From positions 29,768 through 93,767 of the forward strand of contig JAPLGM010000025.1 in NCBI GenBank assembly GCA_026390165.1: a DNA stretch of 64,000 bases. Reading direction: 5' to 3'. Both the position numbers and the translations under genes were made by a program. The notes under the pieces were generated by a model. The model made no database searches. It had not been told where the DNA came from and worked only from the letters and a program-made list of their open reading frames with translations. Below are positions 1 through 64,000 of the stretch, piece after piece (positions within the stretch are counted from its first letter, which is position 1; each line of letters begins with the position of its first letter). Origin of the DNA: Campylobacterales bacterium. Lineage in GTDB: Bacteria > Campylobacterota > Campylobacteria > Campylobacterales > Sulfurimonadaceae.

Positions 1-677
1 TGTCTAAGCTTCAAGGAACCAACGCCGTTATTATCGCCGATGCGGTAAAAGTGGAATTGGAAAAATACAAAGAGCAGATGAAGGCTCAAGGGATCAATTA
101 TATTATCACTCGTAATGATGGTGAACGTGCCGATGAAGCGGTTAACGAACTCGTTTTTCATCTCCTCCTCTCTATTGTTATTATTGCTATTTTGCTCACT
201 TTTGTATTGGGCTGGCGTGAGTCACTTATTGTTACGTTTACTGTTCCTGCTATTTTGGCGATTACTCTATTTATCGCCTATCTTACAGGACAAACGATCA
301 ATCGTATTACCCTTTTTGCCTTTTTATTAAGCCTTGGGTTATTGGTGGATGCGGCAATTATTGTTATCGAGAATATCCACCGCCATTTCCACTCTCCTAC
401 GGCTGTTGACAAAGATGTTGATCAGCTTATGATTGAAGCAACCGATGAGATAGGTGCACCCACCAATATTGCAACCCTTGCCATCATTCTAACGATGGTG
501 CCAATGGCCTTTGTTGGACAAATGATGGGGCAGTTTATGAAACCTATCCCTGCCAATGTTCCCGTTGCACTTATTGCCTCTTTATTTGTTGCTTATATTT
601 TCACCCCTTATTTGGCAGTACGGTTGCTTAAAAAACCGGATCACCATACACCTGATCACCATGGAGAGGCTCACTAA
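1..677 (+). CDS. AcrB/CusA-family RND permease, N-terminal half (5' truncated by window edge)
   Basis: Frame is open from base 3. Contains RND TM4-6 motifs (LGLLVDAAIIVIENIHRH) and ends in a His-rich tail (DHHTPDHHGEAH). The stop overlaps the next ATG (TAATG). Confidence 0.88.
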   Translation, partial: SKLQGTNAVIIADAVKVELEKYKEQMKAQGINYIITRNDGERADEAVNELVFHLLLSIVIIAILLTFVLGWRESLIVTFTVPAILAITLFIAYLTGQTINRITLFAFLLSLGLLVDAAIIVIENIHRHFHSPTAVDKDVDQLMIEATDEIGAPTNIATLAIILTMVPMAFVGQMMGQFMKPIPANVPVALIASLFVAYIFTPYLAVRLLKKPDHHTPDHHGEAH

Positions 678-2389
678 TGTACCAAAAATTTGAAATTGCA
701 CTCCTCAATGTGCTTCACTCTTCTTCTAAAAAGAAGATGATTTTGTTGATGACACTCGTTGGTTTTATCCTCTCGGTGGCAATGATCCCGACTGAGCTCG
801 TTATGGCGAAAATGCTTCCCGGGAAAAACAACGATACCTACTCCGTTTATGTAGATCTCCCCACAGGAAGTTCTATCGAACAAACGCGGCGCGTCACCGA
901 ATGTGTCACGGGAATTTTGCAAAAAGAATCTCAAGCCATTGATATGGAGGTCTTTTTGGGGATGGGTTCCCCTTTGGATTTTGCCGGTCTTATTAAAGGA
1001 TCTCATTTCAAAAATTCTGAAAATGTCGCCGAAGTAGTCGTCAATCTCACTAAAAAGCACGACCGTTCTGAGCCCTCTTATTTGATGGTGCAGCGTCTTC
1101 GCCCTATTATTCAAAAACAATGTGAGCCCATCATTGCTCAAACCAGTATCAAATTTGTCGAGCCTCCAGCAGGACCTCCAACAATGGCAGCTATTGTTGC
1201 TGAAATTTATGGGGACAATGCGTCAGGGATTCGTCATTTAAGCGAACGGGTTAAAGAGGTATTTTCTCATACTAAAGGTCTTGTTGATATTGATATTATG
1301 CAAGATGATATTTATGACAAGTTTGAAGTACATGTTAACAGTGATAAAATTGCCCGTGCAGGTTTAAATATCAAGCATGTTAATGATATTTTATATCTGG
1401 CATTTGAAGGGATGGATATCGCAGTAAAAAATTCTCGTGAAGCTTCAGAACAAATTCCTATCTTTCTCGTCCTCGATCCTATTGGAAAAAAATTCAGTTC
1501 AAAAGATTTAAATGCGGTAGAGATCAAACTTATGAGTTTAAAATTGATGAACACGATGGGGATGATGGTACCGATTACGGAAGTCGTTAGTGTCGTTCCT
1601 GTAAAATCTAATCCGATGATTGTGACCAAGAATCTTCACGAAATGACCAATGTACTGGCAGAAACCGATATGGTTTCTCAAGTTTATCCTCTCATGGATG
1701 CCCGTAATGACATCTTAAAAACATTTTCTGATGAGTATGAAATTCATAAAATTGGTCTTTTTAATCTTGAATTGATCGACAAAAAGTCACATGAACAGTA
1801 TAAATTACTTTGGGATGGTGAGATGGAAGTCACTCTGGACACCTTCGTTGATCTAGGGGGCGCATTTATTGCCGCCCTTATCTTGATCTTTTTACTGATG
1901 GTTATCTATTACAAAAGCTTTGTATTGAGCGGTATTGTCCTCTTGGGAAGCTTTCTCTCTATTATCGGTGTTCTTCTAGGGCATTTCATTATGAATCTCT
2001 TCACTGCGGATACCTTCTTTTTGACGGCGACATCCCTTATTGGATTTATTGCTCTCATCGGTATCAGCTCTCGAAATTCTCTTCTTCTGATTGACTTTAC
2101 CAAATCGTTAATGCAAGACAAAGGGATGCAGAAAAAAGAGGCGATTGCTTACGCTGCCGCAACGCGTGCAAAACCGATTTTCCTCACTGCCGCCGCTATT
2201 ATCCTAGCGTCTACCCTTCTTGCGAGTGACGCTGTATTTGGAGGGCTTGGTGTAGCTCTTATTTTTGGTACCCTTGCCGCTGTTGCGGCATCACTTATCG
2301 TTGTTCCTATCTTACTTGACAACTCTGAGCTAGAACGTCATTTCAATTTTCATGAGCGTAAAGCTGTTTCGGTGATGGATCCGTTGTAA
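677..2389 (+). CDS. AcrB/CusA-family RND permease, C-terminal half
   Basis: 570 aa with one N-terminal TM, a large periplasmic domain and C-terminal TMs carrying RNSLLLIDF and RAKPIFLTA motifs typical of RND TM10-11. Confidence 0.88.
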   Translation: MYQKFEIALLNVLHSSSKKKMILLMTLVGFILSVAMIPTELVMAKMLPGKNNDTYSVYVDLPTGSSIEQTRRVTECVTGILQKESQAIDMEVFLGMGSPLDFAGLIKGSHFKNSENVAEVVVNLTKKHDRSEPSYLMVQRLRPIIQKQCEPIIAQTSIKFVEPPAGPPTMAAIVAEIYGDNASGIRHLSERVKEVFSHTKGLVDIDIMQDDIYDKFEVHVNSDKIARAGLNIKHVNDILYLAFEGMDIAVKNSREASEQIPIFLVLDPIGKKFSSKDLNAVEIKLMSLKLMNTMGMMVPITEVVSVVPVKSNPMIVTKNLHEMTNVLAETDMVSQVYPLMDARNDILKTFSDEYEIHKIGLFNLELIDKKSHEQYKLLWDGEMEVTLDTFVDLGGAFIAALILIFLLMVIYYKSFVLSGIVLLGSFLSIIGVLLGHFIMNLFTADTFFLTATSLIGFIALIGISSRNSLLLIDFTKSLMQDKGMQKKEAIAYAAATRAKPIFLTAAAIILASTLLASDAVFGGLGVALIFGTLAAVAASLIVVPILLDNSELERHFNFHERKAVSVMDPL

Positions 2390-2398
2390 TAACGGATC
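2378..2398. terminator. Hairpin at convergent gene ends (probable terminator)
   Basis: GATCCGTT-GTAAT-AACGGATC followed by a T-rich tract, between two convergent stop codons. Confidence 0.55.
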
Positions 2399-2929
2399 TT
2401 ATTTTTTCCCTTCTACCAGTTTTTCTAAAATATAAAGCTGCAACTCTTTGTGCGGTATCTCTTTCTCCAATGCTTCCGAATAAATTTTCGCTACATCACC
2501 AGCATGAAGATCATAATCAAAATGGGGGAAGTGATTTTCCCATCCACGCTTAAGGATTTGATGTGCTACTAAATCGATGAGATATTCTTTATAAATGGCA
2601 TACATTGCAAAAAACATCCCTGTAAATAATACTGCCATAATAATCAGTAAATGACAATCAATTTTGATTAATTTGGCATGAAACAAAGCAGCAGGCGGAA
2701 GCATAATAATATGCCAAAGTGCAATAAAAACGATATAGCTTTTCCCGACGCTAAAGCGAAATCCGGGGATATTTCCCTCCAGCTTTAAACCGTCTTGGTA
2801 CATTTTATTGGTTCGTAATAGATCACGAAAAAGCATCGGGGAATCAGAGAGGGTAAAAACGTAAGGGATGATTTTTTCATCCATAATACGGCGACTGTAG
2901 GTTGGTATCCATGTAAAAATTCTAAGCAT
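2399..2929 (-). CDS. Hypothetical membrane protein
   Basis: Two hydrophobic segments. Start placed at ATG 2929 (RBS AAGGA, 8-nt overlap with the lpxB stop) rather than 3004. Confidence 0.7.
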   Translation of the reverse strand: MLRIFTWIPTYSRRIMDEKIIPYVFTLSDSPMLFRDLLRTNKMYQDGLKLEGNIPGFRFSVGKSYIVFIALWHIIMLPPAALFHAKLIKIDCHLLIIMAVLFTGMFFAMYAIYKEYLIDLVAHQILKRGWENHFPHFDYDLHAGDVAKIYSEALEKEIPHKELQLYILEKLVEGKK

Positions 2930-3971
2930 TGGTTTCCTTGATAATGTCACTAACGCGTCGTGCACTTCCATGTCCCAGTAGAGAGTGAAGTGCACTTGCA
3001 TCATTGAAAAATTTTTCTCTATTCATATGAAGATAGCTATTATACAGATTTTCTGCCGTAACATCATCTTGAATAAATTCAGGATGGAGTGCTCTTGCGT
3101 ATTTATGGACAAACAGAAGATTACCAAGCCCTACATACTCTAGTTTTATAAGGGCGCGTCCGATGATATAGTCAAGTTTTTTGGCAATGTAGACAAGGAC
3201 AAAGGGTGTTTTAATCAGACACGCTTCGAGTGTCGCCGTTCCGCTGCAGATAAAGGCAAAATCGGAGGCAGCAAGGGTAGTATGCGCCTCGTGCGTTACC
3301 GTAAAATCGCTAATATCACCATAGAGTTCGTCTATTTTGACGGTATTAAAATGGGGAGGGATAACAAGCATCGCGTGACACTCTATACGTGAGCGTACCT
3401 CTTTAAAAATAGCCATCAGTTTTTTGATCTCTCCAGGGCGACTACCGGGCATAAATGTGATAATTCCTGTTGGGTTGAGATTGGATTTAGTAACGGTAAT
3501 CTCATCAAGCAGAGGATGTCCGACGTATTCGATAGGGGCATTAGGCGAATAGTAGGAGGGTTCAAATGGGAGGATCGAGCACAATTTTGTAATTGTTTTT
3601 TCAAGAACGGGGATTCGCTTTTTCTTCCATGCCCATGCTTGGGGGAGGATATAGTAGAGTATCTCTTTATGGGGGTAGCGTTTACGAAGCGACTTTGCTA
3701 AGGGGAGGTTAAACCCCGATGAGTCGATGAGGAGAACTTTGTCGACATCTTCTGCCAGTTCCACCATCTGATCTTTGAGGCGAAAAAAGAATCGAAGTTT
3801 TTTAAGGGCATCGACAAATCCCATAATAGCAGTGGAGCGTAAATCAACAATACTCTCCCCCAGTGAGGCATCAAAAATACCACAGAGTTCGACATCCTCC
3901 CCCAGTTCTTTGAGAAGATAGCGTAGATGAACGTTCGCCGAGTGTTCGAGTGCTGAGACAAGTAGTTTCAT
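2922..3971 (-). CDS. lpxB: Lipid-A-disaccharide synthase
   Basis: SALEHSAN start, MGFVDAL, YYILPQAWAW, YVGHPL, MPGSR and SGTATLE motifs. Confidence 0.95.
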   Translation of the reverse strand: MKLLVSALEHSANVHLRYLLKELGEDVELCGIFDASLGESIVDLRSTAIMGFVDALKKLRFFFRLKDQMVELAEDVDKVLLIDSSGFNLPLAKSLRKRYPHKEILYYILPQAWAWKKKRIPVLEKTITKLCSILPFEPSYYSPNAPIEYVGHPLLDEITVTKSNLNPTGIITFMPGSRPGEIKKLMAIFKEVRSRIECHAMLVIPPHFNTVKIDELYGDISDFTVTHEAHTTLAASDFAFICSGTATLEACLIKTPFVLVYIAKKLDYIIGRALIKLEYVGLGNLLFVHKYARALHPEFIQDDVTAENLYNSYLHMNREKFFNDASALHSLLGHGSARRVSDIIKETNA

Positions 3972-4330
3972 GAGCTTCCTCCTCCTGTCATAGAATTATC
4001 GGGAGAATAATGCTCTTTGCTATGCTCATGATAGTCGCTTAAAAAGGTGGTAAGGGCATCAATCTGAGCATCGCTTAATCCCATTGCGAAGGGGATCATC
4101 ATTTGAGAAAGCTGGGTATCTCCTTGTTTCGCTCGAAGTCGTGTCAGTTTATAGACCAAAAAAGCTTTACGGCGAAATGCAAGAGGGGGATAGAGGTTCG
4201 TCCCTTCAGCCGATACACCATGACACCCGTTACACCCTTTGGAAAAATAGAGTTTTTTACCTTGATCGTAAGCAGATGGCGAGGCGCTGAGGGTCATTAA
4301 AGTTAAAAAAAGTAAAACCACAACACGCAT
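3968..4330 (-). CDS. Monoheme class I cytochrome c (c553-like)
   Basis: Signal peptide, CNGCH heme motif and distal Met (MMIPFA). ATG 4330 follows RBS AAGGGG. Confidence 0.85.
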   Translation of the reverse strand: MRVVVLLFLTLMTLSASPSAYDQGKKLYFSKGCNGCHGVSAEGTNLYPPLAFRRKAFLVYKLTRLRAKQGDTQLSQMMIPFAMGLSDAQIDALTTFLSDYHEHSKEHYSPDNSMTGGGSS

Positions 4331-4394
4331 ATTTCCCCTTTTTAAACGTTTCTTTATTACAATGTTAGAATTATAGCAAAACACAGGAGCAACC

Positions 4395-5618
4395 ATGGTT
4401 ATTGCGAACGCGATTATCTACGACATTCACGGGCAACGGCATGCAGATGTTAAAATAGAAAACGGCATCGTGACACAAATTGGAGAGAATTTGGTCGATG
4501 AGGTCTCAATTGACGGGAGTGGATGTTATCTCATCCCAGGATTAGTGGACACGAATGTTCGGTTAAAAGATACCCAATTAAGCGGTAAAAATCTCACATC
4601 ACTTGCTCGTGAAGCGTTGAGCGGTGGGGTGAGCCGTGTTGTTCTAAGTGGCGATATGCAACCTAGTGTGGACAATGAGATTACTTTGGAATTTGTCCAA
4701 AAACATTACAAGTGTCACAGTGGTGCCAAAATAGAGTGTGCAATTAGTGCTTTAAATGAGAGTGAGCAGTTAAGTAATATTGCACTCTTACTTAAAAAAG
4801 GGGGGCGAGCCCTTTATACCAATTTAAACGATGATTACAATCTTATTATGCGGATGGCTCAGTATCTCCAAATGGCAAAAAAAACGCTTTTTTATCAAGC
4901 GCAAGATAAAAGTCTTTTTGAAAGCGGTGTAATAAGCGATGGGAAAGTAGCCACTGCGTTGGGCCTGCCTGGAATTTCCCCTATGTCGGAAGTCGTACAC
5001 ATTGCAGCAATGATTGAAATTGCACGTCATTATGGGATTACGATTGTTTTCAAAAGCGTGAGCGAACCTCGTTCAGTAGAATTGATCGCCCAAGCGCGTG
5101 CACAGGGGATAGCGGTGGAGTGTGAGGTTACATTGCACCATCTGTTGCGAAGTGACGAAGCGTGTCGAGGATTCGATGCGGATGCGAAGATCAATCCCCC
5201 GCTGACCAGTGAAACCAAACGGCTCTTATTGATTGATGCCCTTCAAAAAGGGGAGATTCACTCTTTAAGTGCGTTACATCAGCCTAATTCGGATATTCAC
5301 AAAGATATTACCTTTTTTGATGCCAATTACGGAACAACCTCAATAGGGGAGTATTTGCCGCTGTGTTATACCTATTTGGTGAAAACTGGGATTATTGATA
5401 TGGCAACATTGGTACGTCTTGCGTGTTGTACACCAGCCTCTCACATCGGGATAAGTGCAGGGGAGATTGCTGTCGGGATGGAAGCAGATATGGTAGTGTT
5501 CAATCCAAATGAGACGATGAAAGTGTCGCACCACCACTCGTTGTATAAAAACGAGGTGTTATCTGGTCGAGTGATGATGGCGATCCAAGGGGATGAGGTA
5601 ACGCGGTTTTTAAAGTGA
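4395..5618 (+). CDS. pyrC: Dihydroorotase-like amidohydrolase, probably inactive (PyrC'-type)
   Basis: Amidohydrolase fold motifs (IPGLVD, KINPPL, ADMVVFNP), but the metal-binding DxHxH is replaced by DTNVR. Confidence 0.75.
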   Translation: MVIANAIIYDIHGQRHADVKIENGIVTQIGENLVDEVSIDGSGCYLIPGLVDTNVRLKDTQLSGKNLTSLAREALSGGVSRVVLSGDMQPSVDNEITLEFVQKHYKCHSGAKIECAISALNESEQLSNIALLLKKGGRALYTNLNDDYNLIMRMAQYLQMAKKTLFYQAQDKSLFESGVISDGKVATALGLPGISPMSEVVHIAAMIEIARHYGITIVFKSVSEPRSVELIAQARAQGIAVECEVTLHHLLRSDEACRGFDADAKINPPLTSETKRLLLIDALQKGEIHSLSALHQPNSDIHKDITFFDANYGTTSIGEYLPLCYTYLVKTGIIDMATLVRLACCTPASHIGISAGEIAVGMEADMVVFNPNETMKVSHHHSLYKNEVLSGRVMMAIQGDEVTRFLK

Positions 5619-5909
5619 CTTCGCGTTGCGAAACTCTGAAATTTCCGATTCTACCATCTCATCAATCATAATTTTGTAGAGTTTGGTGAGAAGATTGGGG
5701 GAGACCCCAAACTCCATCGCACGGGTGCGTACTCGATCCATCACCGCTTCCATCCGATCTTTTCCTTTGATCTCATCAATGGAATCTTTAAAATGAGCTG
5801 CTTGTTTGACGTACGCATTACGAGCCGCTATAAGTTCGACGATTTGGTCATCCAGTCCATCAATATGGTGACGGAGTTCTTCTAAACTTTTACAATTGAT
5901 AACTTCCAT
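5610..5909 (-). CDS. Type II (AroQ-class) chorismate mutase
   Basis: SLEELRHHIDGLDDQIVELIAARNAYV pattern, 99 aa. Confidence 0.88.
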   Translation of the reverse strand: MEVINCKSLEELRHHIDGLDDQIVELIAARNAYVKQAAHFKDSIDEIKGKDRMEAVMDRVRTRAMEFGVSPNLLTKLYKIMIDEMVESEISEFRNAKSL

Positions 5910-6133
5910 ACGTAATATCCTTATGATTTATAGTTCATATATCATAGCATTATAAAAGTAAATACAGTGCTGGAATTAACTCATTGCGTTGTTTATAATA
6001 ATTTTATCACATAGTTCATTATAATAATCTCTTATTAAGTATTTTTTAACTCATTTTACTTATTCTTATAAATATTTAAGGATATGAGGAATAATATACT
6101 CGTACTTTTAAGTGAAATAGAGGAATAGCCATA

Positions 6134-7543
6134 ATGAATATCTCAAGACGTGACTTATTTAAATTCGCAGGTATCAGTGCAGCAGCAGCTGCAATAACAG
6201 GGTGTAGCACTAAAGCATTCGATCCACTTCCTGCAAAAGTAGCAGCACCTGCTAGCGTTATGCTTGGTAAGCATCAAGTTGTTATTATCGGTGGAGGATT
6301 TGGCGGTTTAACGGTTGCCAAAGAGCTTAAAAAGATTGATCCTAAATTTGATGTAGCGATTATCGAAAAAAATGACAGCTTTATGTCGTGCCCATTTTCA
6401 AATTGTAATCTTGGGGGTATTGAGGGTGTGAACCTTGGTACATTGACACATGACTATTCTCAAGCGATTGAAGCAAATGGATATGGAATGTTGACAGCGG
6501 TTGTTACTGGAATTGACCGTGCTGCAAAAGTGGTTCATACGTCAAAAGGTTCAGTAGGTTACGATATTTTGGTTATGGCACCGGGTATTGACTACAACTA
6601 CAAAGGGCAGTTCCCAACATGGGATGCAACAAAAATTGCAAAAGCTAAACGTTTGACTCCGGCTGCTTTGGTTCCAGGTGGTGAACACATCGCATTGGAT
6701 CGTATGGTTAAAAATATGGAAGACGGTGATGTTGTTATTACTGTTCCCGCGGGTAAATACCGATGTCCTCCTGCACCGTTTGAGCGTGCGAGTATGATTG
6801 CAAACTATATGAAAAAAGAGGGAATTAAAGGTAAAGTTATTATCTTGAATGAAACTGCTGAAGTTGCTAAAGGGGCTGCATTCAAAGAATCTTGGAAAGA
6901 GATCAATGCAGGTGTAGTAGAGCATAATGATAATTGTAAAATTGTTGATGTTGATTTCGATAAAAAAGAGATCACCTACGTTCAGACTGTGTTTGCAAAT
7001 AAAGAAGACGATGAGGGTGTAAAAACAACCAAAACGCTGAAATACGGTATTTTCAATTTTATCCCCCACAATATGTCTAATCCAGTCATTGAGATGTCAG
7101 GTGTTGCGACGACTCCTGACGGATTCAAAAAAGTTAAAATGGCGACAAGTGCTGAAAAACCAGTTTCATTTCAAACGGCTACGGATGTTAGTGTCTATGC
7201 GGTCGGCGATGTTGTAGGTCACGCAATTCCACCAAGTGGACAATCAGCGATCTGGTCAGGTAAAGAGTGTGCAAAAGAGATTGCTCATGTTCTTCATGGT
7301 AAATCGTACAGTGTAGCTTCGGCACTTCCCTATAAAAGTGCAAACGTTTGTTACTCGATGGTAAATGGAAATCCTGAAGAAGCGATTATGGTTAATCATG
7401 AATTTATGGTTGTAGGGCCAGTGATCGGAAGTAAAGGGAGTGTTCCAAAAGGGGATACGGTTAACGATAAATTTCGTTCAACTGGATTGGGTAAAGCAAC
7501 TCGTGATTGGTACAAAGGCGCAATGCGCGACCTATTTAGTTAA
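6134..7543 (+). CDS. fccB: Tat-exported sulfide dehydrogenase flavoprotein (FccB/SoxF family)
   Basis: Twin-arginine signal SRRDLFK, GGGFGG FAD motif, SCPFSN, YRCPPAPFERA and a C-terminal NVCYS with conserved redox cysteines. Confidence 0.85.
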   Translation: MNISRRDLFKFAGISAAAAAITGCSTKAFDPLPAKVAAPASVMLGKHQVVIIGGGFGGLTVAKELKKIDPKFDVAIIEKNDSFMSCPFSNCNLGGIEGVNLGTLTHDYSQAIEANGYGMLTAVVTGIDRAAKVVHTSKGSVGYDILVMAPGIDYNYKGQFPTWDATKIAKAKRLTPAALVPGGEHIALDRMVKNMEDGDVVITVPAGKYRCPPAPFERASMIANYMKKEGIKGKVIILNETAEVAKGAAFKESWKEINAGVVEHNDNCKIVDVDFDKKEITYVQTVFANKEDDEGVKTTKTLKYGIFNFIPHNMSNPVIEMSGVATTPDGFKKVKMATSAEKPVSFQTATDVSVYAVGDVVGHAIPPSGQSAIWSGKECAKEIAHVLHGKSYSVASALPYKSANVCYSMVNGNPEEAIMVNHEFMVVGPVIGSKGSVPKGDTVNDKFRSTGLGKATRDWYKGAMRDLFS

Positions 7544-7546
7544 ACG

Positions 7547-7573
7547 CCATCGGAATAAAATCCCGATAGCTAC
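7547..7573 (-). repeat. GTAG-type REP-like palindrome
   Basis: Minus strand reads GTAG-CT-ATCGG-GATTTTATT-CCGAT. Confidence 0.45.
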
Positions 7574-7604
7574 ATTAACACTGTGTTCTCGCAGGCTGTG
7601 TACC

Positions 7605-7627
7605 CACGTACGCTTACGTGCTTTTTC
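7605..7627 (+). terminator. Possible intrinsic terminator after fccB
   Basis: CACGTA-CGCT-TACGTG followed by CTTTTT. Confidence 0.4.
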
Positions 7628-7657
7628 TCTCGTTCCCAAGCTCCAGCTTGGGCATGC
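7628..7657. repeat. REP-like palindrome CTCGTTCCCAAGCTCCAGCTTGGG
   Basis: Perfect 8-bp stem CCCAAGCT-CC-AGCTTGGG. It resembles a dispersed bacterial palindromic repeat family (recalled, not searched). Confidence 0.55.
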
Positions 7658-7740
7658 ATAAAGTTGCACAGACAGACTAAGCCAACGAGGAAAAACTTGC
7701 TAAACTACATACTACAAAATCATTCACACGGAATCAATAC

Positions 7741-8469
7741 ATGGAAAGAAGAAATTTTTTAAAAGTTGTTGCCGCAACTGCAACCGTTATGGCGGTAAGT
7801 CCATCCCTTATTCGGGGCAATTTGTATGCGTCAGATGGAACACTGTATCGAGCGTATGAAAAAACACAGCTCATAGGTGCAGATGGGAAACCAATTTTAG
7901 CATCAAAGCTAGAAAAAGAGGTAAATTATATTTTTAATTATCCGTATGCGTCTACCCCTTGTTTGTTGGTCAATTTACCAAAACCTACAGCAACCGATGT
8001 TGAACTAGCATCAGAGAATGGTGAAAAATATATTTGGAAAAGTGGTGTAGGGAAAGATCGTACGATTGTTGCCTACGTAGCTATCTGTACCCATCAAATG
8101 ACACACCCGACACCAAGTGACAGTTTCATCATGTACGTTCCTGAAAAAACGAAAACAATAGCGTATGAAAAAAGCGGTATTATTGTCTGCTCTTCACACA
8201 TGTCCGCATTTGATGTGCATGCAGGGGCGAAAGTCCTCGGTGGTGCGGCAACTCAGCCGTTAGCAGCCGTCGTACTGGAACACGCCACTGATGACACTCT
8301 TTGGGCAGTAGGTATTTTGGGGTCTGATAAATTCCAAGATTATTTTAAATCATTCAAGCCAGAACTGAAACAGTTTTATAATGGTCCTGCAGAAGCAAAA
8401 AAACTTGTCTCCATTTCGGCTAAAACAGTCAAATTGACTGAGTTTTCAAAAGAACTGATCCAATACTAA
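7741..8469 (+). CDS. Tat-exported Rieske [2Fe-2S] protein
   Basis: MERRNFLK Tat signal and Rieske ligands CTH and CSSH. The disulfide-forming cysteines of bc1-type Rieske proteins are absent. Confidence 0.85.
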   Translation: MERRNFLKVVAATATVMAVSPSLIRGNLYASDGTLYRAYEKTQLIGADGKPILASKLEKEVNYIFNYPYASTPCLLVNLPKPTATDVELASENGEKYIWKSGVGKDRTIVAYVAICTHQMTHPTPSDSFIMYVPEKTKTIAYEKSGIIVCSSHMSAFDVHAGAKVLGGAATQPLAAVVLEHATDDTLWAVGILGSDKFQDYFKSFKPELKQFYNGPAEAKKLVSISAKTVKLTEFSKELIQY

Positions 8470-8477
8470 AAGGGGAA

Positions 8478-8891
8478 ATGATGAAAAAACTTTTAACGAT
8501 ACTCGTACTGTCAGGACTGTTGGCTACTTCGATAAATGGTGCGCAGAAAGATCCTCGATCGGTATTGATGCAAGACATGCGTACGATGCTTGAGGCAATG
8601 GAACAGATTCAACGGGGTGGCTTATACAGTTCTACGGAGGATATGAAAGCGGGGGTTAAAAAACTCCAAGGGACATTGAAATCGTTAGAGAGTGATGATG
8701 TCAAATTGATTTTACCAAAAGATCAAAAATATGCCTACCAATTTGCTCAAAAAACAGCAAGTATGCTTCATCTTTATTCTAGTGATATGGTAACATCGAT
8801 CGATGCGGGACGTATGGATGATGCACTTGAAGATTATTCTCAGCTACTCAAACAATGTACCTCGTGTCATATTCGTATTCGTAACTGGTAA
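8478..8891 (+). CDS. Class II (cytochrome c'-like) periplasmic cytochrome
   Basis: Signal peptide, helical body and a C-terminal CTSCH heme motif. Confidence 0.8.
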   Translation: MMKKLLTILVLSGLLATSINGAQKDPRSVLMQDMRTMLEAMEQIQRGGLYSSTEDMKAGVKKLQGTLKSLESDDVKLILPKDQKYAYQFAQKTASMLHLYSSDMVTSIDAGRMDDALEDYSQLLKQCTSCHIRIRNW

Positions 8892-9110
8892 TTCTTTTTT
8901 AATCCTCCCTTTTGTTGTACCCTAGGGGGTATGACGAGTTAGAATTCAATTAATCTTATTTATCACATTTTTATCTTGCAAACTAATAAACGGTTCTTTT
9001 TATCATCAAAAATGTAGTTTCTAAAGACTTTATTAAGAAATGAATGGTAAACTGCTTATATGATCCAAAATAAGAATAACTTATGTGGACGATTTTTCTG
9101 AGGAGAAAGA

Positions 9111-10460
9111 ATGAAATTAGTGAAAATGAGTTTAGTAGCTGTAATAGCATTGGGAACAAGTGCATTTGCTGTTGATAATTTAAAAGTAAATGGAGAAGCA
9201 AAAGTATATTACCAAACTACAGATGTTGAGCTCTCAGCTACAGAATTGGCGAAGGGTGCAAAAACAGGTATGTTTGAAAAAGGATCATTTGGTACAAATG
9301 CTTCTTTACCAGGTGCTCCGTATGGTGGTGCTGCTGCGGGTGGTGCTTCATTGGTTGTCGGTGCAACAGCTGATTTGCTAAAAGGTGTAAGTGCGGGTGT
9401 GGAGTTACAATCATTTACGACTCTTGGTCTTGAAAATAATCTTGTAAATGACACAATGGCTCCAGGTGGTGCTACTCGTGCAGACAATTCATCTCTTGCG
9501 AGCCAAGCGTGGATCGCGGCTACTCTTGGGAAAACTACTGCAAAACTTGGTCGTCAAGAGCTTGATACTCCATTAGCATTTACTGAAAAATGGAATATTG
9601 TTAAAAATACATTTGAAGCGGCAGTATTGTTAAATAATGATCTTCCAGACACTACTTTGGTAGCAGCATGGGTTGGCAAGCATAATGGGTTTAATGATAA
9701 TACAAGTGGTCTTGGTGTGAATCTTCTTGCCGGAAGTACAGGACGCACGACCAATATGGAAGATTTTAATACATTTGGTACTTCTGGTGCTTATGCAGTG
9801 GCAGCAGTGAATAAATCAGTTCCAAATACGACATTACAAGCATGGTATTATAATGTTGTGCAAATTGCAGATGCGATTTGGTTGCAAGGTGATACTAAAA
9901 TCGCAGGAATGATTAATCTTGGTGCACAATATGCAATATTGAGTCCTAAAACTGCTGTTGATAAAGTTGCTAGTACTGTTTTAGCGACACCAGTTACAGT
10001 TGATGATTCTAAAATTTGGGCTTTAAAAGCTGGAGTTGATGTATCAGGTGTGAATGTTTATGCTGCATACTCACAAGCAGATAAAGATGGTGGTTTAGGA
10101 TTTGCTAACGTTTCAACGGGTGACAAAACAAAAATCTATACTGGTGATGGTTCAATCTATATGGATGGTGTTGTAACGGCACCGGGTGCAAAAGCGTATA
10201 AAGTGGGTGCATCTACAAAAGTAATGGACATTGCTTTATCTACAAGTTACTGTGCGGCAAGTGATCTTTTTGGAAAAGGTGGAAATGATATCTCTGCATG
10301 GGATGTTTCTGCGAGTGCAAAAGTTGGATTGGTTGGGTTAACAGCTATTTATACCCAAGTAAGTAATGATACAGCTACGCAAGTAGCTACTCTACAGCCA
10401 GCAATGTATGGAGGTCGTAACATTGACTCTCTACGCCTTATCGCTTCTTTGAAATTCTAA
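9111..10460 (+). CDS. Outer-membrane porin (Campylobacterota MOMP/OprD-like)
   Basis: MKLVKMSL signal, KLGRQELDTPL and NTFEAAVL motifs, terminal Phe. Confidence 0.85.
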   Translation: MKLVKMSLVAVIALGTSAFAVDNLKVNGEAKVYYQTTDVELSATELAKGAKTGMFEKGSFGTNASLPGAPYGGAAAGGASLVVGATADLLKGVSAGVELQSFTTLGLENNLVNDTMAPGGATRADNSSLASQAWIAATLGKTTAKLGRQELDTPLAFTEKWNIVKNTFEAAVLLNNDLPDTTLVAAWVGKHNGFNDNTSGLGVNLLAGSTGRTTNMEDFNTFGTSGAYAVAAVNKSVPNTTLQAWYYNVVQIADAIWLQGDTKIAGMINLGAQYAILSPKTAVDKVASTVLATPVTVDDSKIWALKAGVDVSGVNVYAAYSQADKDGGLGFANVSTGDKTKIYTGDGSIYMDGVVTAPGAKAYKVGASTKVMDIALSTSYCAASDLFGKGGNDISAWDVSASAKVGLVGLTAIYTQVSNDTATQVATLQPAMYGGRNIDSLRLIASLKF

Positions 10461-10474
10461 TAAACTCTTCTTTC

Positions 10475-10493
10475 AGGGCCTTTTGGCCCTTTC
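10475..10493 (+). terminator. Intrinsic terminator after the porin gene
   Basis: AGGGCC-TTTT-GGCCCT-TT just after the stop codon. Confidence 0.55.
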
Positions 10494-10510
10494 GATTCTC
10501 CTTATATAAA

Positions 10511-10547
10511 ACTACTGCGCTAGAACTCGTCACTCTAGCGCACCTAC
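10511..10547 (-). repeat. GTAG-type REP-like palindrome
   Basis: Minus strand reads GTAGG-TGCGCTAGA-GTGACGAGT-TCTAGCGCA-GTAGT, a perfect 9-bp stem. Confidence 0.55.
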
Positions 10548-10554
10548 CTTTATT

Positions 10555-12105
10555 TTAAATTCGATTTGCCTGCCGTTTTGGGGTGACACTTTTTTCGTGC
10601 TTCTTTTTATCAGCAGAGGATTGTCGCAAGAAAAATGGGATTGTCTTCTCGGGTCTTTTGGACAAATCTTCCATGAGGGTATTTTGTACCGTGTCCGTAT
10701 CATAGCTTAAAATGAGAAACTCGTAGATAAGGGTGATCTGACGATCCAATGAAATTTTCCATGTGGAGAGGGTTTGGGTATAGATCCATTCACTAAAAGT
10801 ATAGAAGCCATCGAATACTTTTCCTTCTCTCCACAGTAATTTAACCGTATGGTCAAAACTTCCACTGTTATAAAAAATATCCCAAAACCGTGCAAATCGT
10901 TTCATTTTTTGGATTTGAATAAAAGAGAGGTTGTTGTTTTGAAGAATATCGTAGGGTGGGGTGTCGCTGTAGATCATCCCATGCTCTTTGTCATGTCGTG
11001 ACAATGTCGTCCCTGAGAGGTTTTTTAAGATACCAATTTGGATTTCGCTATGAGTCAGCGATACAAGTTGATCAAGATTGGCCCCGAACCCTTCCAGTGT
11101 CTCTGCTGGCAGTCCCACAATGAGGTCGAGATGCATGTGGGCTTTGGTTTGTGTTTCTAAAAATTTTAGATTTTCAAAAATCTTCTCCAATCTCAAGGGA
11201 CGATTAATCCCTTTGGCAATGACGGGATCGAGGGTTTGGATACCGATTTCAAGCTGCAATGCCCCTTGGGGGAAAAGGGCAATTTTGGCTTTGAGCACAT
11301 CGGGAAAATGGTCGGGGATTACTTCGAAATGGGCAAAATAGGGGGGCTCTTTTGAGAGGAAAAAGTCCAAAATACGGTTTGCAAATGTCATGTTGAGATT
11401 AAAGGTTCGGTCGATAAATTTGAAACTTCGTGCCCCACGTTCCCAAAGAATCTCAAACTCTTCCAACAGCTCATCAAGGGGGAAATTTCGTACTTTTTCA
11501 TCCATAGATGAGAGACAAAACTCACACTCAAAAGGGCATCCGCGAGAGGCTTCGACGTAGATCATCCGATGGGCTACATCTTCGTCGCTATAGGCGCGAT
11601 AGGGTGTCGTAATAGCTTTTAAATCAAGTATGGGGGCTTTGATAAACTTCGTTTTCCCTGAGCTTGTCGAAGCGTCGTATGGTTCGACATGCTCACCACG
11701 AACGGGATTAAGAACCTCTTTACACAACTCATAAAATGCCACTTCCCCTTCACCGCTGATAATGTAATCGGCCTTTGAAAAATCAACCCGATGGGGCAGA
11801 TACCCAGCTTCGGGTCCTCCAAGGACAATAACGGTGTCGGGGGATACTTTTTTGAGTATTTCGATGAGATCGGATACTTCACGTGCGTTCCAAATATAGA
11901 CGCTGATCCCGATGATTTTAGGGATATGTTTGAGAATATCCTCCGCGATGGTTTGGATCTGCTCATTGATGGTAAATTCGACAATGATTGCTTGCTCTTG
12001 TAGCTCATGCAAGTTGGCATAGAGATAGCGTAACCCTAATGCGCTATGGGCATAGCGAGCGTTGAGGGTCGTTAATAAAATTGTGCTTCTTGAGAATAGT
12101 GCCAT
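10555..12105 (-). CDS. B12-binding radical SAM protein (DUF4080 C-terminus)
   Basis: N-terminal B12-binding-like domain and EASRGCPFECEFC (CxxxCxxC). Confidence 0.9.
   Translation of the reverse strand: MALFSRSTILLTTLNARYAHSALGLRYLYANLHELQEQAIIVEFTINEQIQTIAEDILKHIPKIIGISVYIWNAREVSDLIEILKKVSPDTVIVLGGPEAGYLPHRVDFSKADYIISGEGEVAFYELCKEVLNPVRGEHVEPYDASTSSGKTKFIKAPILDLKAITTPYRAYSDEDVAHRMIYVEASRGCPFECEFCLSSMDEKVRNFPLDELLEEFEILWERGARSFKFIDRTFNLNMTFANRILDFFLSKEPPYFAHFEVIPDHFPDVLKAKIALFPQGALQLEIGIQTLDPVIAKGINRPLRLEKIFENLKFLETQTKAHMHLDLIVGLPAETLEGFGANLDQLVSLTHSEIQIGILKNLSGTTLSRHDKEHGMIYSDTPPYDILQNNNLSFIQIQKMKRFARFWDIFYNSGSFDHTVKLLWREGKVFDGFYTFSEWIYTQTLSTWKISLDRQITLIYEFLILSYDTDTVQNTLMEDLSKRPEKTIPFFLRQSSADKKKHEKSVTPKRQANRI
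11656..11706. repeat. Palindromic element inserted in frame in the radical SAM gene
   Basis: TGAGCTTGTCGAA-N11-TTCGACATGCTCA (13-bp stem, one mismatch) plus CCACGAACGGG. Encodes PVRGEHVEPYDASTSSG. Confidence 0.7.
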
Positions 12106-12180
12106 GATCCACCGATATGTTTTTACGCCAATATAGCATAATTTGGATCGTTATTGGCAAATAACTCTTTTCACGAACTT

Positions 12181-15135
12181 TTATTCATGATGTAAAGTGA
12201 CAGCATCGCGCAAATAGAGTTCAAACTCTATAGCGGGAAGTGGTCGGCTAAAATAATATCCTTGTATTTCATTACACCCACTTTCACGGAGAATAGCAAG
12301 TTGTTCTGCCGTTTCGACCCCCTCCGCTATGGTTATTAGATTGAGGTTATGCGCCATATTAATGATAGTATTGACAATGACTCTGTCTTCAGGATTTTCA
12401 GTAATATCGTGAATGAACGATTGATCGATTTTGAGTTTATAAACTCGAAATTTTTTGAGGTAGTTGAGTGATGAGTATCCTGTTCCGAAATCATCAATTG
12501 ACATTCGTATTCCATGACTATGAAGTTCGTTCATAATATCGATAGCATGAAGAGGATTCTCCATGGTAATCCCTTCGGTTAGCTCAAGCTCGAGATACTC
12601 TGGCGGGAGTTGCAACTCTTCAAGGACGCTCAATACCAATGAGACCAATTTAGGGTGACGAAATTGGATGGCGGAGAGATTAACGGCCATGATAAATGGT
12701 TCCATCCCCTCAGCGATCCATAATTTAAGTTGTCCGAGTGCACGTCGAAGTACCCATTCTCCTATCGTGATGATTTGTCCACTCTCTTCGGCAATGGGGA
12801 TGAATTCTGCGGGAGAGATCATTCCCATAGTTGGATGATTCCAACGTAGAAGGGCTTCTGCTCCGATAATCTTTCCTGACTCCATGGAAATTTGCGGTTG
12901 ATAGTACACTTCGAGTTCATTGCGTTTAAGTGCATATCTAAGGGCATTCTCCAGTTCAAGATTTCGGGCAGAACGTGCTTGAATTTCGGGAGTAAAAAAG
13001 CGGTAGCAGTTTCTTCCATCATGTTTTGCACGGTACATTGCCCCATCGGCGCATTGAGAGAGCGTTGTAAGATTACTTCCATCCATCGGATAGAGGGCTA
13101 TTCCGATGGATGGGGTTACGGTAAGCTCATGGTGTTGGATCGTATAGGGTTGGGAGATAACATCAATGATTTTTTCAGCAGTATGTGCCGCACCATTGGC
13201 ATCTACCCCCGTAAGGAGAAGCATAAATTCATCCCCCCCCTGTCGAGAGAGGGTATCTGACTCTCGGATCACAGATTGAATACGTTGCGCGACGTGTATA
13301 AGTAGCTCATCACCGATAATGTGCCCAAGGGTATCATTGATATTTTTAAAATGATCCAAATCCAAATAAAGTAGTGCTAACGGAGCTTTGGTACGATAGG
13401 CGATCTTGATGGCGTAATCGACGTGATCGTGCAGTAAAGTACGGTTTGGCAATCCGGTAAGTGGGTCATAATGGGCGAGCCAATGCACTTTTTCTTCCGT
13501 TAGTTTTTGCGCCGTAATATCTTGGATGGATCCTTTTATAAGGGTTGTTTCACCCTTCTCAAGGATAGGTGATCCGGTCAATCGAACCCATTTCTGATTC
13601 CCTTTTTGGGTCGTCATTTGGAGTTCTAAAATACACCCTTTTTTTTTCGTTATTGCTTCATCCAGTGCCGTTTGTATTTTTTTAAGCCATTCTCCATCAT
13701 AAACACTGAGACCTGTTTCCAATGTTACTCTTTCGGTAGGATCCATATCATAAATAAGAGAGGCTTCTTTCGTCCAAATACCGATTCCACTGTTTATATT
13801 GATTTCCCACCCTCCGATATGGGCTGCTGCACTCATCTCTTCGAGGAGTTTTTCTGTTCGGATTAAATGGACTTCTGCGTTATGACGTTGTGTAATATCG
13901 TGCGCTACCCCTAAGATACCGATTAGGAGATGCTCATCATTGTACATTGGAATCTTGGTTGTTTCGAGTAAGGCACGATGCCCATCGTCGGCAAAGGTTA
14001 TCCACTCTTCATTGATGGTGGGACTATTGGCTTCCATGGCGATACGGTCATTTTTGCGGAAAAAATCGGCGAGTTCTTTATTTACGAAATCGTAATCGGT
14101 TTTGCCGACAATCTCCTCCTCTTTGGCGCCGAAAAAACGTTCAAACATCGGATTACAGAGTAAATAAACCCCATCTTTGTCCTTTAGCCATATCAGATCA
14201 GGGATAATATTGAGGAGTGTGTGGAGCTGATTTTTGGTCTCCGTAATCTCAATGGTGCGTTGTTTTACTAACTTTTCGAGGGAATGACGATAACTTTTGA
14301 GTTCGACGTATTGTTTGGCAACGTATCCCAAAAGAGCACTCACTAAAAGTGCTATGAGCATCTTGATTGCCAAAAGCCACGTACTATGCCTCCCCTCTAT
14401 TGGGGCTATGCGAAGCGTCCATGTTGTGTTGGGAAGGTCAATAGTTTGTTGTGCAGGGTGATAGAGCTTCTCTCTCCCCGATGAAGCGATAATCTGTTCT
14501 TTTTTGGTAAGTGGATGGATACGGGTTAATGTGTATTGATACCCCTCTTTTTTGAGGTTACCAAGAGTGGTTGTACTAAGAATATCGGGAAAACGGATCA
14601 CAATGAGGACAAACCCCCAAAACTTTTTTTCTTTGGTGAAAACGGGCAATCGACCAACGATCCCTTCTCCCCCTTGGACAAGGTTCAATGGTCCAGCCAG
14701 TGTCAGTTTCCCTGTTTCACGCGCTAAGAGAGCTTCATTTTTTTGTTCCGGATCGGTAAAAAGATTAAACCCAAGAGCTTTCTCATTGCCAGAGAGGGGA
14801 ACTACCTGTTTAATAATGCCGTTAGGGACGAGGGCAATCTCAGAGATATTGGGATAAAAGGTAATAAGTTTTTTCCCTATTGATTCAAAATCATGGACTG
14901 TTCCAACCTCTGCAATCATTGCCGCTAAAGGATAGGTCAGAGCTAGTTTATGATCGATATTTTTTTGCAGAAGGTTCCCATTTTCTTGAGCAATATCGTT
15001 GATTTTATCATGCACTTCATGCAGATGCATCTTTTCAAAATGCCAAATAACATTTATTGTTAGGAAGATCGAAATAAGAAAGGTAAATATTCCTACTACC
15101 CACTTTTTTTCTACAGAAAAGATAACCATACACAT
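12181..15135 (-). CDS. CHASE-PAS-PAS-GGDEF-EAL diguanylate cyclase/phosphodiesterase
   Basis: Two TMs around a CHASE-like domain, two PAS domains, intact GGDEF, and EAL/DDFGTGYSS motifs. Confidence 0.92.
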   Translation of the reverse strand: MCMVIFSVEKKWVVGIFTFLISIFLTINVIWHFEKMHLHEVHDKINDIAQENGNLLQKNIDHKLALTYPLAAMIAEVGTVHDFESIGKKLITFYPNISEIALVPNGIIKQVVPLSGNEKALGFNLFTDPEQKNEALLARETGKLTLAGPLNLVQGGEGIVGRLPVFTKEKKFWGFVLIVIRFPDILSTTTLGNLKKEGYQYTLTRIHPLTKKEQIIASSGREKLYHPAQQTIDLPNTTWTLRIAPIEGRHSTWLLAIKMLIALLVSALLGYVAKQYVELKSYRHSLEKLVKQRTIEITETKNQLHTLLNIIPDLIWLKDKDGVYLLCNPMFERFFGAKEEEIVGKTDYDFVNKELADFFRKNDRIAMEANSPTINEEWITFADDGHRALLETTKIPMYNDEHLLIGILGVAHDITQRHNAEVHLIRTEKLLEEMSAAAHIGGWEININSGIGIWTKEASLIYDMDPTERVTLETGLSVYDGEWLKKIQTALDEAITKKKGCILELQMTTQKGNQKWVRLTGSPILEKGETTLIKGSIQDITAQKLTEEKVHWLAHYDPLTGLPNRTLLHDHVDYAIKIAYRTKAPLALLYLDLDHFKNINDTLGHIIGDELLIHVAQRIQSVIRESDTLSRQGGDEFMLLLTGVDANGAAHTAEKIIDVISQPYTIQHHELTVTPSIGIALYPMDGSNLTTLSQCADGAMYRAKHDGRNCYRFFTPEIQARSARNLELENALRYALKRNELEVYYQPQISMESGKIIGAEALLRWNHPTMGMISPAEFIPIAEESGQIITIGEWVLRRALGQLKLWIAEGMEPFIMAVNLSAIQFRHPKLVSLVLSVLEELQLPPEYLELELTEGITMENPLHAIDIMNELHSHGIRMSIDDFGTGYSSLNYLKKFRVYKLKIDQSFIHDITENPEDRVIVNTIINMAHNLNLITIAEGVETAEQLAILRESGCNEIQGYYFSRPLPAIEFELYLRDAVTLHHE

Positions 15136-15226
15136 AACCTTTTAGAAATTATTGTTTTATTATAACACACCTCGCTATGCTATACTTTTGGGAGTATCAC
15201 TATGTTTTAAACAAAAGGGGAGAAAT

Positions 15227-17632
15227 ATGCGTTATATTCGACAATTAGATTCACTTAGGTTAAATGACATTGCTTTGGTTGGGGGTAAAAATGCTTCCTT
15301 GGGGGAGATGATTGGGTCTCTCAAATCCCTTGGGGTAAACGTTCCGCAAGGGTTTGCGGTAACGGCAGATGGGTATCGTCTCTTTATCGAGTATAACGGT
15401 TTCGAGCCCAAAATTCGTCACTTCTTTGCCGATGTTGATTTGAGTAATATCGAAGCCCTCAATGCGTGTGGGGAAGCAATCCGCTCTCTTATGCTCACGG
15501 GGGAGATGCCTGAGGCGTTAAAAATCGAAATAGCTGAGAGTTATGCTCTTATGGAAAAAGAGTATAAAATGAGATCGGTTGATGTGGCGGTACGCTCCTC
15601 TGCGACGGCGGAAGATCTTCCCGATGCAAGTTTTGCAGGACAGCAGGAGAGCTATCTTAATATCCGTGGGAAGGTGATGCTACTAGAGCATGTTAAGCGG
15701 TGTTTTGCCTCTCTCTTTACGGATCGTGCAATCAGCTATCGTCACAGTCGAGGATATGATCATTTTGCCGTTGCCCTCTCGGTGGGGGTGCAAAAAATGG
15801 TACGCAGTGATCTGGCAAGCAGTGGGGTGATGTTTACGATTGATACGGAAAATGGTTCGGAAAATCTGATCCTTATTAACTCAATATGGGGGCTGGGGGA
15901 GAATATCGTCGGCGGACGGGTCAATCCCGATGAATTTTACGTTTTTAAACCAACGCTCAAAGAGGGTAAAATCTCCATCCTCAAACGGCAACTAGGTTCC
16001 AAAGCCCTCACAATGGGTTACGATGAACGTCACCATACGATCAATCTCTCAACAACCAAAGAAGCTCAGGAGAGTTTTTCACTTAACGATGAGGAGGTGG
16101 CGACGTTGGCACGTTATGCACTCACCATCGAAGAGCATTACACCGCACTTGCTGGGGAATACCGTCCGATGGATATAGAGTGGGCAAAAGATGGACAAAG
16201 TGGAGAACTCTTTATTGTCCAAGCCCGCCCTGAAACAGTGCAAAGTCGTAAAATGGCAGATAACGCTTTGGAGCAATATCATCTCAAAGAGGGCGTTGAA
16301 GCCAAAATACTCCTGAGCGGTAAGGCGATAGGGGAGAAAATAGGTTCCGGTCGGGTCAAAATCATCCATTCCCCCCATGAGGGGGAGAAATTTGTAGCGG
16401 GGGATATTCTGGTTGCTGATATTACCGATCCTGACTGGGAACCGATTATGAAAAAAGCGTCGGCTGTCATTACCAACCGTGGAGGGAGAACCTGTCATGC
16501 GGCGATTGTGGCGCGTGAGATCGGCGTTCCTGCCATTGTCGGGACGGTGAATGCGACGGAGATTCTTCACGATGGGGATGAGGTGACGGTGAGTTGTGCC
16601 GAAGGGGAGAGTGGTCAAATTTATGAGGGGTTGCTAGCGTATGAAATCAGCCGTGTTGATTTAGGTAATCTTACCCCAACACGTACAAAGCTTTATATGA
16701 ACGTCGGTAACCCCGATATTGCCTTTAAAGTAGCGAAACTTCCCAATGACGGTGTCGGATTGGCTCGGATGGAGTTTATTATCTCTAATTATGTCAAAGC
16801 ACATCCGATGGCACTGGTGGAACTCTCTCATGGCAAAGAGATCGACGAGTATAAAGCAGTACGGGAAGCGATGAAAGGGTACAATGATCCGAAACAATTT
16901 TTTATCGACAAAATTGCAGAAGGGGTAGGGATGATTGCTGCCGCCTTTTATCCCAAAAGCGTTATTGTCCGCACCAGTGATTTTAAAACCAATGAGTATA
17001 AATACATGGTCGGTGGAAATGCGTATGAGAGCGATGAAGAGAATCCGATGATTGGATTTAGGGGTGCAAGCCGCTATTATTCGCCGCAGTATAAAGAGGC
17101 TTACGAGTGGGAGTGTGAAGCACTGAAGCGGGTACGGGATGAGATGGGACTTAGTAATGTCAAAGTGATGCTCCCCTTCGTCCGTACACCCGAGGAGGGG
17201 CGTAAGGCGATAGCCGTGATGAATGAAGCAGGCTTAGTACAGGGGAACAACGATTTAGAAATTTACGCGATGTGCGAAATCCCCTCAAATGTGATCCTTG
17301 CCGATCAATTTTTGGAGATATTCGACGGGTATAGTATCGGTTCCAATGATTTGACACAGCTTACGTTGGGCGTTGATCGTGATAGTACCCTTGTAGCCTC
17401 AGTATTTGATGAACGTAATGAGGCGGTGACTCGGATGCTCTCACAGGCGATACGGGCGTGCAAAGAGCGGGGGAAATATATCGGTATCTGCGGTCAAGCA
17501 CCCTCCGATTATCCTGAAATTACCCGATTTTTGGTGGAAGAGGGGATTGATTCGATCTCTCTCAACCCTGATTCGTTACTCAAAATGCGGCACGTCGTTA
17601 GTGAAATTGAAAAAAAACAAGGAAAAGTATGA
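15227..17632 (+). CDS. ppsA: Phosphoenolpyruvate synthase
   Basis: [31 protein letters not shown] (phospho-His) and SIGSNDLTQ. Start placed at ATG 15227 after RBS GGGGAG. Confidence 0.96.
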
Positions 17633-19242
17633 ATCTTTTATCAAAAAATAGCCCTCTTGAAGAGTCGATTGGAAAAATGGAGGCCGTATTAGCCGATGTG
17701 GGATGTGTTGTCACCTTTTCGCAAGAGAAACATCCGCTGAGTCATTGCTATTCGGTGAATCTTTCGTCGGTCGAGGCCCCCCGTCATATTTATTCTAACG
17801 GCAAAGGGATTGTTTCCGATGCGTCAAAAGCAAGTGCGTTAGGGGAGTATATCGAACGGCTTCAGACGAACAATTTTTTTAGCGATTTTTATCTGCCCCA
17901 ACGACAATATTACCCCGATGAGGTGGTGTTTGAATTTGGAGGGGAGTATTTGAATGAGGAGCTTCGTGCGATTTATAACCCTAATAATGAGCTAAGTGAT
18001 GAAGATTTCGTCGATTATAACAGTGATTATGTGGACAAAATCGTCGCACTGCCGTTTATTAAACAAAGTTCGGGGGAGAGGGTCACACTCCCGCTTAATA
18101 TCTTGAATAATCTCTATGTCAGTAACGGGCTTGCGACGGGAAATACACCATTAGAAGCACAAGTACAAGCCCTCAGTGAGATTTTCGAGCGGTATGCGAA
18201 GCTAGAGATACTAAAAAACGGTTATGCGCTCCCCAAATATCCGAATGAGATTTTAGAAAAATTTGAACGCTTAAATGCAGATGTTGCAGCACTACGAGCA
18301 TTGGGGTATATTGTGGAGGTACTCGATGCGTCATTGGGGGGACAATTTCCTGTGACCGCTATCTCACTTATCAATCCTCTTAACTCAACCCTCTTTGTCT
18401 CTTTCGGAGCCCATCCGATTTTGGAAGTATCACTGGAGCGAACGATGACTGAGCTGATGCAAGGGCGCGGATTGGAAAATATGGATGCGTTTGAGTGTCC
18501 AACCTTTGATATGTCTCTCGTTTCCGACAGTTTTAACCTCGAATCTCATTTTATTGATAGTAATGGGAAAATTGGGTTTGGATTTTTGAGTTCCAAAAAA
18601 AGTTTTGAGTACACACCGTGGAGTTATGAGGGGGAGGGGAGCGCAGCAGAGTTTGAGTTTTTAAATACTATTGTTACAACTATGAACAAAGAGATCTATT
18701 TGCGGGAATACACCTATTTGGGTTTCTACTCATGTCAGATGATCGTTCCCACTGTTTCGGAAGTGTACCCGATAGAGGATATGAGCTTTAACAACAAAAA
18801 CAACGGTAAATGGATTCGTGAGATGATTTTACACTTCGATAAGTTCGATGGAGAAGAGATCCTCGATGAGGTAGAATCGCTCGAAGAGACGCTCAATGTT
18901 GAAAAATACATCGGAGTTATTTTTAAAACGAACTTTACGATGCAAGAGTTCAAAGCGCAAATCCATCTCCTCTTAGATAACACGGATGAAGCCCTTAGCT
19001 TACTCGAATTTGGCACTTCAAAAATGGGACATATTGTCGCGGAACTGATCCGAATGGGCGCAGCTGAATATGTCTGGGAAGAGTATGAAGAAGCGTTGTT
19101 TAGTATTTACGGACAAGAAAGGGTTGAGAAAGCGTTACGTATTTTGGAGGGGGAAGAGTTTTTGATCGATGTAACGTTTCATCAAGATTACCTTAATATG
19201 TTACAAATGTATGATCGTTTGGGAGTGAAGAAAGGGAATTGA
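17629..19242 (+). CDS. ycaO: YcaO-like family protein
   Basis: [14 protein letters not shown] and SNGLATGN...LSEIFER ATP-binding motifs. Overlaps the ppsA stop by 4 nt. Confidence 0.85.
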
Positions 19243-19257
19243 ATTCCCTTTTAGACG

Positions 19258-20436
19258 TTACTCCCCAGACTCTTTTGGCTTCAATGATTTAACATTGATA
19301 CGACGAGGAGGACGTGGGGGTGTTGACTCTGCTCTGGGAGCTGGTCTATCAAATGATTTTTTATCTCCAAACGGTTTCTTTGCATCAAATGGTTTCTTAT
19401 CTCCATACGGCTTTTTGTCTCCGAACGGTTTTCGATCACCAAACTCTTTTTTGCCATCTTTATCAAATGGTTTTTTGTCACCAAAGGGCTTCTTATCCCC
19501 ATAAGGTTTTTTATCCCCGTATGGCTTCTTGTCACCAAACGGTTTTTTGTCTCCGAACTCTTTCTTCTCTCCGAAAGGTTTTCGATCGCCAAACTCTTTT
19601 TTAGCGTCTTTATCAAATGGTTTTTTATCCCCATAAGGCTTTTTGTCTCCGAATGGTTTTTTGTCTCCATACGGTTTCTTATCGGCAAATGGTTTTTTCC
19701 CATCTTTATCAAACGGCTTCTTTTCACCGTAAGGTTTTCGCTCACCCTCAGCTCTTGGTGTATTGAATTTTTTTCGTTCATCATCAAAAAATACAGGTTT
19801 ATTGACATACTGTGTTCGGGCTGATTTTTCTTCATCTTGACGGGGAGTACCATCGATGTAGTGGTTACGGTCACGTGATTTTTTTGCAAACATCGGCTTA
19901 CCATTTTCGTCATACCCTAGAAAATCAGAGCTTCCTTTATCTTTTTTCGCCCATTTATCCCCTTTGGAGGCAGCCTCTTCTTCACGTGCAACACGTCGTG
20001 CTAACGCTTCAGCTTTGCTCTTTTGCTCTACGGCGATTCCAAAACTAGGCTCAAATCCTGCAACAGGATCTTGAATAATAGTGCGTCCTAGCAGAGTTTC
20101 GATTCCATAAAGATTCTTTTGGTCTTCATCACCCAACAAGATAAGGGCAATTTCACGAGCATGAGCAAAACGTGTCATATAAAGGATCGCTTTTTCAGGG
20201 AGATCGTAGCTAATGAGAACATCGTAGGTTGATTTTTCCGAAGCAATTAGCTCATCATCAGTGGCGATAGTGACATTCGCTGATGCGGTAATTTGAATAG
20301 TATTTGGATTTTGCGCCGTAAGGATCAGAACCTTTTTATCGGCATATTGGGGAAGTAAAAAATTGAGCAATTCATTTTTGCGCTCAGTGTTACAAGGGTG
20401 GATACGGTGGTTTTTACGTTGAATTTCAGATGACAC
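19258..20436 (-). CDS. Degenerate DEAD-box RecA2-like domain fused to a Lys/Asp/aromatic hexapeptide-repeat tail
   Basis: GTG start with RBS AAGGA. The segment VTIATDD...VLISYDLP...LYMTRF...LYGIETLLGRTI echoes the helicase C-terminal domain. Followed by GDKKP[F/Y] repeats. Confidence 0.7.
   Translation of the reverse strand: MSSEIQRKNHRIHPCNTERKNELLNFLLPQYADKKVLILTAQNPNTIQITASANVTIATDDELIASEKSTYDVLISYDLPEKAILYMTRFAHAREIALILLGDEDQKNLYGIETLLGRTIIQDPVAGFEPSFGIAVEQKSKAEALARRVAREEEAASKGDKWAKKDKGSSDFLGYDENGKPMFAKKSRDRNHYIDGTPRQDEEKSARTQYVNKPVFFDDERKKFNTPRAEGERKPYGEKKPFDKDGKKPFADKKPYGDKKPFGDKKPYGDKKPFDKDAKKEFGDRKPFGEKKEFGDKKPFGDKKPYGDKKPYGDKKPFGDKKPFDKDGKKEFGDRKPFGDKKPYGDKKPFDAKKPFGDKKSFDRPAPRAESTPPRPPRRINVKSLKPKESGE
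19351..19746 (-). repeat. Coding tandem repeat, 21 units of GDKKP[F/Y] and variants
   Basis: 18-nt period with three 8-aa DKD[G/A]KK[P/E]F units, counted from the translation. Confidence 0.9.
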
Positions 20437-20521
20437 AAAAGTCCTTTATGGTTGTAGCCTCGGTAATGAGGAGAAGCCGCTGTACGCGACACTATTTTAG
20501 TGGCGTGATTATAGCGGAATA

Positions 20522-21307
20522 TTACTTATAGGCTTTGATTCCCAACATTGTCTCAAGGGTGAGGAATGTATAACCCATTTGGATGAGTTTTTCGATAATC
20601 TCGGGGAGAGCTTCGACACTCGAATTATTGCTACGACCACTGTGCATGAGAATAATATCGCCATTTCGGACATTTGTAATCACATTTTCAATAATCGCAT
20701 TTTTATCGTTGAGTGCCCAGTCAAGGGAATCAAGAGACCATAAAACAGTGGTAAATCCATAAGTGTTGATGGTGTCAAGCGTTGTTTGGTTGATCGATCC
20801 GTAGGGGGGACGCATTAGGAGGGGGTATTTCCCCGTTAAATGTTGAATTTTCTCGCTCGTAGCGTTGAGTTGGGCTATCACTTCTTCGGAGGTTAGCCGT
20901 GTTAATCGTGGATGGGTAAAGCTATGATTAAGGACGAGATGCCCCTCATTGGATGCGCGTGTAACGGCTGTTGCATTAACATCGTTCATGGGCTCACCAA
21001 TCATAAAAAAACTCGCTTTGATATCATAGTATTTGAGAATATCGAGGACTTTATCGGTATTGTTTTCATCGGGGGAATCATCAAAAGTGAGGGTTACTGT
21101 TTTTTGAGTCGTATCCCCGTTGACGATAACATTCGTATAGTTCCCCTCTTGGACAGGGGTGATGGTATCGGTGCGCCATTGGTTTAGAAACTGGGTCATG
21201 TTGGCATCGATGGCAGGAGAGGAACCGTGAATATCGTAAATGAGTGAGGTATCGGCGAAAAGAGCTGTGTTGAGAAGTACAATAAGGAAAAAAAAGAGTC
21301 TATTCAT
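20522..21307 (-). CDS. Exported polysaccharide deacetylase (CE4/NodB)
   Basis: LTFDD, NHSFTH, RPPYG, LWSLDSLDW and IILMH motifs plus a signal peptide. Confidence 0.92.
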   Translation of the reverse strand: MNRLFFFLIVLLNTALFADTSLIYDIHGSSPAIDANMTQFLNQWRTDTITPVQEGNYTNVIVNGDTTQKTVTLTFDDSPDENNTDKVLDILKYYDIKASFFMIGEPMNDVNATAVTRASNEGHLVLNHSFTHPRLTRLTSEEVIAQLNATSEKIQHLTGKYPLLMRPPYGSINQTTLDTINTYGFTTVLWSLDSLDWALNDKNAIIENVITNVRNGDIILMHSGRSNNSSVEALPEIIEKLIQMGYTFLTLETMLGIKAYK

Positions 21308-21337
21308 GCGGGAATTATAGCGTGAAATCATCCTCTT

Positions 21338-22474
21338 TTAATCGAGAGTCTTTTTATAAAATTTAACCGCCAATGTCATCATAACGAGACCAATCACCAT
21401 AAGGGGCCAAATGTTCGGCCATAACATTGCTAAGTTATTATCTTTGAGGATGATTCCTCGAATGAGACGGTTGAAATAGGTGAGGGGGAGGAGTTCGCCT
21501 ACGTGTTGCGCCCATTTTGGCATCCCTGAAAAAGGGAACATAAATCCAGAGAGTAAAATACTCGGTAGAAAATAAAAGATCGTGAGTTGCAATGCCTGCA
21601 ACATATTTTGTGCCAAAGAAGAGATAGTAATACCGATAGTGAGATTAACGGCAATAAAGAGCAAGGCAACTTCATAGACCAAAACGATAGAGCCGTTAAA
21701 GGGGACATGGAACACAAAATGGGATGCTAAGAGAATAATTGTTGCTTGAATCAGTCCGATAAAGACGTAGGGGATAATCTTCCCCGTCATAATCTCAAGA
21801 GGTCGGGCAGGGGTGGCAAGGAGATTTTCCATCGTCCCCCGCTCCCGTTCACGGGTGATGGCGAGGGCGGTCATCATCGTAAGGGTCATCGTCATAATCG
21901 TTCCCATAAGCCCTGGAATAATATTGTATTGATTGATACCATCGGGATTATAAAGTCTATGAACTCGCACGTCAAAAGGCTTTTTTTGGTTTGAAAGCAT
22001 TGAGAAAGAGCCTGTTAAATCTTTTTTTGCAACGCTAGCTGTAATTCCCTCGATGGATGCAAGTGCCGTTGAGACAGCGACGGGATCGGTGGCATCGGCT
22101 TCAAAGAGAAGTGAGGGGTGTTCACCGCGTAAAAGCTTTTGGGTAAAGTCGCTAGGGATTGTGAGTATGAAAAGCACCTCCCCCTTTTGTAACGCCTCTT
22201 GCGCCTCTTCGGGGGTTGTCAATCGTGTGTCAATCGAAAAATACTCGGACGTTTGCATGGCGGATAGGAGAGAGCGGGTAAACTCACTATTGTTGTAAGA
22301 AACGACAGCGGTGGGGAGATGTTTGGGATCGGTGTTGATGGCAAATCCGAAAAGTGCCAGTTGGATGATAGGCAGTACGAGCATCATTGCAAAAGTAATA
22401 CGATCTCGTTTGAGTTGAAGAAACTCTTTTAAAACAATCGCCCACCATCGTGCTACGCTGAAGGGTTTAAACAC
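21338..22474 (-). CDS. ABC-2 type exporter permease (YbhR/S-like)
   Basis: RERERGTMENLLATP and LSGFMFP motifs. Confidence 0.92.
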   Translation of the reverse strand: MFKPFSVARWWAIVLKEFLQLKRDRITFAMMLVLPIIQLALFGFAINTDPKHLPTAVVSYNNSEFTRSLLSAMQTSEYFSIDTRLTTPEEAQEALQKGEVLFILTIPSDFTQKLLRGEHPSLLFEADATDPVAVSTALASIEGITASVAKKDLTGSFSMLSNQKKPFDVRVHRLYNPDGINQYNIIPGLMGTIMTMTLTMMTALAITRERERGTMENLLATPARPLEIMTGKIIPYVFIGLIQATIILLASHFVFHVPFNGSIVLVYEVALLFIAVNLTIGITISSLAQNMLQALQLTIFYFLPSILLSGFMFPFSGMPKWAQHVGELLPLTYFNRLIRGIILKDNNLAMLWPNIWPLMVIGLVMMTLAVKFYKKTLD

Positions 22475-23390
22475 TGTCGTCTCCGAAATTATCGGTCGAG
22501 TGTTTCATAAGATAGATAAAAACATCTTCGAGCGAGGTGGCAATTGGTTTGAAATTTTCCCCTTGTAATGCCGTTTCAATCGCGTGTGGATTTTTTCCGC
22601 TGACATGGAGGGTGGAGCCAAAAATAACGGTTTGTTCAATCGCCTCACGTTGCGCAAGGATTTTGGAAAGTCCCATCAACCCCTCACCGCTCACCTCGTA
22701 GGTAAATAACTCCTGACTTTCGATAATGCTTTTGGCACTCCCTTGCGCGAGGAGGTTTCCGTAAGCGATGTAGGCAAGCTTATGACACCTCTCTGCTTCA
22801 TCCATATAGTGGGTGCTAATGAGTACCGAAACCCCTTTTGATGCAAGCTCATGTAGCTCCTCCCAAAAATCTCTTCGTGCGCTGGGATCAACCCCTGCTG
22901 TGGGTTCATCTAGTAAAAGTAGTTTCGGATGGCGAAGCATACATGCGGCTAATGCAAGACGCTGTTTCCATCCCCCTGAGAGCGACTTCGCCAATTGAGA
23001 AGCACGGGAGGTGAGACCTAAATTGTGGAGCGCTTCGGTAACGATTTCTTTACGGTTGGCAAGCTCATAGACTCGCGCAACAAAGTCGAGGTTCTCACGA
23101 ATACTTAAATCTTCCCAATAGGAGAATTTTTGGGTCATGTAACCCACTTCACGCTTAATGGCATCGCTTTGGGTTGAAATATCGTATCCTAGACAATGCC
23201 CTGTTCCGCTATCAGGGGTCAATAATCCGCATAGCATTCGAATAGCCGTTGTTTTACCGCTTCCGTTTGGCCCTAAAAATCCGAGAATTTCTCCCCGTTT
23301 TACTTGGAGGGAGAGATCTTTGACGACGTGTTTATCACCGAAATATTTGTTCAACCCCTGCACGTCGATGGCAAAATCAGAGGGGATCAA
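22467..23390 (-). CDS. ABC exporter ATP-binding subunit (YbhF-like)
   Basis: GPNGSGKT, LSGGW and LLLLDEPT motifs. Start is uncertain (TTG 23390 or ATG 23432). Confidence 0.92.
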   Translation of the reverse strand: MIPSDFAIDVQGLNKYFGDKHVVKDLSLQVKRGEILGFLGPNGSGKTTAIRMLCGLLTPDSGTGHCLGYDISTQSDAIKREVGYMTQKFSYWEDLSIRENLDFVARVYELANRKEIVTEALHNLGLTSRASQLAKSLSGGWKQRLALAACMLRHPKLLLLDEPTAGVDPSARRDFWEELHELASKGVSVLISTHYMDEAERCHKLAYIAYGNLLAQGSAKSIIESQELFTYEVSGEGLMGLSKILAQREAIEQTVIFGSTLHVSGKNPHAIETALQGENFKPIATSLEDVFIYLMKHSTDNFGDDSV

Positions 23391-24342
23391 GGGAGACTTC
23401 CACGGGTTGCCCTGGATGAAGGAGCGGGGCATTTTTCACATCGGGATAAGCTTCAATCATATAAATGAGTTTCTCTTTTGTTTCATTGCTGTAGATGATC
23501 GGAGGGGTATATTCTGCTTCGGTTGAGATATAGGTGACGTGAGCAGGAAGTCTTTTCCCATCAGCACGAGAAACAAGGGTGACATTTTGCTCGATACGTA
23601 GATTTTCTGCAATCTTTTGCGGGACAAAAAAGCGGATTTTGATATTTTCAGGGGGGAGAAGACGGATAATAATTCCCCCTATAGGGACAAACTCTCCCTC
23701 ACGATAGAGGGTGTCAAAGACGAGAGCATTGCCATGGGCTTTGAGTCCCTTTTCATTCAGTTTCCATTGTGCTTGAGCGACGGATGCTGTGAGCTGTTTG
23801 ACTTGCGCCTCTTGCGCTTTAATCTGGTCGGGGCGTTTGGAGAGCTTGGCGACTTGCAATGAATCACGCAACTCATTTACTTTTCCTTGGGTACTTTGTG
23901 CGTGAGCCGTTGAGGTATCAAAGTCTGTTTTTGAGAGGGCATTGGCATTATAGAGCTGAGTATTACGATTGAGTTGCAACTGAGCATTTTCACTGTTGGC
24001 TACTGCTTGTGACAGTTGCGCTTCAATCACTTTTATCTCTTCGAGGCGTGCCCCTTTATTGGCATCATTGAGTGTTGATTGAGCAGCGGTTAGGGCTGAT
24101 GAAGCTTGTTGCAGTGCCAATATCTCATTGTCACACTCCAGTGCAAAAAGATTAGAACCATACTTGACGTTATCCCCACGTCTGACAAACAACTTATCAA
24201 GCCTTCCGCTTTGAGAAGAGGAGATATTGACAAACTCCCCCTCTGCGTAGCCTTGATACACTCTAGGAGTGTTTTTTTCGCATCCAAAGAAAAACAAGAT
24301 TACAAATAAAAAAATAGATAAAAAAGTCATAGTATGTTTCAT
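23377..24342 (-). CDS. HlyD/YbhG-type membrane fusion lipoprotein
   Basis: FFGC lipobox, coiled coil and AEYTPPIIYS motif. Confidence 0.88.
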   Translation of the reverse strand: MKHTMTFLSIFLFVILFFFGCEKNTPRVYQGYAEGEFVNISSSQSGRLDKLFVRRGDNVKYGSNLFALECDNEILALQQASSALTAAQSTLNDANKGARLEEIKVIEAQLSQAVANSENAQLQLNRNTQLYNANALSKTDFDTSTAHAQSTQGKVNELRDSLQVAKLSKRPDQIKAQEAQVKQLTASVAQAQWKLNEKGLKAHGNALVFDTLYREGEFVPIGGIIIRLLPPENIKIRFFVPQKIAENLRIEQNVTLVSRADGKRLPAHVTYISTEAEYTPPIIYSNETKEKLIYMIEAYPDVKNAPLLHPGQPVEVSLDPL

Positions 24343-24390
24343 CGGATTATTATACATAGAAAAATATTAAATAGGGAAGATTAGGGGGAT

Positions 24391-24427
24391 CAAGGGGATA
24401 AAACCCCTTGGCACTAATAAATTAGTG
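24391..24427. repeat. Two adjacent perfect palindromes
   Basis: CAAGGGG-ATAAAA-CCCCTTG and CACTAAT-AA-ATTAGTG upstream of the hlyD-like gene. Confidence 0.45.
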
Positions 24428-24490
24428 GTGCAAAAATGCACATAAGTAATAGCGTTATTATCAACTTATCCATAAGAAACCCCCTTCTAA

Positions 24491-24570
24491 ATACGAACTT
24501 GGAGGACAAAAAAAAAGGTCAGAGGATGATCAAGTCCCCCGACCTTAGTTTGTCGCTCCATTGTTCGTAT
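24491..24570 (-). other. 80-nt extended stem-loop containing a terminator-like inner hairpin
   Basis: Five stacked helices (8, 5, 6, 6 and 5 bp) with a U9 tract in the 3' arm on the minus strand. Confidence 0.5.
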
Positions 24571-24619
24571 GAAGAAGATGATAATAACAAAAAAATTATA
24601 GCTGTTGGAAATAGATAAG

Positions 24620-25888
24620 TCAATAGCTATGTATGGGGTTTGTTCCCAAACACCCCGCCACATACCCGCTAGAGAATGACCATTGCAAATTGTACCCACC
24701 GCACGGGCCATCGAGGTTCATCACTTCACCGCAGAAATAAAGCCCTCGTAACACTTTACTCTCCATTGTTTCAGGGCGTATCTCTTTGAGAGAAACTCCC
24801 CCACGGGTAATCATCGCCATTTTAAACCCATCATGCCCGATCACCGTGAGGGGTGTCCATGCGAGAAGTTTGAGGAGCTTATCACGCTGTATCCCCTCTA
24901 ATTTATTGAACCCTTCATCAGGATTGGCATCGGCTAAAAGAGACAGCTCCCGTGCGACCGATTCAGGGAGAAGGGTCATGATATGGGTCAGGGTTGATTG
25001 CTCAGGATTTTTATAAATTTGATTTTTGATATGGGTGCGTAGTTGCTCTTCGTTCATCCCTTTGGTCATATTGATCAGCAGCGGTACAGAGCCATACTTT
25101 TCGATCAACGGGGTAATCTCACGGGAAACATCGAGAACAACGGGTCCACGGATACCGTTTTGGGTGAAGATGAGGTCTCCATGGGCACGGATATTCTTCC
25201 CCTTTGGGTGGTCAACACGGATTTGGACTTTGGGTATCGTATCGGCACGACAAGCAGCACCCCAACGCTCTTGGGTACGCAATGGCATCATTGCAGGGTA
25301 AAGTTCCGTGATTTTATGCCCTACGGCAGACGCTATCGTAAAACCGTCCCCTTCGGCACCCAGCTGTGGATAACCAAGCCCACCTGTGGCAAGTATAACA
25401 TTTGGCGCGCTATAGGTTTGCGACTTCGTACTCACCCCACTCACACGCTCGCCATTGTATTCCAGTCTCTCCACCCGTGCCGAACACTCAACCGTAATCC
25501 CCAATCGTGCCATCTCCTCTTCGAGAGCCGTAATAATACTCACCGAACTATGAGAAACGGGAAAAACACGGTAGCCATCGGGCGCATGACTCTCCACCCC
25601 AATTTCGGCAAAAAATGCCATTAACGCTTTATGGTCAAAAGAACTCAAGGCAGGGGTCATAAATCGCCCATCCCGTCCGAAACGTCCCATAAAATCTTCA
25701 TTGGAGAGGGTATTCGTCAGATTGCACCGTCCCCCTCCTGTTGCTTTGAGCTTGGCGGCGATTTTGGAAAGTTTTTCAAGAAGCAGTACGGTATTACCAT
25801 TGCGTGCAGCGGTGATAGCAGCGATGAGACCCGCAGCCCCTGCACCGACGATGATTACGTTATAAGAAGTTTTGGATGAATTTTGCAT
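24620..25888 (-). CDS. HI0933/YhiN (BaiN-like) flavoprotein
   Basis: GAGAAG, KLKATGGGRCNLTN, GRVFP-like GYRVFP and GGYNLQW motifs. Confidence 0.92.
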   Translation of the reverse strand: MQNSSKTSYNVIIVGAGAAGLIAAITAARNGNTVLLLEKLSKIAAKLKATGGGRCNLTNTLSNEDFMGRFGRDGRFMTPALSSFDHKALMAFFAEIGVESHAPDGYRVFPVSHSSVSIITALEEEMARLGITVECSARVERLEYNGERVSGVSTKSQTYSAPNVILATGGLGYPQLGAEGDGFTIASAVGHKITELYPAMMPLRTQERWGAACRADTIPKVQIRVDHPKGKNIRAHGDLIFTQNGIRGPVVLDVSREITPLIEKYGSVPLLINMTKGMNEEQLRTHIKNQIYKNPEQSTLTHIMTLLPESVARELSLLADANPDEGFNKLEGIQRDKLLKLLAWTPLTVIGHDGFKMAMITRGGVSLKEIRPETMESKVLRGLYFCGEVMNLDGPCGGYNLQWSFSSGYVAGCLGTNPIHSY

Positions 25889-25963
25889 GGCGGTATTATA
25901 ACGAAGGAGAGACGTTGAGCGGTATAATAACGCTTAAAAGAAAAATTTGAGGTTTGAGAAATA

Positions 25964-26581
25964 ATGATACTCTGTGATATAGGCAATACAACGGCGGATA
26001 TTCTTAAGAATGGAAAAAAAAAAAAAATACCCCTTACCGAATTTGACCCTGAAGTATTTGAGGGGGACGTTTGGTATGCCAATGTTAACTGCGCATTAGA
26101 CGAAAAACTGAAAAATTTACCCCATTGGCAGAATATCACCACCTTGATCGAGAGAGAGAAATATTACCCGACAATGGGGATTGATCGGATATTGGTGTGT
26201 GAAGCGATAGAGGAGGGGGTGATCGTGGATGCGGGGAGTGCCATCACGGTGGATGTGATGAGCGATGGGGTTTATCAGGGGGGATTTATTTCCCTTGGAT
26301 TACGATCGGCACAAGAAGCCTACTCGCGATTATCCTCTGCATTGGAGGTGTCATTTAACTTTGAGGTAGATTTGGATAAAATGGCGAAAAATACCCCTGA
26401 TTCCGTTACGGTAGGGTTTTTGGCTCCGTTGATTCATGAAATTCAACGCGTTAACAAGCCGATTTATCTAACGGGAGGCGATGCACCGATTTTTGCACGC
26501 TATTTCACTGATGCTATTGTGGATGAGATACTGGTTTTTAAGGGTATGCAAAAGTTAATTAATAAAGGGTCTAAATGTTAA
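25964..26581 (+). CDS. coaX: Type III pantothenate kinase
   Basis: CDIGNT, MGIDR, IVDAGSAITVD and LTGGD motifs. Confidence 0.93.
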   Translation: MILCDIGNTTADILKNGKKKKIPLTEFDPEVFEGDVWYANVNCALDEKLKNLPHWQNITTLIEREKYYPTMGIDRILVCEAIEEGVIVDAGSAITVDVMSDGVYQGGFISLGLRSAQEAYSRLSSALEVSFNFEVDLDKMAKNTPDSVTVGFLAPLIHEIQRVNKPIYLTGGDAPIFARYFTDAIVDEILVFKGMQKLINKGSKC

Positions 26582-27195
26582 GTGTTGCACTGCCAAAAGG
26601 ACGAATCGCTGAGGATACGTTAGAACTTTTTGAGACGATTTTCGGAAGCAGTTTCAAATTCGATGATCGAAAACTCATTTTAGAGACAGAAAATTTTAAA
26701 TTTTTATTGGTACGTAATCAAGACGTGGCGACCTACGTTTACCACCAAGCTGCCGATATTGGGGTTGTTGGGCTTGATACACTCGAAGAGCAAGGGTTGG
26801 ATGTTATACGGCTTCTTGATCTCCAAAAAGGGAAATGCCGTGTTGCTATCGGTATGCGTGCAGGTGAACGTCCTGATTTTACGAAAAGTGAGATTAAAGT
26901 AGCAACGAAGATGATCAATATTACCAAACGTTATTTCGCCGAACGGGCGGTTGCTGCTGATATTATCAAGCTGTATGGTTCGATTGAGTTGGCTCCCCTT
27001 GTAGGACTTGCGGATATGATTGTTGATGTTGTTGAAACAGGCAGTACGATGAAGCAAAACGGGTTGGAAGTGGTGGAGACGATTATGGAATCGACCACCC
27101 ATCTCATTGCCAACAAAAATAGCTTTTTTGAGAAAAAGGGGGAGATATTGGATCTGTATGAAAAAATAAATAAACTCCTTTATCCGAAGATTTAA
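26575..27195 (+). CDS. hisG: ATP phosphoribosyltransferase, short form
   Basis: VALPKGR, ATK and KLYGSIELAP motifs. 206 aa with no C-terminal regulatory domain. Confidence 0.95.
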   Translation: MLSVALPKGRIAEDTLELFETIFGSSFKFDDRKLILETENFKFLLVRNQDVATYVYHQAADIGVVGLDTLEEQGLDVIRLLDLQKGKCRVAIGMRAGERPDFTKSEIKVATKMINITKRYFAERAVAADIIKLYGSIELAPLVGLADMIVDVVETGSTMKQNGLEVVETIMESTTHLIANKNSFFEKKGEILDLYEKINKLLYPKI

Positions 27196-27342
27196 CGTTT
27201 CCAACTGTTACCTATCGTTACTAACCTATTTTTCTCCCCCTCTTTGAGGGTTTTTATCCCTTTTATCTCTCTTTTATATCTCTTTTGTAATATTTTTTTG
27301 TTACCATATTCCAACGAGTAATAAAATCATTAGGAGAACTTC

Positions 27343-28338
27343 ATGGCACTTAAAGTAGCAATTAACGGAACAGGCAGAATAGGACTCATTGTAGCAAAAA
27401 TTATTGCCCAACGCAGTGATATTGAGTTGGTTGCATTGAACACAACGGCAAAACCTGAAATGTTGGAATATCTTCTTAAATTCGATAGCGTTCATCGTGG
27501 TATTGATGCAAAAGTGATTGATGAAAATACGATTATGATTGCAGGACAAAATGTTCGTATGTTTCGTGAGCGTGATATGGACAAAGTGGACTTCGGAGGT
27601 GCGGGTGCTGAAGTGGTTATCGAATGTACGGGTGTTTTCTTGACCCAAGAAACATGTCAAAAACATCTCAAAAACGGTGTTCGAAAAGTGGTTATGTCAG
27701 CACCTGCTACGGATGATTCTCCGATGTACGTTATTGGAGTCAACTCCGATAGTTACAAAGGGGAGGCAATTATCTCTAATGCAAGTTGTACAACTAACTG
27801 TCTTGGACCGATTACCAAAGTTTTGGATGATGCGTTTGGGATAGAAAACGCCCTTATGACGACAATTCACTCCTATACAAACGATCAAAATGTGTTAGAT
27901 GTTAAACACGCTAAAGATCCGCGTCGTGCCCGTGCAGCTGCCCTTAATATGATCCCAACTTCTACAGGTGCGGCAAAAGCAATCGGCAAAGTTATGCCAC
28001 ATCTTCAAGGGAAACTCAACGGTTATGCTATGCGTGTCCCTACCCCTGATGTTTCAGTAGTCGATTTAACAGCGAATCTCTCTCGTAGTGTGACCAAAGA
28101 GGAAATTTATGCTGCATTTACAGCGGCGAGTGAGGGGGCATTTAAAGGGCTAATCGAAGTTGACAACGACAAGCGTGTATCCTCTGATTTTATTGGTTCA
28201 ACCTTTAGTGCGACCTACGTTCCCGATATGACCAGTGTTGTTGGCGGGACGACGGTGAAGGTATTGGCATGGTATGACAACGAGTGGGGTTACAGCAGCC
28301 GCCTTGTAGATATGACCGTACTGGTTGGAAACCACTAA
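27343..28338 (+). CDS. gap: Type I glyceraldehyde-3-phosphate dehydrogenase
   Basis: NASCTTNCL active site and WYDNEWGYS motif. Confidence 0.97.
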   Translation: MALKVAINGTGRIGLIVAKIIAQRSDIELVALNTTAKPEMLEYLLKFDSVHRGIDAKVIDENTIMIAGQNVRMFRERDMDKVDFGGAGAEVVIECTGVFLTQETCQKHLKNGVRKVVMSAPATDDSPMYVIGVNSDSYKGEAIISNASCTTNCLGPITKVLDDAFGIENALMTTIHSYTNDQNVLDVKHAKDPRRARAAALNMIPTSTGAAKAIGKVMPHLQGKLNGYAMRVPTPDVSVVDLTANLSRSVTKEEIYAAFTAASEGAFKGLIEVDNDKRVSSDFIGSTFSATYVPDMTSVVGGTTVKVLAWYDNEWGYSSRLVDMTVLVGNH

Positions 28339-29576
28339 TGTTATACTATGAAGGGGAGTTCGATACCCAAGAGATTGACCTTGTATGTGTGGAAGAGGGG
28401 TACCGATGTTTAGTCTCTGAGCACGCAGGGGGATTGGTTGGTTATTCTGACTTACCGCAATCATCATTAGTGCTGTGCGATGAGATTACTTCTTCTCTCT
28501 TAACTGAAACAGCTTTGGTTGAAACAATAGCTGTTGTTGGTATCGGCGGCTCAACATTAGGGATCAAAGCAATTGATCGATTGCTTCGTTCCACAACACC
28601 TCATGCTAAAAAAATCGTCTATTTTGAGAATTCGGATCCTGTCAGCATTGCGGAAGAGACAGCTCAACTCAATTATGAAAAAACTCTTTTTATCGTTATT
28701 TCGAAATCAGGGGGGACGGTTGAAACCCTCTCCATCTTCAAGCATCTGATTGCAACGTTTAACATACCGCTGCAAGACTCAAAACAGATCATTATTGTGA
28801 GCGATGATGGTTCCATTCTCAGTCAATTTGCTGATCATTACAGTATTAAACGTTTTGTGATCCCCTCCAATGTAGGGGGGCGATTCTCCGTCCTTAGTGC
28901 GGTGGGCGTTGTCCCTTTACTGTTGGCAGGATTTGATGTGGCTGCAATTTTACGTGGAGCACACTCCTTTGGTGAGCGTTTTTGGGATCGACAAGAAGAT
29001 CATCTTCTTCACAAAGCGGCGTTTTACGTGGCAAATGCTAAGAATCATCCCATTAATGTCCTCTTCTCTTATTCTGACCGATTTGAAGAGTTCGGAAAAT
29101 GGGTTGTCCAATTGTGGGGTGAATCATTGGGCAAGAAAAACCAAGAGGGGGAAAGAGTAGGGTTAACCCCCATTTCTCTTATTGGTTCCGTTGATCAGCA
29201 CTCATTTCTTCAGCTTATTATTGAGGGGCCTCTTAATAAAACGGTTACCTTTATGAGCGTTAAGCATTCTAATGAGACATTGATGATCCCCGAAATGAAT
29301 CTTCCATTCTTAGAAAAAAGTGATTTTGTGAATGGAAAATCTTTTGATACGTTGATTAACGCCCAATGCCACGCGACAATGCAAAGCGTCGCGCAAAGCG
29401 GTGTGAGTGTTGATGAAATTATTTGGGAGTCTGTTGATGAAGTATCCGTAGGGGAGATGATACTATATTATGAACTTCTTACCTCGGCTAGTGGAGCATT
29501 ATTGGAAATTGATACCTATAACCAACCAGGGGTAGAGCTCGGAAAGCAGATATTACAAACCTATTTTAACCATTAA
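28338..29576 (+). CDS. pgi: Glucose-6-phosphate isomerase
   Basis: GIGGS, SKSGGT, VGGRFS, QLWGESLGK and YNQPGVELGK motifs. Start placed at the TAATG overlap with gap. Confidence 0.93.
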   Translation: MLYYEGEFDTQEIDLVCVEEGYRCLVSEHAGGLVGYSDLPQSSLVLCDEITSSLLTETALVETIAVVGIGGSTLGIKAIDRLLRSTTPHAKKIVYFENSDPVSIAEETAQLNYEKTLFIVISKSGGTVETLSIFKHLIATFNIPLQDSKQIIIVSDDGSILSQFADHYSIKRFVIPSNVGGRFSVLSAVGVVPLLLAGFDVAAILRGAHSFGERFWDRQEDHLLHKAAFYVANAKNHPINVLFSYSDRFEEFGKWVVQLWGESLGKKNQEGERVGLTPISLIGSVDQHSFLQLIIEGPLNKTVTFMSVKHSNETLMIPEMNLPFLEKSDFVNGKSFDTLINAQCHATMQSVAQSGVSVDEIIWESVDEVSVGEMILYYELLTSASGALLEIDTYNQPGVELGKQILQTYFNH

Positions 29577-29592
29577 GATAGCTCCCCTTGCC

Positions 29593-31041
29593 CTAGGCGT
29601 GTAGGGCAATGTCGGCTTCTGATTCTCTATTTAGATTGTCCATAAGATCAAAGAGTTGTGAGCTAGCCTCTTCCATTGATTTGAAATTAGATAACACTTC
29701 CTCTTTATGTTCTATAGAACGGTCGCTATGCTCCACAAAATGTAAATTAGCGTACACTTTAGTGTGAATAGTTTCATGGGGCTGCGCCATGCTTCTATAA
29801 CTAGGCAGATGTGAGAAACGCTCTTTTCCTGCACCCGTATCATACCATCTACCTAAACGGCAATCGTGATGAGAGGAAAAGCTATTCTCAATCTGACCGT
29901 TAACGACGGCTTTATATGCATTGGATTTAAACATAATATGATCAATTTTTGCCAAAGTAATAAACGTTGTATTTTCAATCGCTGTTGTTTGTACGGCAGC
30001 TTTTTTAGCCTCTTCATTAAAGGTGTGTAAAGTATGACGAAATGTGTCAATGGATTGACTTGACTCGTTGGCAATTTCATCCATTGTTTCGGAATTGGAG
30101 TGAATCTCCGTCGTCTCTTGTTGAAGGGTTTGAATAGCAATAGCAATTTCACCTGTTGCTTTTCCTGTTCGTTCTGCAAGTTTTCGTACTTCATCGGCAA
30201 CGACGGCAAACCCTCGCCCATGCTCACCAGCGCGAGCCGCTTCAATGGCAGCATTGAGGGCGAGCAGATTGGTTTGATCGGCTATATCTTTGATTAGATT
30301 GACTACTGAGGTAATCTCATTTGTTTTTTCATTAAGGGAGTTGATTGCATTTGCGGATATTTGAACCAATTCGATTAAGCGGGTAAGTTTAAGGTTGATC
30401 TCTTCAAGTTCAGCAACCGATTCTGAGGAGCTCTCAGAGGTATTTTGACTAATTCTAGCAATTGAATGGAGCCGTTGAATGGTATTTTGAAGATCCCCTT
30501 GAATAACATCCAGCCCTCCGCCAACACCGGAGCCTATTTTACCGATAGCATTGTTGAGGATGGACTTTTGCATGTACAAATAACTGGTGTGCATGGATAA
30601 AATTGCTTTGTTAACAAATTCACTTGCCTCTTTATATTCCCCATGAAGCCCTTGGGTAAGAATGTGGCGATAGTATTGATTTTGGCTTGCGGCTTCAACG
30701 CTTGCACGTATTTCGCGGATAAAAATCTCGTTTTGATCAAGCATATTATTGGTGTTCCAGCAGAGATCATGAATCTCTCCTTGGTCTTCAATATGGGTTA
30801 TTCGTCCCTCCAAGCACCCCTTTTCAGCTGCTTTAACCACGGTAGCTACTTCGTGAATCATCTCTCTTGTTTTACGAATATGGAGAAAAATAAACCATGC
30901 TATGGCAAAGTTAGCAACATTAAGAAGTCGTATCCAACTCCAACCATCGAGTATGGTTTCAATAATTAAGGCAATCACAAACAATGTGATGGAGATAATA
31001 TTGGCGTATTGAACTTTAGAGAGTGAGGATAAATTCGTCAT
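29593..31041 (-). CDS. Methyl-accepting chemotaxis protein (CetA-like, with C-terminal CZB domain)
   Basis: Closely spaced N-terminal TMs, the [29 protein letters not shown] signature and a CZB motif (H..CRLGRWY...H). Start placed at ATG 31041. Confidence 0.9.
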
Positions 31042-31510
31042 AAGAGAGCCCTTTGTCATGTAGCAATTGGTAAAGCGCTGCTTCGGATGAGGAAACTCCT
31101 CCACTGCGCTCTTTTTGAAGTAATGAAGCGTAAAGAGGTTTAATAACCTGTAATGCTTTTTCAGTAGGTTTCCGTCGTACGGAGTGATAGTTACTGATTT
31201 TTCGATTTGCATCAAAGGAGGGTGTTACATGGGCAAATACCCAGTAAAAATCACCGTTTTTTGTTTTATTTTTGACGTAGGCAAAAATCTCTTTCCCCTC
31301 TCTAATACGATTCCATAGGAGCTTGAAAACAACTGCAGGCATTTCAGGGTGCCTGAGAATATTATGGGGCTGATTAATTAGCTCTTGCTCTCTGTATCCT
31401 GATATTTCTATAAACAGGGCATTCCCATACGTAATCTTCCCCTCCAAATCAGTTTTGGAGACAATAAAATCTTCTTTTCCAAAGCTTAACTCTTGATTTG
31501 CCATGCGCAT
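31016..31510 (-). CDS. Stand-alone PAS (Aer/CetB-like) sensor
   Basis: [26 protein letters not shown] and [14 protein letters not shown] motifs of the FAD-binding Aer PAS domain. Confidence 0.9.
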
Positions 31511-31545
31511 CCTCTTCTATAAATAAATACAATAAACGGTTTATG

Positions 31546-32898
31546 TTAGTCTAACAGCCATATTCTAAAAACTTTCCCTTTTATGGGACGTTTCGTGATT
31601 TTTTTGTGGGTAGCTTCGGCTACTTCTCTAGGAATTGCTACATAGCTAAGATGGTCAAGTTGATCAATTTTACCAATTTGATCGCTAGTCAATCCACCCT
31701 CATGGATCAATGCCCCCACAATATCACCCGCACGTAATTTCTCTTTTTTCCCTGCATCAATACAGATCGTTTGCATTGGTGTAGTTATAGCGTGAGAATT
31801 CCGAAGGTGTGGCAAGTCTTGTAGCTCTACATTACGATCAAGGGAGTGAAATGAATCGATTTGATGAGAGCTCACAAGAGTGATGGCAGTTCCATCCATC
31901 CCTGCACGTCCTGTTCGACCAATACGATGGATATAGCGATCCAGTTGCTGGGGAACATCGTAGTTGATGATAGCATCAAGCCCTTCGATGTCAATACCAC
32001 GCCCAGCAACATCGGTTGCTACAAGGAGGGGCGCACTTCCATTGCGAAACTGGATAATCGCTTCATTACGATCAAACTGCTCCATATCTCCATGTAGCGC
32101 TATGGCATGGATACCGGCATAGTTAAGGGTTTCACACAATTCGGATGCTACAACTTTAGTATTACAAAAAATAATCGCATTGCTAAGGTTATGGTGACGA
32201 AGTACAGTATTTAAAGCGGATGTTTTATCATTGACAACGTAGGCAATTTCGGTAATAGCAGGAGCTTTTTCACTTGTGTGAGTTTTTACAAAAGCAGGGT
32301 TATTTGTCAGCTTTGCTGAAAGTTCTTTAATCGATTCAGGATAGGTGGCTGAAAAGAGAAGCGTTTGTTTGGGGGAGGGTAAAAAGGCAAAAATAGCTTC
32401 AATATCGTCGATAAATCCCATGTCCACCATTTGATCCGCTTCGTCCAAAACGCTGAGTGCGCATGATTTTAGATCAAGGTCGTCCATCGTTAAAAGTTTG
32501 AGAACCCGCCCTGGTGTTCCGACAATAATATGGGCTCCATGGGTCAATGAATGACGTTGCGCTTTCATCGGAACACCACCGCATAGGGTGAGAAGTTTGA
32601 TATTTCCGATGTCCGAAGCACACGAACGGATCACTTTGGCAACTTGTTCAGCGAGTTCACGCGTCGGACACAAAACCAGTGCTTGAGCAGCAAAATATCG
32701 CGGATTTACGTTTTGTAAAATCCCCAAAGCAAAAGCCAATGTTTTACCGCTTCCAGTAGAGGCTTGGGCAACAATATCAGACCCTTTTAAAATAACAGGG
32801 AGCGATTGCGCTTGTATGGGGGTCATAGTGTTGAAATTTAACCGTTTTAACGCGGTTTGCAATGGAGCATGAAGAGGTAGGGAGGTAAAAGAGGACAT
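31546..32898 (-). CDS. dbpA: ATP-dependent RNA helicase DbpA
   Basis: GSGKT, DEAD, SAT and HRIGRTGR motifs plus the C-terminal DbpA RNA-binding domain (GKKEKLRAGDIVGAL). Confidence 0.93.
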   Translation of the reverse strand: MSSFTSLPLHAPLQTALKRLNFNTMTPIQAQSLPVILKGSDIVAQASTGSGKTLAFALGILQNVNPRYFAAQALVLCPTRELAEQVAKVIRSCASDIGNIKLLTLCGGVPMKAQRHSLTHGAHIIVGTPGRVLKLLTMDDLDLKSCALSVLDEADQMVDMGFIDDIEAIFAFLPSPKQTLLFSATYPESIKELSAKLTNNPAFVKTHTSEKAPAITEIAYVVNDKTSALNTVLRHHNLSNAIIFCNTKVVASELCETLNYAGIHAIALHGDMEQFDRNEAIIQFRNGSAPLLVATDVAGRGIDIEGLDAIINYDVPQQLDRYIHRIGRTGRAGMDGTAITLVSSHQIDSFHSLDRNVELQDLPHLRNSHAITTPMQTICIDAGKKEKLRAGDIVGALIHEGGLTSDQIGKIDQLDHLSYVAIPREVAEATHKKITKRPIKGKVFRIWLLD

Positions 32899-32940
32899 GG
32901 TGTTGCTTTAATAAGTAGATGTGTAATTATAGCACATCTA

Positions 32941-32968
32941 CGTCATTCCCGCGAAAGCGGGAATCCAG
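32941..32968. repeat. dRS3-like palindromic repeat CGTCATTCCCGCGAAAGCGGGAATCCAG
   Basis: ATTCCC-N8-GGGAAT core, located just after the acnB stop. Confidence 0.7.
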
Positions 32969-32976
32969 CTTAAAAT

Positions 32977-35586
32977 TTAAACTGCTTTAATCGTTACGCC
33001 GTATTTCTCTTGAGCAACATCACGTGCTTGGAGTTTGTAGTTAGCAATCTCATTAAAGTTGAGATATTTATAAACATCTGCTTCTTTTCCCGCGAGTTTT
33101 GAAGGAACGATACTCATATACTCTTCTACGGTTGGGATACGTCCAAGTTTTGCACATACAGACGCTAGCTCGGCACTACCAAGATAAACTTGTGTCCCTT
33201 TTCCTAGACGGTTGTCGAAGTTACGAGTAGAAGTTGAGAAGACCGTTGAACCCTCACGTGAGCTTGCTTGGTTCCCCATACACAATGAACACCCTGGAAC
33301 TTCCGTTTGCGCTTCTATAGCGTTATAAACGTCATAATACCCTTCGTTGATAAGTTGTTGCTCATCCATGCGTGTTGGTGGGACAATCCAGAATTTCTCA
33401 ACAGCAATTTTACCTTCACCGCGCATTACTTCACCCGCTGCACGGTAGTGACCAATATTGGTCATACAGCTTCCCAAAAATACTTCGTTAATCGCAGTTC
33501 CTGCAACTTCACTGAGCAATTTAACATTATCAGGATCATTTGGACATGCCAAAATCGGCTCTGTGATCTCGTTCAAATCGATTTCGATAACAGCTGCATA
33601 CTCAGCATCCGCATCCGCAGACATCAATGATGGAGCAGCTAACCACTCTTTCATTTTGTCAGCACGGCGTTGGAGAGTACGTGCATCTTCATAGCCGTCT
33701 GCAATCATTGCTTCAATAAGGGCAACGTTTGATTTGAGGTATTCGATAACGGGTTCTTCATTAAGATGAACCGTACATGCTGCCGCTGAACGTTCAGCTG
33801 ACGCATCGGAAAGCTCGAATGCTTGTTCCACTTTCATTGTTGGTAGCCCTTCGATTTCCAAAACTCGTCCGTTGAAAATATTTTTCTTACCTTTTTTCTC
33901 AACGGTCAAAAGACCCGCTTTGATGGCATAATATGGAATAGCATTTACAAGGTCACGCAATGTGATTCCCGCTTGCATCTCTCCCTTAAAACGTACCAAA
34001 ACAGATTCAGGCATTTCAAGAGGCATAGCACCTGTTACCGCTGCAAATGCAACAAGTCCAGAACCTGCAGGAAAACTCACACCAATAGGGAAACGAGTAT
34101 GGCTATCACCACCTGTTCCAACGGTATCAGGAAGTACCATACGATTTAACCATGAGTGGATAACACCATCAGCAGGACGAAGAGCAACACCGCTACGCGT
34201 AGAGATAAATGCAGGCAACGTTGCATGCAAAATTACGTCGGAAGGTTTTGGATAGGCGGCTGTGTGACAGAACGATTGAAGAACGAAATCAGCCGAGAAA
34301 CCAAGGGCAGAAAGCTCTTTGATCTCATCACGTGTCATAGGTCCTGTTGTATCTTGGCTCCCTACCGTAGACGTGTGTGGTTCGCAGTACATACCGGGGC
34401 GCACACCTTCCATGCCACACGCCTTACCAACCATTTTTTGAGCAAGAGTATACCCTTTACCGCTATTGGCAGGTTGGATTGGTTGAGCAAAAATCGTAGC
34501 AGGTTCCATTCCAAGAGCGGTACGTGCTTTTGCTGTCAAACCGCGACCAATGATAAGGGGAATACGTCCGCCTGCACGTACTTCATCTTCGATGGTATTG
34601 GGACGAAGGTTGAAGGTTGCGATAACAGTACCGTCTTTTGTAATCGTTCCTGCACGCGTATCAATATCGAGAAGATCACCCGTTTCCATAGAAGAAACAT
34701 CGGCTTCGATAGGAAGTGCGCCTGAATCTTCACAGGTTGCAAAGAAAATCGGAGCAATAATACTACCGATGACGACACCGCCGGTACGTTTATTAGGGAT
34801 TCCTGGAATATCATCACCCATGTGCCATTGAACCGAGTTTGCAGCAGATTTACGGCTTGAACCGGTTCCGACGACATCGCCGACGTAAGCAATTTGCATC
34901 CCTTTTTCTTTAAGTTCAGCAATTTTTGCAAGACCTTCCGGCATTTTTGCCGCAAGCATAGTCGTTGCGTGCAATGGAATATCCGAACGGGTAAAAGCAG
35001 CACTCGCCGGTGAGAGATCATCGGTATTGGTTTCCCCCGGGAATTTGAAGACAACAACGCTGAATTTGTCCGCTAAAACAGGTTTAGAGGTAAACCACTG
35101 CGCATCCGCCCATGATTGAAGTACCTCTTTTGCATAAGTATTTGTATTTGCTAGCTCAACAATATCATTGAATGCGTCATAGACAAGAAGGGTATGTTTG
35201 AGTTCATTCGCCGCGTCTTGAGCCAATCCATCAATAGCAAGGGCATCAATAAGAGGTTTAACATTATAACCACCGACCATTTTTCCAAGAATTTTGATCG
35301 CCGCTTTTTTGTGATCATCGCTGTTGATGTCACTGTTATCAGCTAAAAACGCTTTTATTTGCCCTTGAACCACTTGGTGCAAAAATGCTGCTTTGACGTG
35401 TGCACCATCATCGACACCTGGATTGACACGTTCTGCCAACATCGTGACCAATTCGTTGTTTTTTGCAGATTCTGCAGTGATTAACGCTACAAGATCAGTC
35501 ACTTGTTCTTTTGTGAGGGGAAGAGGAGGGATTCCTTGCGCTGTGCGCTGCGCTACGTGTGCTGTGTATTCGTCCATAAAAGCCAT
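32977..35586 (-). CDS. acnB: Aconitate hydratase B
   Basis: N-terminal HEAT domain, [22 protein letters not shown] and [10 protein letters not shown] motifs. Confidence 0.97.
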
Positions 35587-35717
35587 GGGGACTCCTGCAA
35601 AATTTAGTTGAATGATTATAGCGAAAGAGTGAGATGAATTTTACGTAGTGTTACCAAAGTAAACATTTGTTTGGATTACTTTGGATATTGGTGTGTAATT
35701 TTGAAACATATTGGATA

Positions 35718-37985
35718 TTATTGCGTAATAAGCTCCCGATTTCCTTTGGCATTTGGGGCAGAGAGAACACCATTTTGCTCCAACTGCTCAATCAATGTAG
35801 CCGAACGGTTGTAGCCAATTTGAAGTCGTCGTTGCAAATAGCTGATAGAGGTTTTTTGTTCGGTAATGATAATATTTTTTGCCTCTTGATAGAGCTCATC
35901 AAGAGGTTTTTCATTCTCTTCACCGGCCCCATTTTTGACCACTTCGGCTTTGTCCCGTAAAAATCGGCGATCGTATTCCGGCTCCCGTTGTGCTTTGAGA
36001 AATTCGACAATTTTTTCAATCTCCTCTTCACTGCTCCATGGGGCGTGAAGACGTACAAGCCCGCTCATGCCGGGAGGGGTGAAGAGCATATCGCCACGGC
36101 CGAGTAACGATTCGGCCCCCATTGCATCGAGAATGATTTTACTGTCGATTTTTTGTCCCACTTTGTAGCTGATACGGGAGGGGAGGTTGGCTTTGATAAG
36201 CCCTGTTACAACATCAACACTGGGACGTTGGGTAGCAACGATGAGATGGATACCACTTGCGCGTGCCATTTGGGCCAGTCGTGCTATTGAGTATTCCACA
36301 TCTTTCCCACTGGTCATCATCAAGTCTGCAAGCTCATCAATAATAACAACAATATAGGGGAGCTCCTCACCCCCTTCATGCTTCATTTTTTCATTAAAGT
36401 TTTCAATATTTTTGGTACGGGTTTCGCTCATCATTTGGTAGCGTCGTTCCATTTCGTAGACCATATTGTTAAGTGCGGCAATTGCCTCTTTTGGTTTGGT
36501 GATAACGGGGGTTAATAGGTGGGGAATGTCATTGTAAATAGAAAATTCAAGCATTTTTGGGTCAATCATCAGAAGTCTGAGTTGATCGGGGGAGTTTTTA
36601 TAGAGCAAACTCAAAATCATGGCGTTGATTCCGACACTTTTACCGCTTCCCGTTGTCCCTGCGATGAGAAGATGGGGAAGTTTTTTGAGATCGGTAATAA
36701 ACGGTTTTCCGACAATATCTTTACCCAAAACAAGGGTAAGGGGAGAGGATGCCTCTTGGAAAAGCTTGCTCTCAAAAATATCGCGTAGATAAATCGTATC
36801 CACACTTTTGTTGGGAATTTCTATCCCTACGACGTCTTTACCCGGAATAGGGGCTTGGATACGGATGGTTTGCGCTTTGAGTGCCATTGCTAGATCATCT
36901 TGGAGCCCTAAAATTTTTGAGACTTTGATATTGGCAGCGGGTTTAAATTCAAAAGTAGAGACAACGGGACCCGCGTAGGTACGGACGACATCCCCATCGA
37001 TATTGAAGTGGGACAATTTTTCGATTAAATCACGAATCTTATCGTCCAATTCTGCCTCATCGACCACATTTTGTTTTTTAGGTGGGTATTGTAAAAAGCT
37101 CGTAGGGGGAAGTTTGAAATTTTTGGGTTTTTCACTTGCTCCACGGTCGATTTGATCGAGTAAAATTTTGTTCTCTTCGAGTTCTTCGACTACGACAGCC
37201 GATTGTTTCGTCTCTTTGACTTTTTTTGCCATGCTCACAATGGTAGATTCTTTTTTTTCTGGTTGTATTTCGGGAACAGTTATGATGGGTTCTGATTCCA
37301 GTTCTAATTCTTTTGGGTCACGTGAAATACTCTCTTTTTTCTCAACAATGACACTTTGTTCCACAACGGTTGCGGGTGGATGAATAGGGTAATGAACTTC
37401 GGAAGGTGCTAGATCAAAGGGGGCTTCACCCGCCCATGAGGGTTGTGTGTAGGGCTCGTACGATGGAGCTTCTTGAGCGTTTGATAATTCTAAAGGTACT
37501 GCATTTACAGAAATAGAGAGTGTACTGGATTTGGGTGTCGTTTGTTTGATAGGTGTTTGTTTAAGGGTAGTGAGGGGTTTTGCCATATACGCTTTGAACG
37601 GTTTTAGAAGTTCCCCCAGAGATTGTTCAAGGACGATAATCATTGAGACCGCCATAATCATCAGCCACGTAACCCACAATCCGAAACTTCCAATATAGAT
37701 ACTTAAAAAATCGGCAATGATACTTCCAAAACGTCCACGAAATTCCCCCTCAACAATCATCGCTTGAAAAAGGAGGAGAGCGAAAAAGAGGAGGGTGAAA
37801 ATCCCCCCCATTTCCAATCGCCGTTTAAGGTCGCTTTGCCCTTTGTAAAAGTAAAAAAGAGGAACCATAAGAAGAAGTAGATACATGTAAGCAACATATC
37901 CAAACGCAGTGACATTCGCTGCTGCAAAACCAGCTCCATACGCCCCAATAATAGAAGCATCCCCAATGACGGTTGCTATCCCCAA
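35718..37985 (-). CDS. ftsK: DNA translocase FtsK (true start possibly ATT at 38033)
   Basis: N-terminal TMs, GTTGSGKS, IIDELADLMM and a C-terminal gamma domain (LQRRLQIGYNR). Confidence 0.95.
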   Translation of the reverse strand: MGIATVIGDASIIGAYGAGFAAANVTAFGYVAYMYLLLLMVPLFYFYKGQSDLKRRLEMGGIFTLLFFALLLFQAMIVEGEFRGRFGSIIADFLSIYIGSFGLWVTWLMIMAVSMIIVLEQSLGELLKPFKAYMAKPLTTLKQTPIKQTTPKSSTLSISVNAVPLELSNAQEAPSYEPYTQPSWAGEAPFDLAPSEVHYPIHPPATVVEQSVIVEKKESISRDPKELELESEPIITVPEIQPEKKESTIVSMAKKVKETKQSAVVVEELEENKILLDQIDRGASEKPKNFKLPPTSFLQYPPKKQNVVDEAELDDKIRDLIEKLSHFNIDGDVVRTYAGPVVSTFEFKPAANIKVSKILGLQDDLAMALKAQTIRIQAPIPGKDVVGIEIPNKSVDTIYLRDIFESKLFQEASSPLTLVLGKDIVGKPFITDLKKLPHLLIAGTTGSGKSVGINAMILSLLYKNSPDQLRLLMIDPKMLEFSIYNDIPHLLTPVITKPKEAIAALNNMVYEMERRYQMMSETRTKNIENFNEKMKHEGGEELPYIVVIIDELADLMMTSGKDVEYSIARLAQMARASGIHLIVATQRPSVDVVTGLIKANLPSRISYKVGQKIDSKIILDAMGAESLLGRGDMLFTPPGMSGLVRLHAPWSSEEEIEKIVEFLKAQREPEYDRRFLRDKAEVVKNGAGEENEKPLDELYQEAKNIIITEQKTSISYLQRRLQIGYNRSATLIEQLEQNGVLSAPNAKGNRELITQ

Positions 37986-38108
37986 ATAAAACAGCAGCCC
38001 AAAACCACCAATAAAAAGTACATCGCGTAAAATAGGAGATCCTTAAGAGTAAAAAATAGTGTGGATTATAACAAAAAAAGGGCTCTTAACCCTTTTTATT
38101 GCATTTTG

Positions 38109-40244
38109 CTATAAATATTTAACGAGGGAAAGTTGAGAGACTTTAGCAATACTTGAGAGCATCGCCTGATAATTAAGACTCAACTGCTGCATTCGTAAGG
38201 TTGCTTCAGCAACATCGGTATCAAGAACATCCGATTGTAACATTTTGGTACTGACAATAAGCAAGTCACTCCGATCACTTGACGCTTGCAAAACCTGAGA
38301 ATTGGTACCGGCTGTGGCTTGAAGACGGCTGACATGATTGGTTAAATTATCAAGCATTTGTATTGAATTTTGTATTCCTAAATTACGAGGATCGCCGCTA
38401 CCATTTCCATCAGGGTATGTTTTCCCTTCTTCTACTGATTTGATCATTTGTTCAATTTGGGCGAAAAAATTTGTTTTTGGATCACTGACACTAATGGAGT
38501 TATTAGCTTGAAAGGATAAGGCATTTCCCGTGATTAATGGAGGAAAAAAAGAACTGGAAGTTGTATCATATAAAGAGATATTTGCACTCGTTGTAGGGTG
38601 TGTCAAATCTTCAAACGAGAGTTTTCCATCCTGAGTCAATGAAACTTTCCCTTGAGAATTTGCATTTGCAATAGCACTATCATAATCTCCGGGATCATTG
38701 GGGACGATTGTGGTATCAACGGTTGGAAAAGAGTTTGTTGTAGCCATATTCACAACATCCATAAGCTGACGATAGGTTATTTGATCCGCGTTAGAGGGGA
38801 TACCTTCTCCTGCTTCTTTAACTCCTGCTTGAACCCCTAATGTATCATTAAAGGCTGATCCATAAATATTGTAGGTTTTAGTCGTAAGATTATCGGTAAA
38901 TGTTGAGGGTGTTCCTAATAAAATACTAACATCATAAGGTGCTCCATTGATGTTGGTTCCCTTCAATGCCATCACTCTTCCATTGACATTGCTCATCCCA
39001 GAAACATCCACAAGTTTCGTGGAATCAGTTGCATAAGTATTGGTTGAATTATTGATTTGGGATACATTAGAGAGCAGTTTCGCCCCCTCTTTTGCAAAAT
39101 TCAACTGATCATAGACCAAACCTTGTATAGCATCCGTTGGAGCGCTTGACGTGAGATTACTTTTTACAAACTCTTTTACATAGAGGGTATTAGATCCAGA
39201 GACAACATTGTTAAAATCAGTCGTTCCCGTTTGCAAGCTGGAGAGATCGGTTGTATCCGCCTTGTTTGTCCCGCTTGTTCCAAAATCAACAGCACCAACC
39301 ATGTGGAAATCAATTTTACTTGACCCTTTTATTTTATCGGTGATTTGGATTTGTCCTTGCGGACTTAAGGTCACATCAACTTGATTAGAGCCAAAGGCAT
39401 TACTTACTTTATTCAGTAAATCATTGACACTTTCATTCATTTTTAAATCAATTTTTTGTTTAAAAGTATCGCCATTACTCTGCGTCCCTTGAATATAAAA
39501 ATAGGATGTTTTTAACGGGTCATTGGTAGAGTCTGTATCGGTATCTCCCATTAAATCTCGAATGGTGCTTTGTGGTGTAATGTAAACCTGTTTTGCATCC
39601 GATCTTGATAGAGTAGCAGATGTCATAACGTCGGGATAGAGATCACTCATACTTAATTGTGGGATATTGGTTGTAATTGATTTCTGGATGTTATTTTCAT
39701 CCCCTAAAAATAATTGACTTCCCGAAATATTATATTTTTGTTGTATGCCAGAGCCTAAATAAGCATTAAGACTTTTATCATTTCCCTGATAAACACCATT
39801 AGCGTCAATTGGTTTTTGAGATGTGGCCGTTCCTGAAAAAAGATATTGCCCCGCAGAAGATGTATTCGCCAGAACCATTAAATTATTTTGAAGACCCCGT
39901 AACTCTTTTGCTATAGCTTGCTGACTCTCAACCGATTGCGTACCATTGGCTGCATTAACCATATCAACTTTCATAGACTGAAGAGTTTTAACCATATCAC
40001 CAATCGTTGTATCCGTTTGCGTCGATGTTTTATAGGCATTTTGGGCACTGTTTTTGGTTTGAGTTAAGGTGGTGATTTCATCATCAAGACGAAGTGTATT
40101 AACAAAAACACTTGGATCCTCATGCGCATATTGAATCTTTTGACCCGACGAAATTTGTTTATTAACATCAAAAAGCTGCTGATTGATCTTATTGTTTTCG
40201 CCATAAATATTATTATAGTACGATGCAGATGTAACTCTCATCAT
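38109..40244 (-). CDS. flgL: Flagellar hook-associated protein 3
   Basis: Flagellin-like termini (QISSGQKIQYAHEDP; YLFSG; DTDVAEATL...YQAML). 711 aa, Campylobacterota-type length. Confidence 0.92.
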   Translation of the reverse strand: MMRVTSASYYNNIYGENNKINQQLFDVNKQISSGQKIQYAHEDPSVFVNTLRLDDEITTLTQTKNSAQNAYKTSTQTDTTIGDMVKTLQSMKVDMVNAANGTQSVESQQAIAKELRGLQNNLMVLANTSSAGQYLFSGTATSQKPIDANGVYQGNDKSLNAYLGSGIQQKYNISGSQLFLGDENNIQKSITTNIPQLSMSDLYPDVMTSATLSRSDAKQVYITPQSTIRDLMGDTDTDSTNDPLKTSYFYIQGTQSNGDTFKQKIDLKMNESVNDLLNKVSNAFGSNQVDVTLSPQGQIQITDKIKGSSKIDFHMVGAVDFGTSGTNKADTTDLSSLQTGTTDFNNVVSGSNTLYVKEFVKSNLTSSAPTDAIQGLVYDQLNFAKEGAKLLSNVSQINNSTNTYATDSTKLVDVSGMSNVNGRVMALKGTNINGAPYDVSILLGTPSTFTDNLTTKTYNIYGSAFNDTLGVQAGVKEAGEGIPSNADQITYRQLMDVVNMATTNSFPTVDTTIVPNDPGDYDSAIANANSQGKVSLTQDGKLSFEDLTHPTTSANISLYDTTSSSFFPPLITGNALSFQANNSISVSDPKTNFFAQIEQMIKSVEEGKTYPDGNGSGDPRNLGIQNSIQMLDNLTNHVSRLQATAGTNSQVLQASSDRSDLLIVSTKMLQSDVLDTDVAEATLRMQQLSLNYQAMLSSIAKVSQLSLVKYL

Positions 40245-40274
40245 AACCCCTTTCTTCGCGAATTAATATATATT

Positions 40275-40291
40275 AAGCAATAAAAGTTCCA
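40275..40291 (-). promoter_or_regulatory. Canonical sigma54 promoter of flgL
   Basis: TGGAAC-TTTTA-TTGCTT (GG-N10-GC). The -12 C is 33 nt upstream of the ATG. Confidence 0.8.
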
Positions 40292-40336
40292 CATAGACTA
40301 AATCGACATAAGTACAAAAAAAATTAATGAAGCGTC

Positions 40337-40352
40337 TCGTACAAAAATTGCA
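40337..40352 (+). promoter_or_regulatory. Variant -24/-12 promoter of nifE
   Basis: TCGTAC-AAAAA-TTGCA, with C in place of the -25 G. The -12 C is 35 nt upstream of the GTG. Confidence 0.6.
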
Positions 40353-40385
40353 GTAACTTAGATACTTCATTCTTAGGAGTTTACG

Positions 40386-41744
40386 GTGGTAAGTCGTGCA
40401 AAAATTAAAGAGCTTATGAATGAGAGCGCTTGTTCTCATAGTAAAGACAAAAAACCAGGAGAAGGGTGCGATAAACCTAAACCTGGTCTTGCCGCAGGTG
40501 GATGTGCCTTTGATGGTGCTCAAATCTCCTTATTCCCCTACGCGGATGCTGTCCATTTAGTGCATGGTCCTCAAACGTGCCTTGGGGCATCGTGGGAAAC
40601 CCGTGAGACAAAAACGTCGTATACGGGACGTGATCATACACAAATGGGCTTTACGACGGGGATTACGACCAATGATGTTATCTTTGGCGGGGACAAACGA
40701 CTTTCTGATTCGATTGATTATGTGATGGAACACTACAAGCCTGAAGCGATTTTTGTCTATTCGACGTGTGTTACGGCATTGGTCGGGGATGATATTGATA
40801 TGACCTGTAAACTAGGGAGTCAAAAACATGGAGTCCCTGTCGTACCTGTCCATGCTGCCGGATTTGTCGGGAGCAAAAATCTTGGTTCCCGTCTAGCGGG
40901 AGAAGCGGTATTGGAACATTTGATCGGTACCAAAGAGCCTGAGTATACAACTCCTTATGATATTAATCTGATCGGTGATTATAACGTTACAGGAGATATG
41001 TGGCAGTATCTTCCCCTCTTTGAGAAGATCGGACTACGCGTGTTGAGTTCTATGAGCGGAGATGGTCGGGTCGGGGATATCCGTACGGCGCATCGCGCGA
41101 AGCTCAATGTCATTGTTTGCGCTAAATCGCTTATCACACTGACCCGTAAGATGCAGGAGCAATACGGTATCCCTTGGATATCCGTCTCATTTTATGGGAA
41201 GCGCGATACGACGTTCGCTATCCGTGAGATTGTGAACGCTTTGGGTGATCCGGAACTCATCGCACGTGCTGAAACGGTCATTGCCGAAGCCGAAGCCCAG
41301 CTGGAAACAGCACTGATCCCGTATCGTCAGTTATTTGCAGGAAAAAAAGCAGTACTCAATACCGGCGGCAATAAAGCGTGGTCGATTGCATCGGGTTTAC
41401 AAGATTTAGGGATTGAAGTCGTTGCAACGAGTATCGCAAAATCGACGCAGGATGACATCGACAAAGCGCGTGAGTATCTGGGTGAAAATGGCGTTTTGAT
41501 GAAGAAGCCCGCCTCTGAGCAGGGGAAAATTATCGACCAGACGGGAGCGCATATCCTCCTTGCAGGTGGACGAAGTCTCTATACGGCGATCAAGAAAAAA
41601 ATCTCCTTCATCGATGTCAATCAGGAGAAAAAAACGAGCTACGGCGGTTATGGCGGATTGCTCAATCTTGCCAAAGATTTGAAATACGCCTTTAAAAATC
41701 CGGTGTTTGCAAATGTTGGTAAACCTGCTCCGTGGGAGATATAG
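40386..41744 (+). CDS. nifE: Nitrogenase FeMo-cofactor scaffold NifE
   Basis: AAGGCAFDGAQ, HLVHGPQTC and YSTCVTALVGDD motifs. Confidence 0.95.
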   Translation: MVSRAKIKELMNESACSHSKDKKPGEGCDKPKPGLAAGGCAFDGAQISLFPYADAVHLVHGPQTCLGASWETRETKTSYTGRDHTQMGFTTGITTNDVIFGGDKRLSDSIDYVMEHYKPEAIFVYSTCVTALVGDDIDMTCKLGSQKHGVPVVPVHAAGFVGSKNLGSRLAGEAVLEHLIGTKEPEYTTPYDINLIGDYNVTGDMWQYLPLFEKIGLRVLSSMSGDGRVGDIRTAHRAKLNVIVCAKSLITLTRKMQEQYGIPWISVSFYGKRDTTFAIREIVNALGDPELIARAETVIAEAEAQLETALIPYRQLFAGKKAVLNTGGNKAWSIASGLQDLGIEVVATSIAKSTQDDIDKAREYLGENGVLMKKPASEQGKIIDQTGAHILLAGGRSLYTAIKKKISFIDVNQEKKTSYGGYGGLLNLAKDLKYAFKNPVFANVGKPAPWEI

Positions 41745-41792
41745 AGAGAAAGAATAGGGCATAATGTAATTTTTGATTACTAAGGAGATACG

Positions 41793-42626
41793 ATGAATCA
41801 AGAATTGCATTATATTCAAGCGTTTTATGATCAGACGATCGCATTTTTGACCAATTACAGTTTCCAAATTATTGGTGCTTTGATTGTTGTCCTACTCGGA
41901 TGGTTTCTTTCAAAATATGTTTTCACTCTCTTAATTAAACTTTTTACTGAGCATGATTTTGATGTGACCCTTGGGAAGTTTATTGCTAATATTGTGAGAA
42001 TACTAATATTTGGAGCAATGTTTGTCATAGCCATCGGAAAACTTGGTATATCTATTGCTCCCTTCATTGCGGCAATCGGGGCTGTTTTTCTGACTGCCGG
42101 TTTGGCATTGCAGGGGAGTGTCGCCAATTTTGCTGCCGGAATTTCACTCATTATTACCCGACCGTTCAAAATCGGCGATACGATTTCAGTCAATAAAATT
42201 TTTGGTGTTGTAGAAGAGATCAAACTCGCCTACACGACCCTGCGAACCGAAGATGAAGAGATCATCACTGTTCCTAATAAAAATATGATTGGCGAGGTGA
42301 TTGTTAACTCTTTTAACTATCGTATTGTGGAGTCGAGTGTCGGTATCTCCTACCATGATGATGCGGAAAAAGCGATTGCCCTTATCAAAAAGACAATTGA
42401 CGGTTTTGAGAATCTTTCCAATGAAAACAAATCTATTGTTGGAATACAAAAATTCGGTGATAATGCGGTTGAGATAGGGATGCGCTACTGGGTGCCTACG
42501 AGAAATTTTTTCAGGATTCAGTATGAAGTGAATATGGCGGTCTATAAAGCACTCAATGACGCAAAAATAACGATCCCTTATCCTCAGAGAGAGGTTCATG
42601 TGTATGGGCAAAATATCCTAAAATAA
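41793..42626 (+). CDS. mscS: Small-conductance mechanosensitive channel
   Basis: GLALQGSVANFAAG, RPFKIGD and IPYPQREVH motifs. Confidence 0.93.
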   Translation: MNQELHYIQAFYDQTIAFLTNYSFQIIGALIVVLLGWFLSKYVFTLLIKLFTEHDFDVTLGKFIANIVRILIFGAMFVIAIGKLGISIAPFIAAIGAVFLTAGLALQGSVANFAAGISLIITRPFKIGDTISVNKIFGVVEEIKLAYTTLRTEDEEIITVPNKNMIGEVIVNSFNYRIVESSVGISYHDDAEKAIALIKKTIDGFENLSNENKSIVGIQKFGDNAVEIGMRYWVPTRNFFRIQYEVNMAVYKALNDAKITIPYPQREVHVYGQNILK

Positions 42627-42651
42627 AGGATAAAGAACCCAACGGGCACCC

Positions 42652-43245
42652 TTATGCCGAAAAGTTTTTCGATAGGGTTTCTTGCAGTGCGTGTAGGGCA
42701 TTATCGAGGCTAAAATCCGATTTGTATACATCATGGACGGAGTAACTTTTTAACGGCGTGGCTCCGCAAAATTGAAATGTTTTGTGTAAAGCGACATTCG
42801 CCTGATCGACGCTCATCCCTTCAAAAAAACCATTAGGATTGTTAAACTCACTCGTCGGGCAGTTGTAGGTGAAGCTGAGCATATACTCTTTCCCCTGCAT
42901 CAATCCTCCACTGCCGTATTTTTTGGATTCATCGTCACGGCTTCGTCCGTCGCTGACGTAGGTAACGGTGTTGTTTCCGCTTGAGAAAACTTCATCGACG
43001 TATTTTTTTGCTAGCCACGGAAGCCCCATCCAGTAGACGGGTGATTGGACAAAAATCGTATCCGCCCATGTAAGCTTTTCAAGCTCTTCGACGACATTGT
43101 AGCCCTCATCAATTGCGGTTTCGCGCACTTCGTAGCCGTTTGCCGAAAAAAACTTTTTGGCTTCGTTGAGGAGATCATGCGTCAGATTGCCGTTGGCAAA
43201 TCCATCGTATTTTTGGTGGAGGTTGAGGAGGAGGACGTGTTTCAT
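42652..43245 (-). CDS. mdaB: NAD(P)H:quinone oxidoreductase MdaB
   Basis: QSPVYWMGLPW and DGRSR...KKYGSGG motifs. Confidence 0.88.
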   Translation of the reverse strand: MKHVLLLNLHQKYDGFANGNLTHDLLNEAKKFFSANGYEVRETAIDEGYNVVEELEKLTWADTIFVQSPVYWMGLPWLAKKYVDEVFSSGNNTVTYVSDGRSRDDESKKYGSGGLMQGKEYMLSFTYNCPTSEFNNPNGFFEGMSVDQANVALHKTFQFCGATPLKSYSVHDVYKSDFSLDNALHALQETLSKNFSA

Positions 43246-43387
43246 GGTATTTTTCCTAGGATAAAGTAATATGTAGATTGTACTAGGATAGGGTTAATGG
43301 GAGATTCATAAAAAGGCACATTGTTTAGGTATTGAAATCCCTAAACAAATCTGATATAATGGGAATTAATTACCATAAGGGGCGAAA

Positions 43388-44599
43388 ATGTTCTCAAAAC
43401 TCTTAATTGAATCGAAAAAATTTATCCTTCGCAATGATCTCTCCTATCAAAGATACTTTATCAAAGAAAATAAAATCAAGCATCGCCTCACCATCATAGT
43501 GGGGCAAAGAGGGATAGGAAAAACTACCACCATCGCGCAGTATATGAAACAACACGACGCACTAAAATCACTCTATGTCAGTATGGACAGCTTTTTGGTG
43601 GGTGAGCTGTCGATGTATGAAATAGCCGAACGCTTTGAGATGGAGGGGGGTAAACTGCTGTGTTTTGATGAGATACACAAATACCAAAATTGGTCGCAAG
43701 AGTTAAAATCGATTTATGATACTTTTCCCTCATTGCAAATTATAGCCTCTGGAAGCTCGGCTTTGGAGATCAACAAGGGGAGTCATGACTTAAGCCGAAG
43801 AGCCAACACGCTCAAAATGGTGGGAATGAGTCTGAGAGAGTATATGGAGCTAACGCTAGCGATAGAACTCCCAAAATACACCCTCCAAGAGATACTACAA
43901 AACCACGAAAATATTGCTTTTGATATCGTGAGTAAATTAGAGAAGATTGATAAAAAGATACTTCCACTCTTTCAGAGATATTGCAAAGTCGGGTACTATC
44001 CGTACAGTTTAAGTATTCAAGACGATGAAATATTTTTTGATATGCTGAACCAAAATATTAATGTATCCATTTCAAGCGATTTGCTTTTTGTCTATCCCAG
44101 TCTCGATGGAAACAGCATCAAAAAGCTTAAACTTCTACTGAATATAATTATGGAAAGTGTGCCGTTTGTCCCTGTGATCGAAAAGCTAAAAAATTCACTC
44201 GATATTGGCGATGGCAGAACGTTGAAGGATTATTTTATCAAACTCGAAGATGCGGGCATTTTGCACCTGCTAATGAAGGCATCGGGTAAAGGGCTTCGAA
44301 AACTGGAAAAACCCGAAAAAATATATCTCAATAATACAAATCTGCTTTCCATAATTACCCCAGAAATAGGGACAGTGCGAGAAACATTTTTTCTAAATGT
44401 TCTAAGTACCCTGCACACTGTCACCTATCCGCAAAAAGGAGATTTTTTGGTGGACAATAGGTACCTTTTTGAAATCGGTGGAAAAAATAAAGGCTTTACA
44501 CAGATAAAAGACATAGAAAATAGTTTTGTGGCGAGCGACGACATTGAGATTGGATATAAAAATAAAATTCCCCTCTGGATATTTGGATTTTTGTATTAA
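43388..44599 (+). CDS. AAA+ ATPase with DUF4143 domain
   Basis: GQRGIGKTT Walker A, FDEIH Walker B, ASGSS, KIYLNN and DFLVD...EIGGK motifs. Confidence 0.88.
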   Translation: MFSKLLIESKKFILRNDLSYQRYFIKENKIKHRLTIIVGQRGIGKTTTIAQYMKQHDALKSLYVSMDSFLVGELSMYEIAERFEMEGGKLLCFDEIHKYQNWSQELKSIYDTFPSLQIIASGSSALEINKGSHDLSRRANTLKMVGMSLREYMELTLAIELPKYTLQEILQNHENIAFDIVSKLEKIDKKILPLFQRYCKVGYYPYSLSIQDDEIFFDMLNQNINVSISSDLLFVYPSLDGNSIKKLKLLLNIIMESVPFVPVIEKLKNSLDIGDGRTLKDYFIKLEDAGILHLLMKASGKGLRKLEKPEKIYLNNTNLLSIITPEIGTVRETFFLNVLSTLHTVTYPQKGDFLVDNRYLFEIGGKNKGFTQIKDIENSFVASDDIEIGYKNKIPLWIFGFLY

Positions 44600-44710
44600 A
44601 TTCCAAGCCTTGAGGTGCTCTGGACAGGCTGAATCAATCCCCCTAAAAAGATTGATGTTATTCTTGCAAAAGTGGAATGACCCCCAAATACTAGATCCTC
44701 TTTTCTCCCC

Positions 44711-44726
44711 TCGCACAAATCTTGCA
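44711..44726 (+). promoter_or_regulatory. Variant -24/-12 promoter of nifN
   Basis: TCGCAC-AAATC-TTGCA. The -12 C is 28 nt upstream of the ATG. Near-identical to the nifE site. Confidence 0.62.
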
Positions 44727-44752
44727 ATACTCCTTATAATTAAGGAGTTGCC

Positions 44753-46051
44753 ATGGAATTCTCCCTCACGCACAAAGAACACAAACCGCTTCAAGTCAAT
44801 CCGATCAAACACTCTCAGCCGATGGGCTCAACCCTCGCATTTTTAGGAGTTAAGGGTTGTATGCCTCTCATGCACGGTGCGCAAGGGTGTGCGTCGTTTA
44901 CAAAGGTCTTTTTTACTCGTCATTTTAATGAACCGATTGCTGTACTCAATACGTCAGTGAGCGATATCACAGCGGTACTGGATGGGGGTGACTATTCGAT
45001 ATTGATGGCGATTGAAAATATTCAAAACAAAGAGAAAAATCTTAAACCCTCCATGATAGGCTTGCACACCACGGGTCTGACCGAGACTAAAGGGGATGAT
45101 GTACGCGGTGTGGGGACACACATCGAAATTCCCTACGTTTTTGTCAATACACCTGATTATGAGGGGGGGATGGAGAGCGGATGGGCACTTACGGTTACGG
45201 CTATGATTGAGCAGCTGACTGACTCTGCAACCGAGGTAAAGGCTAACAAACTCGTCCTTTTACCCCATCTGAGTATGCAACCCATTGAGGTTGAAAAGAT
45301 TAAATCTCTTTGTGAAGATTTTGGATTCGAGACCTACGCACTTCCTGATCTCTCTACCTCGCTGGACGGGTATTGGGAAGAGGCTCAGGGGAAGCTTGCC
45401 AATGGTGGGATAGGTGTTGATGAGATACGCGCTCTTGGTGATTGTGCCACGGTAGTTACTATTGGGCACTCGATGAAAAAATCGGCAGCTGCTTTGCAAA
45501 AAAAGAATCCTCTTATAAAACACCTCCATTTCGATCATCTGATGGGATTGGATGGGTGTGACAATTTTGTCGCCCAACTGATGAAAATCCGACATACACA
45601 GCCAGAACCTCTGATGAAGCGATGGCGTGCACGTTTGCAAGATGCAATGCTGGATTCTCATTTTTTGATCGGGAGTTCCCATTTTGTCATAACTGGTGAG
45701 CCGGATATGCTCACTGGAATGTGCGCGCTGATCCGCAGTGTTGGGGGAACCATTGATGCCGCGGTCTCTACGACCTTTAGCGATGCACTGCATACCATTG
45801 ATGCCGAAAAAGTGTTTGTCGGGGATTTAGAAGATGCCCGATTGTTTTTTGATGGGGCAGATATGGTTATCAGTAATTTTCATTCAGAACGAATCTTGCA
45901 TAGTTATCATAATACGGCACTTGTTATTCGAGGATTTCCTAATTATGAAGAGTTGGGGAACCAGCTCAAAAATGATCAGCTGTATGAAGGTAGCGCCTAT
46001 TTTTTATTTGAAATTGCCAACGCATTGAGAAAGGTCAAACATGAACACTAA
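44753..46051 (+). CDS. nifN: Nitrogenase FeMo-cofactor scaffold NifN
   Basis: NPIKHSQPMG, HGAQGC, RHFNEPI and TGLTETKGDD motifs. Confidence 0.95.
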   Translation: MEFSLTHKEHKPLQVNPIKHSQPMGSTLAFLGVKGCMPLMHGAQGCASFTKVFFTRHFNEPIAVLNTSVSDITAVLDGGDYSILMAIENIQNKEKNLKPSMIGLHTTGLTETKGDDVRGVGTHIEIPYVFVNTPDYEGGMESGWALTVTAMIEQLTDSATEVKANKLVLLPHLSMQPIEVEKIKSLCEDFGFETYALPDLSTSLDGYWEEAQGKLANGGIGVDEIRALGDCATVVTIGHSMKKSAAALQKKNPLIKHLHFDHLMGLDGCDNFVAQLMKIRHTQPEPLMKRWRARLQDAMLDSHFLIGSSHFVITGEPDMLTGMCALIRSVGGTIDAAVSTTFSDALHTIDAEKVFVGDLEDARLFFDGADMVISNFHSERILHSYHNTALVIRGFPNYEELGNQLKNDQLYEGSAYFLFEIANALRKVKHEH

Positions 46052-46493
46052 AATCAAAGTAGAGGGGAACGGTACGATGGAGAACGCTTTGCGAGTTGCT
46101 TTTGCGACCAAAGATATGGAAGAGGTTAATGCTCATTTTGGCGGAGCCAAAGAGTTTGTTGTTTATAACGTTTCGAAAGATGGTTATGAAGTTTCTGAAG
46201 TGATCAAAACCGATACGAATGATATAGAGGATGATGATAAAACCGAGTTTCGTGTTCGTGCCCTTAAAGGGGTAAATATTATGTACTGTGAGTCTATCGG
46301 TGGGACAGCAGCGGCAAAAGTGATTCGTGCCGGTATCCATCCGATGAAGGTGACTGAATCGACCGTGATCGCTGATATTTTGAAAAGTTTGGTCGCCATG
46401 ATTAATGGGAATCCTCCACCGTGGATAAAGCAGATTATTCAAATGAAAACCGAACACGATGTACGACAAGACAGATGGGCAGAGGGAGAATAA
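46041..46493 (+). CDS. nifX: Nitrogen fixation protein NifX
   Basis: RVAFAT...VNAHFGGA and IGGTAAAKVIRAGIHPMK motifs. Confidence 0.92.
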   Translation: MNTKIKVEGNGTMENALRVAFATKDMEEVNAHFGGAKEFVVYNVSKDGYEVSEVIKTDTNDIEDDDKTEFRVRALKGVNIMYCESIGGTAAAKVIRAGIHPMKVTESTVIADILKSLVAMINGNPPPWIKQIIQMKTEHDVRQDRWAEGE

Positions 46494-46498
46494 ATACA

Positions 46499-46954
46499 AT
46501 GGAAGCAGAAAAAAAAATAAGTGATTTCGGTATTGAAATCATTCGACAAATACGAGCACTCGATCAGTTTGGAAATTGGTCACGTATGAGTGATGAAGAA
46601 CTGCTTATCAAAAAGTATGTTAAAACCAAAGAGGAACTCAAAGCCGTTCCCGTCATTGCAGATATTGATGAGATGATGATTAATGACATCAAAATGATTT
46701 ATAAAGCAATAGCGTTATCCTTTGAGCGTAAAACGGGCGTTGTTTGCAATGTTATTATGGAAATGAGCCATGAGGGTTTTGGACGATGTGCGGTTATTAC
46801 GGATCGCATTTGTATTGTCGATAAGTATTTCAAAGATGCACACCGATTTAGTTTTCGTACCCTTGAAGCACTCTTCGAAGAAGGGGATAAAAATCTCTCT
46901 CGAGCACTCAGTATTTATGAACAATATCAACCGTGTAGTGGGCAAGGAGCATAA
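46499..46954 (+). CDS. NifX-associated protein (DUF269)
   Basis: RALDQFG, SHEGFGR and DAHRFSF motifs, located directly after nifX. Confidence 0.88.
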   Translation: MEAEKKISDFGIEIIRQIRALDQFGNWSRMSDEELLIKKYVKTKEELKAVPVIADIDEMMINDIKMIYKAIALSFERKTGVVCNVIMEMSHEGFGRCAVITDRICIVDKYFKDAHRFSFRTLEALFEEGDKNLSRALSIYEQYQPCSGQGA

Positions 46955-46956
46955 CA

Positions 46957-47472
46957 ATGGCAAAAATAGGTATTTTTTTCGGTAGTAGCAGTGGAGTGAC
47001 GCGAAAAGCAGCAGAGTTATTGGAAGAGCAATTTTCGGATGTTGAGCTCATCGATATGGAAGAAGATTATGATGATATTGAACAGTTTGATGCGTTCGAT
47101 ATTTTACTTATCGGTTCCTCTACATGGGGTCAAGGTGATGTGCAACGAGACTGGGTTGATCCTCTCTATGAACTGGACAATGAACACCCTGATTTTAGTG
47201 GTAAAAAAGTGGCATTCTTTGGGGCTGGGGATCAAAAAACCCATGGAGAACATTTTTTGAGTGCGTTGGGAAAAATGCACGATTTATTTGTCTCTCTTGG
47301 GGCAAAATCGTATGGATTTATACCCGTTAGCGGATATGAATACAAATTTTCTTTAGCCGAAAAAGAGGGAAAATTGTGTGGATTGGGTATCGATGATGTG
47401 AATCAAGACGATTTAACCCAAGAGAGAGTCATCGCGTGGGCAAACCAGCTCAAAAACGAGATGGGACTATAA
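46957..47472 (+). CDS. Long-chain flavodoxin (NifF-like)
   Basis: GSSSGVT, STWGQG, FGAGDQ and GLGIDDVNQ motifs. Confidence 0.92.
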   Translation: MAKIGIFFGSSSGVTRKAAELLEEQFSDVELIDMEEDYDDIEQFDAFDILLIGSSTWGQGDVQRDWVDPLYELDNEHPDFSGKKVAFFGAGDQKTHGEHFLSALGKMHDLFVSLGAKSYGFIPVSGYEYKFSLAEKEGKLCGLGIDDVNQDDLTQERVIAWANQLKNEMGL

Positions 47473-47482
47473 GGAGATTATT

Positions 47483-47857
47483 ATGGGTACGTTAGACGAA
47501 TTTCAAAAGATTACGGATACGGAAGAGTTTTTCGAGTTTTTTGATCTCTCTTACGATGAGCGATTAGTGAATTCAAAACGATTTCATATCATGAAAAAAT
47601 TTGGAGAGATGGCAGATAAAGCAAAAGAGCATGATATGGGAAGCGATGAAAAATTGCTTGAATATTATAAATTTGCCCTTATCAGTGTGTATAAAAATTT
47701 TGAGAATGGTTACAGTCCATCAGCAGCAGACGTATGGGATATGTTTGATAAACCTAGCGCGTGCGGTACGTGTTCAACCTCCACGAATTGTAATGATGTA
47801 GAGGAGGTCAGTAATGGAGTCCACGCCTGCGTCAGCACCCACACCGTCAGTTTCTGA
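47483..47857 (+). CDS. nifW: Nitrogenase-stabilising protein NifW with a Cys-rich tail
   Basis: EEFFEFFDLSYD...VNSKRFHIMKKF pattern. Confidence 0.85.
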   Translation: MGTLDEFQKITDTEEFFEFFDLSYDERLVNSKRFHIMKKFGEMADKAKEHDMGSDEKLLEYYKFALISVYKNFENGYSPSAADVWDMFDKPSACGTCSTSTNCNDVEEVSNGVHACVSTHTVSF

Positions 47858-48266
47858 AGGAGAGGTTGAACACCCTATTGATGAAGAGGCTCGCCGTACT
47901 AACCTTTATAAAATGTCGACAAAAGATGAGATTCTTTCGGTATTTCGAGTAGGGCAAAGGGTACGACTTACGAAGGCAATACGAAATGACGGAACGTATC
48001 CCCATGGACAAATTGGTGATACGCTCATCGAGGCAGGGGCGGAGGGATATGTTCGTAAGATCGGCGATTTCCTCCAAACGATACGGGTCTATGAAGTCAA
48101 TTTTATTGAACAAGGGATGGCTTTTGGCTGTCGTGAAGCTGAGCTTGAAAGTGCTCTTGAAGATGATGGTTATGATGAAGTTGCAGAAGAATTAAAATGG
48201 CTTAAAGAACATCGTGCACAAAGAGCTGCGCAAAAAGCATTGCAATCTCAAGAAGGGGAGGAGTAG
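47814..48266 (+). CDS. nifZ: NifZ
   Basis: VRLTKAIRNDGTYP...G.EGYV...GCREAEL. RBS GGAGG lies inside nifW. Confidence 0.92.
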   Translation: MESTPASAPTPSVSEGEVEHPIDEEARRTNLYKMSTKDEILSVFRVGQRVRLTKAIRNDGTYPHGQIGDTLIEAGAEGYVRKIGDFLQTIRVYEVNFIEQGMAFGCREAELESALEDDGYDEVAEELKWLKEHRAQRAAQKALQSQEGEE

Positions 48267-48349
48267 TTCACTTTTTTGAGATATGTGCAGACTTCAAAGA
48301 TACGAATTGCCATGAGCGTATCAATGGAGAATTTTCAGGAGGAGTTAAT

Positions 48350-48733
48350 ATGGTAAATGTCATTTTTTGTGGTTTTGGTGAAAAACAAGACAAACGTGTT
48401 TTTGCTAAAGCTGGCGATGTGTTATTGCGTGTAGCTCAGAGTAACGGAGTTTCTATTCCATCGGATTGTAAAGATGGAATGTGTGGAAGTTGTGCAGTAC
48501 GTATTGAAGAAATTTCTAACGATGAGAAAATGGATTCAACAACGGAAGATTATGTATCAAAAGGGCAAGCTGTTTATATGGATGATAAAGAGCTTGAAAC
48601 CTTGATGCAAATGGGTGCAATCACTAAAAAAGAGGCAGAAATTGCTCAACAGTACAATCGTCCAACACCGGTACGTTTGGCATGTCAATGTGTGATCAAA
48701 AATGCTTCAATATTAGTGAAGCCGTTTAACTAA
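48350..48733 (+). CDS. [2Fe-2S] ferredoxin, FeSII (Shethna protein II)-like
   Basis: C-x4-C-x2-C-x63-C with LLRVAQSNGVSIP, DKE..L...G and RLACQ motifs. Confidence 0.8.
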   Translation: MVNVIFCGFGEKQDKRVFAKAGDVLLRVAQSNGVSIPSDCKDGMCGSCAVRIEEISNDEKMDSTTEDYVSKGQAVYMDDKELETLMQMGAITKKEAEIAQQYNRPTPVRLACQCVIKNASILVKPFN

Positions 48734-48757
48734 AATAATACAAAATAAGGGGTTGAG

Positions 48758-49048
48758 ATGACAACACGTGTAGAAATTATTAATGACTTTTTGGCGATCA
48801 ATGTCCATCCGGGTAAAACGATTCAAGATATCGTTGAAGCATCAGGAAGTGCATTGCCGTTTGGATGCCGTGATGGCGAATGCGGTACGTGTGTCGTGAT
48901 GATCGAATCGGGGATGGAGTTCATGAGCCCTATCAATGAAAAAGAGAAAGCGGTACTAAAAACGCTCAATGAGAGTAATCCAAAAGCGCGTCTTGCATGT
49001 CAAATGAAAGTGCTACAGCCAAACGGATTGGTACGTATTAAATACTAA
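48758..49048 (+). CDS. [2Fe-2S] ferredoxin
   Basis: LPFGCRDGECGTC...RLACQ (C-x4-C-x2-C-x35-C). Confidence 0.9.
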   Translation: MTTRVEIINDFLAINVHPGKTIQDIVEASGSALPFGCRDGECGTCVVMIESGMEFMSPINEKEKAVLKTLNESNPKARLACQMKVLQPNGLVRIKY

Positions 49049-49056
49049 TTTCTAAT

Positions 49057-49083
49057 CAATTCAGCTAAATTTTAGCTGAATTG
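49057..49083 (+). terminator. Perfect 13-bp inverted repeat after the ferredoxins
   Basis: CAATTCAGCTAAA-T-TTTAGCTGAATTG followed by CCTTCTTTTT. Confidence 0.5.
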
Positions 49084-49132
49084 CCTTCTTTTTAATCACC
49101 TATAATTCCCATCGATCCCTATAATATTAGTT

Positions 49133-49148
49133 AAGAACACAATATGCA
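49133..49148 (+). promoter_or_regulatory. Variant -24/-12 site upstream of rpoN
   Basis: AAGAAC-ACAAT-ATGCA. The -12 C is 39 nt upstream of the ATG. 14 of 16 positions are identical to the site at 58329-58344. Confidence 0.5.
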
Positions 49149-49185
49149 GTCAAATGCATAATAAACTCATTATTAGGGATTACTA

Positions 49186-50451
49186 ATGCACACGTCTCTC
49201 TCCTATAAACAAAAACAACTCCCTAGATTATCGATGCAAACATGGCTTCCGCTCTTGCAATGTTCCCTCAATGATTTGGAGAAACATTTACAAGTCATTA
49301 GCAATGAAAACCCTTGTCTTGAAGTAAAATCAGGATTTGAGGAATCCAATGCACAAGCAGGTGGATCATCCGTATACGGTGCATTCCAAAATTATGTCTC
49401 TAACGCCTCTTCGGATCAAATTGAGTGGTTGAGTATCTCCTCAACCTCCTTGTATGAAAAATTGGATGAACAGATCGTCGCGCCTTTATTTCCCACCCCC
49501 ATATCTCAGAAAATTGCCCGTCAGATTATCTATTATATCAGTGATGAAGGGTATTTTGAAGGGAGTGTTGAAGAGATTGCCCAACAATGTGATACCGATG
49601 TCCAAACCGTGGAGCGGGTACGTCAGCGATTTTCTCATCTTGAGCCAGCAGGCGTTGGGGCGTGTGATTACAAAGAGTCCTTTTTGTTTCAGCTCAATGA
49701 TTACGAACTGGATGATGATTTGAGTATTTTGCTCTCAGCGATGATTTTACAGTTCGATAAGATGGAAAAATTTATCAAAAATCCCCGTTTCACAGATGCG
49801 AAACATGTGCTACAACATCTCAAAAATCCTCCTGCATTGGAGTATATGGAGCCAGAGGCACAAATAATTCCTGATCTTTTTGTAGAATTGACAGGATCAG
49901 AATTGGATATTCGAATCAATCATGCTTTTTACCCCGATTTAAAAGTTAATATGATTGATAAATACGACAATTTTGCCAAACAAAAGTTCAAAGAGGCACG
50001 AGAATTGGTGAAACTCATGGATCTTCGAAAAGCGACCCTCTATAATGTTGCTTTGGTCTTAATCGAAAAGCAGTACAGTTTCTTTATGGGAGGTGAGCTT
50101 AAACCGCTTCGACTTCAAGATGTTGCGGATGAGTTGGGCTTTAATGAATCGACAATTTCCAGAGCCATTTCGGATAAATATATGCAAACACAGCGGGGGC
50201 TCTATCCGTTCAAAGATTTTTTCTCCAATTCGATCGGTGAAGTATCGACCGCTGAGATCAAACACTTTTTGAAACGGCTAGTGTCGAGTGAAAACAAAGA
50301 GGATCCTTTTAGTGACAAAATACTTCATGAGATGATCGAAGAGCGTTTTGGGGTAACAATGGTACGTCGCCTTATCGCCAAATATCGGCAAGAACTTGAT
50401 ATTCCACCTTATAAAGAGCGGCTGTTTTTATACAAACTTGAGTTATTGTAA
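49186..50451 (+). CDS. rpoN: RNA polymerase sigma-54 factor (nif-island paralogue)
   Basis: Region I WLPLLQ, EPAGVGA, HTH ESTISR, PFSD, and an RpoN box reading VRRLIAKYRQ. Confidence 0.93.
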   Translation: MHTSLSYKQKQLPRLSMQTWLPLLQCSLNDLEKHLQVISNENPCLEVKSGFEESNAQAGGSSVYGAFQNYVSNASSDQIEWLSISSTSLYEKLDEQIVAPLFPTPISQKIARQIIYYISDEGYFEGSVEEIAQQCDTDVQTVERVRQRFSHLEPAGVGACDYKESFLFQLNDYELDDDLSILLSAMILQFDKMEKFIKNPRFTDAKHVLQHLKNPPALEYMEPEAQIIPDLFVELTGSELDIRINHAFYPDLKVNMIDKYDNFAKQKFKEARELVKLMDLRKATLYNVALVLIEKQYSFFMGGELKPLRLQDVADELGFNESTISRAISDKYMQTQRGLYPFKDFFSNSIGEVSTAEIKHFLKRLVSSENKEDPFSDKILHEMIEERFGVTMVRRLIAKYRQELDIPPYKERLFLYKLELL

Positions 50452-50461
50452 TTGATATCTC

Positions 50462-51373
50462 TTATACTTCGCAATAAATGGTATTTCTTCCCATCTCTTT
50501 TGCCTTGTAAAGCATTTCATCAACGAGTTTTAAAAGGTTTTCGCAGTCACTTTCGTTGTTTATTGTTGAAATTGCATATCCCACACTAACCGTCACATGG
50601 GCAGCTACTTTTGAATAATTATGGGGGATATTAAGATTCTCAACGCTGTCTTTGAGTTTTTGTGCCACATTTTTTGCCCCCTCTATGTCTATTTCAGGGA
50701 GAATGACAATAAACTCTTCTCCACCGTATCGACATACAAAGTCGCTATCTCTATTAAGGACGCTTTGAAGTTTATTGGCTACTTTTATGAGGCATTCGTC
50801 ACCGGCACCGTGCCCGTATCCGTCATTAAAGGCTTTAAAGTAGTCGATATCCATCATAACTAGTGCAAGGGGTTTAGCGTGTCTCATTGATCGGCCACAC
50901 TCGCTTTTAAATGTTTCGTCAAATCTTCGTCTATTGGCAATGCCGGTAAGGCCGTCTATCATGGCAAGTTTTTCGAGCATCTGTGTTTTTAGTTTTAGAT
51001 TTATATGGGTCTTCACCCTCGCTTTGATTAATAAGGGCTCATAGGGTTTGACGATATAGTCAACCGCACCAAGATTGAATCCTTGCATCTGATCGCTGAC
51101 TTCGTCTTTAGCACTGACAAAAATAACGGGAATCTCGGAAGTCGCCGAGTTTGATTTGAGTTTTTTACAGACTTCGTAGCCATCCATAACCGGCATCATA
51201 ATGTCCAAAAGTATCAGATCGGGCATTTCTATAGCGTTCGCTATCTGCAGCGCCTTTTCTCCACTCGTGGCAATCTTGATACTATAATCATTTCCCAGAA
51301 TTTCTGCCAGAAGCTGTATATTGGCCGTTGCGTCATCCACAATTAATATAGTAGGTTTTTTGCTAAACATCAC
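50462..51373 (-). CDS. Response regulator diguanylate cyclase (REC-GGDEF)
   Basis: REC domain (LIVDD, LLDIMMP), intact GGEEF and RxxD I-site (RDSD). Confidence 0.93.
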
Positions 51374-54300
51374 TTCGCCTTTAAATCAGTTGTTATTATA
51401 TCTATTGTGTCGATTGCTGCATCATAGTTCATGTTTCTTATTTGTGATACAAGTAAGGCTACGTGTACCTCATCCTTTACGCCATCTAAACACGCTTGCA
51501 GCTCATGCAACATACTCTCTGAAATAAACATATCCTGAGATGCGATCTCTCTTACCGTACTTAACATCTCAAGCGCCTCATCTGCTGTGCAAGCATTTAC
51601 GCTAGGATGGATTTCATCCATAAATATATTTTCAATATTAGTAAGGGTCTTATCGAGTTGATTAAAAAATTCATCAAGCGACTCACTCTTTTTTTGCTGA
51701 AGCTGATTTTCTAGTGTTTTTGTTGCTTCATAAAGCTCTAGTGCCCCTATATTTCCAGAAGCACCTTTTAGTGAATGTACCAATGCCAGCGCTTCATCAT
51801 ATCTATTATTATCTAAATAATGGCGCAGACTCTCTTTCGTATCTTTTTGGCTTTTTGCAAAATTAGTCAAGATATGATAGATCGCGTTACGATCCAGTCC
51901 TATTTGTGCAAACCTTTCATTGTCAAACCCTTTGAGATACATCCCTTTATCATTATTAGAGAGGGTATCTATATCTTCTTTATTTTGACGTTTTATCCAT
52001 TTTTGAAGGACAATGAAGAGCTCGTTAACGTCAATAGGTTTGGAGATATGGTCGTTCATGCCGGCAGCAAAAGTTTCTTCTCTGTCTTGTTTCATGGCAG
52101 CTGCTGTCATTGCCACAATAGGCAAAGAGTGGCATCCCGGTAAGGCTCTGATTTTAGCGGTGGCCTCAAAGCCGTCCATTATGGGCATCTGCAAATCCAT
52201 CAGTACGATGTCAAATTGCTCTTTAGAAGCTTTTTCAACGGCTTCTAGCCCATTTTCAGCAATTTCTATAGTAACGATTCCCAGCTTTTCAAGAAACCCC
52301 TTGGCGACTAGCTGGTTTGTCTGGTTATCTTCTACCAGAAGGACTTTTACTCCGCGAAACGCTTTTGAACCATTATTTAAGCTCTCACTCGTTTCCAAAG
52401 AGAAGGGTGTAAACCTAGTATCATCTTCCCCTTGAAGCGTCATGATTGTATCCATCAAATTTGATGGAGTTACCGGTTTTTCTAATATGGCATCGAGAGT
52501 GACGTGATGCGCAGACTCAAGAACTTCATCTTTTTTGTAGGTCGTAACCATAATTACGAGGGGGGAATGTTTCGCTTCATAACTCTTCATCTGTTCTTCG
52601 AGATGCGTTGCAAGTTCAATGCCGTCCATTCCGGGCATTTTCCAGTCTATTAGATACGCCTCATACGGTTTCCCCTCTTCAAGTGCCTTCAAAGAAAGGT
52701 TTAGAGCCTTTTCACCGGAGGTAGCCAATGTCACATCAAAAGACCATGACTCAAGAATTTTCTGCATTATCTCTAACGACGTTTCCTGATCATCGACCAC
52801 GAGGGTTTTCATCCCTCTGAGATTGTATATACTTCTCTGCTCTTCAGGTTTATTGGCAGGCAGTAGTGGAATTTTGAAGAAAAACGTGCTTCCTTTCCCC
52901 GGCTCGCTATCAATCCCTATTTCACCCCCCATCAAATCTATAATCTGTTTACTGATGGTAAGCCCAAGACCTGTTCCGCCAAACTTTCTCGTAGTAGACA
53001 TATCGGCCTGCGTAAATGCCTGAAACAATTTATCCGCTTGTTCTTTCGTCATACCGATACCGGTATCTTGTATCGTAAATAACAGTTCTTGATTCCCATC
53101 AGCATTAACTTGAGGGGCTATTTTTAGATGAATTTCCCCTTTGTAGGTAAACTTAACCGCATTGCCGACTAAATTATTGAGTATCTGAGATAATCTAAGA
53201 GGATCACCTCTTAGCCTATCAGGCACACCGTTTGCCATCTCAATAAAGATTTCTAACCCCTTCTCTTCGGCCTTTACGCTAAAAAGACCTGAGACGTTGC
53301 GCAGCAGTTTTTCAAGCGAATAGTCGATATTTTCAAGGCCGAGTTTGCCTGCCTCAATTTTAGAATAGTCCAGAATATCGTTAAGAATATTAAGGAGAGC
53401 TGCGGATGAATCCTGTACTTTTTGCAAATAGTTTCTTTGCATAGGGGTAAGCTCGGTATCGAGTACCAGCTTTGTCAGACCCAATACGGCATTCATAGGG
53501 GTTCGTATCTCATGGCTCATATTGGCGACAAAGTCGCTTTTTGCCTTGTTTGCCGATTCTGCTTGCTCTTTGGCGTGCATTAGTGCTTGTTCGGCTAGTC
53601 TTTGCTCGGTAATGTCTTGGATGGTACCAATAGAGCGGAGCGGTTTTTCGTTCTCGTCAAAAGTGGTTTCGCACTGTTCACGAACATATTTTATTCTACC
53701 GTCGTTCATCAGCAGCCTATGAACTATCTCATAACCGTTTTTCGTTTCCAATGAGTGTGTATACGCATCATTAACCCTGTCTCTATCATCCGGGTGAATA
53801 GCATGTAAAAACGCTTCATAGGATGCGTAAAATTTTTCTTTGTCAAGTTCAAATAGGTGAAAAATTTCATCGGACCAATCAAGCTTGTTGCTAATCAAAT
53901 CAAGAGACCAATTGCCGATTTTGGCTAGCGACTCGGCTTTTTTCAGATTATCGTTTATCTGAGCGGATTCTTCATAGCTGGCATCAAGCGCGGTATTGGC
54001 CTCTTCGAGTTCTCTTGCCTGCTTAGTTAGCAGCTCGTTAAGCCTGATTGCCTCGTCTTTTTGCGCTTCTGCCTTTTGCAGTTCAAGCTTGCTGAGTGCC
54101 GCGCGAAAATTAGCTTTTATTACACATAATAACAAATACGTTAAGAGAGTAAAAAACAAGATCGTTAGCGTGCTAGTTAACAAAGCGTTGTGAAACTCTT
54201 TTTTCATGATCGGCAGTGTCGCATCTTGGCTGTAAAAAGTGATGTATCCGATATAGTGTTTTGAGTAATCATAAAATGGGTTAAGGACTATCGCATAATC

Positions 54301-55188
54301 CTCATTGTTCACTTTTGCATAAAAACAGATAGCCTGTTTCTTAGATATTGACTCGTCAAATTCTTTCGGTTTTTGCTCAAAAATCTTTTGTAATAGCTCA
54401 AGTTCTTTATCCTGATAAATTAACGGGTTGTGATACAAGTTATTTGCAAGGAGGGAAGTCGCCATTTTTTTAGAATTAATATCGATCGGTATTTCAGGCG
54501 GGGATTCCAATGATAGGTACGTACTTGTTCTGAAGTTGTCTTGCAATGTTTTGTAGATTTGCGACTCATCAATACCCAGTTCAATACTCCCCAAGAAACG
54601 GTTCTGTTCGCGTATTGGAAAAACATATCGATAGGCATTAAAAAAACGGCCCAATTCAAAACCGTAATCACTTTTTTGATGTTCATGAACACTCTTTATG
54701 AGCTTTCTAAAAGATAGTACATTATCACCATACTCTTTTTGTTTTTGAAACCGGATAATAATATCTCCGCGTGTATTTTGAATCTGAAGTATCTTTAACG
54801 AGAGTGTCGTATTTGTTTTGTAGGTAGACTCAAATTTTGCTAATAGCAAATCGTGGGCTTTTTTGGTTTCATTTTTGTCATTTGAAATTTTGAGCGCATT
54901 TTTCATTGTTTCATCTGCGATTAATCTTTGAGCTTGAACTTCCGAAGCTGTTTTATACGCTTTGATAGTAGCGTTATATTCTTCATTCCATTGAGTTTTT
55001 AAGTTATTTAAGTAATCCTCAACATTCGCATCATATTTATTTTTTGTAATTGAGTAGGTACCGATTTCACCGATTATAAATACGAAAAGTATTAAAACCC
55101 GGAATGAAATTGTACTGGATACTAATAATGATACGAGCCCAGCTATTAATCTAGTATAAGATGATTTGATACGTGAGAATTTTGTCAT
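51370..55188 (-). CDS. Hybrid histidine kinase (Cache-PAS-HisKA-HATPase-REC-REC-Hpt)
   Basis: [24 protein letters not shown], two REC domains and HSLKG. Confidence 0.93.
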
Positions 55189-57765
55189 TTAATTCCCCTC
55201 TTTTAAAATTTTCATAATCGTATCTATGGTGTCAAGCGCCTTAGTATAGTCCATCTCTCTTATTTGCAATATGAGTCTGGCTATTTGTTTTTCATCCACG
55301 GTTCCATGCAGAGATTCTTGAACTTCATAGACGATATTCTCAGGGACAAACATGTCTTGTGATGTAATACTCTTTAATTGTTCAAGCACTTTTAAGGCAT
55401 CGTGTATGGTATAGTTTTTTGAGTTATCAGTTTTTTTGTTTATCGGTATAGTTTCAATATCGGTCAGTATTTCGGCAAGAGAGTGGTAAAACTCCTCAAG
55501 CGAATCGGTATGATTTGAGTTAAGCTCATTCTCCAGTTTTTTCGCCGCCTCATAAAGCTTTGTCGCCCCTATGTTTCCGCTAGAGCCTTTTATCGAGTGG
55601 ATTAGTGCGGATACTTTATCAAATCTACCATGCGCTAAATGGTCATTTAGCATCACTTTTGCATCTTTATAGCTTCGAACGAAACTGTAAAACATATCGA
55701 CAATGGCATCACGATCCAGCCCTATGTGTCTGAATGTAGCCAATCGTGTAGTGTCAAAGCCCTTGAAATCTATATTGTTTTCATCCGTATTTTTTTTTAC
55801 CTCAATAGAACAGGGTTGGCTATCGTGCGGCTTTATCCACTTTTGAAGGGTTGTAGCCAACTCTTCAAAATTTATAGGCTTAGAAATATGATCGTCCATA
55901 CCGGCTGAGAGGGAATCGGCTTTATCTTGTTTCATGGCGGATGCGGTCATCGCAACAATAGGTATATTTTTGCCGCAGGGTAAAGCTCTGATTTTGCGTG
56001 TCGCTTCAAATCCCCCCATAACGGGCATTTGCAAATCCATCAATACAATGTCGTATGTATTCTCGGTCACTTTGTTGAGCGCTTCAAGACCATTTTCAGC
56101 GATTTCTACAACACCCCCTAATTTATCCAGAAACCCTTTGGCGACCAATTGATTGGTCGGGTTGTCTTCTACCAAAAGAATCTTCGCCCCTTGGATCGCT
56201 TTCGATGCCTCGATTATAATTTTATCGCTATTCGAAGGAGTGGTTGCAAACGTACTGATTTCTCCCCCTTGAAGGGTCATAATCGTATCCATAAGGTTTG
56301 AAGGGGTGACGGGTTTTTCCAGTATTGCATCCAGTTTTATGTTCTTTGCAGTTTCTACGACTTTATCCTTGCTGCATGCGGTTACCATGATTACAAGAGG
56401 CGCGCGTCCACTCTTATGGAGATCGGTCTGCTCGTTAATAAGTTTAGCCAGTTCTACTCCATCCATCCCCGGCATTTTCCAGTCTATCAGATAGATTTCA
56501 AAAGGGTTACCTTGTTTCAATGCTTCCAACGAAAGGCTAAGTGCTTTTTCTCCGGAGTTTGCCAAGGTTACGTCAAAAAACCATGAACGGAGGATTTTTT
56601 CCATCACTTCGAGTGACGTTACCTGATCATCTACGACCAACGTCCTCATCCCTTTTAAATGTAAGGGGCTTCTTCCGTGTATGGATTCTTTGGCAGGTTG
56701 CAACGGTATCGTGAAGTAAAACGTACTCCCTCTACCAAATTCGCTTTCAACCCATATCTCTCCACCGATTAGCGCCACAAGCTGTTTGCTGATGGTCAGC
56801 CCAAGCCCGGTGCCTCCATATTTTCGGGTGGTGGAGGTATCGGCCTGGGTAAATGGCTGAAACAGATTGCCGGCTTGCTCTTTGGTCATACCGATACCGG
56901 TATCTTGTATGGTAAATAAAAGCATTTGTGTACTGTTTGGATCGATCAGGAGATCAATTTTGATATGAATTTCCCCTTTTTCGGTAAATTTTACGGCATT
57001 TCCGACTAGATTGTTAAGGATTTGAGATAGACGAAGTGGATCTCCCCTGAGCATAAGCGGCATACCCTCGGCAATATCAAAAAAGATCTCTATATCTTTC
57101 TCTTCGGCTCTTGCACTAAAGAGTCCGGATACATTGTGTAATACTGCCTCTAATGAGTAATCAACCTCTTCAAGACCTAGTTTGCCTGCTTCCATTTTGG
57201 AGTAGTCTAAAATATCATTGAGAATGTTTAAGAGGGCGGTTGATGAGTCTTGTACTTTTTGAAGATAGTTTCTTTGCATGGGGGTAAGTTCTGTATCCAG
57301 TACCAGCTTTGTGAGTCCCAAAACGGCATTCATCGGGGTTCGTATCTCGTGGCTCATATTGGCTACAAAGTCGCTTTTTGCCTTGTTTGCCGCTTCTGCA
57401 TGTTCTTTGGCACTCACTAATTCCCTATTGATTCGCTTTAAGTTTTCACTGACAACCCCAAAAGCGTACCCCAATACAATAAAAACCACTACCGAAAGAT
57501 ACGCACTGGGATTGTGTTTGACCAATTCAAAGGTTGGCGGTATGAAAAACCAAAAAACTATGATTGCACTGACAACCGATGAGATCATAGCTCCACGCAG
57601 ACCCCCAAGGCGTGCCATAAAAAATACGGTAGGATAAAACAAAAACCATACATACGGTTTAAACATAAACCATAGAGAAGTTTGCAGTGCAAGGGTGATA
57701 AAAGGGACAATAAATGGCAATAAATAGGTCAATATAAAATTTTTATCTATTCGACTAAATCCCAT
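55189..57765 (-). CDS. Hybrid histidine kinase (membrane sensor-HisKA-HATPase-REC-REC-Hpt)
   Basis: Four-TM DUF4118-like sensor and the same kinase core as its neighbour, with HSIKG. Start placed at ATG 57765 (RBS AAGGA). Confidence 0.92.
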
Positions 57766-57899
57766 TGACCTATCCTTTATTAAGTGGTGATACTTGAATG
57801 ATAACATATTTTTATGTGAGCTGAATTCAGTCCGAAGGATCTTTATACGAATACGCGATACCGTGCTTGGCACGGTATGAAAAAAAAGAGATAGTAGGA

Positions 57900-58295
57900 T
57901 TAGCTAGATGGCGTATCAATAGCCGTGAAGAAGGTATTGCTTTTGGTTGTGGTACGAGGCTCTGGTTGAGCAAGTGCCGTTTCTCCTTTTTCTCCTGTAC
58001 GGATACGTTCGACTTCAAGGACGGGGGTGACCCACATTTTTCCGGCACCGTGTCCTAGATCTTGGGTATGGGAACGGACACACTCCATAGCTGTTTTTTT
58101 ATGCGCTTCATCGGAGACGACGATAAGTAGCATCACTTTGGGAAATAGATCGGGAGCATTATTTTTTTCAGCAATCCCCAGTGACCCTTTTCCGATCACA
58201 TCCATGACGGTTACCCCTTCGATTAAATTGTCAAAAAGTTCTTTTAACACATCGTTGAGGCAGTGTTTGTTAAATACAGCGGTAATTTGGACCAT
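57900..58295 (-). CDS. P-II superfamily protein (non-canonical)
   Basis: [18 protein letters not shown] and RIRTGE motifs, with a short T-loop. Confidence 0.85.
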
Positions 58296-58328
58296 TTTGG
58301 ACCCCTAGTATTGGAATATTGTAGATAT

Positions 58329-58344
58329 TGCATATTGCGTTCTA
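58329..58344 (-). promoter_or_regulatory. Variant -24/-12 promoter of the P-II operon
   Basis: TAGAAC-GCAAT-ATGCA on the minus strand. The -12 C is 35 nt upstream of the ATG. Confidence 0.5.
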
Positions 58345-58354
58345 GCGAGTTGGT

Positions 58355-58370
58355 ATGACAAAAATGTCAT
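58355..58370. promoter_or_regulatory. Inverted repeat between divergent promoters
   Basis: ATGACA-AAAA-TGTCAT, centred between the two variant -24/-12 sites. Confidence 0.4.
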
Positions 58371-58378
58371 TCTCTAAC

Positions 58379-58394
58379 GAGAACATCTTTTGCA
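58379..58394 (+). promoter_or_regulatory. Variant -24/-12 promoter of nifU
   Basis: GAGAAC-ATCTT-TTGCA. The -12 C is 39 nt upstream of ATG 58432. Confidence 0.55.
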
Positions 58395-58431
58395 TTCGTT
58401 GGAGAATATCATCCATCACAAGGAGCAATCA

Positions 58432-59409
58432 ATGGCACGAGATACATTAATCGGCGGAGCATTATGGGAGGAATATTCTCTTGAAGTACAACGACGGATG
58501 AATGATCCGATCAATATGGGGGAGATTACCCAAGAAGAGGCCGATGCGGCAGAGAAACAATTAATAATTGCCGATTTTGGCGCAGAGAGTTGTGGAGATG
58601 CCGTGCGTCTTTATTGGATGATCGATCCTAAAAATGACATGATCATTAAAAGCCGATTCAAAAGTTTCGGCTGCGGAACGGCGATTGCCAGCTCTGATAT
58701 GATGGCAGAATTGTGTATGGATAAAACGGTCGATGAGGCACTCAAAATCACCAATATCGATGTTGAAAAAGCACTCCGTGATGAGGAAGATATTCCCGCT
58801 GTTCCAGGGCAAAAAATGCACTGTTCGGTTATGGCGTACGACGTTATCAAAAAAGCGGCATCTATCTATAAAGGGGTAGATATGTCGGAGTTTGAGACAG
58901 AATTTATCGTCTGCGAATGTGCCCGCGTTAGCCTCGATACCCTCAAAGAGGTGATTCGTCTCAATAAGCTTGAAACGATTGAAGCCATCACCGATTACAC
59001 CAAAGCAGGTGGCTTTTGTAAATCGTGTATCAAACCCGGCGGTCATGAGAAAAAAGATGTTTACCTTATCGATATGTTGGCGGAAGTGACAGCGGAACTA
59101 CAAAAAGAGGCGATTAGCAAAAAGATCAAAGAGGCGAAAGGGGATGGAAATTTCAATGCAATGAGTCTCGTTCAAAAGCTCCGCAGTATCGAATCCATTC
59201 TCGAAGAGTACATTCGCCCGACCCTCAAAGCCGATCACGGTGATGTCGAAGTGATTGATCTTAAAGAGGTCGAAGATGGGCATGAACTTTATATCCAGTA
59301 TAAGGGGGAGTGTATGAGTTGTTCGATGAACACAACGACAACCTTAGCGGGGATGCAGGATATGCTGAACTTTAAACTCAAATCAAATCTTCGTGTGATG
59401 GTTGTCTAA
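58432..59409 (+). CDS. nifU: Three-domain Fe-S scaffold NifU
   Basis: SCGD, FGCG, KMHC, central CECA...CKSC and C-terminal Nfu CMSC. ATG 58432 follows RBS AAGGAG. Confidence 0.93.
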   Translation: MARDTLIGGALWEEYSLEVQRRMNDPINMGEITQEEADAAEKQLIIADFGAESCGDAVRLYWMIDPKNDMIIKSRFKSFGCGTAIASSDMMAELCMDKTVDEALKITNIDVEKALRDEEDIPAVPGQKMHCSVMAYDVIKKAASIYKGVDMSEFETEFIVCECARVSLDTLKEVIRLNKLETIEAITDYTKAGGFCKSCIKPGGHEKKDVYLIDMLAEVTAELQKEAISKKIKEAKGDGNFNAMSLVQKLRSIESILEEYIRPTLKADHGDVEVIDLKEVEDGHELYIQYKGECMSCSMNTTTTLAGMQDMLNFKLKSNLRVMVV

Positions 59410-60530
59410 TGTCATACGCAACCAAAGAGGGAACGTTTGGGTATCTCAAAAAATTCGGAAAATATTCAAAAGATTTTTACCGCTTTAACGGAGAACTCTT
59501 TTTTCCCTCGCTTGGAATCGGAACGTATAAAGCCGAACCGTACAAAGAGGAAAATTATATTATCAACTATTCCGAGGCAATTAAAACAGCACTTCGTAAC
59601 GGTATCCATTTTATCGATACGGCGATCAATTACCGCTATCAGATGTCTGAGAGAGAAATTGGTGAAGCCTTATTCGAGATGATGGAGTCGGGAGAGATAA
59701 AACGTGAAGAGGTGATTATCGCTTCCAAAGCTGGATTTATACCTCTGGATTTCCCATTTCCTGAGAATCCGTACGGTTGGATACAAGAAAATATGATTAC
59801 GGCTGGATTGGCGGACAAAGAGGAGATTGTTATTGATCAGCACTGCATGACCCCTGCGTATTTGCGCTGGAGCTGTGAGCAGTCATTGAAAAATCTCTCA
59901 CTCGATACCATAGATATTTTCTTTCTTCATAATCCCGAAACACAACTTGGATATGTTGAGCATGAGGAGTTTTATGCTCGGATTGAAGCGGCATTTGAAC
60001 TTTTCGAACAATTACGCGCTGAGGGGAAAATTGTTGCTTACGGTATTGCCGCATGGAACGGTTTTTTGTACGAAGAGGAGCATACGGAGTACATTTCTCT
60101 CTCAAAAGTGATGGAGATTGCACGACGTATTGGAGGGGAGCACCATGGGTTTAAATACCTCCAAAGCCCATTTAATATGGCAAAACCTCATGCCTACGGT
60201 TATGCCAATCAGCAAGGTGAAGATGGGAGGTATTACCCTCTAATGCACGCATGTACACAGTTTGGTTTGAGTTATTTAGGCTCATCACCGCTGTTGCAGA
60301 AAAATCTTTTCAAACGCCCGTTTAGTCCTAAAATCGGGGAACTAATGAATACCGTTGAACTTACGGATGTGGCGAGTGCCTTGCAGTTTGCTCGAAGTGC
60401 GGGAGCGATTACGGCGATTTTTGGTGCGGTTACTCCTGCACACATTATTGATAATACGATTTTGGCGTATCTTCCTACTGCTTCGGACGAAGCCATGAAT
60501 ATCTTGATGAGAGATAGTTATGCTGTATGA
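59409..60530 (+). CDS. Aldo/keto reductase
   Basis: LGIGTY, IDTAINYR, IASKAG, SLKNLSLDTIDIFFLHNP motifs. Confidence 0.88.
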   Translation: MSYATKEGTFGYLKKFGKYSKDFYRFNGELFFPSLGIGTYKAEPYKEENYIINYSEAIKTALRNGIHFIDTAINYRYQMSEREIGEALFEMMESGEIKREEVIIASKAGFIPLDFPFPENPYGWIQENMITAGLADKEEIVIDQHCMTPAYLRWSCEQSLKNLSLDTIDIFFLHNPETQLGYVEHEEFYARIEAAFELFEQLRAEGKIVAYGIAAWNGFLYEEEHTEYISLSKVMEIARRIGGEHHGFKYLQSPFNMAKPHAYGYANQQGEDGRYYPLMHACTQFGLSYLGSSPLLQKNLFKRPFSPKIGELMNTVELTDVASALQFARSAGAITAIFGAVTPAHIIDNTILAYLPTASDEAMNILMRDSYAV

Positions 60531-62178
60531 TGTAATTGTCGTTGGAAGTGGAATATCGGGACTTTTTGCGGCACTTACTGCACGGCGATCTGGGCTTAGT
60601 GTCGCGATTATTTGTAAAAGTACACCGTTTCGTTCCAATTCTGCTGTTGCATCAGGGGGGATTAATGCGGTACTTAAAACCACCCCGTATGACACGATAC
60701 GAGATCATATTGCCGATACGTTAAATGGAGCGGATAATCTGGGACGATTTTCGGCGGTGAGTTCAATGGTTGTTGGAGCAGAAGAGATTATCGAGGATCT
60801 TCAACACATGGGTGTTGTGTTTGATACACAGGAAAACGGTTCGATTGCACAGCGCCCCTTTGGAGGAACGAAGGCAAAGCGTACCTGTTATATCGCCGAT
60901 AAAACAGGAGCCTCGATTACCCAAACTCTTTTTGCGCAATGTCGAAAAGAGGGGGTTAAAATTTTCTCCAATCATTTGGTGTTGAGTATCGCTACGTATA
61001 ACGAGAAGCTTTCGGGGATTACGATGCTTCGCCGCCGCGATTCTGCGGTGATCGCATTCGCCTGTAAATCGCTGGTTCTAGCCGGCGGTGGGTATGCAGG
61101 GATTTATCGGGGACATTCGACTAATTCACAAGAATCGAGTGGAGATTTGATCGCGATCGCGCTACGAGCCAAAATGCGTCTTGTTAATATGGAGTTTGTT
61201 CAGTTTCATCCGACCACGTTGCTCAATAGCGGAACACTTATCAGTGAAGCGGCACGGGGTGAGGGGGCCACGATTGTGGATGAAAATGGGTGGCGATTCA
61301 CCGATGAGCTTCAAACGAGAGATAAACTTTCTCGGGATATTGCTGTACATCAGGCAGCTGGACATAAAGTGTATCTTGATTTTCGCCATTTGGGTGAAGA
61401 GCTAATCGATAAAAAACTCCCCTCTGCCCGTAAACATGCACTAAACGGTGCCGGAATTGATATATGTACGGAATTACTCCCCATTACCCCTTCGGCGCAC
61501 TACACTATGGGGGGGATTTGGTCTCGTGATGATACCTCTACCGATATGGATAATGTTTTTGTGTGCGGAGAGTGTGCCTACAGCGGTGTCCATGGGGCTA
61601 ATCGTCTTGGGGGTAACAGTTTGCTTGAAGGGGCATATTTTGGGAAGGTTGCGGGAATCAATGCTGCAAAAGCTGCCAAAAAAGGGAAGTTCCAGCCGAT
61701 TGATTATGCCCAAGTCGCCAAAGAGTTACGTTATATCGATACGATTATAGAAGGGGAAAATCGCTTTAATATCAATACGATGCGACGGAATCTTGGCAAT
61801 ATACTCTATAAAAATGTAGGTATCTTTCGACATCATGATTCCTTGGTGGGAGCACTTGAATATATCCATTATTTGATGAAATTATCATCGGGGCTATGTT
61901 GTGTCAATAAAGAGCGTAACAATAATGTTGAATTGATGTCGATCATCGAATTTCGAAACTCGTTGACAGTAGCCGAGGCTATGGTGATGTCTGCATTGGC
62001 ACGTGAAGAGAGTCGAGGGAGCCATTATCGGGATGATTTCCCTACCAAGAATGACAAAGAGTACAAGGTAAATACAATCATACGACGACTGTCGGGTACC
62101 TTCTTACGTATCAGTTTTGAAGGTCATCTCGTATCAGACTGGTGGCATCGGATTCGGAAGTTTTTTCACGCACAGTAA
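60520..62178 (+). CDS. SdhA/FrdA/NadB-family flavoprotein with no adjacent Fe-S or membrane subunits
   Basis: GSGISG, QFHPT, SEAARGEG, TRD, HYTMGG, GANRLGGNSL and REESRGSHYR motifs. The covalent-FAD His position reads RSNS. Confidence 0.85.
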   Translation: MLYDVIVVGSGISGLFAALTARRSGLSVAIICKSTPFRSNSAVASGGINAVLKTTPYDTIRDHIADTLNGADNLGRFSAVSSMVVGAEEIIEDLQHMGVVFDTQENGSIAQRPFGGTKAKRTCYIADKTGASITQTLFAQCRKEGVKIFSNHLVLSIATYNEKLSGITMLRRRDSAVIAFACKSLVLAGGGYAGIYRGHSTNSQESSGDLIAIALRAKMRLVNMEFVQFHPTTLLNSGTLISEAARGEGATIVDENGWRFTDELQTRDKLSRDIAVHQAAGHKVYLDFRHLGEELIDKKLPSARKHALNGAGIDICTELLPITPSAHYTMGGIWSRDDTSTDMDNVFVCGECAYSGVHGANRLGGNSLLEGAYFGKVAGINAAKAAKKGKFQPIDYAQVAKELRYIDTIIEGENRFNINTMRRNLGNILYKNVGIFRHHDSLVGALEYIHYLMKLSSGLCCVNKERNNNVELMSIIEFRNSLTVAEAMVMSALAREESRGSHYRDDFPTKNDKEYKVNTIIRRLSGTFLRISFEGHLVSDWWHRIRKFFHAQ

Positions 62179-62222
62179 GAGCGATGAATTTTATAGAAAG
62201 TTAGTTAATCAAAGGAGCTATT

Positions 62223-62435
62223 ATGGCAAAAGTTATGTTGCGTTATGATTCAAAAAAAGAAATTTCATTTTATTTTGCAAAAAAAGATATGGAAGAGACC
62301 ATTGTAAAAGTAGAGTTTGATACCGATGAAAAATGGGGCGGTGAAGTAGAACTCAGTAATGGAGAGAAATGGTTTATTGAGCCTGCGGCTAAGAAATTTC
62401 CTTCAGAGATGGTAGCTAAACGGTTAGGGGATTGA
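62223..62435 (+). CDS. nifT: NifT/FixU
   Basis: YFAKKDMEE.IV...WGGEVELSNG pattern, 70 aa. Confidence 0.9.
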   Translation: MAKVMLRYDSKKEISFYFAKKDMEETIVKVEFDTDEKWGGEVELSNGEKWFIEPAAKKFPSEMVAKRLGD

Positions 62436-62768
62436 TAATTGAATTTATGAGTAAAATCAGAGATGTGTATTAATCCAATTTATACCACGAATGACCAACT
62501 TATAGTGGCATTATCCTACAACCTTTATTAAATTTAAAATAAGGATTGTAGGATGAGTTTTGACTCTGATAAAAAAATATGGTTACGCCTTGCTACAGTA
62601 AGAAATATTCTCAACCAATAATCCAAACTTAAACTCTTTCCTTATAGCTAAATAAAATAATTATTTTAGTATTTAGTATGTAAAATTTTGTAAACTCATT
62701 ATGATTAGTATAAAAATCTTTTTTTTTGTTTTGAGTTGAAAAAAGATCACAAAAAAGGATTTTAAATC

Positions 62769-64000
62769 ATGAAGAATATGACTATTAAAGCAAAGCTTTA
62801 TTTGGTACCCATAGCATTGTTGTGTGTTTTTATCATTACGTATCTTATTTATTCCAATAAACATGCATCGGCCGAAGCTGCCATGGAACGATCTATTGAA
62901 GCCAAAGATGCAGTCAATGAATTTTTAAATACGCGGATATCAGTGTATCAATTCTTAAAAGAACCTTCGGAAGAAACTTTTTCAAAAGTTAATACCAAAC
63001 TTGAGAATAACCATAAATCAATAACAGAATTAAAAGAAAAATTGTCGTTAAAAGAAAATAAAGAGAGATGTGATGTAGCGTTATCACTTCTTCATGAGTA
63101 TAAAGCAGAGTTTGATTCTAAATCTAAAGAGATAATAGAATCCGATATTTCAAATCGAAATAGTATTGATTTAAGTAAATTTGTAGCTATTGGTACAGAG
63201 CTTCAGAAGAGCTTGGAAAAAACATCTCTCAGTGCGGTTGAATTGAGTAAAGATTCTGTTAGTTTCATCAGCACTTTACTCACTTTTTGTTTTGTATTTG
63301 CATTAGTCTTAGTCTTCATCATTAATCTTTTAGTTACTCAAGAAATTACTGGATCAATAGCATTATTGCAAACTAAAATCAAAGATTTTGTGGAGACTAA
63401 AAATTTAAAAATACGCCTATCCTACGATCGGAATGATGAAATTAAGGTTATTATCACTAGCTTTAATATCTTACTGGAAACACTGGAGTATACAATAGAG
63501 GAATCGAAAAATTCTGCTAATGAGAATGCTTCTGTTTCAAGTGAGCTTAGAACGACTAGTATACAAATTGGTCATAACGCTGAGAATACTATGGGGATTG
63601 TTGAAGAAACAATCAATGAAATATATCAAATGAAAGAATTTATTGAATCAAGCGTAGTGCTTTCAGAGCAAACAAGAGAAAGCATTCACGTTGCAGGCGA
63701 AAAACTTCATGAGATGGTAAGTGATATGCAGCAATTAAAATCAGATGTTACCAATGCCAGTGAGCTTGAGGCTGGTCTTGCAAGTAAATTAGAACATATG
63801 AGTAGAGAAGCTACTCAAGTAAAACAAATTTTAGTTGTTATTAGTGATATTGCAGATCAAACAAATCTTTTAGCGCTTAATGCTGCAATTGAAGCTGCCC
63901 GTGCCGGTGAACATGGCAGAGGATTTGCTGTTGTAGCGGATGAAGTTAGAAAATTAGCAGAACGAACACAAAAAAGTTTAACTGAAATCAATGCAACAAT
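62769..64000 (+). CDS. Methyl-accepting chemotaxis protein (3' truncated by window edge)
   Basis: Not in the ORF track because it has no stop. Read by hand from ATG 62769 after AAGGA: two TMs, HAMP domain and [41 protein letters not shown]. Confidence 0.92.

Follow-up and report, generated by a model that had tools for sequence, protein, structure and literature searches.

The GG doublet at −25/−24 is taken as almost invariant in sigma-54 promoters, and promoter prediction tools rely on it. Alpha-proteobacteria are already known to have sigma-54 paralogs dedicated to nif genes, with distinct promoters and self-activation; the system described here is a variant in Campylobacterota. In Cereibacter (Rhodobacter) sphaeroides, RpoN1 works with NifA and RpoN2 with FleQ, and their promoters are discriminated at −11, according to the account given in PMC11999139, which cites Poggio et al. 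2006. Mesorhizobium loti and Rhizobium etli have a NifA-activated prxS-rpoN2 operon and an atypical nifH promoter suggested to be read by RpoN2 only (PMC3538637). The rhizobial rpoN2 carries a NifA/RpoN-type promoter, which provides positive feedback, and an extra weak promoter for basal expression (PMC3538637). Orthogonal sigma-54 variants (R456H/Y/L) with rewired −24 elements have been engineered; they operate alongside the native pair because of their different −24 doublet, and drove a nif cluster (Nucleic Acids Res 2025, PMC12096077). According to the same source, R456 with TGGCA is the combination on which natural sigma-54 settled.

The genome analysed here belongs to Sulfuricurvum and drives its nif genes from 12 sigma-54-type promoters, all without G at −25. 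It resembles C. sphaeroides in having sigma-54 paralogs that probably serve nif and flagellar genes separately, a probable cognate activator for each, and two promoter classes set apart by fixed core positions. The C. sphaeroides system has an independent origin, in alpha-proteobacteria, and both its promoter classes keep GG, whereas here not only −11 but also −25 distinguishes the classes, the flagellar activator lacks a DNA-binding domain, and the paralogs may be non-interchangeable. As for rhizobial rpoN2, the second rpoN lies within the nif region with a regulon-type promoter before its own gene, but the atypical rhizobial base is at −12 (GA for GC) and concerns nifH only, while here it is at −25 in every regulon promoter. 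The likeness to the engineered pairs is a −24 doublet that differs from the native one. Those pairs alter Arg456 and the 3' G (GG to GA, GC or GT), whereas in this genome both arginines and the 3' G are kept and the 5' G is replaced, giving AG or CG. The flagellar promoters and an FlgR-like REC-AAA protein without HTH recall the RpoN/FlgR regulon of Helicobacter and Campylobacter, which have one rpoN and lack nif genes, in contrast to the two rpoN genes and nif genes found here. FlgR of H. pylori acts without an enhancer. No relevant publication emerged from literature searches that combined rpoN and nif with Sulfuricurvum, Sulfurimonas or Campylobacterota.

Promoters of the nif and flagellar genes

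The window is the whole stretch of DNA analysed, 64,000 nucleotides long. The five promoters that a first-pass annotation had named in it are present letter for letter, and its gene names hold for nifE, nifN, a full-length rpoN and nifU, the P-II-like assignment being only weak. The promoters and genes of the window are the following:

40275-40291, minus strand: canonical flagellar-class sigma-54 promoter of flgL, TGGAAC-N5-TTGCTT, 45 nt from the nifE site
40337-40352, plus strand: nif-class promoter of nifE, TCGTAC-AAAAA-TTGCA, with C at −25; orthologous nifE sites occur in genomes G140, G143 and G080
40386-41744, plus strand: nifE (TIGR01283, 523.7 bits)
44711-44726, plus strand: nif-class promoter of nifN, TCGCAC-AAATC-TTGCA, identical to the general consensus TGGCAC-N5-TTGCA except at −25
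44753-46051, plus strand: nifN, followed by nifX, a gene for a NifX-associated protein, a fldA-like flavodoxin gene, nifW and ferredoxin genes
49133-49148, plus strand: nif-class promoter of the nif-linked rpoN, AAGAAC-ACAAT-ATGCA, a candidate for positive autoregulation
57900-58295, minus strand: P-II-like gene, first of its operon, a weak P-II match below the family cut-off
58329-58344, minus strand: nif-class promoter of the P-II-like operon, TAGAAC-GCAAT-ATGCA; G143 shows the same divergent arrangement
58379-58394, plus strand: nif-class promoter of nifU, GAGAAC-ATCTT-TTGCA
58432-59409, plus strand: nifU, start set at ATG 58432

The P-II-like operon continues with genes for two hybrid kinases and a GGDEF regulator. 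The −12 C lies, as had been reported, 35, 28, 39, 35 and 39 nt before the start codons of nifE, nifN, rpoN, the P-II-like operon and nifU, respectively; the last value presupposes the ATG at 58432, a start backed by orthologs (MARD..LIGGALWEEYS). The distance is 28-39 nt at these five sites and 72 nt at nifB.

The pattern [A/C]G-NAC-N5-[T/A]TGCA has 54 matches on both strands of the whole genome, 12 of them in intergenic DNA, 27-71 nt ahead of the next gene and in its orientation. These 12 sites have the form T-[A/C]-G-A-A-C-A-N4-W-TGCA and precede nif-region operons, those of nifH, nifB, nifS, nifE, nifN, nifU, rpoN and others. The first-pass annotation had predicted the nifH, nifB and nifS sites, which lie beyond the window, and the genome-wide scan supports its view that sigma-54-type promoters define the nif regulon. 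The nif region, within 66 kb of contig C1, holds eleven sites; the remaining one is on contig C2, 3 kb from its end. Together they are concentrated in 2.5% of the genome. G at −24, the [T/A]TGCA element with GC at −13/−12 and the 10-nt spacing between doublets are kept in 12/12. The −25 base is A in seven sites and C in five, never G or T, a deviation shared by nifH and nifB. They are classed as variant sigma-54 promoters, not canonical members, because the GG doublet is missing. A shifted register (GA at −25/−24 with N9 spacing) was rejected, the canonical register aligning nifN perfectly, base for base, with TGGCAC-N5-TTGCA. The reading of TAGAAC as a sigma-70 −10 box was also discarded: the TCGCAC and TCGTAC variants misfit it and TGCA is kept at a fixed distance.

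The motif had been derived post hoc, but its occurrence far exceeds chance. Well-placed matches number 12 against ~1.9 expected, an automatic count resting on a crude ORF caller, while the version of the pattern with G at −25 yields no well-placed match among 30. A PWM built from the 12 sites scores them at 18.3-26 bits, the best intergenic match elsewhere staying below 16 bits. When the scan of the nif regions was relaxed to TGCN, the extra matches were mostly noise at start codons.

The flagellar promoters, nine in number, make up a class of their own, TTGGAAY-N5-TTGCTT, found before flgE, flgL, flgI, flgH and the rod genes. This canonical class is distinct from the nif motif. Position −25 is G in 9/9 flagellar sites versus A or C in 12/12 nif sites, and −11 is T in 9/9 versus A in 12/12; there is no overlap at either position, −11 separating the classes as cleanly as −25.

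Four lake metatranscriptomes contain the organism as short, sparse, low-depth contigs that resolve no start site, and four other runs hold only conserved parts of nifH from relatives. The rpoN gene and the P-II/kinase operon are transcribed in the lake samples. One low-depth contig starts 8-11 nt upstream of the predicted nifH start; others span the nifN promoter, where they may reflect read-through or DNA contamination.

Two RpoN paralogs and two activators

The rpoN locus of the window has the following features in addition to its nif-class promoter:

49057-49083, plus strand: terminator-like hairpin 3' of a ferredoxin gene
49120-49125, plus strand: TATAAT box 8 nt upstream of the nif-class site, a putative basal sigma-70 −10 element
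49186-50451, plus strand: nif-linked sigma-54 paralog of 421 aa with activator-interacting, core-binding and DNA-binding domains; RpoN box VRRLIAKYRQ

The hairpin after the ferredoxin gene indicates that rpoN is a separate transcription unit. The TATAAT box went uncalled in a simple sigma-70 scan because it has no −35 match; CTATAAT or CTATACT is kept at the same position, 8-9 nt upstream of the motif, in Sulfuricurvum rpoN loci.

The second RpoN is encoded at C5:25862-27103. Both paralogs are full-length with all three domains and are 39% identical, and a tree places the nif-linked RpoNs in clades apart from the flagellar RpoNs. As the first-pass annotation had noted, the nif motif precedes the rpoN gene of the nif island itself, an arrangement that recurs in ~40 Sulfuricurvum genomes and in other genera. 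In sigma-54, R455 and R456 hydrogen-bond to bases, R456 reading the 3' G (PMC12096077), and T457 hydrogen-bonds to −24 DNA (PMC2715252). Both RpoN-box arginines are present in both paralogs. Within the RpoN box the paralogs differ only at position 457, where orthologs sharing the promoter class have L, V or S; the Leu was rejected for this reason as the cause of the −25 preference. No residue explains this preference, because the arginines are kept and position 457 varies within the class; 35 positions in the carboxyl-terminal half separate the two paralog families, and no single one stands out among them.

The genome codes for exactly two true activators, two PF00158 proteins of >240 bits each. 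The NifA-like activator (GAF-AAA-HTH_8) is encoded at C1:94114-95748, ~350 nt past the window end, and adjoins the nif region. The FlgR-like activator has a REC-AAA organization without HTH or other DNA-binding domain. In 9/9 genomes tested there are as many activators as RpoNs. Four genomes have the nif-type RpoN alone, which is the only sigma-54 available there for nif-class promoters; their sole activator is NifA-like, yet nif-class promoters are present. Counts and co-occurrence in these genomes thus point to one cognate activator per paralog. The sequence TGT-N10-ACA is found at 4/12 nif promoters versus 0.5 expected, and k-mer enrichment revealed no upstream activator sequence common to all 12. 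TTTGT..TTTTGTC repeats upstream of nifH are conserved in the genus Sulfuricurvum.

Conservation in relatives and the −25 base

Conservation of the nif-linked RpoN and of the nif promoter class extends across Sulfurimonadaceae. In 26/27 Sulfuricurvum genomes the nifH promoter is TAGAAC-N5-WTGCA, and in one it has TAGAAT, with A at −25 in 27/27; the rpoN promoter is kept as AGAACA-N4-ATGCA in ~40 Sulfuricurvum loci. A nif-class site before rpoN is also found in G070, G140, G143, G080 and G077. G143 and G080, which belong to other genera and have two RpoNs each, show G at −25 in 0/11 and 0/10 sites, respectively. The nif promoters of G140 and G070, whose sole sigma-54 is the nif-type RpoN, carry A, C and G at −25, and G077 has two RpoNs and nevertheless GG at nifH. 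In Campylobacterales genera without this RpoN clade, the nifH promoter has GG (G050, G056, G043, G058). G at −25 occurs in 5/16 sites of single-RpoN genomes versus 1/36 in two-RpoN genomes (Fisher p = 0.008, for sites listed by a simple pattern scan and treated without phylogenetic correction).

The first-pass annotation had proposed a sigma-54 of altered specificity. The distinct nif class and the second sigma-54 agree with this proposal, but in G140, G070 and G077 orthologs of this RpoN serve nif promoters that do have GG, which rules out a strict switch. Comparison of the orthologs suggests that the −25 reading of the paralog is better described as relaxed, not switched.

Proposed circuit and its alternatives

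The 12 sites are probably enhancer-dependent −24/−12 promoters of the nif regulon, most likely read by the nif-linked RpoN with the NifA-like activator, apart from the flagellar circuit. Two promoter classes, two paralogs and two activators are present, with conservation and co-occurrence in relatives; we infer which sigma factor would read which class. The nif-linked RpoN would keep the requirement for −24 G, AC at −21/−20, the exact spacing and TGCA at −14 to −11, and would dispense with −25 G, A being preferred, C common and G tolerated in relatives. The other RpoN would serve the TTGGAAY-N5-TTGCTT promoters with the FlgR-like activator. An activator devoid of a DNA-binding domain would act on every closed complex of its own sigma factor, and the two circuits would therefore stay insulated if non-G at −25 and A at −11 kept the flagellar holoenzyme from reading nif promoters. 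The nif-class promoter on rpoN itself implies a positive feedback loop, for which the conserved TATAAT just upstream may provide a basal level of RpoN.

A competing view, rather unlikely in our estimate, accepts the sites as sigma-54 promoters read without sequence discrimination by either paralog: the missing −25 G would only weaken the closed complex and impose tight dependence on the NifA-like activator, and the division of labour would come from sigma-activator pairing or expression timing. Weak nif promoters of Klebsiella do depend tightly on their activator. The tolerance of G, A and C at −25 by nif-type RpoN orthologs and the arginines common to both RpoN boxes fit such a view, as does C. 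sphaeroides, where specificity lies partly in sigma-activator pairing (PMC11999139). Random weakening would, however, spread mismatches, whereas all 12 sites deviate at one position, are otherwise near-perfect and avoid T at −25 as strictly as G (chance p ~2e-4). The deviation is also maintained across genera, fewer sites have G at −25 in genomes with a coexisting flagellar RpoN, and the −11 base differs wholly between classes.

It is highly improbable that the motif serves as operator for a nif-specific DNA-binding regulator, or as promoter for a different sigma factor, with the true promoters located elsewhere. The last base of the nifH motif is where one metatranscriptome contig begins, in data with no mapped start sites, and the conserved TATAAT lies directly upstream of the motif at rpoN. 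Against these two observations, the sigma-54 consensus is matched at all conserved positions but one and with exact spacing; the motif is not palindromic, is strictly directional and has a promoter-like distance from the start codon in 12/12; its CG versions are unlike a −10 box. It is also, besides the RBS and 5' leader, the sole conserved element in the ~75-110 nt examined upstream of nifH, and a dedicated sigma-54 and a NifA-like activator are coded in the same region. Chance likeness among sites, a concern because the motif came from the same five sites, has a negligible probability: it is already refuted by seven further sites outside the training set, including those of nifH, nifB and nifS, and it would not account for clustering in so small a part of the genome or conservation in dozens of genomes.

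Beyond the assignment of the nif sites to the nif-linked RpoN, a broader and tentative proposal, possible but somewhat doubtful, is that Campylobacterales diazotrophs hold natural orthogonal sigma-54/promoter pairs. An old duplication would have led to nif-linked RpoN clades with private promoter dialects that the flagellar holoenzyme would fail to read: [A/C]G-N10-GC for the clade described here and GG-N10-GT for a sister clade (RpoN box VRRTITKYRK). The driving force would be the flagellar activator without DNA-binding domain, which would otherwise fire any promoter occupied by its sigma factor.

Standard scans would miss a regulon without −25 G, including the core nitrogenase operons of widespread sulfur-oxidising bacteria. 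If the paralog truly discriminates, it would be a natural counterpart of the orthogonal sigma-54 built by mutagenesis, reached via a different change, a ready-made activator-gated and insulated expression pair for synthetic biology, and, for structural biology, a case in which to examine recognition of the doublet's 5' base by the RpoN domain. Shielding a regulon from an enhancer-independent activator is suggested as a reason for sigma-54 duplication. Should the proposal of orthogonal pairs be true, the GG/GC rule would be a property of one sigma-54 lineage and not of the whole family.

Promoters of the nif region

The five non-GG -24/-12 sites listed in the first-pass annotation are all found letter for letter in the sequence. 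They precede nifE, nifN, a full-length rpoN, a weakly P-II-like gene that heads an operon coding two hybrid histidine kinases and a GGDEF response regulator, and nifU. The distances given from the -12 C to the start codons also hold if nifU starts with the ATG at 58432, a position backed by orthologs. The nifN site, TCGCAC-AAATC-TTGCA, follows the general consensus TGGCAC-N5-TTGCA everywhere but at -25. The flgL gene, divergent from nifE, is preceded by a canonical site, TGGAAC-N5-TTGCTT, at a distance of 45 nt from that of nifE. The presence of a separate nifN promoter is explained by three genes between nifE and nifN (41793-44599) that code for an MscS-type channel, a flavodoxin-like/NAD(P)H oxidoreductase-like protein (opposite strand) and a P-loop ATPase. 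Note that a perfect palindrome, ATGACA-N4-TGTCAT (58355-58370), is positioned exactly between the back-to-back promoters of the P-II-like gene and nifU. It is too near for a typical enhancer and may be the operator of another regulator.

The 2.64-Mb genome of the source organism, a Sulfuricurvum in which the window corresponds to C1:29768-93767, was scanned on both strands of its 32 contigs for xG-NAC-N5-[T/A]TGCA with each base at x (position -25). With A or C at x there are 54 matches, 12 of which are intergenic, in the same orientation as the next gene and 27-71 nt before it. Eleven of these well-placed sites cluster on contig C1, between 70 and 136 kb. The twelfth, on contig C2 and 3 kb from its end, precedes a small Cys-rich ORF; in G080, a genome of another genus, the orthologous ORF has such a site too. 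None of the 30 genome-wide matches with G at x has a promoter-like placement, and none of the 31 with T is intergenic at promoter distance from a co-oriented gene. The seven sites that add to the initial five precede nifH, nifB, a divergent 147-aa ORF, epsilon-type nifS, a MoxR-like ATPase gene, a flavodiiron protein gene and the small Cys-rich ORF, bearing out the prediction of sites at nifH, nifB and nifS and of none at flagellar genes. The 12 sites score 18.3-26 bits with a weight matrix built from the same 12, and the best intergenic match elsewhere remains below 16 bits.

Comparison of the two promoter classes of the source genome
Feature: nif class; flagellar class
Sites: 12; 9
Consensus: c-T-[A/C]-G-A-A-C-A-N4-[T/A]-T-G-C-A; T-T-G-G-A-A-[C/T]-N5-T-T-G-C-T-T
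Base at -25: A 7, C 5, G 0, T 0; G 9/9
Base at -11: A 12/12; T 9/9
Genes served: nif-region operons; flgL, epsilon-type flgE, rod protein, flgI, flgH and others

The spacing of the two elements is canonical in all 12 nif-class sites, and the classic NifA site TGT-N10-ACA is present at only four of these promoters. Upstream of nifH (about 2045-2075 of locus L006; nifH loci L099-L125), direct TTTGT..TTTTGTC repeats about 20 nt apart are kept in the genus. Two further sequences resemble the motif. One, CAAGTACAAAAGTTGCATT (C1:109461-109479, outside the window), scores 18.2 bits with the nif-class matrix; it falls inside coding sequence of the nif area, 115 nt 5' of a small ORF, and may be an internal promoter. 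The other (C18:54497-54515) is a hybrid-looking AAGAAC-N5-TTGCTT that combines A at -25 with a flagellar-type -12 region before the gene of a Tat-signal protein of unknown family, and probably arose by chance.

Sigma-54 paralogs, activators and expression of rpoN

The genome codes for two RpoN proteins, 39% identical and both with all three sigma-54 domains; just two of its proteins carry a genuine sigma-54 interaction domain:

49186-50451, nif-linked RpoN
C5:25862-27103, flagellar-type RpoN
C1:94114-95748 (about 350 nt beyond the window end), activator of NifA architecture, 544 aa, GAF-AAA-HTH_8
FlgR-like activator, 385 aa, REC-AAA, stopping directly after the AAA lid, no HTH

The nif-linked RpoNs separate from the flagellar RpoNs in a tree, and each of the nine genomes checked has as many activators as RpoNs. 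Which sigma factor reads which promoter class is an inference.

The first-pass annotation had also proposed positive autoregulation of rpoN. This gene is a separate unit, as a terminator-like hairpin (49057-49083) is found 3' of the preceding ferredoxin gene. Its nif-class site (49133-49148) is kept across genera, and the motif AGAACA-N4-ATGCA is kept 5' of rpoN in about 40 Sulfuricurvum loci. A TATAAT sequence at 49120-49125, 8-9 nt 5' of the nif-class site, is kept in about 40 Sulfuricurvum genomes, in the form CTATAAT or CTATACT. By analogy with rhizobial rpoN2, where a weak promoter in front of the gene is proposed to give basal expression (PMC3538637), it may be a basal sigma-70 promoter that primes the autoregulatory loop. 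Transcripts of rpoN and of the P-II/kinase operon are present in lake metatranscriptomes containing the source organism, in which contigs are short and of low depth. The sole contig over the nifH 5' end (L006 2154-2351, run X10, depth about 3.7) has the last base of the nifH motif as its first base, 8-11 nt 5' of the predicted nifH transcription start. Contigs also span the nifN promoter; they could result from read-through from the gene upstream or from library DNA.

Conservation and the reading of position -25

Orthologs of the nif-linked RpoN share 86-94% identity across Sulfuricurvum and 72-77% in several other Sulfurimonadaceae genera. The nifH promoter is TAGAAC-N5-WTGCA in 26 of 27 Sulfuricurvum genomes and carries TAGAAT in the remaining one, so that -25 is A in all 27. 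In two genomes of other genera that have two RpoNs, G is also missing from this position in the nif region (G143, 11 sites: A 10, C 1; G080, 10 sites: A 8, C 2). The Campylobacterales genera outside the nif-linked RpoN clade have GG at nifH (G050, G056, G043, G058).

G140 and G070 are complete genomes from two further genera, whose sole RpoN is nif-type and whose sole activator is NifA-like. Nif-class sites are present in both, and there is no other sigma-54 to read them. G is found at -25 in 3 of 11 sites in G140 and in 2 of 5 in G070, including nifH (GGGAAC). Pooled, G occupies -25 in 5/16 sites of single-RpoN genomes versus 1/36 of two-RpoN genomes (Fisher p = 0.008, no phylogenetic correction); a counter-example is G077, which has two RpoNs yet GG at nifH. 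The altered specificity first proposed for this sigma-54 is supported in part, not as a strict switch. The nif-type RpoN evidently prefers A at -25 and also takes C and G, a relaxed reading. The initial observation holds and is broader than first described: the non-GG class of sigma-54-type promoters is real and conserved, and it goes with a nif-dedicated sigma-54 and an activator of NifA type.

Comparison of the RpoN boxes of paralogs and orthologs did not reveal a protein determinant of the -25 preference. Both RpoN-box arginines are retained in the two paralogs. At position 457, flagellar-type proteins have T (15/15), and 29 nif-type proteins that go with one and the same promoter class have L, V or S; Leu at 457 is therefore ruled out as the cause. 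In Klebsiella sigma-54, T457 contacts the -24 DNA and a 457/458 double substitution abolishes binding (PMC2715252). Engineered orthogonal sigma-54 variants have R456 and the 3' G of the doublet changed (PMC12096077), whereas the natural case alters the 5' G with both arginines intact.

Other gene complements were observed in the family. G070, G106, G140 and G122 (two Sulfurimonadaceae genera) have no sigma-54 besides the nif-type RpoN and no activator besides a NifA-like protein; sigma-54 appears to serve nitrogen fixation alone in them. Three Sulfuricurvum genomes estimated to be 99% complete (G005, G006, G028) have nif-type rpoN and no nifH match, which could mean that nifH falls in an assembly gap or that nitrogenase was lost while the sigma factor was kept. 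A sister clade of the nif-linked RpoN (408-421 aa, RpoN box VRRTITKYRK) is found in some Sulfurimonadaceae genomes of genus g26 (loci L199-L201, G192:C1:500000-559999; also L152-L156, L158, L193-L197). Five nif-region promoters of G192, those of nifH and nifE among them, have the form GG[A/T]A[C/T]-N5-NTGTA, with GT at -13/-12 in place of the near-invariant GC.

Known nif-dedicated sigma-54 paralogs and the Sulfuricurvum case

Alpha-proteobacteria are already known to have sigma-54 paralogs dedicated to nif genes. Cereibacter sphaeroides pairs RpoN1 with NifA and RpoN2 with FleQ, each pair specific for its own genes; the -11 base and the pairing of sigma factor with activator contribute to this specificity (PMC11999139). 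Rhizobium etli and Mesorhizobium loti carry a NifA-activated rpoN2 in the symbiosis region and an atypical nifH promoter with A at -12, suggested to need RpoN2 (PMC3538637). The logic is the same in Sulfuricurvum. New relative to these cases are the lineage, the deviant position (the -25 G), the extension to a whole regulon and the conservation across a bacterial family. Among the papers searched, none connects rpoN with nif genes for Sulfuricurvum, Sulfurimonas or Campylobacterota. The lack of G at -25 in genomes that also have a flagellar RpoN, together with the fixed difference at -11, would fit insulation of two sigma-54 circuits. Such insulation would matter especially because the flagellar activator, without a DNA-binding domain, would act on any closed complex of its sigma factor.

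Follow-up and report, generated by a model that had tools for sequence, protein, structure and literature searches.

The nif island considered here carries an rpoN gene of its own, and this raises the question of whether the encoded sigma-54 is dedicated to nitrogen fixation and, if so, whether its promoters differ from those used for flagella in the same cell. An earlier note on this DNA had proposed such a dedicated factor, with a substituted RpoN box whose Thr-to-Leu change would match the loss of the G at position -25 in five nearby promoters, that of rpoN included. The window, i.e., the whole stretch of 64,000 nt that was analysed (G000:C1:29768-93767), belongs to a 2.64-Mb genome that is 99.99% complete. 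Sequence comparisons indicate, with good support, that the gene, hereafter rpoN-nif, encodes a nif-dedicated sigma factor with a promoter class of its own.

An rpoN gene within the nif island

The open reading frame at 49186-50451 (+ strand) starts with an ATG and encodes a complete sigma-54 of 421 aa, with all three domains of the family: AID (residues 6-47), CBD (83-255), and DBD (262-412). It is recognized by PF00309 (1e-7), PF04963 (1.8e-32), and PF04552 (9.3e-45), and scores 320 bits with TIGR02395, above the cut-off of 277. Its score with NF004602, the PRK05932.2-4 RpoN equivalog, is slightly below the cut-off (488.5 for 506 bits), which fits a diverged paralogue. The RpoN box, VRRLIAKYRQ (50362..50391, +), retains RR and KYR and has Leu in place of Thr; the Leu codon, CTT (50371-50373, +), aligns with T457 of the E. 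coli/K. pneumoniae sigma-54, and residue numbers throughout are taken from an alignment to the solved chains of these proteins. On its 3' side the box is flanked by ELDIPPYKERLF and followed by IPPYKERLF (50401..50427, +), residues specific to subclade B2 of RpoN (see below), where the Tyr (50410-50412) aligns with S470, the Lys with N471, and the Phe (50425-50427) with position 475. The HTH core, the part of sigma-54 that reads the -12 element, is ESTISRA (50146..50166, +), within NESTISRA (NESTISRAISDKY). Its Glu is retained in the nif clade of RpoNs, and P, V, Q, S, or other residues are found instead in the flagellar clade. The earlier description of the gene was thus accurate as to its completeness and its place in the nif island, the box and the IPPYKER that follows it, the HTH with ESTISR, and the positions of the box and of its CTT codon; only the first coordinate, 49133, given for the gene needs correction, as the promoter site of the gene, and not the coding sequence, starts there. 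Contigs 100% identical to rpoN-nif are present in a lake-water metatranscriptome, a data set that is unstranded and shallow, carries no 5'-end information, and may include carried-over DNA.

rpoN-nif is the last gene of a run that starts with nifE and continues with an insert (mscS, a reductase gene, and an ATPase gene), nifN, nifX, a nifX-associated gene, a flavodoxin gene, and nifW, after which come one ORF and the genes for two [2Fe-2S] ferredoxins. An inverted repeat, AATTCAGCTAAATTTTAGCTGAATT (49058..49082, +), lies 3' of the ferredoxin gene; it is terminator-like and would set rpoN-nif apart from the upstream operon. The nifH, nifB, nifS, and nifQ genes are found 20-60 kb further on the same contig.

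A second rpoN, which the earlier note had predicted, is present on another contig (G000:C5:25862-27103). Its product is 39% identical to RpoN-nif and has the box VRRTIAKYRS; the gene is located directly downstream of that of an LptB-like ABC ATPase (lptB by sequence resemblance), the usual neighbourhood of rpoN. As specialised paralogues would, the two proteins of this genome fall into separate clades of the RpoN tree, RpoN-nif being assigned to subclade B2 of the nif-associated clade. Only two convincing sigma-54 activators (bEBPs) were found in the genome, one NifA-like (544 aa, with GAF, AAA, and HTH_8 domains), encoded just outside the window at C1:94114-95748, and one FlgR-like (385 aa, with REC and AAA domains), encoded on contig C8. 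By its domain content, this FlgR-like protein has no HTH_8 or DNA-binding domain.

Two classes of sigma-54 promoters in one genome

Sigma-54-type promoters were collected by a genome-wide scan for intergenic, correctly oriented matches to NG-N8-TTGC, followed by laxer scans; the search pattern fixed the -24 G, the -22 A, and the TGC, with only positions -25 and -11 left free. Two clean promoter classes came out. The nif class consists of 14 sites, which share the nif contig and lie 25-70 nt 5' of the start codon; they precede nifE, nifN, rpoN, the P-II operon, nifU, nifQ, nifS, nifB, nifH, an unknown ORF, and the genes for a peroxiredoxin, a flavodiiron protein, an AAA ATPase, and a SIR2-like protein. 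The flagellar class, TGGAAY-N5-TTGCTT, consists of 8 sites, 27-42 nt 5' of the genes for FlgL, FlgH, FlgI, FlgG/F, FlgE, a FliK-like protein, an LPP20 lipoprotein (adjoining flgR), and a small ORF. Position -25 is A in 8, C in 5, T in 1, and G in none of the nif sites, whereas it is G in all 8 flagellar sites (Fisher p=3e-6); at position -11, A is found throughout the nif class (14/14) and T throughout the flagellar class (8/8; Fisher p=3e-6), so that each regulon carries a distinct signature at both positions. In the canonical -24 element of sigma-54 promoters, both G's are near-invariant. The second of them, at -24, is present in 14/14 nif sites, an observation that is partly imposed by the search pattern. 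Promoter-positioned sites with A, C, or T before this G (H-G sites) are moreover clustered, 13 of the 27 in the genome lying within 79 kb (~3% of the genome), and this distribution is not due to chance. Non-nif H-G sites 5' of the genes for a haem-binding protein and for PhoX have TTGCTTT, are not flagellar, and are possibly chance matches.

The absence of the -25 G that had been noted in five local promoters is therefore real and extends to all 14 nif promoters. The five are those of nifE (TCGTAC-AAAAA-TTGCA, with C at -25; 40337..40352, +), nifN (TCGCAC-AAATC-TTGCA, also with C; 44711..44726, +), rpoN-nif (AAGAAC-ACAAT-ATGCA; 49133..49148, +), the P-II/two-kinase/GGDEF operon (TAGAAC-GCAAT-ATGCA, with A; 58329..58344, -), and nifU (GAGAAC-ATCTT-TTGCA, with A; 58379..58394, +), and the nine further sites on the same contig include those of nifH, nifB, nifS, and nifQ. 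In contrast, the flgL promoter (TGGAAC-TTTTA-TTGCT; 40276..40291, -), only 45 nt from the nifE site, is of the flagellar class and has the canonical GG.

The -24/-12-type site of rpoN-nif is positioned 37 nt 5' of its ATG. In ~55 related genomes, the motif [T/A]AGAAC-AAAAT-ATGCA is kept upstream of the orthologues while the flanks vary, and this holds for genes with Leu, Val, and Ser boxes alike. Positive autoregulation is probable, given that the gene is preceded by a site of its own class. Directly 5' of this site lies a sigma-70 -10-like element, CCCTATAAT (49117..49125, +), which is kept in Sulfuricurvum, where the element CCTATAAT stands 5' of the conserved sigma-54-type site; it is a possible basal promoter, from which rpoN-nif could be expressed at a basal level.

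With 14/14 nif promoters devoid of the -25 G and a sigma-54 encoded in the nif island, the nif genes look like a natural, separately wired set. We consider it probable that RpoN-nif and the adjacent NifA-type activator transcribe the nif regulon from this distinct class, the consensus of which would be T-[A/C]-G-A-A-C-N5-[T/A]-TGC-A, with the 5' G of the GG gone and A at -11, and that the lptB-linked sigma-54 and FlgR drive the flagellar genes from TGGAAY-N5-TTGCTT. Which sigma binds which class is something that we infer, as are the autoregulation of rpoN-nif and the motive for insulation proposed below. The canonical NifA upstream activator sequence (UAS), TGT-N10-ACA, is found upstream of 4/13 nif sites for a background of 4.5%, and thus lends weak support. 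By analogy with single-rpoN diazotrophs, NifA and its upstream sites alone could also give regulon specificity.

A nif-associated RpoN clade in Campylobacterales

nifH is present in 65/301 Campylobacterales genomes, and a tree of 62 RpoNs from nifH-bearing genomes separates a flagellar/housekeeping clade from a nif-associated one (SH-aLRT 99/99). The flagellar/housekeeping clade tracks taxonomy, and RRT is kept in 27/27 of its members examined. A nif-linked clade characterized by RRL had been predicted: the clade is recovered (SH-aLRT 99), but RRL marks only one sub-lineage of it. In many families, no more than 0-60 kb separates the nif-type gene from nifH, and both paralogues are present in ~30/36 Sulfuricurvum species representatives.

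The nif-associated clade comprises two subclades. B1 includes Arcobacteraceae, Sulfurovaceae, Sulfurospirillaceae, and some others; its members have the box VRRTITKYRK followed by IPSSKERKK (in 76/79 further loci), and their nifH promoters have GG in 24/24 cases read, as TGGAAC or CGGAAC-N5-ATGCA. B2 includes Sulfurimonadaceae and families f19, f16 (with genome G242), and f14 (with genome G171); it combines IAKYRQ with the unique tail IP[SP][YF]KER.F, where other Campylobacterales RpoNs have IPSSKERKK or similar. Among 43 nif promoters from six crown-B2 genomes, a single one has G at -25: there is none in the 14 of the present genome, the 9 of G146, the 10 of G211, the 4 of G242, or the 2 of G219, and one, that of nifH, in the 4 of G263. 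Genome G219 was also considered as a case of natural loss of rpoN-nif with TAGAAC promoters, and rejected, as the first 85 codons of the gene are found at a contig end. Covariation between RpoN box and promoters, as suggested earlier, does exist inasmuch as the non-Thr boxes of crown B2 go with H-G promoters; however, the change in the promoters falls on essentially a single branch of the tree, and the covariation is thus one event (n ~1).

Part of this distribution would also be expected if rpoN-nif were a passenger of an island that moves horizontally with both rpoN and nifA, the two sigmas being interchangeable, A or C at -25 a tolerated, lineage-specific weakening, and specificity the business of NifA and FlgR only. 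The nif-type RpoN tree does depart from taxonomy, as the copies of G242 (f16) are nested in Sulfurimonadaceae and G197 (family f1) has a B1-type protein; in addition, the GG nifH promoter of G263 coexists with a B2 sigma, and another genome, G050, has a flagellar-type rpoN only. Nevertheless, we judge this explanation unlikely, given that nif-type rpoN is kept in ~30 Sulfuricurvum species and in 7 families, that G at -25 is partitioned as 0/14 vs 8/8 between the two promoter classes, and -11 likewise, and that the GG of canonical sigma-54 promoters is near-invariant (see the discussion of PMC12096077). Furthermore, with a FlgR that is devoid of a DNA-binding domain, specificity of activator sites cannot insulate nif.

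One could also imagine that the flagellar-type sigma-54 uses the H-G sites together with NifA, and that RpoN-nif does something else, such as competing for core polymerase or serving a few genes. To this we give hardly any credence, because rpoN-nif is preceded by the same class of site in all lineages, and because genomes that have neither FlgR nor a flagellar sigma (G263, Arcobacteraceae, and Sulfurovaceae) run nif on the nif-type sigma alone. A dedicated RpoN-nif remains the preferred reading.

Position 457 and other candidate determinants

The earlier note had singled out the Thr-to-Leu change at position 457 as the counterpart of the lost -25 G. In favor of such a switch, Thr is found in every flagellar-clade RpoN, crown-B2 sigmas all lack Thr457 and all go with H-G promoters, and both T457 and N471 have been reported to hydrogen-bond -24 DNA, a 457/458 A/C double substitution in K. 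pneumoniae sigma-54 abolishing binding (PMC2715252); these data are consistent with 457 and 471 acting close to the DNA. However, Leu457 as the determinant of the -25 loss was rejected once orthologues were compared. B2 proteins have V (54 loci), L (20), S (16), or A at position 457, and the A-G promoter element is the same with V and S as with L, the A variants sharing these promoters as well. G171, which is sister to the B2 crown, keeps Thr (KRRTVVKYRQ...IPSYKKRKF) and yet has TAGAAC/T at four island promoters, along with TGGAAT at nifH and rpoN. Conversely, Ser occurs with GG elsewhere: the promoters associated with the Ser-box B1 RpoNs of G064 and G168 are TGGAAC, and G263, whose sole rpoN has a Ser box, has GGGAAC at the orthologous position 5' of nifH. 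Nor is Thr strictly kept in RpoNs at large, since, among the best 150 representatives at 50% identity, the fourth box position could be read in 137, of which 118 have T, 9 have S, 6 have V, and 4 have A (i.e., 19/137 or ~14% non-Thr). Lastly, the shifts in -24 preference obtained by engineering involve R456 and the 3' G instead (PMC12096077), neither of which is altered here. A specificity switch made by Thr457-to-Leu itself is, as a result, very improbable, and the altered -24 element is a property of the whole B2 subclade, not of the Leu residue.

H-G promoters are tracked better by Phe 475 and an aromatic side chain at 470 than by position 457, because G171 has both too. The changes in the B2 RpoN domain, i.e., position 457 freed from Thr, an aromatic 470, and Phe 475, would relax or shift the reading of -25. 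The likely order would be that changes in the RpoN domain relaxed -25 recognition, that promoters then left GG, and that Thr457 became dispensable. In view of the GG nifH promoter that accompanies a B2 sigma in G263, specificity in B2 may be relaxed rather than switched.

FlgR and the maintenance of two sigma factors

When FlgR orthologues are defined as full-length proteins of at least 60% identity, FlgR is absent exactly where rpoN is of the nif type only, that is, from Arcobacteraceae, Sulfurovaceae, and G263. Where FlgR, a NifA-type activator, and nifH occur together, both rpoN paralogues are present, in 7 families and with G050 as the one exception; in this genome, a fragmented assembly of 140 contigs, the flagellar-type rpoN is accompanied by FlgR, a NifA-like gene, and nifH. 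No FlgR match was found in G072, and several f16 genomes have nifH without NifA and without a sigma-54 site 5' of nifH. In Arcobacter, RpoN and FlgRS have been lost for flagella (PMC9321776, PMC2147049).

For a FlgR that is devoid of a DNA-binding domain, every sigma-54 closed complex would be a possible target; with a shared sigma, the nif promoters would hence come within its reach, which a separate set avoids. In H. pylori, FlgR indeed acts enhancer-independently. The selective reason for two sigmas could therefore be that, with a nif sigma of its own and promoters poorly bound by the flagellar sigma, the cell would keep its flagellar checkpoint from firing nitrogenase. In Sulfurospirillaceae, both paralogues coexist with nif promoters that have GG (CGGAAC), from which it follows that the -25 change is not required for two sigmas and is an extra layer. 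The A/T difference at -11, common to B1 and B2, may be an older discriminator, by analogy with C. sphaeroides (PMC11999139). Taken one step further, rpoN-nif would encode a sigma-54 whose -24 preference has changed by natural evolution, and which together with ~14 co-evolved promoters per genome would make up an insulated nif regulon, selected against cross-firing by FlgR and with its determinants at 457, 470, and 475, outside R455/R456; we put this forward tentatively, as a plausible proposal that falls somewhat short of probable.

Relation to known systems

The closest parallel is Cereibacter (Rhodobacter) sphaeroides, with RpoN1 for nif and RpoN2 for flagella (Poggio et al. 2002, 2006, as summarised in PMC11999139). 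Both cases involve several rpoN genes; in C. sphaeroides one serves nif with NifA and one is flagellar, as is probable here, where the NifA-like and FlgR-like proteins are the candidate cognate activators. Position -11 contributes to the discrimination of promoters in C. sphaeroides, as the 14/14 A (nif) and 8/8 T (flagellar) would suggest here. The differences are that the present bacterium belongs to another phylum and that its -24 element is changed by the loss of the 5' G, a change not reported for C. sphaeroides. In addition, the flagellar activator is here without a DNA-binding domain.

As far as is known, the rpoN copies of rhizobial islands and of R. capsulatus go with canonical TGG-N8/9-TGC promoters and are often partly redundant. 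They resemble rpoN-nif by their location in or next to a nif or sym cluster and by their NifA-RpoN regulon, as in M. loti rpoN2 (PMC3538637), Bradyrhizobium DOA9 (PMC9977809), and R. capsulatus nifR4, but here, unlike in these systems, the whole nif regulon is non-canonical at -25. This genome's other rpoN is in turn reminiscent of the Campylobacter/Helicobacter RpoN-FlgRS system, with a FlgR devoid of a DNA-binding domain and TGGAAY-N5-TTGCTT before flgE, flgG, flgH, flgI, and flgL; rpoN-nif, in contrast, belongs to another RpoN clade and has no regulatory tie to flagellar genes.

Engineered sigma-54 variants R456H/Y/L likewise form a pair distinct from the native one, and with NifA and nif promoters (PMC12096077). 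These pairs combine substitutions of R456 with a changed 3' G (GG to GA, GC, or GT), a combination that RpoN-nif does not have: neither R455 and R456 nor the 3' G vary here, and it is the 5' G that is lost, with changes at 457, 470, and 475. The same work comments on the lack of diversification of sigma-54 recognition in nature, and asks for its reason. In the searchable literature, i.e., outside subscription journals, we found no description of such a system in Sulfuricurvum or Campylobacterota, in line with the earlier note, which knew of none. Specialised RpoN paralogues are known, and the new part is the natural change of the -24 element: in a clade of diazotrophic Campylobacterales, the nif regulon stands on promoters without the 5' G, although the flagellar promoters of these cells are canonical. 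If the regulon is truly insulated, it would be the first natural counterpart of engineered orthogonal sigma-54. Should the two sigmas truly discriminate, this would also provide synthetic biology with a natural orthogonal sigma-54/promoter/NifA module, point to new residues that tune the reading of -24, and explain the lack of cross-firing where the flagellar activator needs no enhancer. As for genome annotation, the nif regulon of Sulfuricurvum and Sulfurimonas will escape the standard scans for sigma-54 promoters, which are anchored on GG.

Reach of the nif-type promoters

The P-II gene shares a single minus-strand run (window 50462-58344) with the genes of a REC-GGDEF diguanylate cyclase and two hybrid histidine kinases, both large; the run lies behind a promoter of the nif type, i.e., with a non-G base at -25 and A at -11 (TAGAAC-N5-ATGCA, 58329-58344, minus strand). 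Since the REC-GGDEF gene belongs to this run, nif control appears to extend to c-di-GMP signalling. Nif-type promoters also precede four genes elsewhere on the same contig of the source genome (G000:C1:97644-98192, 101320-102555, 106750-107787 and 110972-111967): one for a peroxiredoxin, one for a flavodiiron protein and two for MoxR/CbbQ-like AAA ATPases. These are likely regulon members for oxygen protection and maturation.

Within the window, the variant nifE promoter (plus strand) and the canonical, flagellar-class flgL promoter (minus strand) lie back to back, 45 nt apart (40276-40352). Between nifE and nifN lies an insert (41793-44599) with genes for an MscS-like channel, a P-loop ATPase and, on the minus strand, a flavodoxin-like reductase; nifN, downstream of it, has a promoter of its own.

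Sigma factor and upstream sites

In the RpoN HTH alignment, the Glu preceding STISRA (HESTISR in E. coli) is retained in nearly all nif-clade RpoNs, whereas flagellar-clade proteins carry P, V, Q, S, H, T, A or C instead, a split that parallels the A versus T difference at promoter position -11.

A conserved palindrome, TTACAAA(A/T)TTGT, is found about 110-130 nt 5' of the nifH -24 element (G000:C1, around 135770-135900, and the orthologous regions of loci L133-L148). Repeated TTGTCAC/TTGTCG motifs occur upstream of nifH in genomes of the B2 nif subclade, and upstream of the P-II promoter lies the palindrome TGACA-N4-TGTCA. All of these elements are candidate activator or IHF sites, distinct from TGT-N10-ACA, the canonical NifA site.

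Three family f16 genomes (G051, G088 and G119) have nifH and a sole, flagellar-type rpoN; they lack a NifA-type activator and any sigma-54-like site before nifH, and their nif control is probably sigma-54-independent.

Lastly, a few -24/-12-like sites with a non-G base at -25 lie outside the nif contig, at G000:C3:39069 (minus strand), C18:54515 (plus), C19:181930 (minus) and C5:6330 (plus); the genes behind them, encoding a haem-binding protein, PhoX and others, may be additional regulon members, or the sites may be chance matches.

Follow-up and report, generated by a model that had tools for sequence, protein, structure and literature searches.

The window analysed here is a 64,000-nt stretch of a contig from a Campylobacterales bacterium. 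In its nif island, a P-II-like gene, two hybrid kinase genes (HK1 and HK2), and a REC-GGDEF diguanylate cyclase (DGC) gene lie on the minus strand, divergent from nifU. An earlier note described them as one nif-regulated operon through which nitrogen fixation is coupled to sessile life. They are instead two units differing in age: the P-II-like gene is an old, conserved component of the nif island, and the kinase-kinase-cyclase block is a recent insertion confined to this population. The block is thus not a conserved nitrogen-fixation/sessile-lifestyle circuit, and the claim of a single nif-regulated operon is unsupported. HK1-HK2-DGC appears, from its domains, to be an ordinary multi-kinase c-di-GMP phosphorelay cassette. 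It was inserted later beside an ancestral P-II-like unit, and most of its transcription probably starts at a promoter of its own, located between the P-II-like gene and HK1.

The inserted block (50452-57899, minus strand; 7.4 kb) extends from the rpoN stop codon to the stop codon of the P-II-like gene and fills exactly the gap between these two genes, in this population only. The sigma-54 gene of the nif island, rpoN (49186-50451, plus strand; 421 aa), runs convergently towards the insertion, with 10 nt between the stop codons of rpoN and DGC. A second rpoN, 40% identical, is present on another contig (C5). The GC content of the block is 40.3% versus 41.9% for the window, and neither terminal repeats nor a transposase were found in 50452-57899.

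The kinase block is absent from 20 loci of the genus (Sulfuricurvum), from the closest relative (L043), and from two other genera; in none of them do these kinases follow the P-II-like gene. In the 20 genus loci, the P-II-like gene is 81-89% identical and always divergent from the nifU, aldo-keto reductase, and SdhA-like genes. A convergent rpoN directly follows it, after 6-270 nt, in eight of these loci (L013, L017, L018, L020, L021, L024, L026, and L027). In the others, it is followed by PAP2, a type I restriction-modification system with RelE, an MCP, aspS-adk, or NfeD-Band7. In the closest relative, the P-II-like protein is 95% and the C-terminus of RpoN 92% identical, and the stop codons of the two genes are separated by 11 nt that form one hairpin common to both. 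At a locus from another genus (L061), rpoN is also found 11 nt after the P-II-like gene. At a Sulfurimonas locus (L059), an insert with DUF1016, reverse transcriptase, and RhuM genes occupies the same junction. With restriction-modification, MCP, PAP2, or reverse transcriptase genes found there in other genomes, the P-II-like/rpoN junction is a recurrent hot spot of insertion and rearrangement in Sulfuricurvum and Sulfurimonas. Cassettes related to HK1-HK2-DGC are observed in non-nif contexts at L047 (kinase 63% and DGC 72% identical), L055, and L057 (two kinases and a DGC beside icd). Originally, rpoN of the nif island would have converged on the P-II-like gene at a distance of 11-90 nt, and the block was inserted exactly into this junction.

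The P-II-like gene (57900-58295, minus strand) encodes a protein of 131 aa that matches the Pfam P-II family (PF00543) with 66 bits against a cut-off of 25, and its best PDB match is a P-II protein (E = 2.6e-10). The P-II fold and the nucleotide-binding signature (G37, K58, the GxxGxGK B-loop, and a C-terminal RxR) are kept. G35, G37, K58, G87, G89, K90, and R101-E106 (the RIRTGE motif) are invariant in the alignment. The protein shares the fold signature with the canonical P-II proteins GlnB and GlnK, but its T-loop is 5 residues shorter, R38, Q39, and Tyr51 are absent, and a C-terminal extension of 23 residues ends in a conserved (F/Y)xTxxDTP(A/S)S motif. The equivalog scores are 36 bits for GlnB (cut-off 202) and 29 bits for a second equivalog (cut-off 181). 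Like NifI1 and NifI2, it is encoded inside the nif cluster; however, NifI1/NifI2 are a gene pair between nifH and nifD, whereas the P-II-like gene is single and divergent from nifU. This orientation is constant. Within the genus the protein is 81-95% identical; for Sulfurimonas and other Campylobacterales the identity is 54-60%. The gene is conserved in the nif islands of relatives and tracks nifH, being present in 42 of 46 nifH-positive genomes versus 9 of 20 nifH-negative ones (Fisher p = 1e-4).

The nif-type promoter claimed for the whole run belongs to the P-II-like gene, and HK1-HK2-DGC has no such site directly upstream. The variant -24/-12 site ahead of the run, GAACGCAATATGCA (58329-58342, minus strand), is present as claimed and mirrors the nif-type variant site of nifU, GAACATCTTTTGCA (58381-58394, plus strand). 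The start of nifU (58432-59409, plus strand; Pfam NifU_N, Fer2_BFD, and NifU) is corrected to the ATG at 58432, and this gene is the first in a unit of nifU, aldo-keto reductase, SdhA-like, and nifT genes whose synteny is kept in all relatives. The P-II-like promoter (GAAC-N6-TGCA) is kept as aGAA(C/T)-N5-TATGCA in 20 of the 21 genus loci, and it is identical to the rpoN promoter (49135-49148) at 13 of 14 positions. Between the two divergent promoters is a conserved palindrome, ATGACATTTTTGTCAT (58355-58370), with a core, gACAtTTTTGTc, that is kept in 21 of 21 loci. The other nif-type promoters of the window have no such palindrome upstream. In the window, nifE, nifN, rpoN, the P-II-like gene, and nifU are each preceded by the motif GNAC-N6-TGCA, of which a further copy lies within nifN, in its 3' end (45887). 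There is none in 50452-57899, and the only nif-type promoter able to serve the kinase block is that at 58329-58342. The P-II-like gene would form a unit transcribed from this sigma-54 promoter, back to back with the promoter of nifU, and ending in a hairpin.

The longest open reading frame of HK1 (55189-57873, minus strand) reaches a GTG at 57873. The ATG at 57765 is most likely to be the start, since a ribosome-binding site is found there (AAGGA-N6-ATG) and the GTG is inside a hairpin. The gap between the P-II-like gene and HK1 is therefore 134 nt and not 26. This spacer (57766-57899, minus strand) contains a T8 run, a hairpin of 9 bp (57878-57858), an extended -10-like element, TGTTATCAT (57806-57798), and the AAGGA ribosome-binding site. 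HK1-HK2-DGC would most likely be driven mainly by a promoter in this spacer, and read-through from the P-II-like promoter may be a secondary input. Because a sigma-70 consensus scan did not flag TGTTATCAT, we infer the spacer promoter rather than assign it. Among the findings that would refute its operon, the earlier note had named an insertion specific to the strain and carrying a sigma70 promoter of its own. The insertion is established by its absence elsewhere; the promoter is suggested by the hairpin, the -10-like element, and the ribosome-binding site.

It is possible, but rather unlikely, that the cassette was instead captured by the NifA/sigma-54 promoter of the P-II-like gene through read-through, as a strain-restricted event by which induction of nitrogen fixation would raise the kinases, the cyclase, and the capacity for c-di-GMP. 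The block reads in the same direction as the P-II-like gene and begins immediately 3' of its stop codon, next to the sole nif-type promoter that could serve it. This is how such a capture would look, and it counts against a block driven by its own promoter. A hairpin 3' of the P-II-like stop codon is observed in about 18 of 21 loci, whatever gene comes after. In the window, no U-tract follows it; the hairpin may therefore fail as a terminator, and transcription begun at the nif promoter could extend into HK1. On the other hand, the 134-nt spacer with its stable hairpin, separate ribosome-binding site, and -10-like element argues against read-through as the main input, and the arrangement is conserved nowhere else.

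The recurrence of GGDEF genes in the nif islands of relatives is also consistent with read-through. A CBS-GGDEF gene is located between nifT and nifA in ten relatives, roughly half of the related nif islands. However, these genes have TGnTATAAT-type promoters, and no nif-type motif was found at them. Other signalling genes, for an MCP and a dCache-CheW protein, recur at the same nifT/nifA junction in relatives. GGDEF genes are so frequent in the genome, with ~50 GGDEF loci besides 34 kinase cores, that their adjacency to nif genes carries little weight; the expected chance of at least one GGDEF gene in the nif region of ~66 kb is ~0.7. Two more pairs of a hybrid kinase and a REC-GGDEF protein are encoded on contigs C8 and C22.

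Other diazotrophs are known to connect RpoN, P-II, c-di-GMP, and biofilm, which also favors a capture by the nif promoter. In Pseudomonas stutzeri A1501, the nitrogen-fixing biofilm is coupled to RpoN, which activates pslA and nifA, while Rsm controls sadC (PMC8249394). In Azospirillum brasilense, P-II affects the levels of c-di-GMP (PMC7646526). What these systems share with the present one is the idea of tying nitrogen fixation and sigma-54 or P-II to c-di-GMP or biofilm formation. In those species, however, the link is regulatory, with no DGC operon in the nif cluster, whereas here it is a strain-specific physical linkage.

The proteins of the inserted block are likely to be functional. The gene set and the domains described in the earlier note were recovered by Pfam matches for DGC, HK2, HK1, and the P-II-like gene. 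DGC (50462-51373, minus strand) is 303 aa long if it starts at a GTG (302 aa with the ATG at 51370) and consists of Response_reg (E = 7e-26) and GGDEF (E = 2e-51, over the whole profile length). The receiver keeps the DD pair (ILIVDD), the phospho-acceptor D (LLDIMMP), S (FVSAK), and K (IVKP). The active site, RYGGEEF, and the inhibitory site RxxD, five residues upstream of GGEEF (RDSD...GGEEF), are both intact, as claimed. Phosphorylated REC-GGDEF proteins of the WspR or PleD type synthesise c-di-GMP. DGC resembles them in its order of domains: a receiver with a phospho-acceptor Asp comes first, and the GGDEF domain after it carries both GGEEF and the RxxD I-site. It has one receiver, as does WspR, whereas PleD has two. 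DGC was rejected as a PleD ortholog (NCBIfam NF007135): its score of 281 bits is below the cut-off of 474, and it has only one receiver. Its input would come from Hpt-bearing hybrid kinases, unlike the Che-like Wsp system or DivJ/PleC. The nearest relatives of DGC are 72% and 69% identical, and the contigs of both carry one hybrid kinase upstream.

HK2 (51370-55188, minus strand; 1272 aa) is composed of a transmembrane segment, a periplasmic dCache_3, a second transmembrane segment, PAS_3, HisKA, HATPase_c, two receivers, and Hpt. HK1 (55189-57765, minus strand; 858 aa) is composed of a DUF4118 membrane sensor, HisKA, HATPase_c, two receivers, and Hpt. The presence of two receivers in each kinase corrects the earlier description. 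Both are tripartite hybrid kinases, with the H-box His (SHEIRTPMN), HATPase_c, the Asp of both receivers, and, as claimed, a C-terminal Hpt that keeps its His and HxxKG. They are tandem paralogs, 62% identical at the amino acid level over ~720 residues, and the corresponding DNA repeats are 71-76% identical with a spacing of 3837 nt. No ortholog of HK2 was found among 66 genomes of the genus, where the best match reaches 44% identity over the transmitter alone. The full-length HK2 is a singleton in a library of 5.8 billion proteins, and the best identity for its sensor part is 50%. The best NCBIfam matches of both kinases are hybrid kinases of the BarA/TorS/ArcB kind. For BarA (NCBIfam NF008318), the scores of 496 and 494 bits are far below the cut-off of 890, and orthology was rejected. 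As in BarA/GacS, TorS, and ArcB, a HisKA-HATPase core, receiver, and C-terminal Hpt are combined in a single polypeptide. HK1 and HK2 differ from these kinases in having two receivers each, in their sensors (DUF4118 in HK1; dCache_3 and PAS in HK2), and in their output, which is likely to be DGC and not a DNA-binding regulator.

The junctions inside the block, read from the sequence, agree with the 0-nt gap and the 4-nt overlap reported before. HK1 and HK2 are joined as TAA-ATG with no gap. HK2 and DGC overlap at GTGATG, by 4 nt with the GTG start or by 1 nt with the ATG start used by public gene calls. HK1-HK2-DGC is one translationally coupled operon. A two-input phosphorelay, as the earlier note proposed, is the natural reading of three tightly coupled genes whose products each look functional. 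HK1 would sense through the membrane-embedded DUF4118, and HK2 through the periplasmic dCache_3 and the cytoplasmic PAS. After autophosphorylation, the phosphoryl group in each kinase would move from His to Asp to the His of Hpt; this direction is predicted from the domains. From either Hpt, the phosphoryl group may then reach the receiver of the REC-GGDEF protein, leading to c-di-GMP synthesis with feedback at the I-site. As in networks in which multiple kinases act on one response regulator, two paralogous kinases with different sensors adjoin a single receiver protein. This gene order suggests that HK1 and HK2 integrate two signals through one receiver protein.

The earlier note also raised the possibility that the P-II-like protein gates the relay. 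Its gene adjoins those of the kinases, P-II proteins control their targets via protein-protein contact, and a P-II/c-di-GMP connection has been reported in Azospirillum brasilense (PMC7646526). Nevertheless, it is very unlikely that it is a dedicated partner of HK1 or HK2 that places the phosphorelay under nitrogen and energy status. Dozens of genomes without these kinases keep a conserved copy of the protein, which tracks nifH instead, and the kinases are later arrivals. Its conserved target is therefore something else, such as NifA or nitrogenase. An assembly or binning chimera can practically be dismissed as the source of this gene neighbourhood: the draft genome has 32 contigs, but the order HK1-HK2-DGC-rpoN-fdx-nifZ was recovered by independent assemblies in at least six runs, an identical DGC is found on 18 contigs, and the window contig (139 kb) is unbroken over both junctions.

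Insertion of a phosphorelay cassette with its own promoter beside an old P-II-like unit is thus the preferred explanation of this gene run. The CBS-GGDEF genes in the nif islands of ten relatives mean that a functional nif/c-di-GMP link in the genus is possible. We regard as doubtful the broader proposal that read-through puts c-di-GMP under nif induction here and that Sulfuricurvum repeatedly recruits behaviour-signalling genes into the nif island. If it is true, the recruitment of signalling genes into the nif island of Sulfuricurvum would couple nitrogen fixation to an attached or oxygen-avoiding lifestyle.

The minus strand of the window carries a run of four genes: a P-II-like gene (57900-58295; 131 aa; Pfam P-II, 66 bits), the hybrid histidine kinases HK1 (55189-57873 as the longest ORF) and HK2 (51370-55188), and the REC-GGDEF diguanylate cyclase DGC (50462-51373, assigned by Pfam). 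The run was described in an earlier note, and the ORF listing and Pfam confirm it. The close junctions are also confirmed; HK1 and HK2 meet at TAA-ATG with zero gap, and HK2 and DGC overlap at GTGATG. HK1 consists of DUF4118, HisKA, HATPase_c, two REC and Hpt domains, and HK2 of dCache_3, PAS_3, HisKA, HATPase_c, two REC and Hpt domains (Pfam). Reading of the motifs agreed with the C-terminal Hpt in both kinases and with the intact GGEEF and I-site in the cyclase: the H-box, the Asp of each receiver and the HxxKG of Hpt are intact in the kinases, and the receiver Asp, RDSD (RxxD) and GGEEF in DGC. Three points of the description need correction: the start of HK1, the presence of two receivers per kinase, and the paralogy of the kinases. 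The HK1 and HK2 proteins are 62% identical, and the corresponding DNA repeats, spaced 3837 nt apart, are 71-76% identical. They are tandem duplicates, which kept the common transmitter-REC-REC-Hpt core and have different sensors. The nearest NCBIfam kinds are BarA/TorS/ArcB for the kinases and the PleD/WspR type for the cyclase, with all three scores far under the equivalog cut-offs. The three proteins are members of these kinds, not orthologs of the named proteins.

The earlier note interpreted the run as one nif-promoted operon linking N2 fixation to a sessile, O2-shielding life. A two-input phosphorelay to the cyclase is the natural reading of HK1-HK2-DGC, as a prediction, and a nif-type promoter does exist. 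The HK1-HK2-DGC block, however, does not belong to the conserved nif regulon. It is an ordinary signalling cassette, inserted at a hot spot and specific to this population. Links of this kind have already been described elsewhere, between RpoN and biofilm in P. stutzeri (PMC8249394) and between P-II and c-di-GMP in A. brasilense (PMC7646526).

The window proteins were mapped onto 20 P-II-like gene loci from other species of the genus, which is Sulfuricurvum according to the names carried by near-identical P-II-like proteins. The P-II-like gene is 81-89% identical and divergent from nifU-AKR-SdhA in every one of them, and HK1, HK2 and this DGC are present in none of the 20. Eight loci have rpoN directly convergent with the P-II-like gene at a distance of 6-270 nt. 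In the remaining loci, the downstream neighbour of the P-II-like gene is a PAP2 protein gene, a type I restriction-modification system plus RelE, an MCP gene, aspS-adk, or NfeD-Band7. In the closest available relative, a metagenomic contig with a 95% identical P-II-like protein, the stop codons of rpoN and the P-II-like gene are 11 nt apart and a single hairpin is common to both genes. The rpoN/P-II-like/nifU layout is also observed in more distant Campylobacterales (P-II-like protein 56% identical, with rpoN at a distance of 11 nt). At the identical junction, Sulfurimonas has a DUF1016/reverse-transcriptase/RhuM block. Because such varied genes occupy it across the relatives and Sulfurimonas, the rpoN/P-II-like junction is a recurrent hot spot of insertion and rearrangement. 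All of 50452-57899 in the window's genome, between the two stop codons, is an insert. A conserved nif/c-di-GMP component is not supported by this synteny, as the block is absent from the 20 genus loci and from the closest relative. The Sulfurimonas block (loci L059/L060, 8595-13347) encodes DUF1016/YhcG, a 1029-aa reverse transcriptase (RVT_1), a small ORF and a RhuM-like gene, and resembles a defence or mobile island.

No ortholog of HK2 is present among 66 genus genomes; the best match there is 44% identical and covers the transmitter only. HK2 is a singleton in a library of 5.8 billion proteins, and the best match of its sensor part is 50% identical. This uniqueness is consistent with insertion. 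The cyclases nearest to DGC (72%, 69% and 58% identical) are found behind hybrid kinases on contigs showing no nif genes; one near relative adjoins isocitrate dehydrogenase, with two kinases. The arrangement in the window is real, since at least six runs of one study each gave it in an independent assembly. The insertion ends show neither a transposase nor terminal repeats, whether inverted or direct; the repeat search gave only the internal repeats of the tandem duplication. A 6-7-nt imperfect inverted match between the two ends (GATATCTC / GAGATAG) was attributed to chance. The composition of the block is not foreign, as its GC content (40.3%) is indistinguishable from that of the surroundings. 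At 50440-50470, the insertion broke up the hairpin common to rpoN and the P-II-like gene in relatives. Now rpoN and DGC converge with 10 nt and no hairpin between their stop codons, and transcripts from either side could run antisense into the opposite gene.

The surroundings are those of a nif island. Upstream are nifE, then nifN-nifX-DUF269-flavodoxin-nifW-nifZ, followed by two ferredoxin genes and rpoN (421 aa); another contig of the genome carries a second rpoN that is 40% identical. Downstream and divergent are nifU, an aldo-keto reductase, an SdhA-like flavoprotein and nifT, with nifA just past the window end and nifH 42 kb farther on the same contig. The nifE/nifN interval (41793-44599) contains genes for an MscS channel, an opposite-strand flavodoxin_2-fold (NAD(P)H dehydrogenase-like) protein and an AAA_14 ATPase, another sign of a mosaic nif island with many insertions.

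A cyclase gene in this island is not unusual. The 2.64-Mb genome has ~50 GGDEF loci and 34 kinase cores, and at least one GGDEF gene is expected in the ~66-kb nif region with a probability of ~0.7. Two further hybrid-kinase/REC-GGDEF cassettes are present in the genome (G000 C8:119-3287 and C22:106418-109511), with cyclases 51-52% identical to DGC. A CBS-GGDEF gene lies between nifT and nifA in ten related Sulfuricurvum nif islands, in two copies in locus L014. The same junction contains an MCP in the window's genome and a dCache-CheW protein in a more distant relative, and is empty in five relatives. Junctions of nifT and convergent nifA with signalling genes are at 62769-64000 of the window and beyond (C1:92536-95748), and in L014, L015, L019, L025, L027-L029, L031, L032, L044 and L061 (one of the more distant Campylobacterales). 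The CBS-GGDEF genes of relatives are preceded by TGnTATAAT-like promoters and have no nif-type promoter. Their recurrence at nifT/nifA keeps the idea of a nif/c-di-GMP connection alive, at low probability.

The nifU/P-II-like intergenic region was aligned from 21 genomes. The nifU promoter is conserved as AGAAC-N5-TTGCA, and the P-II-like promoter, conserved as aGAA(C/T)-N5-TATGCA (58329-58342 in the window), mirrors it. The variant -24/-12 site proposed in front of the run is therefore real and conserved, but it is the P-II-like gene's own and none is found inside the insert. In the window, GNAC-N6-TGCA marks nifE, nifN, rpoN, the P-II-like gene and nifU, with one more match within the nifN 3' end (45887) and zero occurrences within the insert. 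The promoter of the nif-island rpoN, GAACACAATATGCA (49135-49148, plus strand), agrees with the P-II-like promoter at 13 of 14 positions, and both have ATGCA, not TTGCA, as the -12 element.

Behind the P-II-like stop codon, ~18 of 21 genomes have a stable hairpin, irrespective of the downstream gene; in the window it has a 9-bp stem (57878-57858). Read-through into HK1 is possible because the hairpin has no U-tract. The most plausible start of HK1 is the ATG at 57765, since this ATG has an AAGGA-N6 ribosome-binding site as in the P-II-like gene of relatives and the GTG at 57873 is inside the hairpin. This start would leave a 134-nt spacer, holding the hairpin and an extended -10-like element, TGTTATCAT, a putative promoter as far as sequence reading goes. 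A sigma-70 consensus scan gave 25 matches vs 20.2 +/- 4.2 in shuffled sequence, with no enrichment and without singling out the spacer. A candidate for a canonical GG-N10-GC site in the spacer, GGACTGAATTCAGC (57833-57820), was rejected: the dinucleotides are present, the TGC core of -12 is absent, and ~0.5 chance matches are expected.

Between the divergent promoters, a perfect 16-bp palindrome, ATGACATTTTTGTCAT (58355-58370), is kept in all 21 genus loci. It sits ~10 nt upstream of both -24 elements. As this distance is too short for a classical enhancer, a repressor or a dedicated regulator may bind there. It is not a general upstream element of the window's nif promoters, as it occurs at the nifU/P-II-like pair only. 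Many relatives have a structured insert of ~90-110 nt between the promoter and the P-II-like ATG, of two types (L013, L015, L017 and L021-L024; L019, L025 and L027-L032), missing in the window and five relatives. One type has GC-rich hairpins (CTGCCCCnnnnGGGGC...GGGACGCGTTCC) and the other a TATAAT box. An Rfam scan of the leader inserts from five related loci gave no family match.

The P-II-like protein truly belongs to the P-II family. A PDB search finds P-II proteins (E = 2.6e-10), and G35, G37, K58, G87, G89, K90 and RIRTGE are invariant in the alignment of P-II-like proteins. Unlike GlnB/GlnK, it has a T-loop five residues shorter, lacks R38, Q39 and Tyr51, and carries a tail of 23 residues that ends in the conserved motif (F/Y)xTxxDTP(A/S)S. 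It defines a Campylobacterota nif-island family of 131-133 aa. In the genus, the gene tracks nifH: it is present in 42 of 46 nifH-positive vs 9 of 20 nifH-negative genomes (Fisher p = 1e-4), and several of these nine clearly hold nif-island fragments. The suggested gating of HK1 and HK2 cannot be the ancestral role of the protein, because it is conserved without the kinases. More likely than such gating, it would work together with nitrogenase or NifA; this NifA carries a GAF domain, and NifL is absent. The protein is a good candidate regulator of either in a group without NifL and NifI.

The kinase block is an example of how adjacency within a metabolic island can mislead about function. The conserved P-II-like/nifU promoter unit is the more interesting by-product. 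The lasting outcome is this conserved, Campylobacterota-specific nif-island unit: the gene of a P-II-like protein, whose T-loop is truncated and whose C-terminal tail is conserved, has a conserved variant sigma-54 promoter and stands back-to-back with nifU around a conserved palindrome. The insert-bearing strain and its insert-free near relatives also offer a natural experiment on whether an insertion that captures a promoter can tie lifestyle control to N2 fixation.
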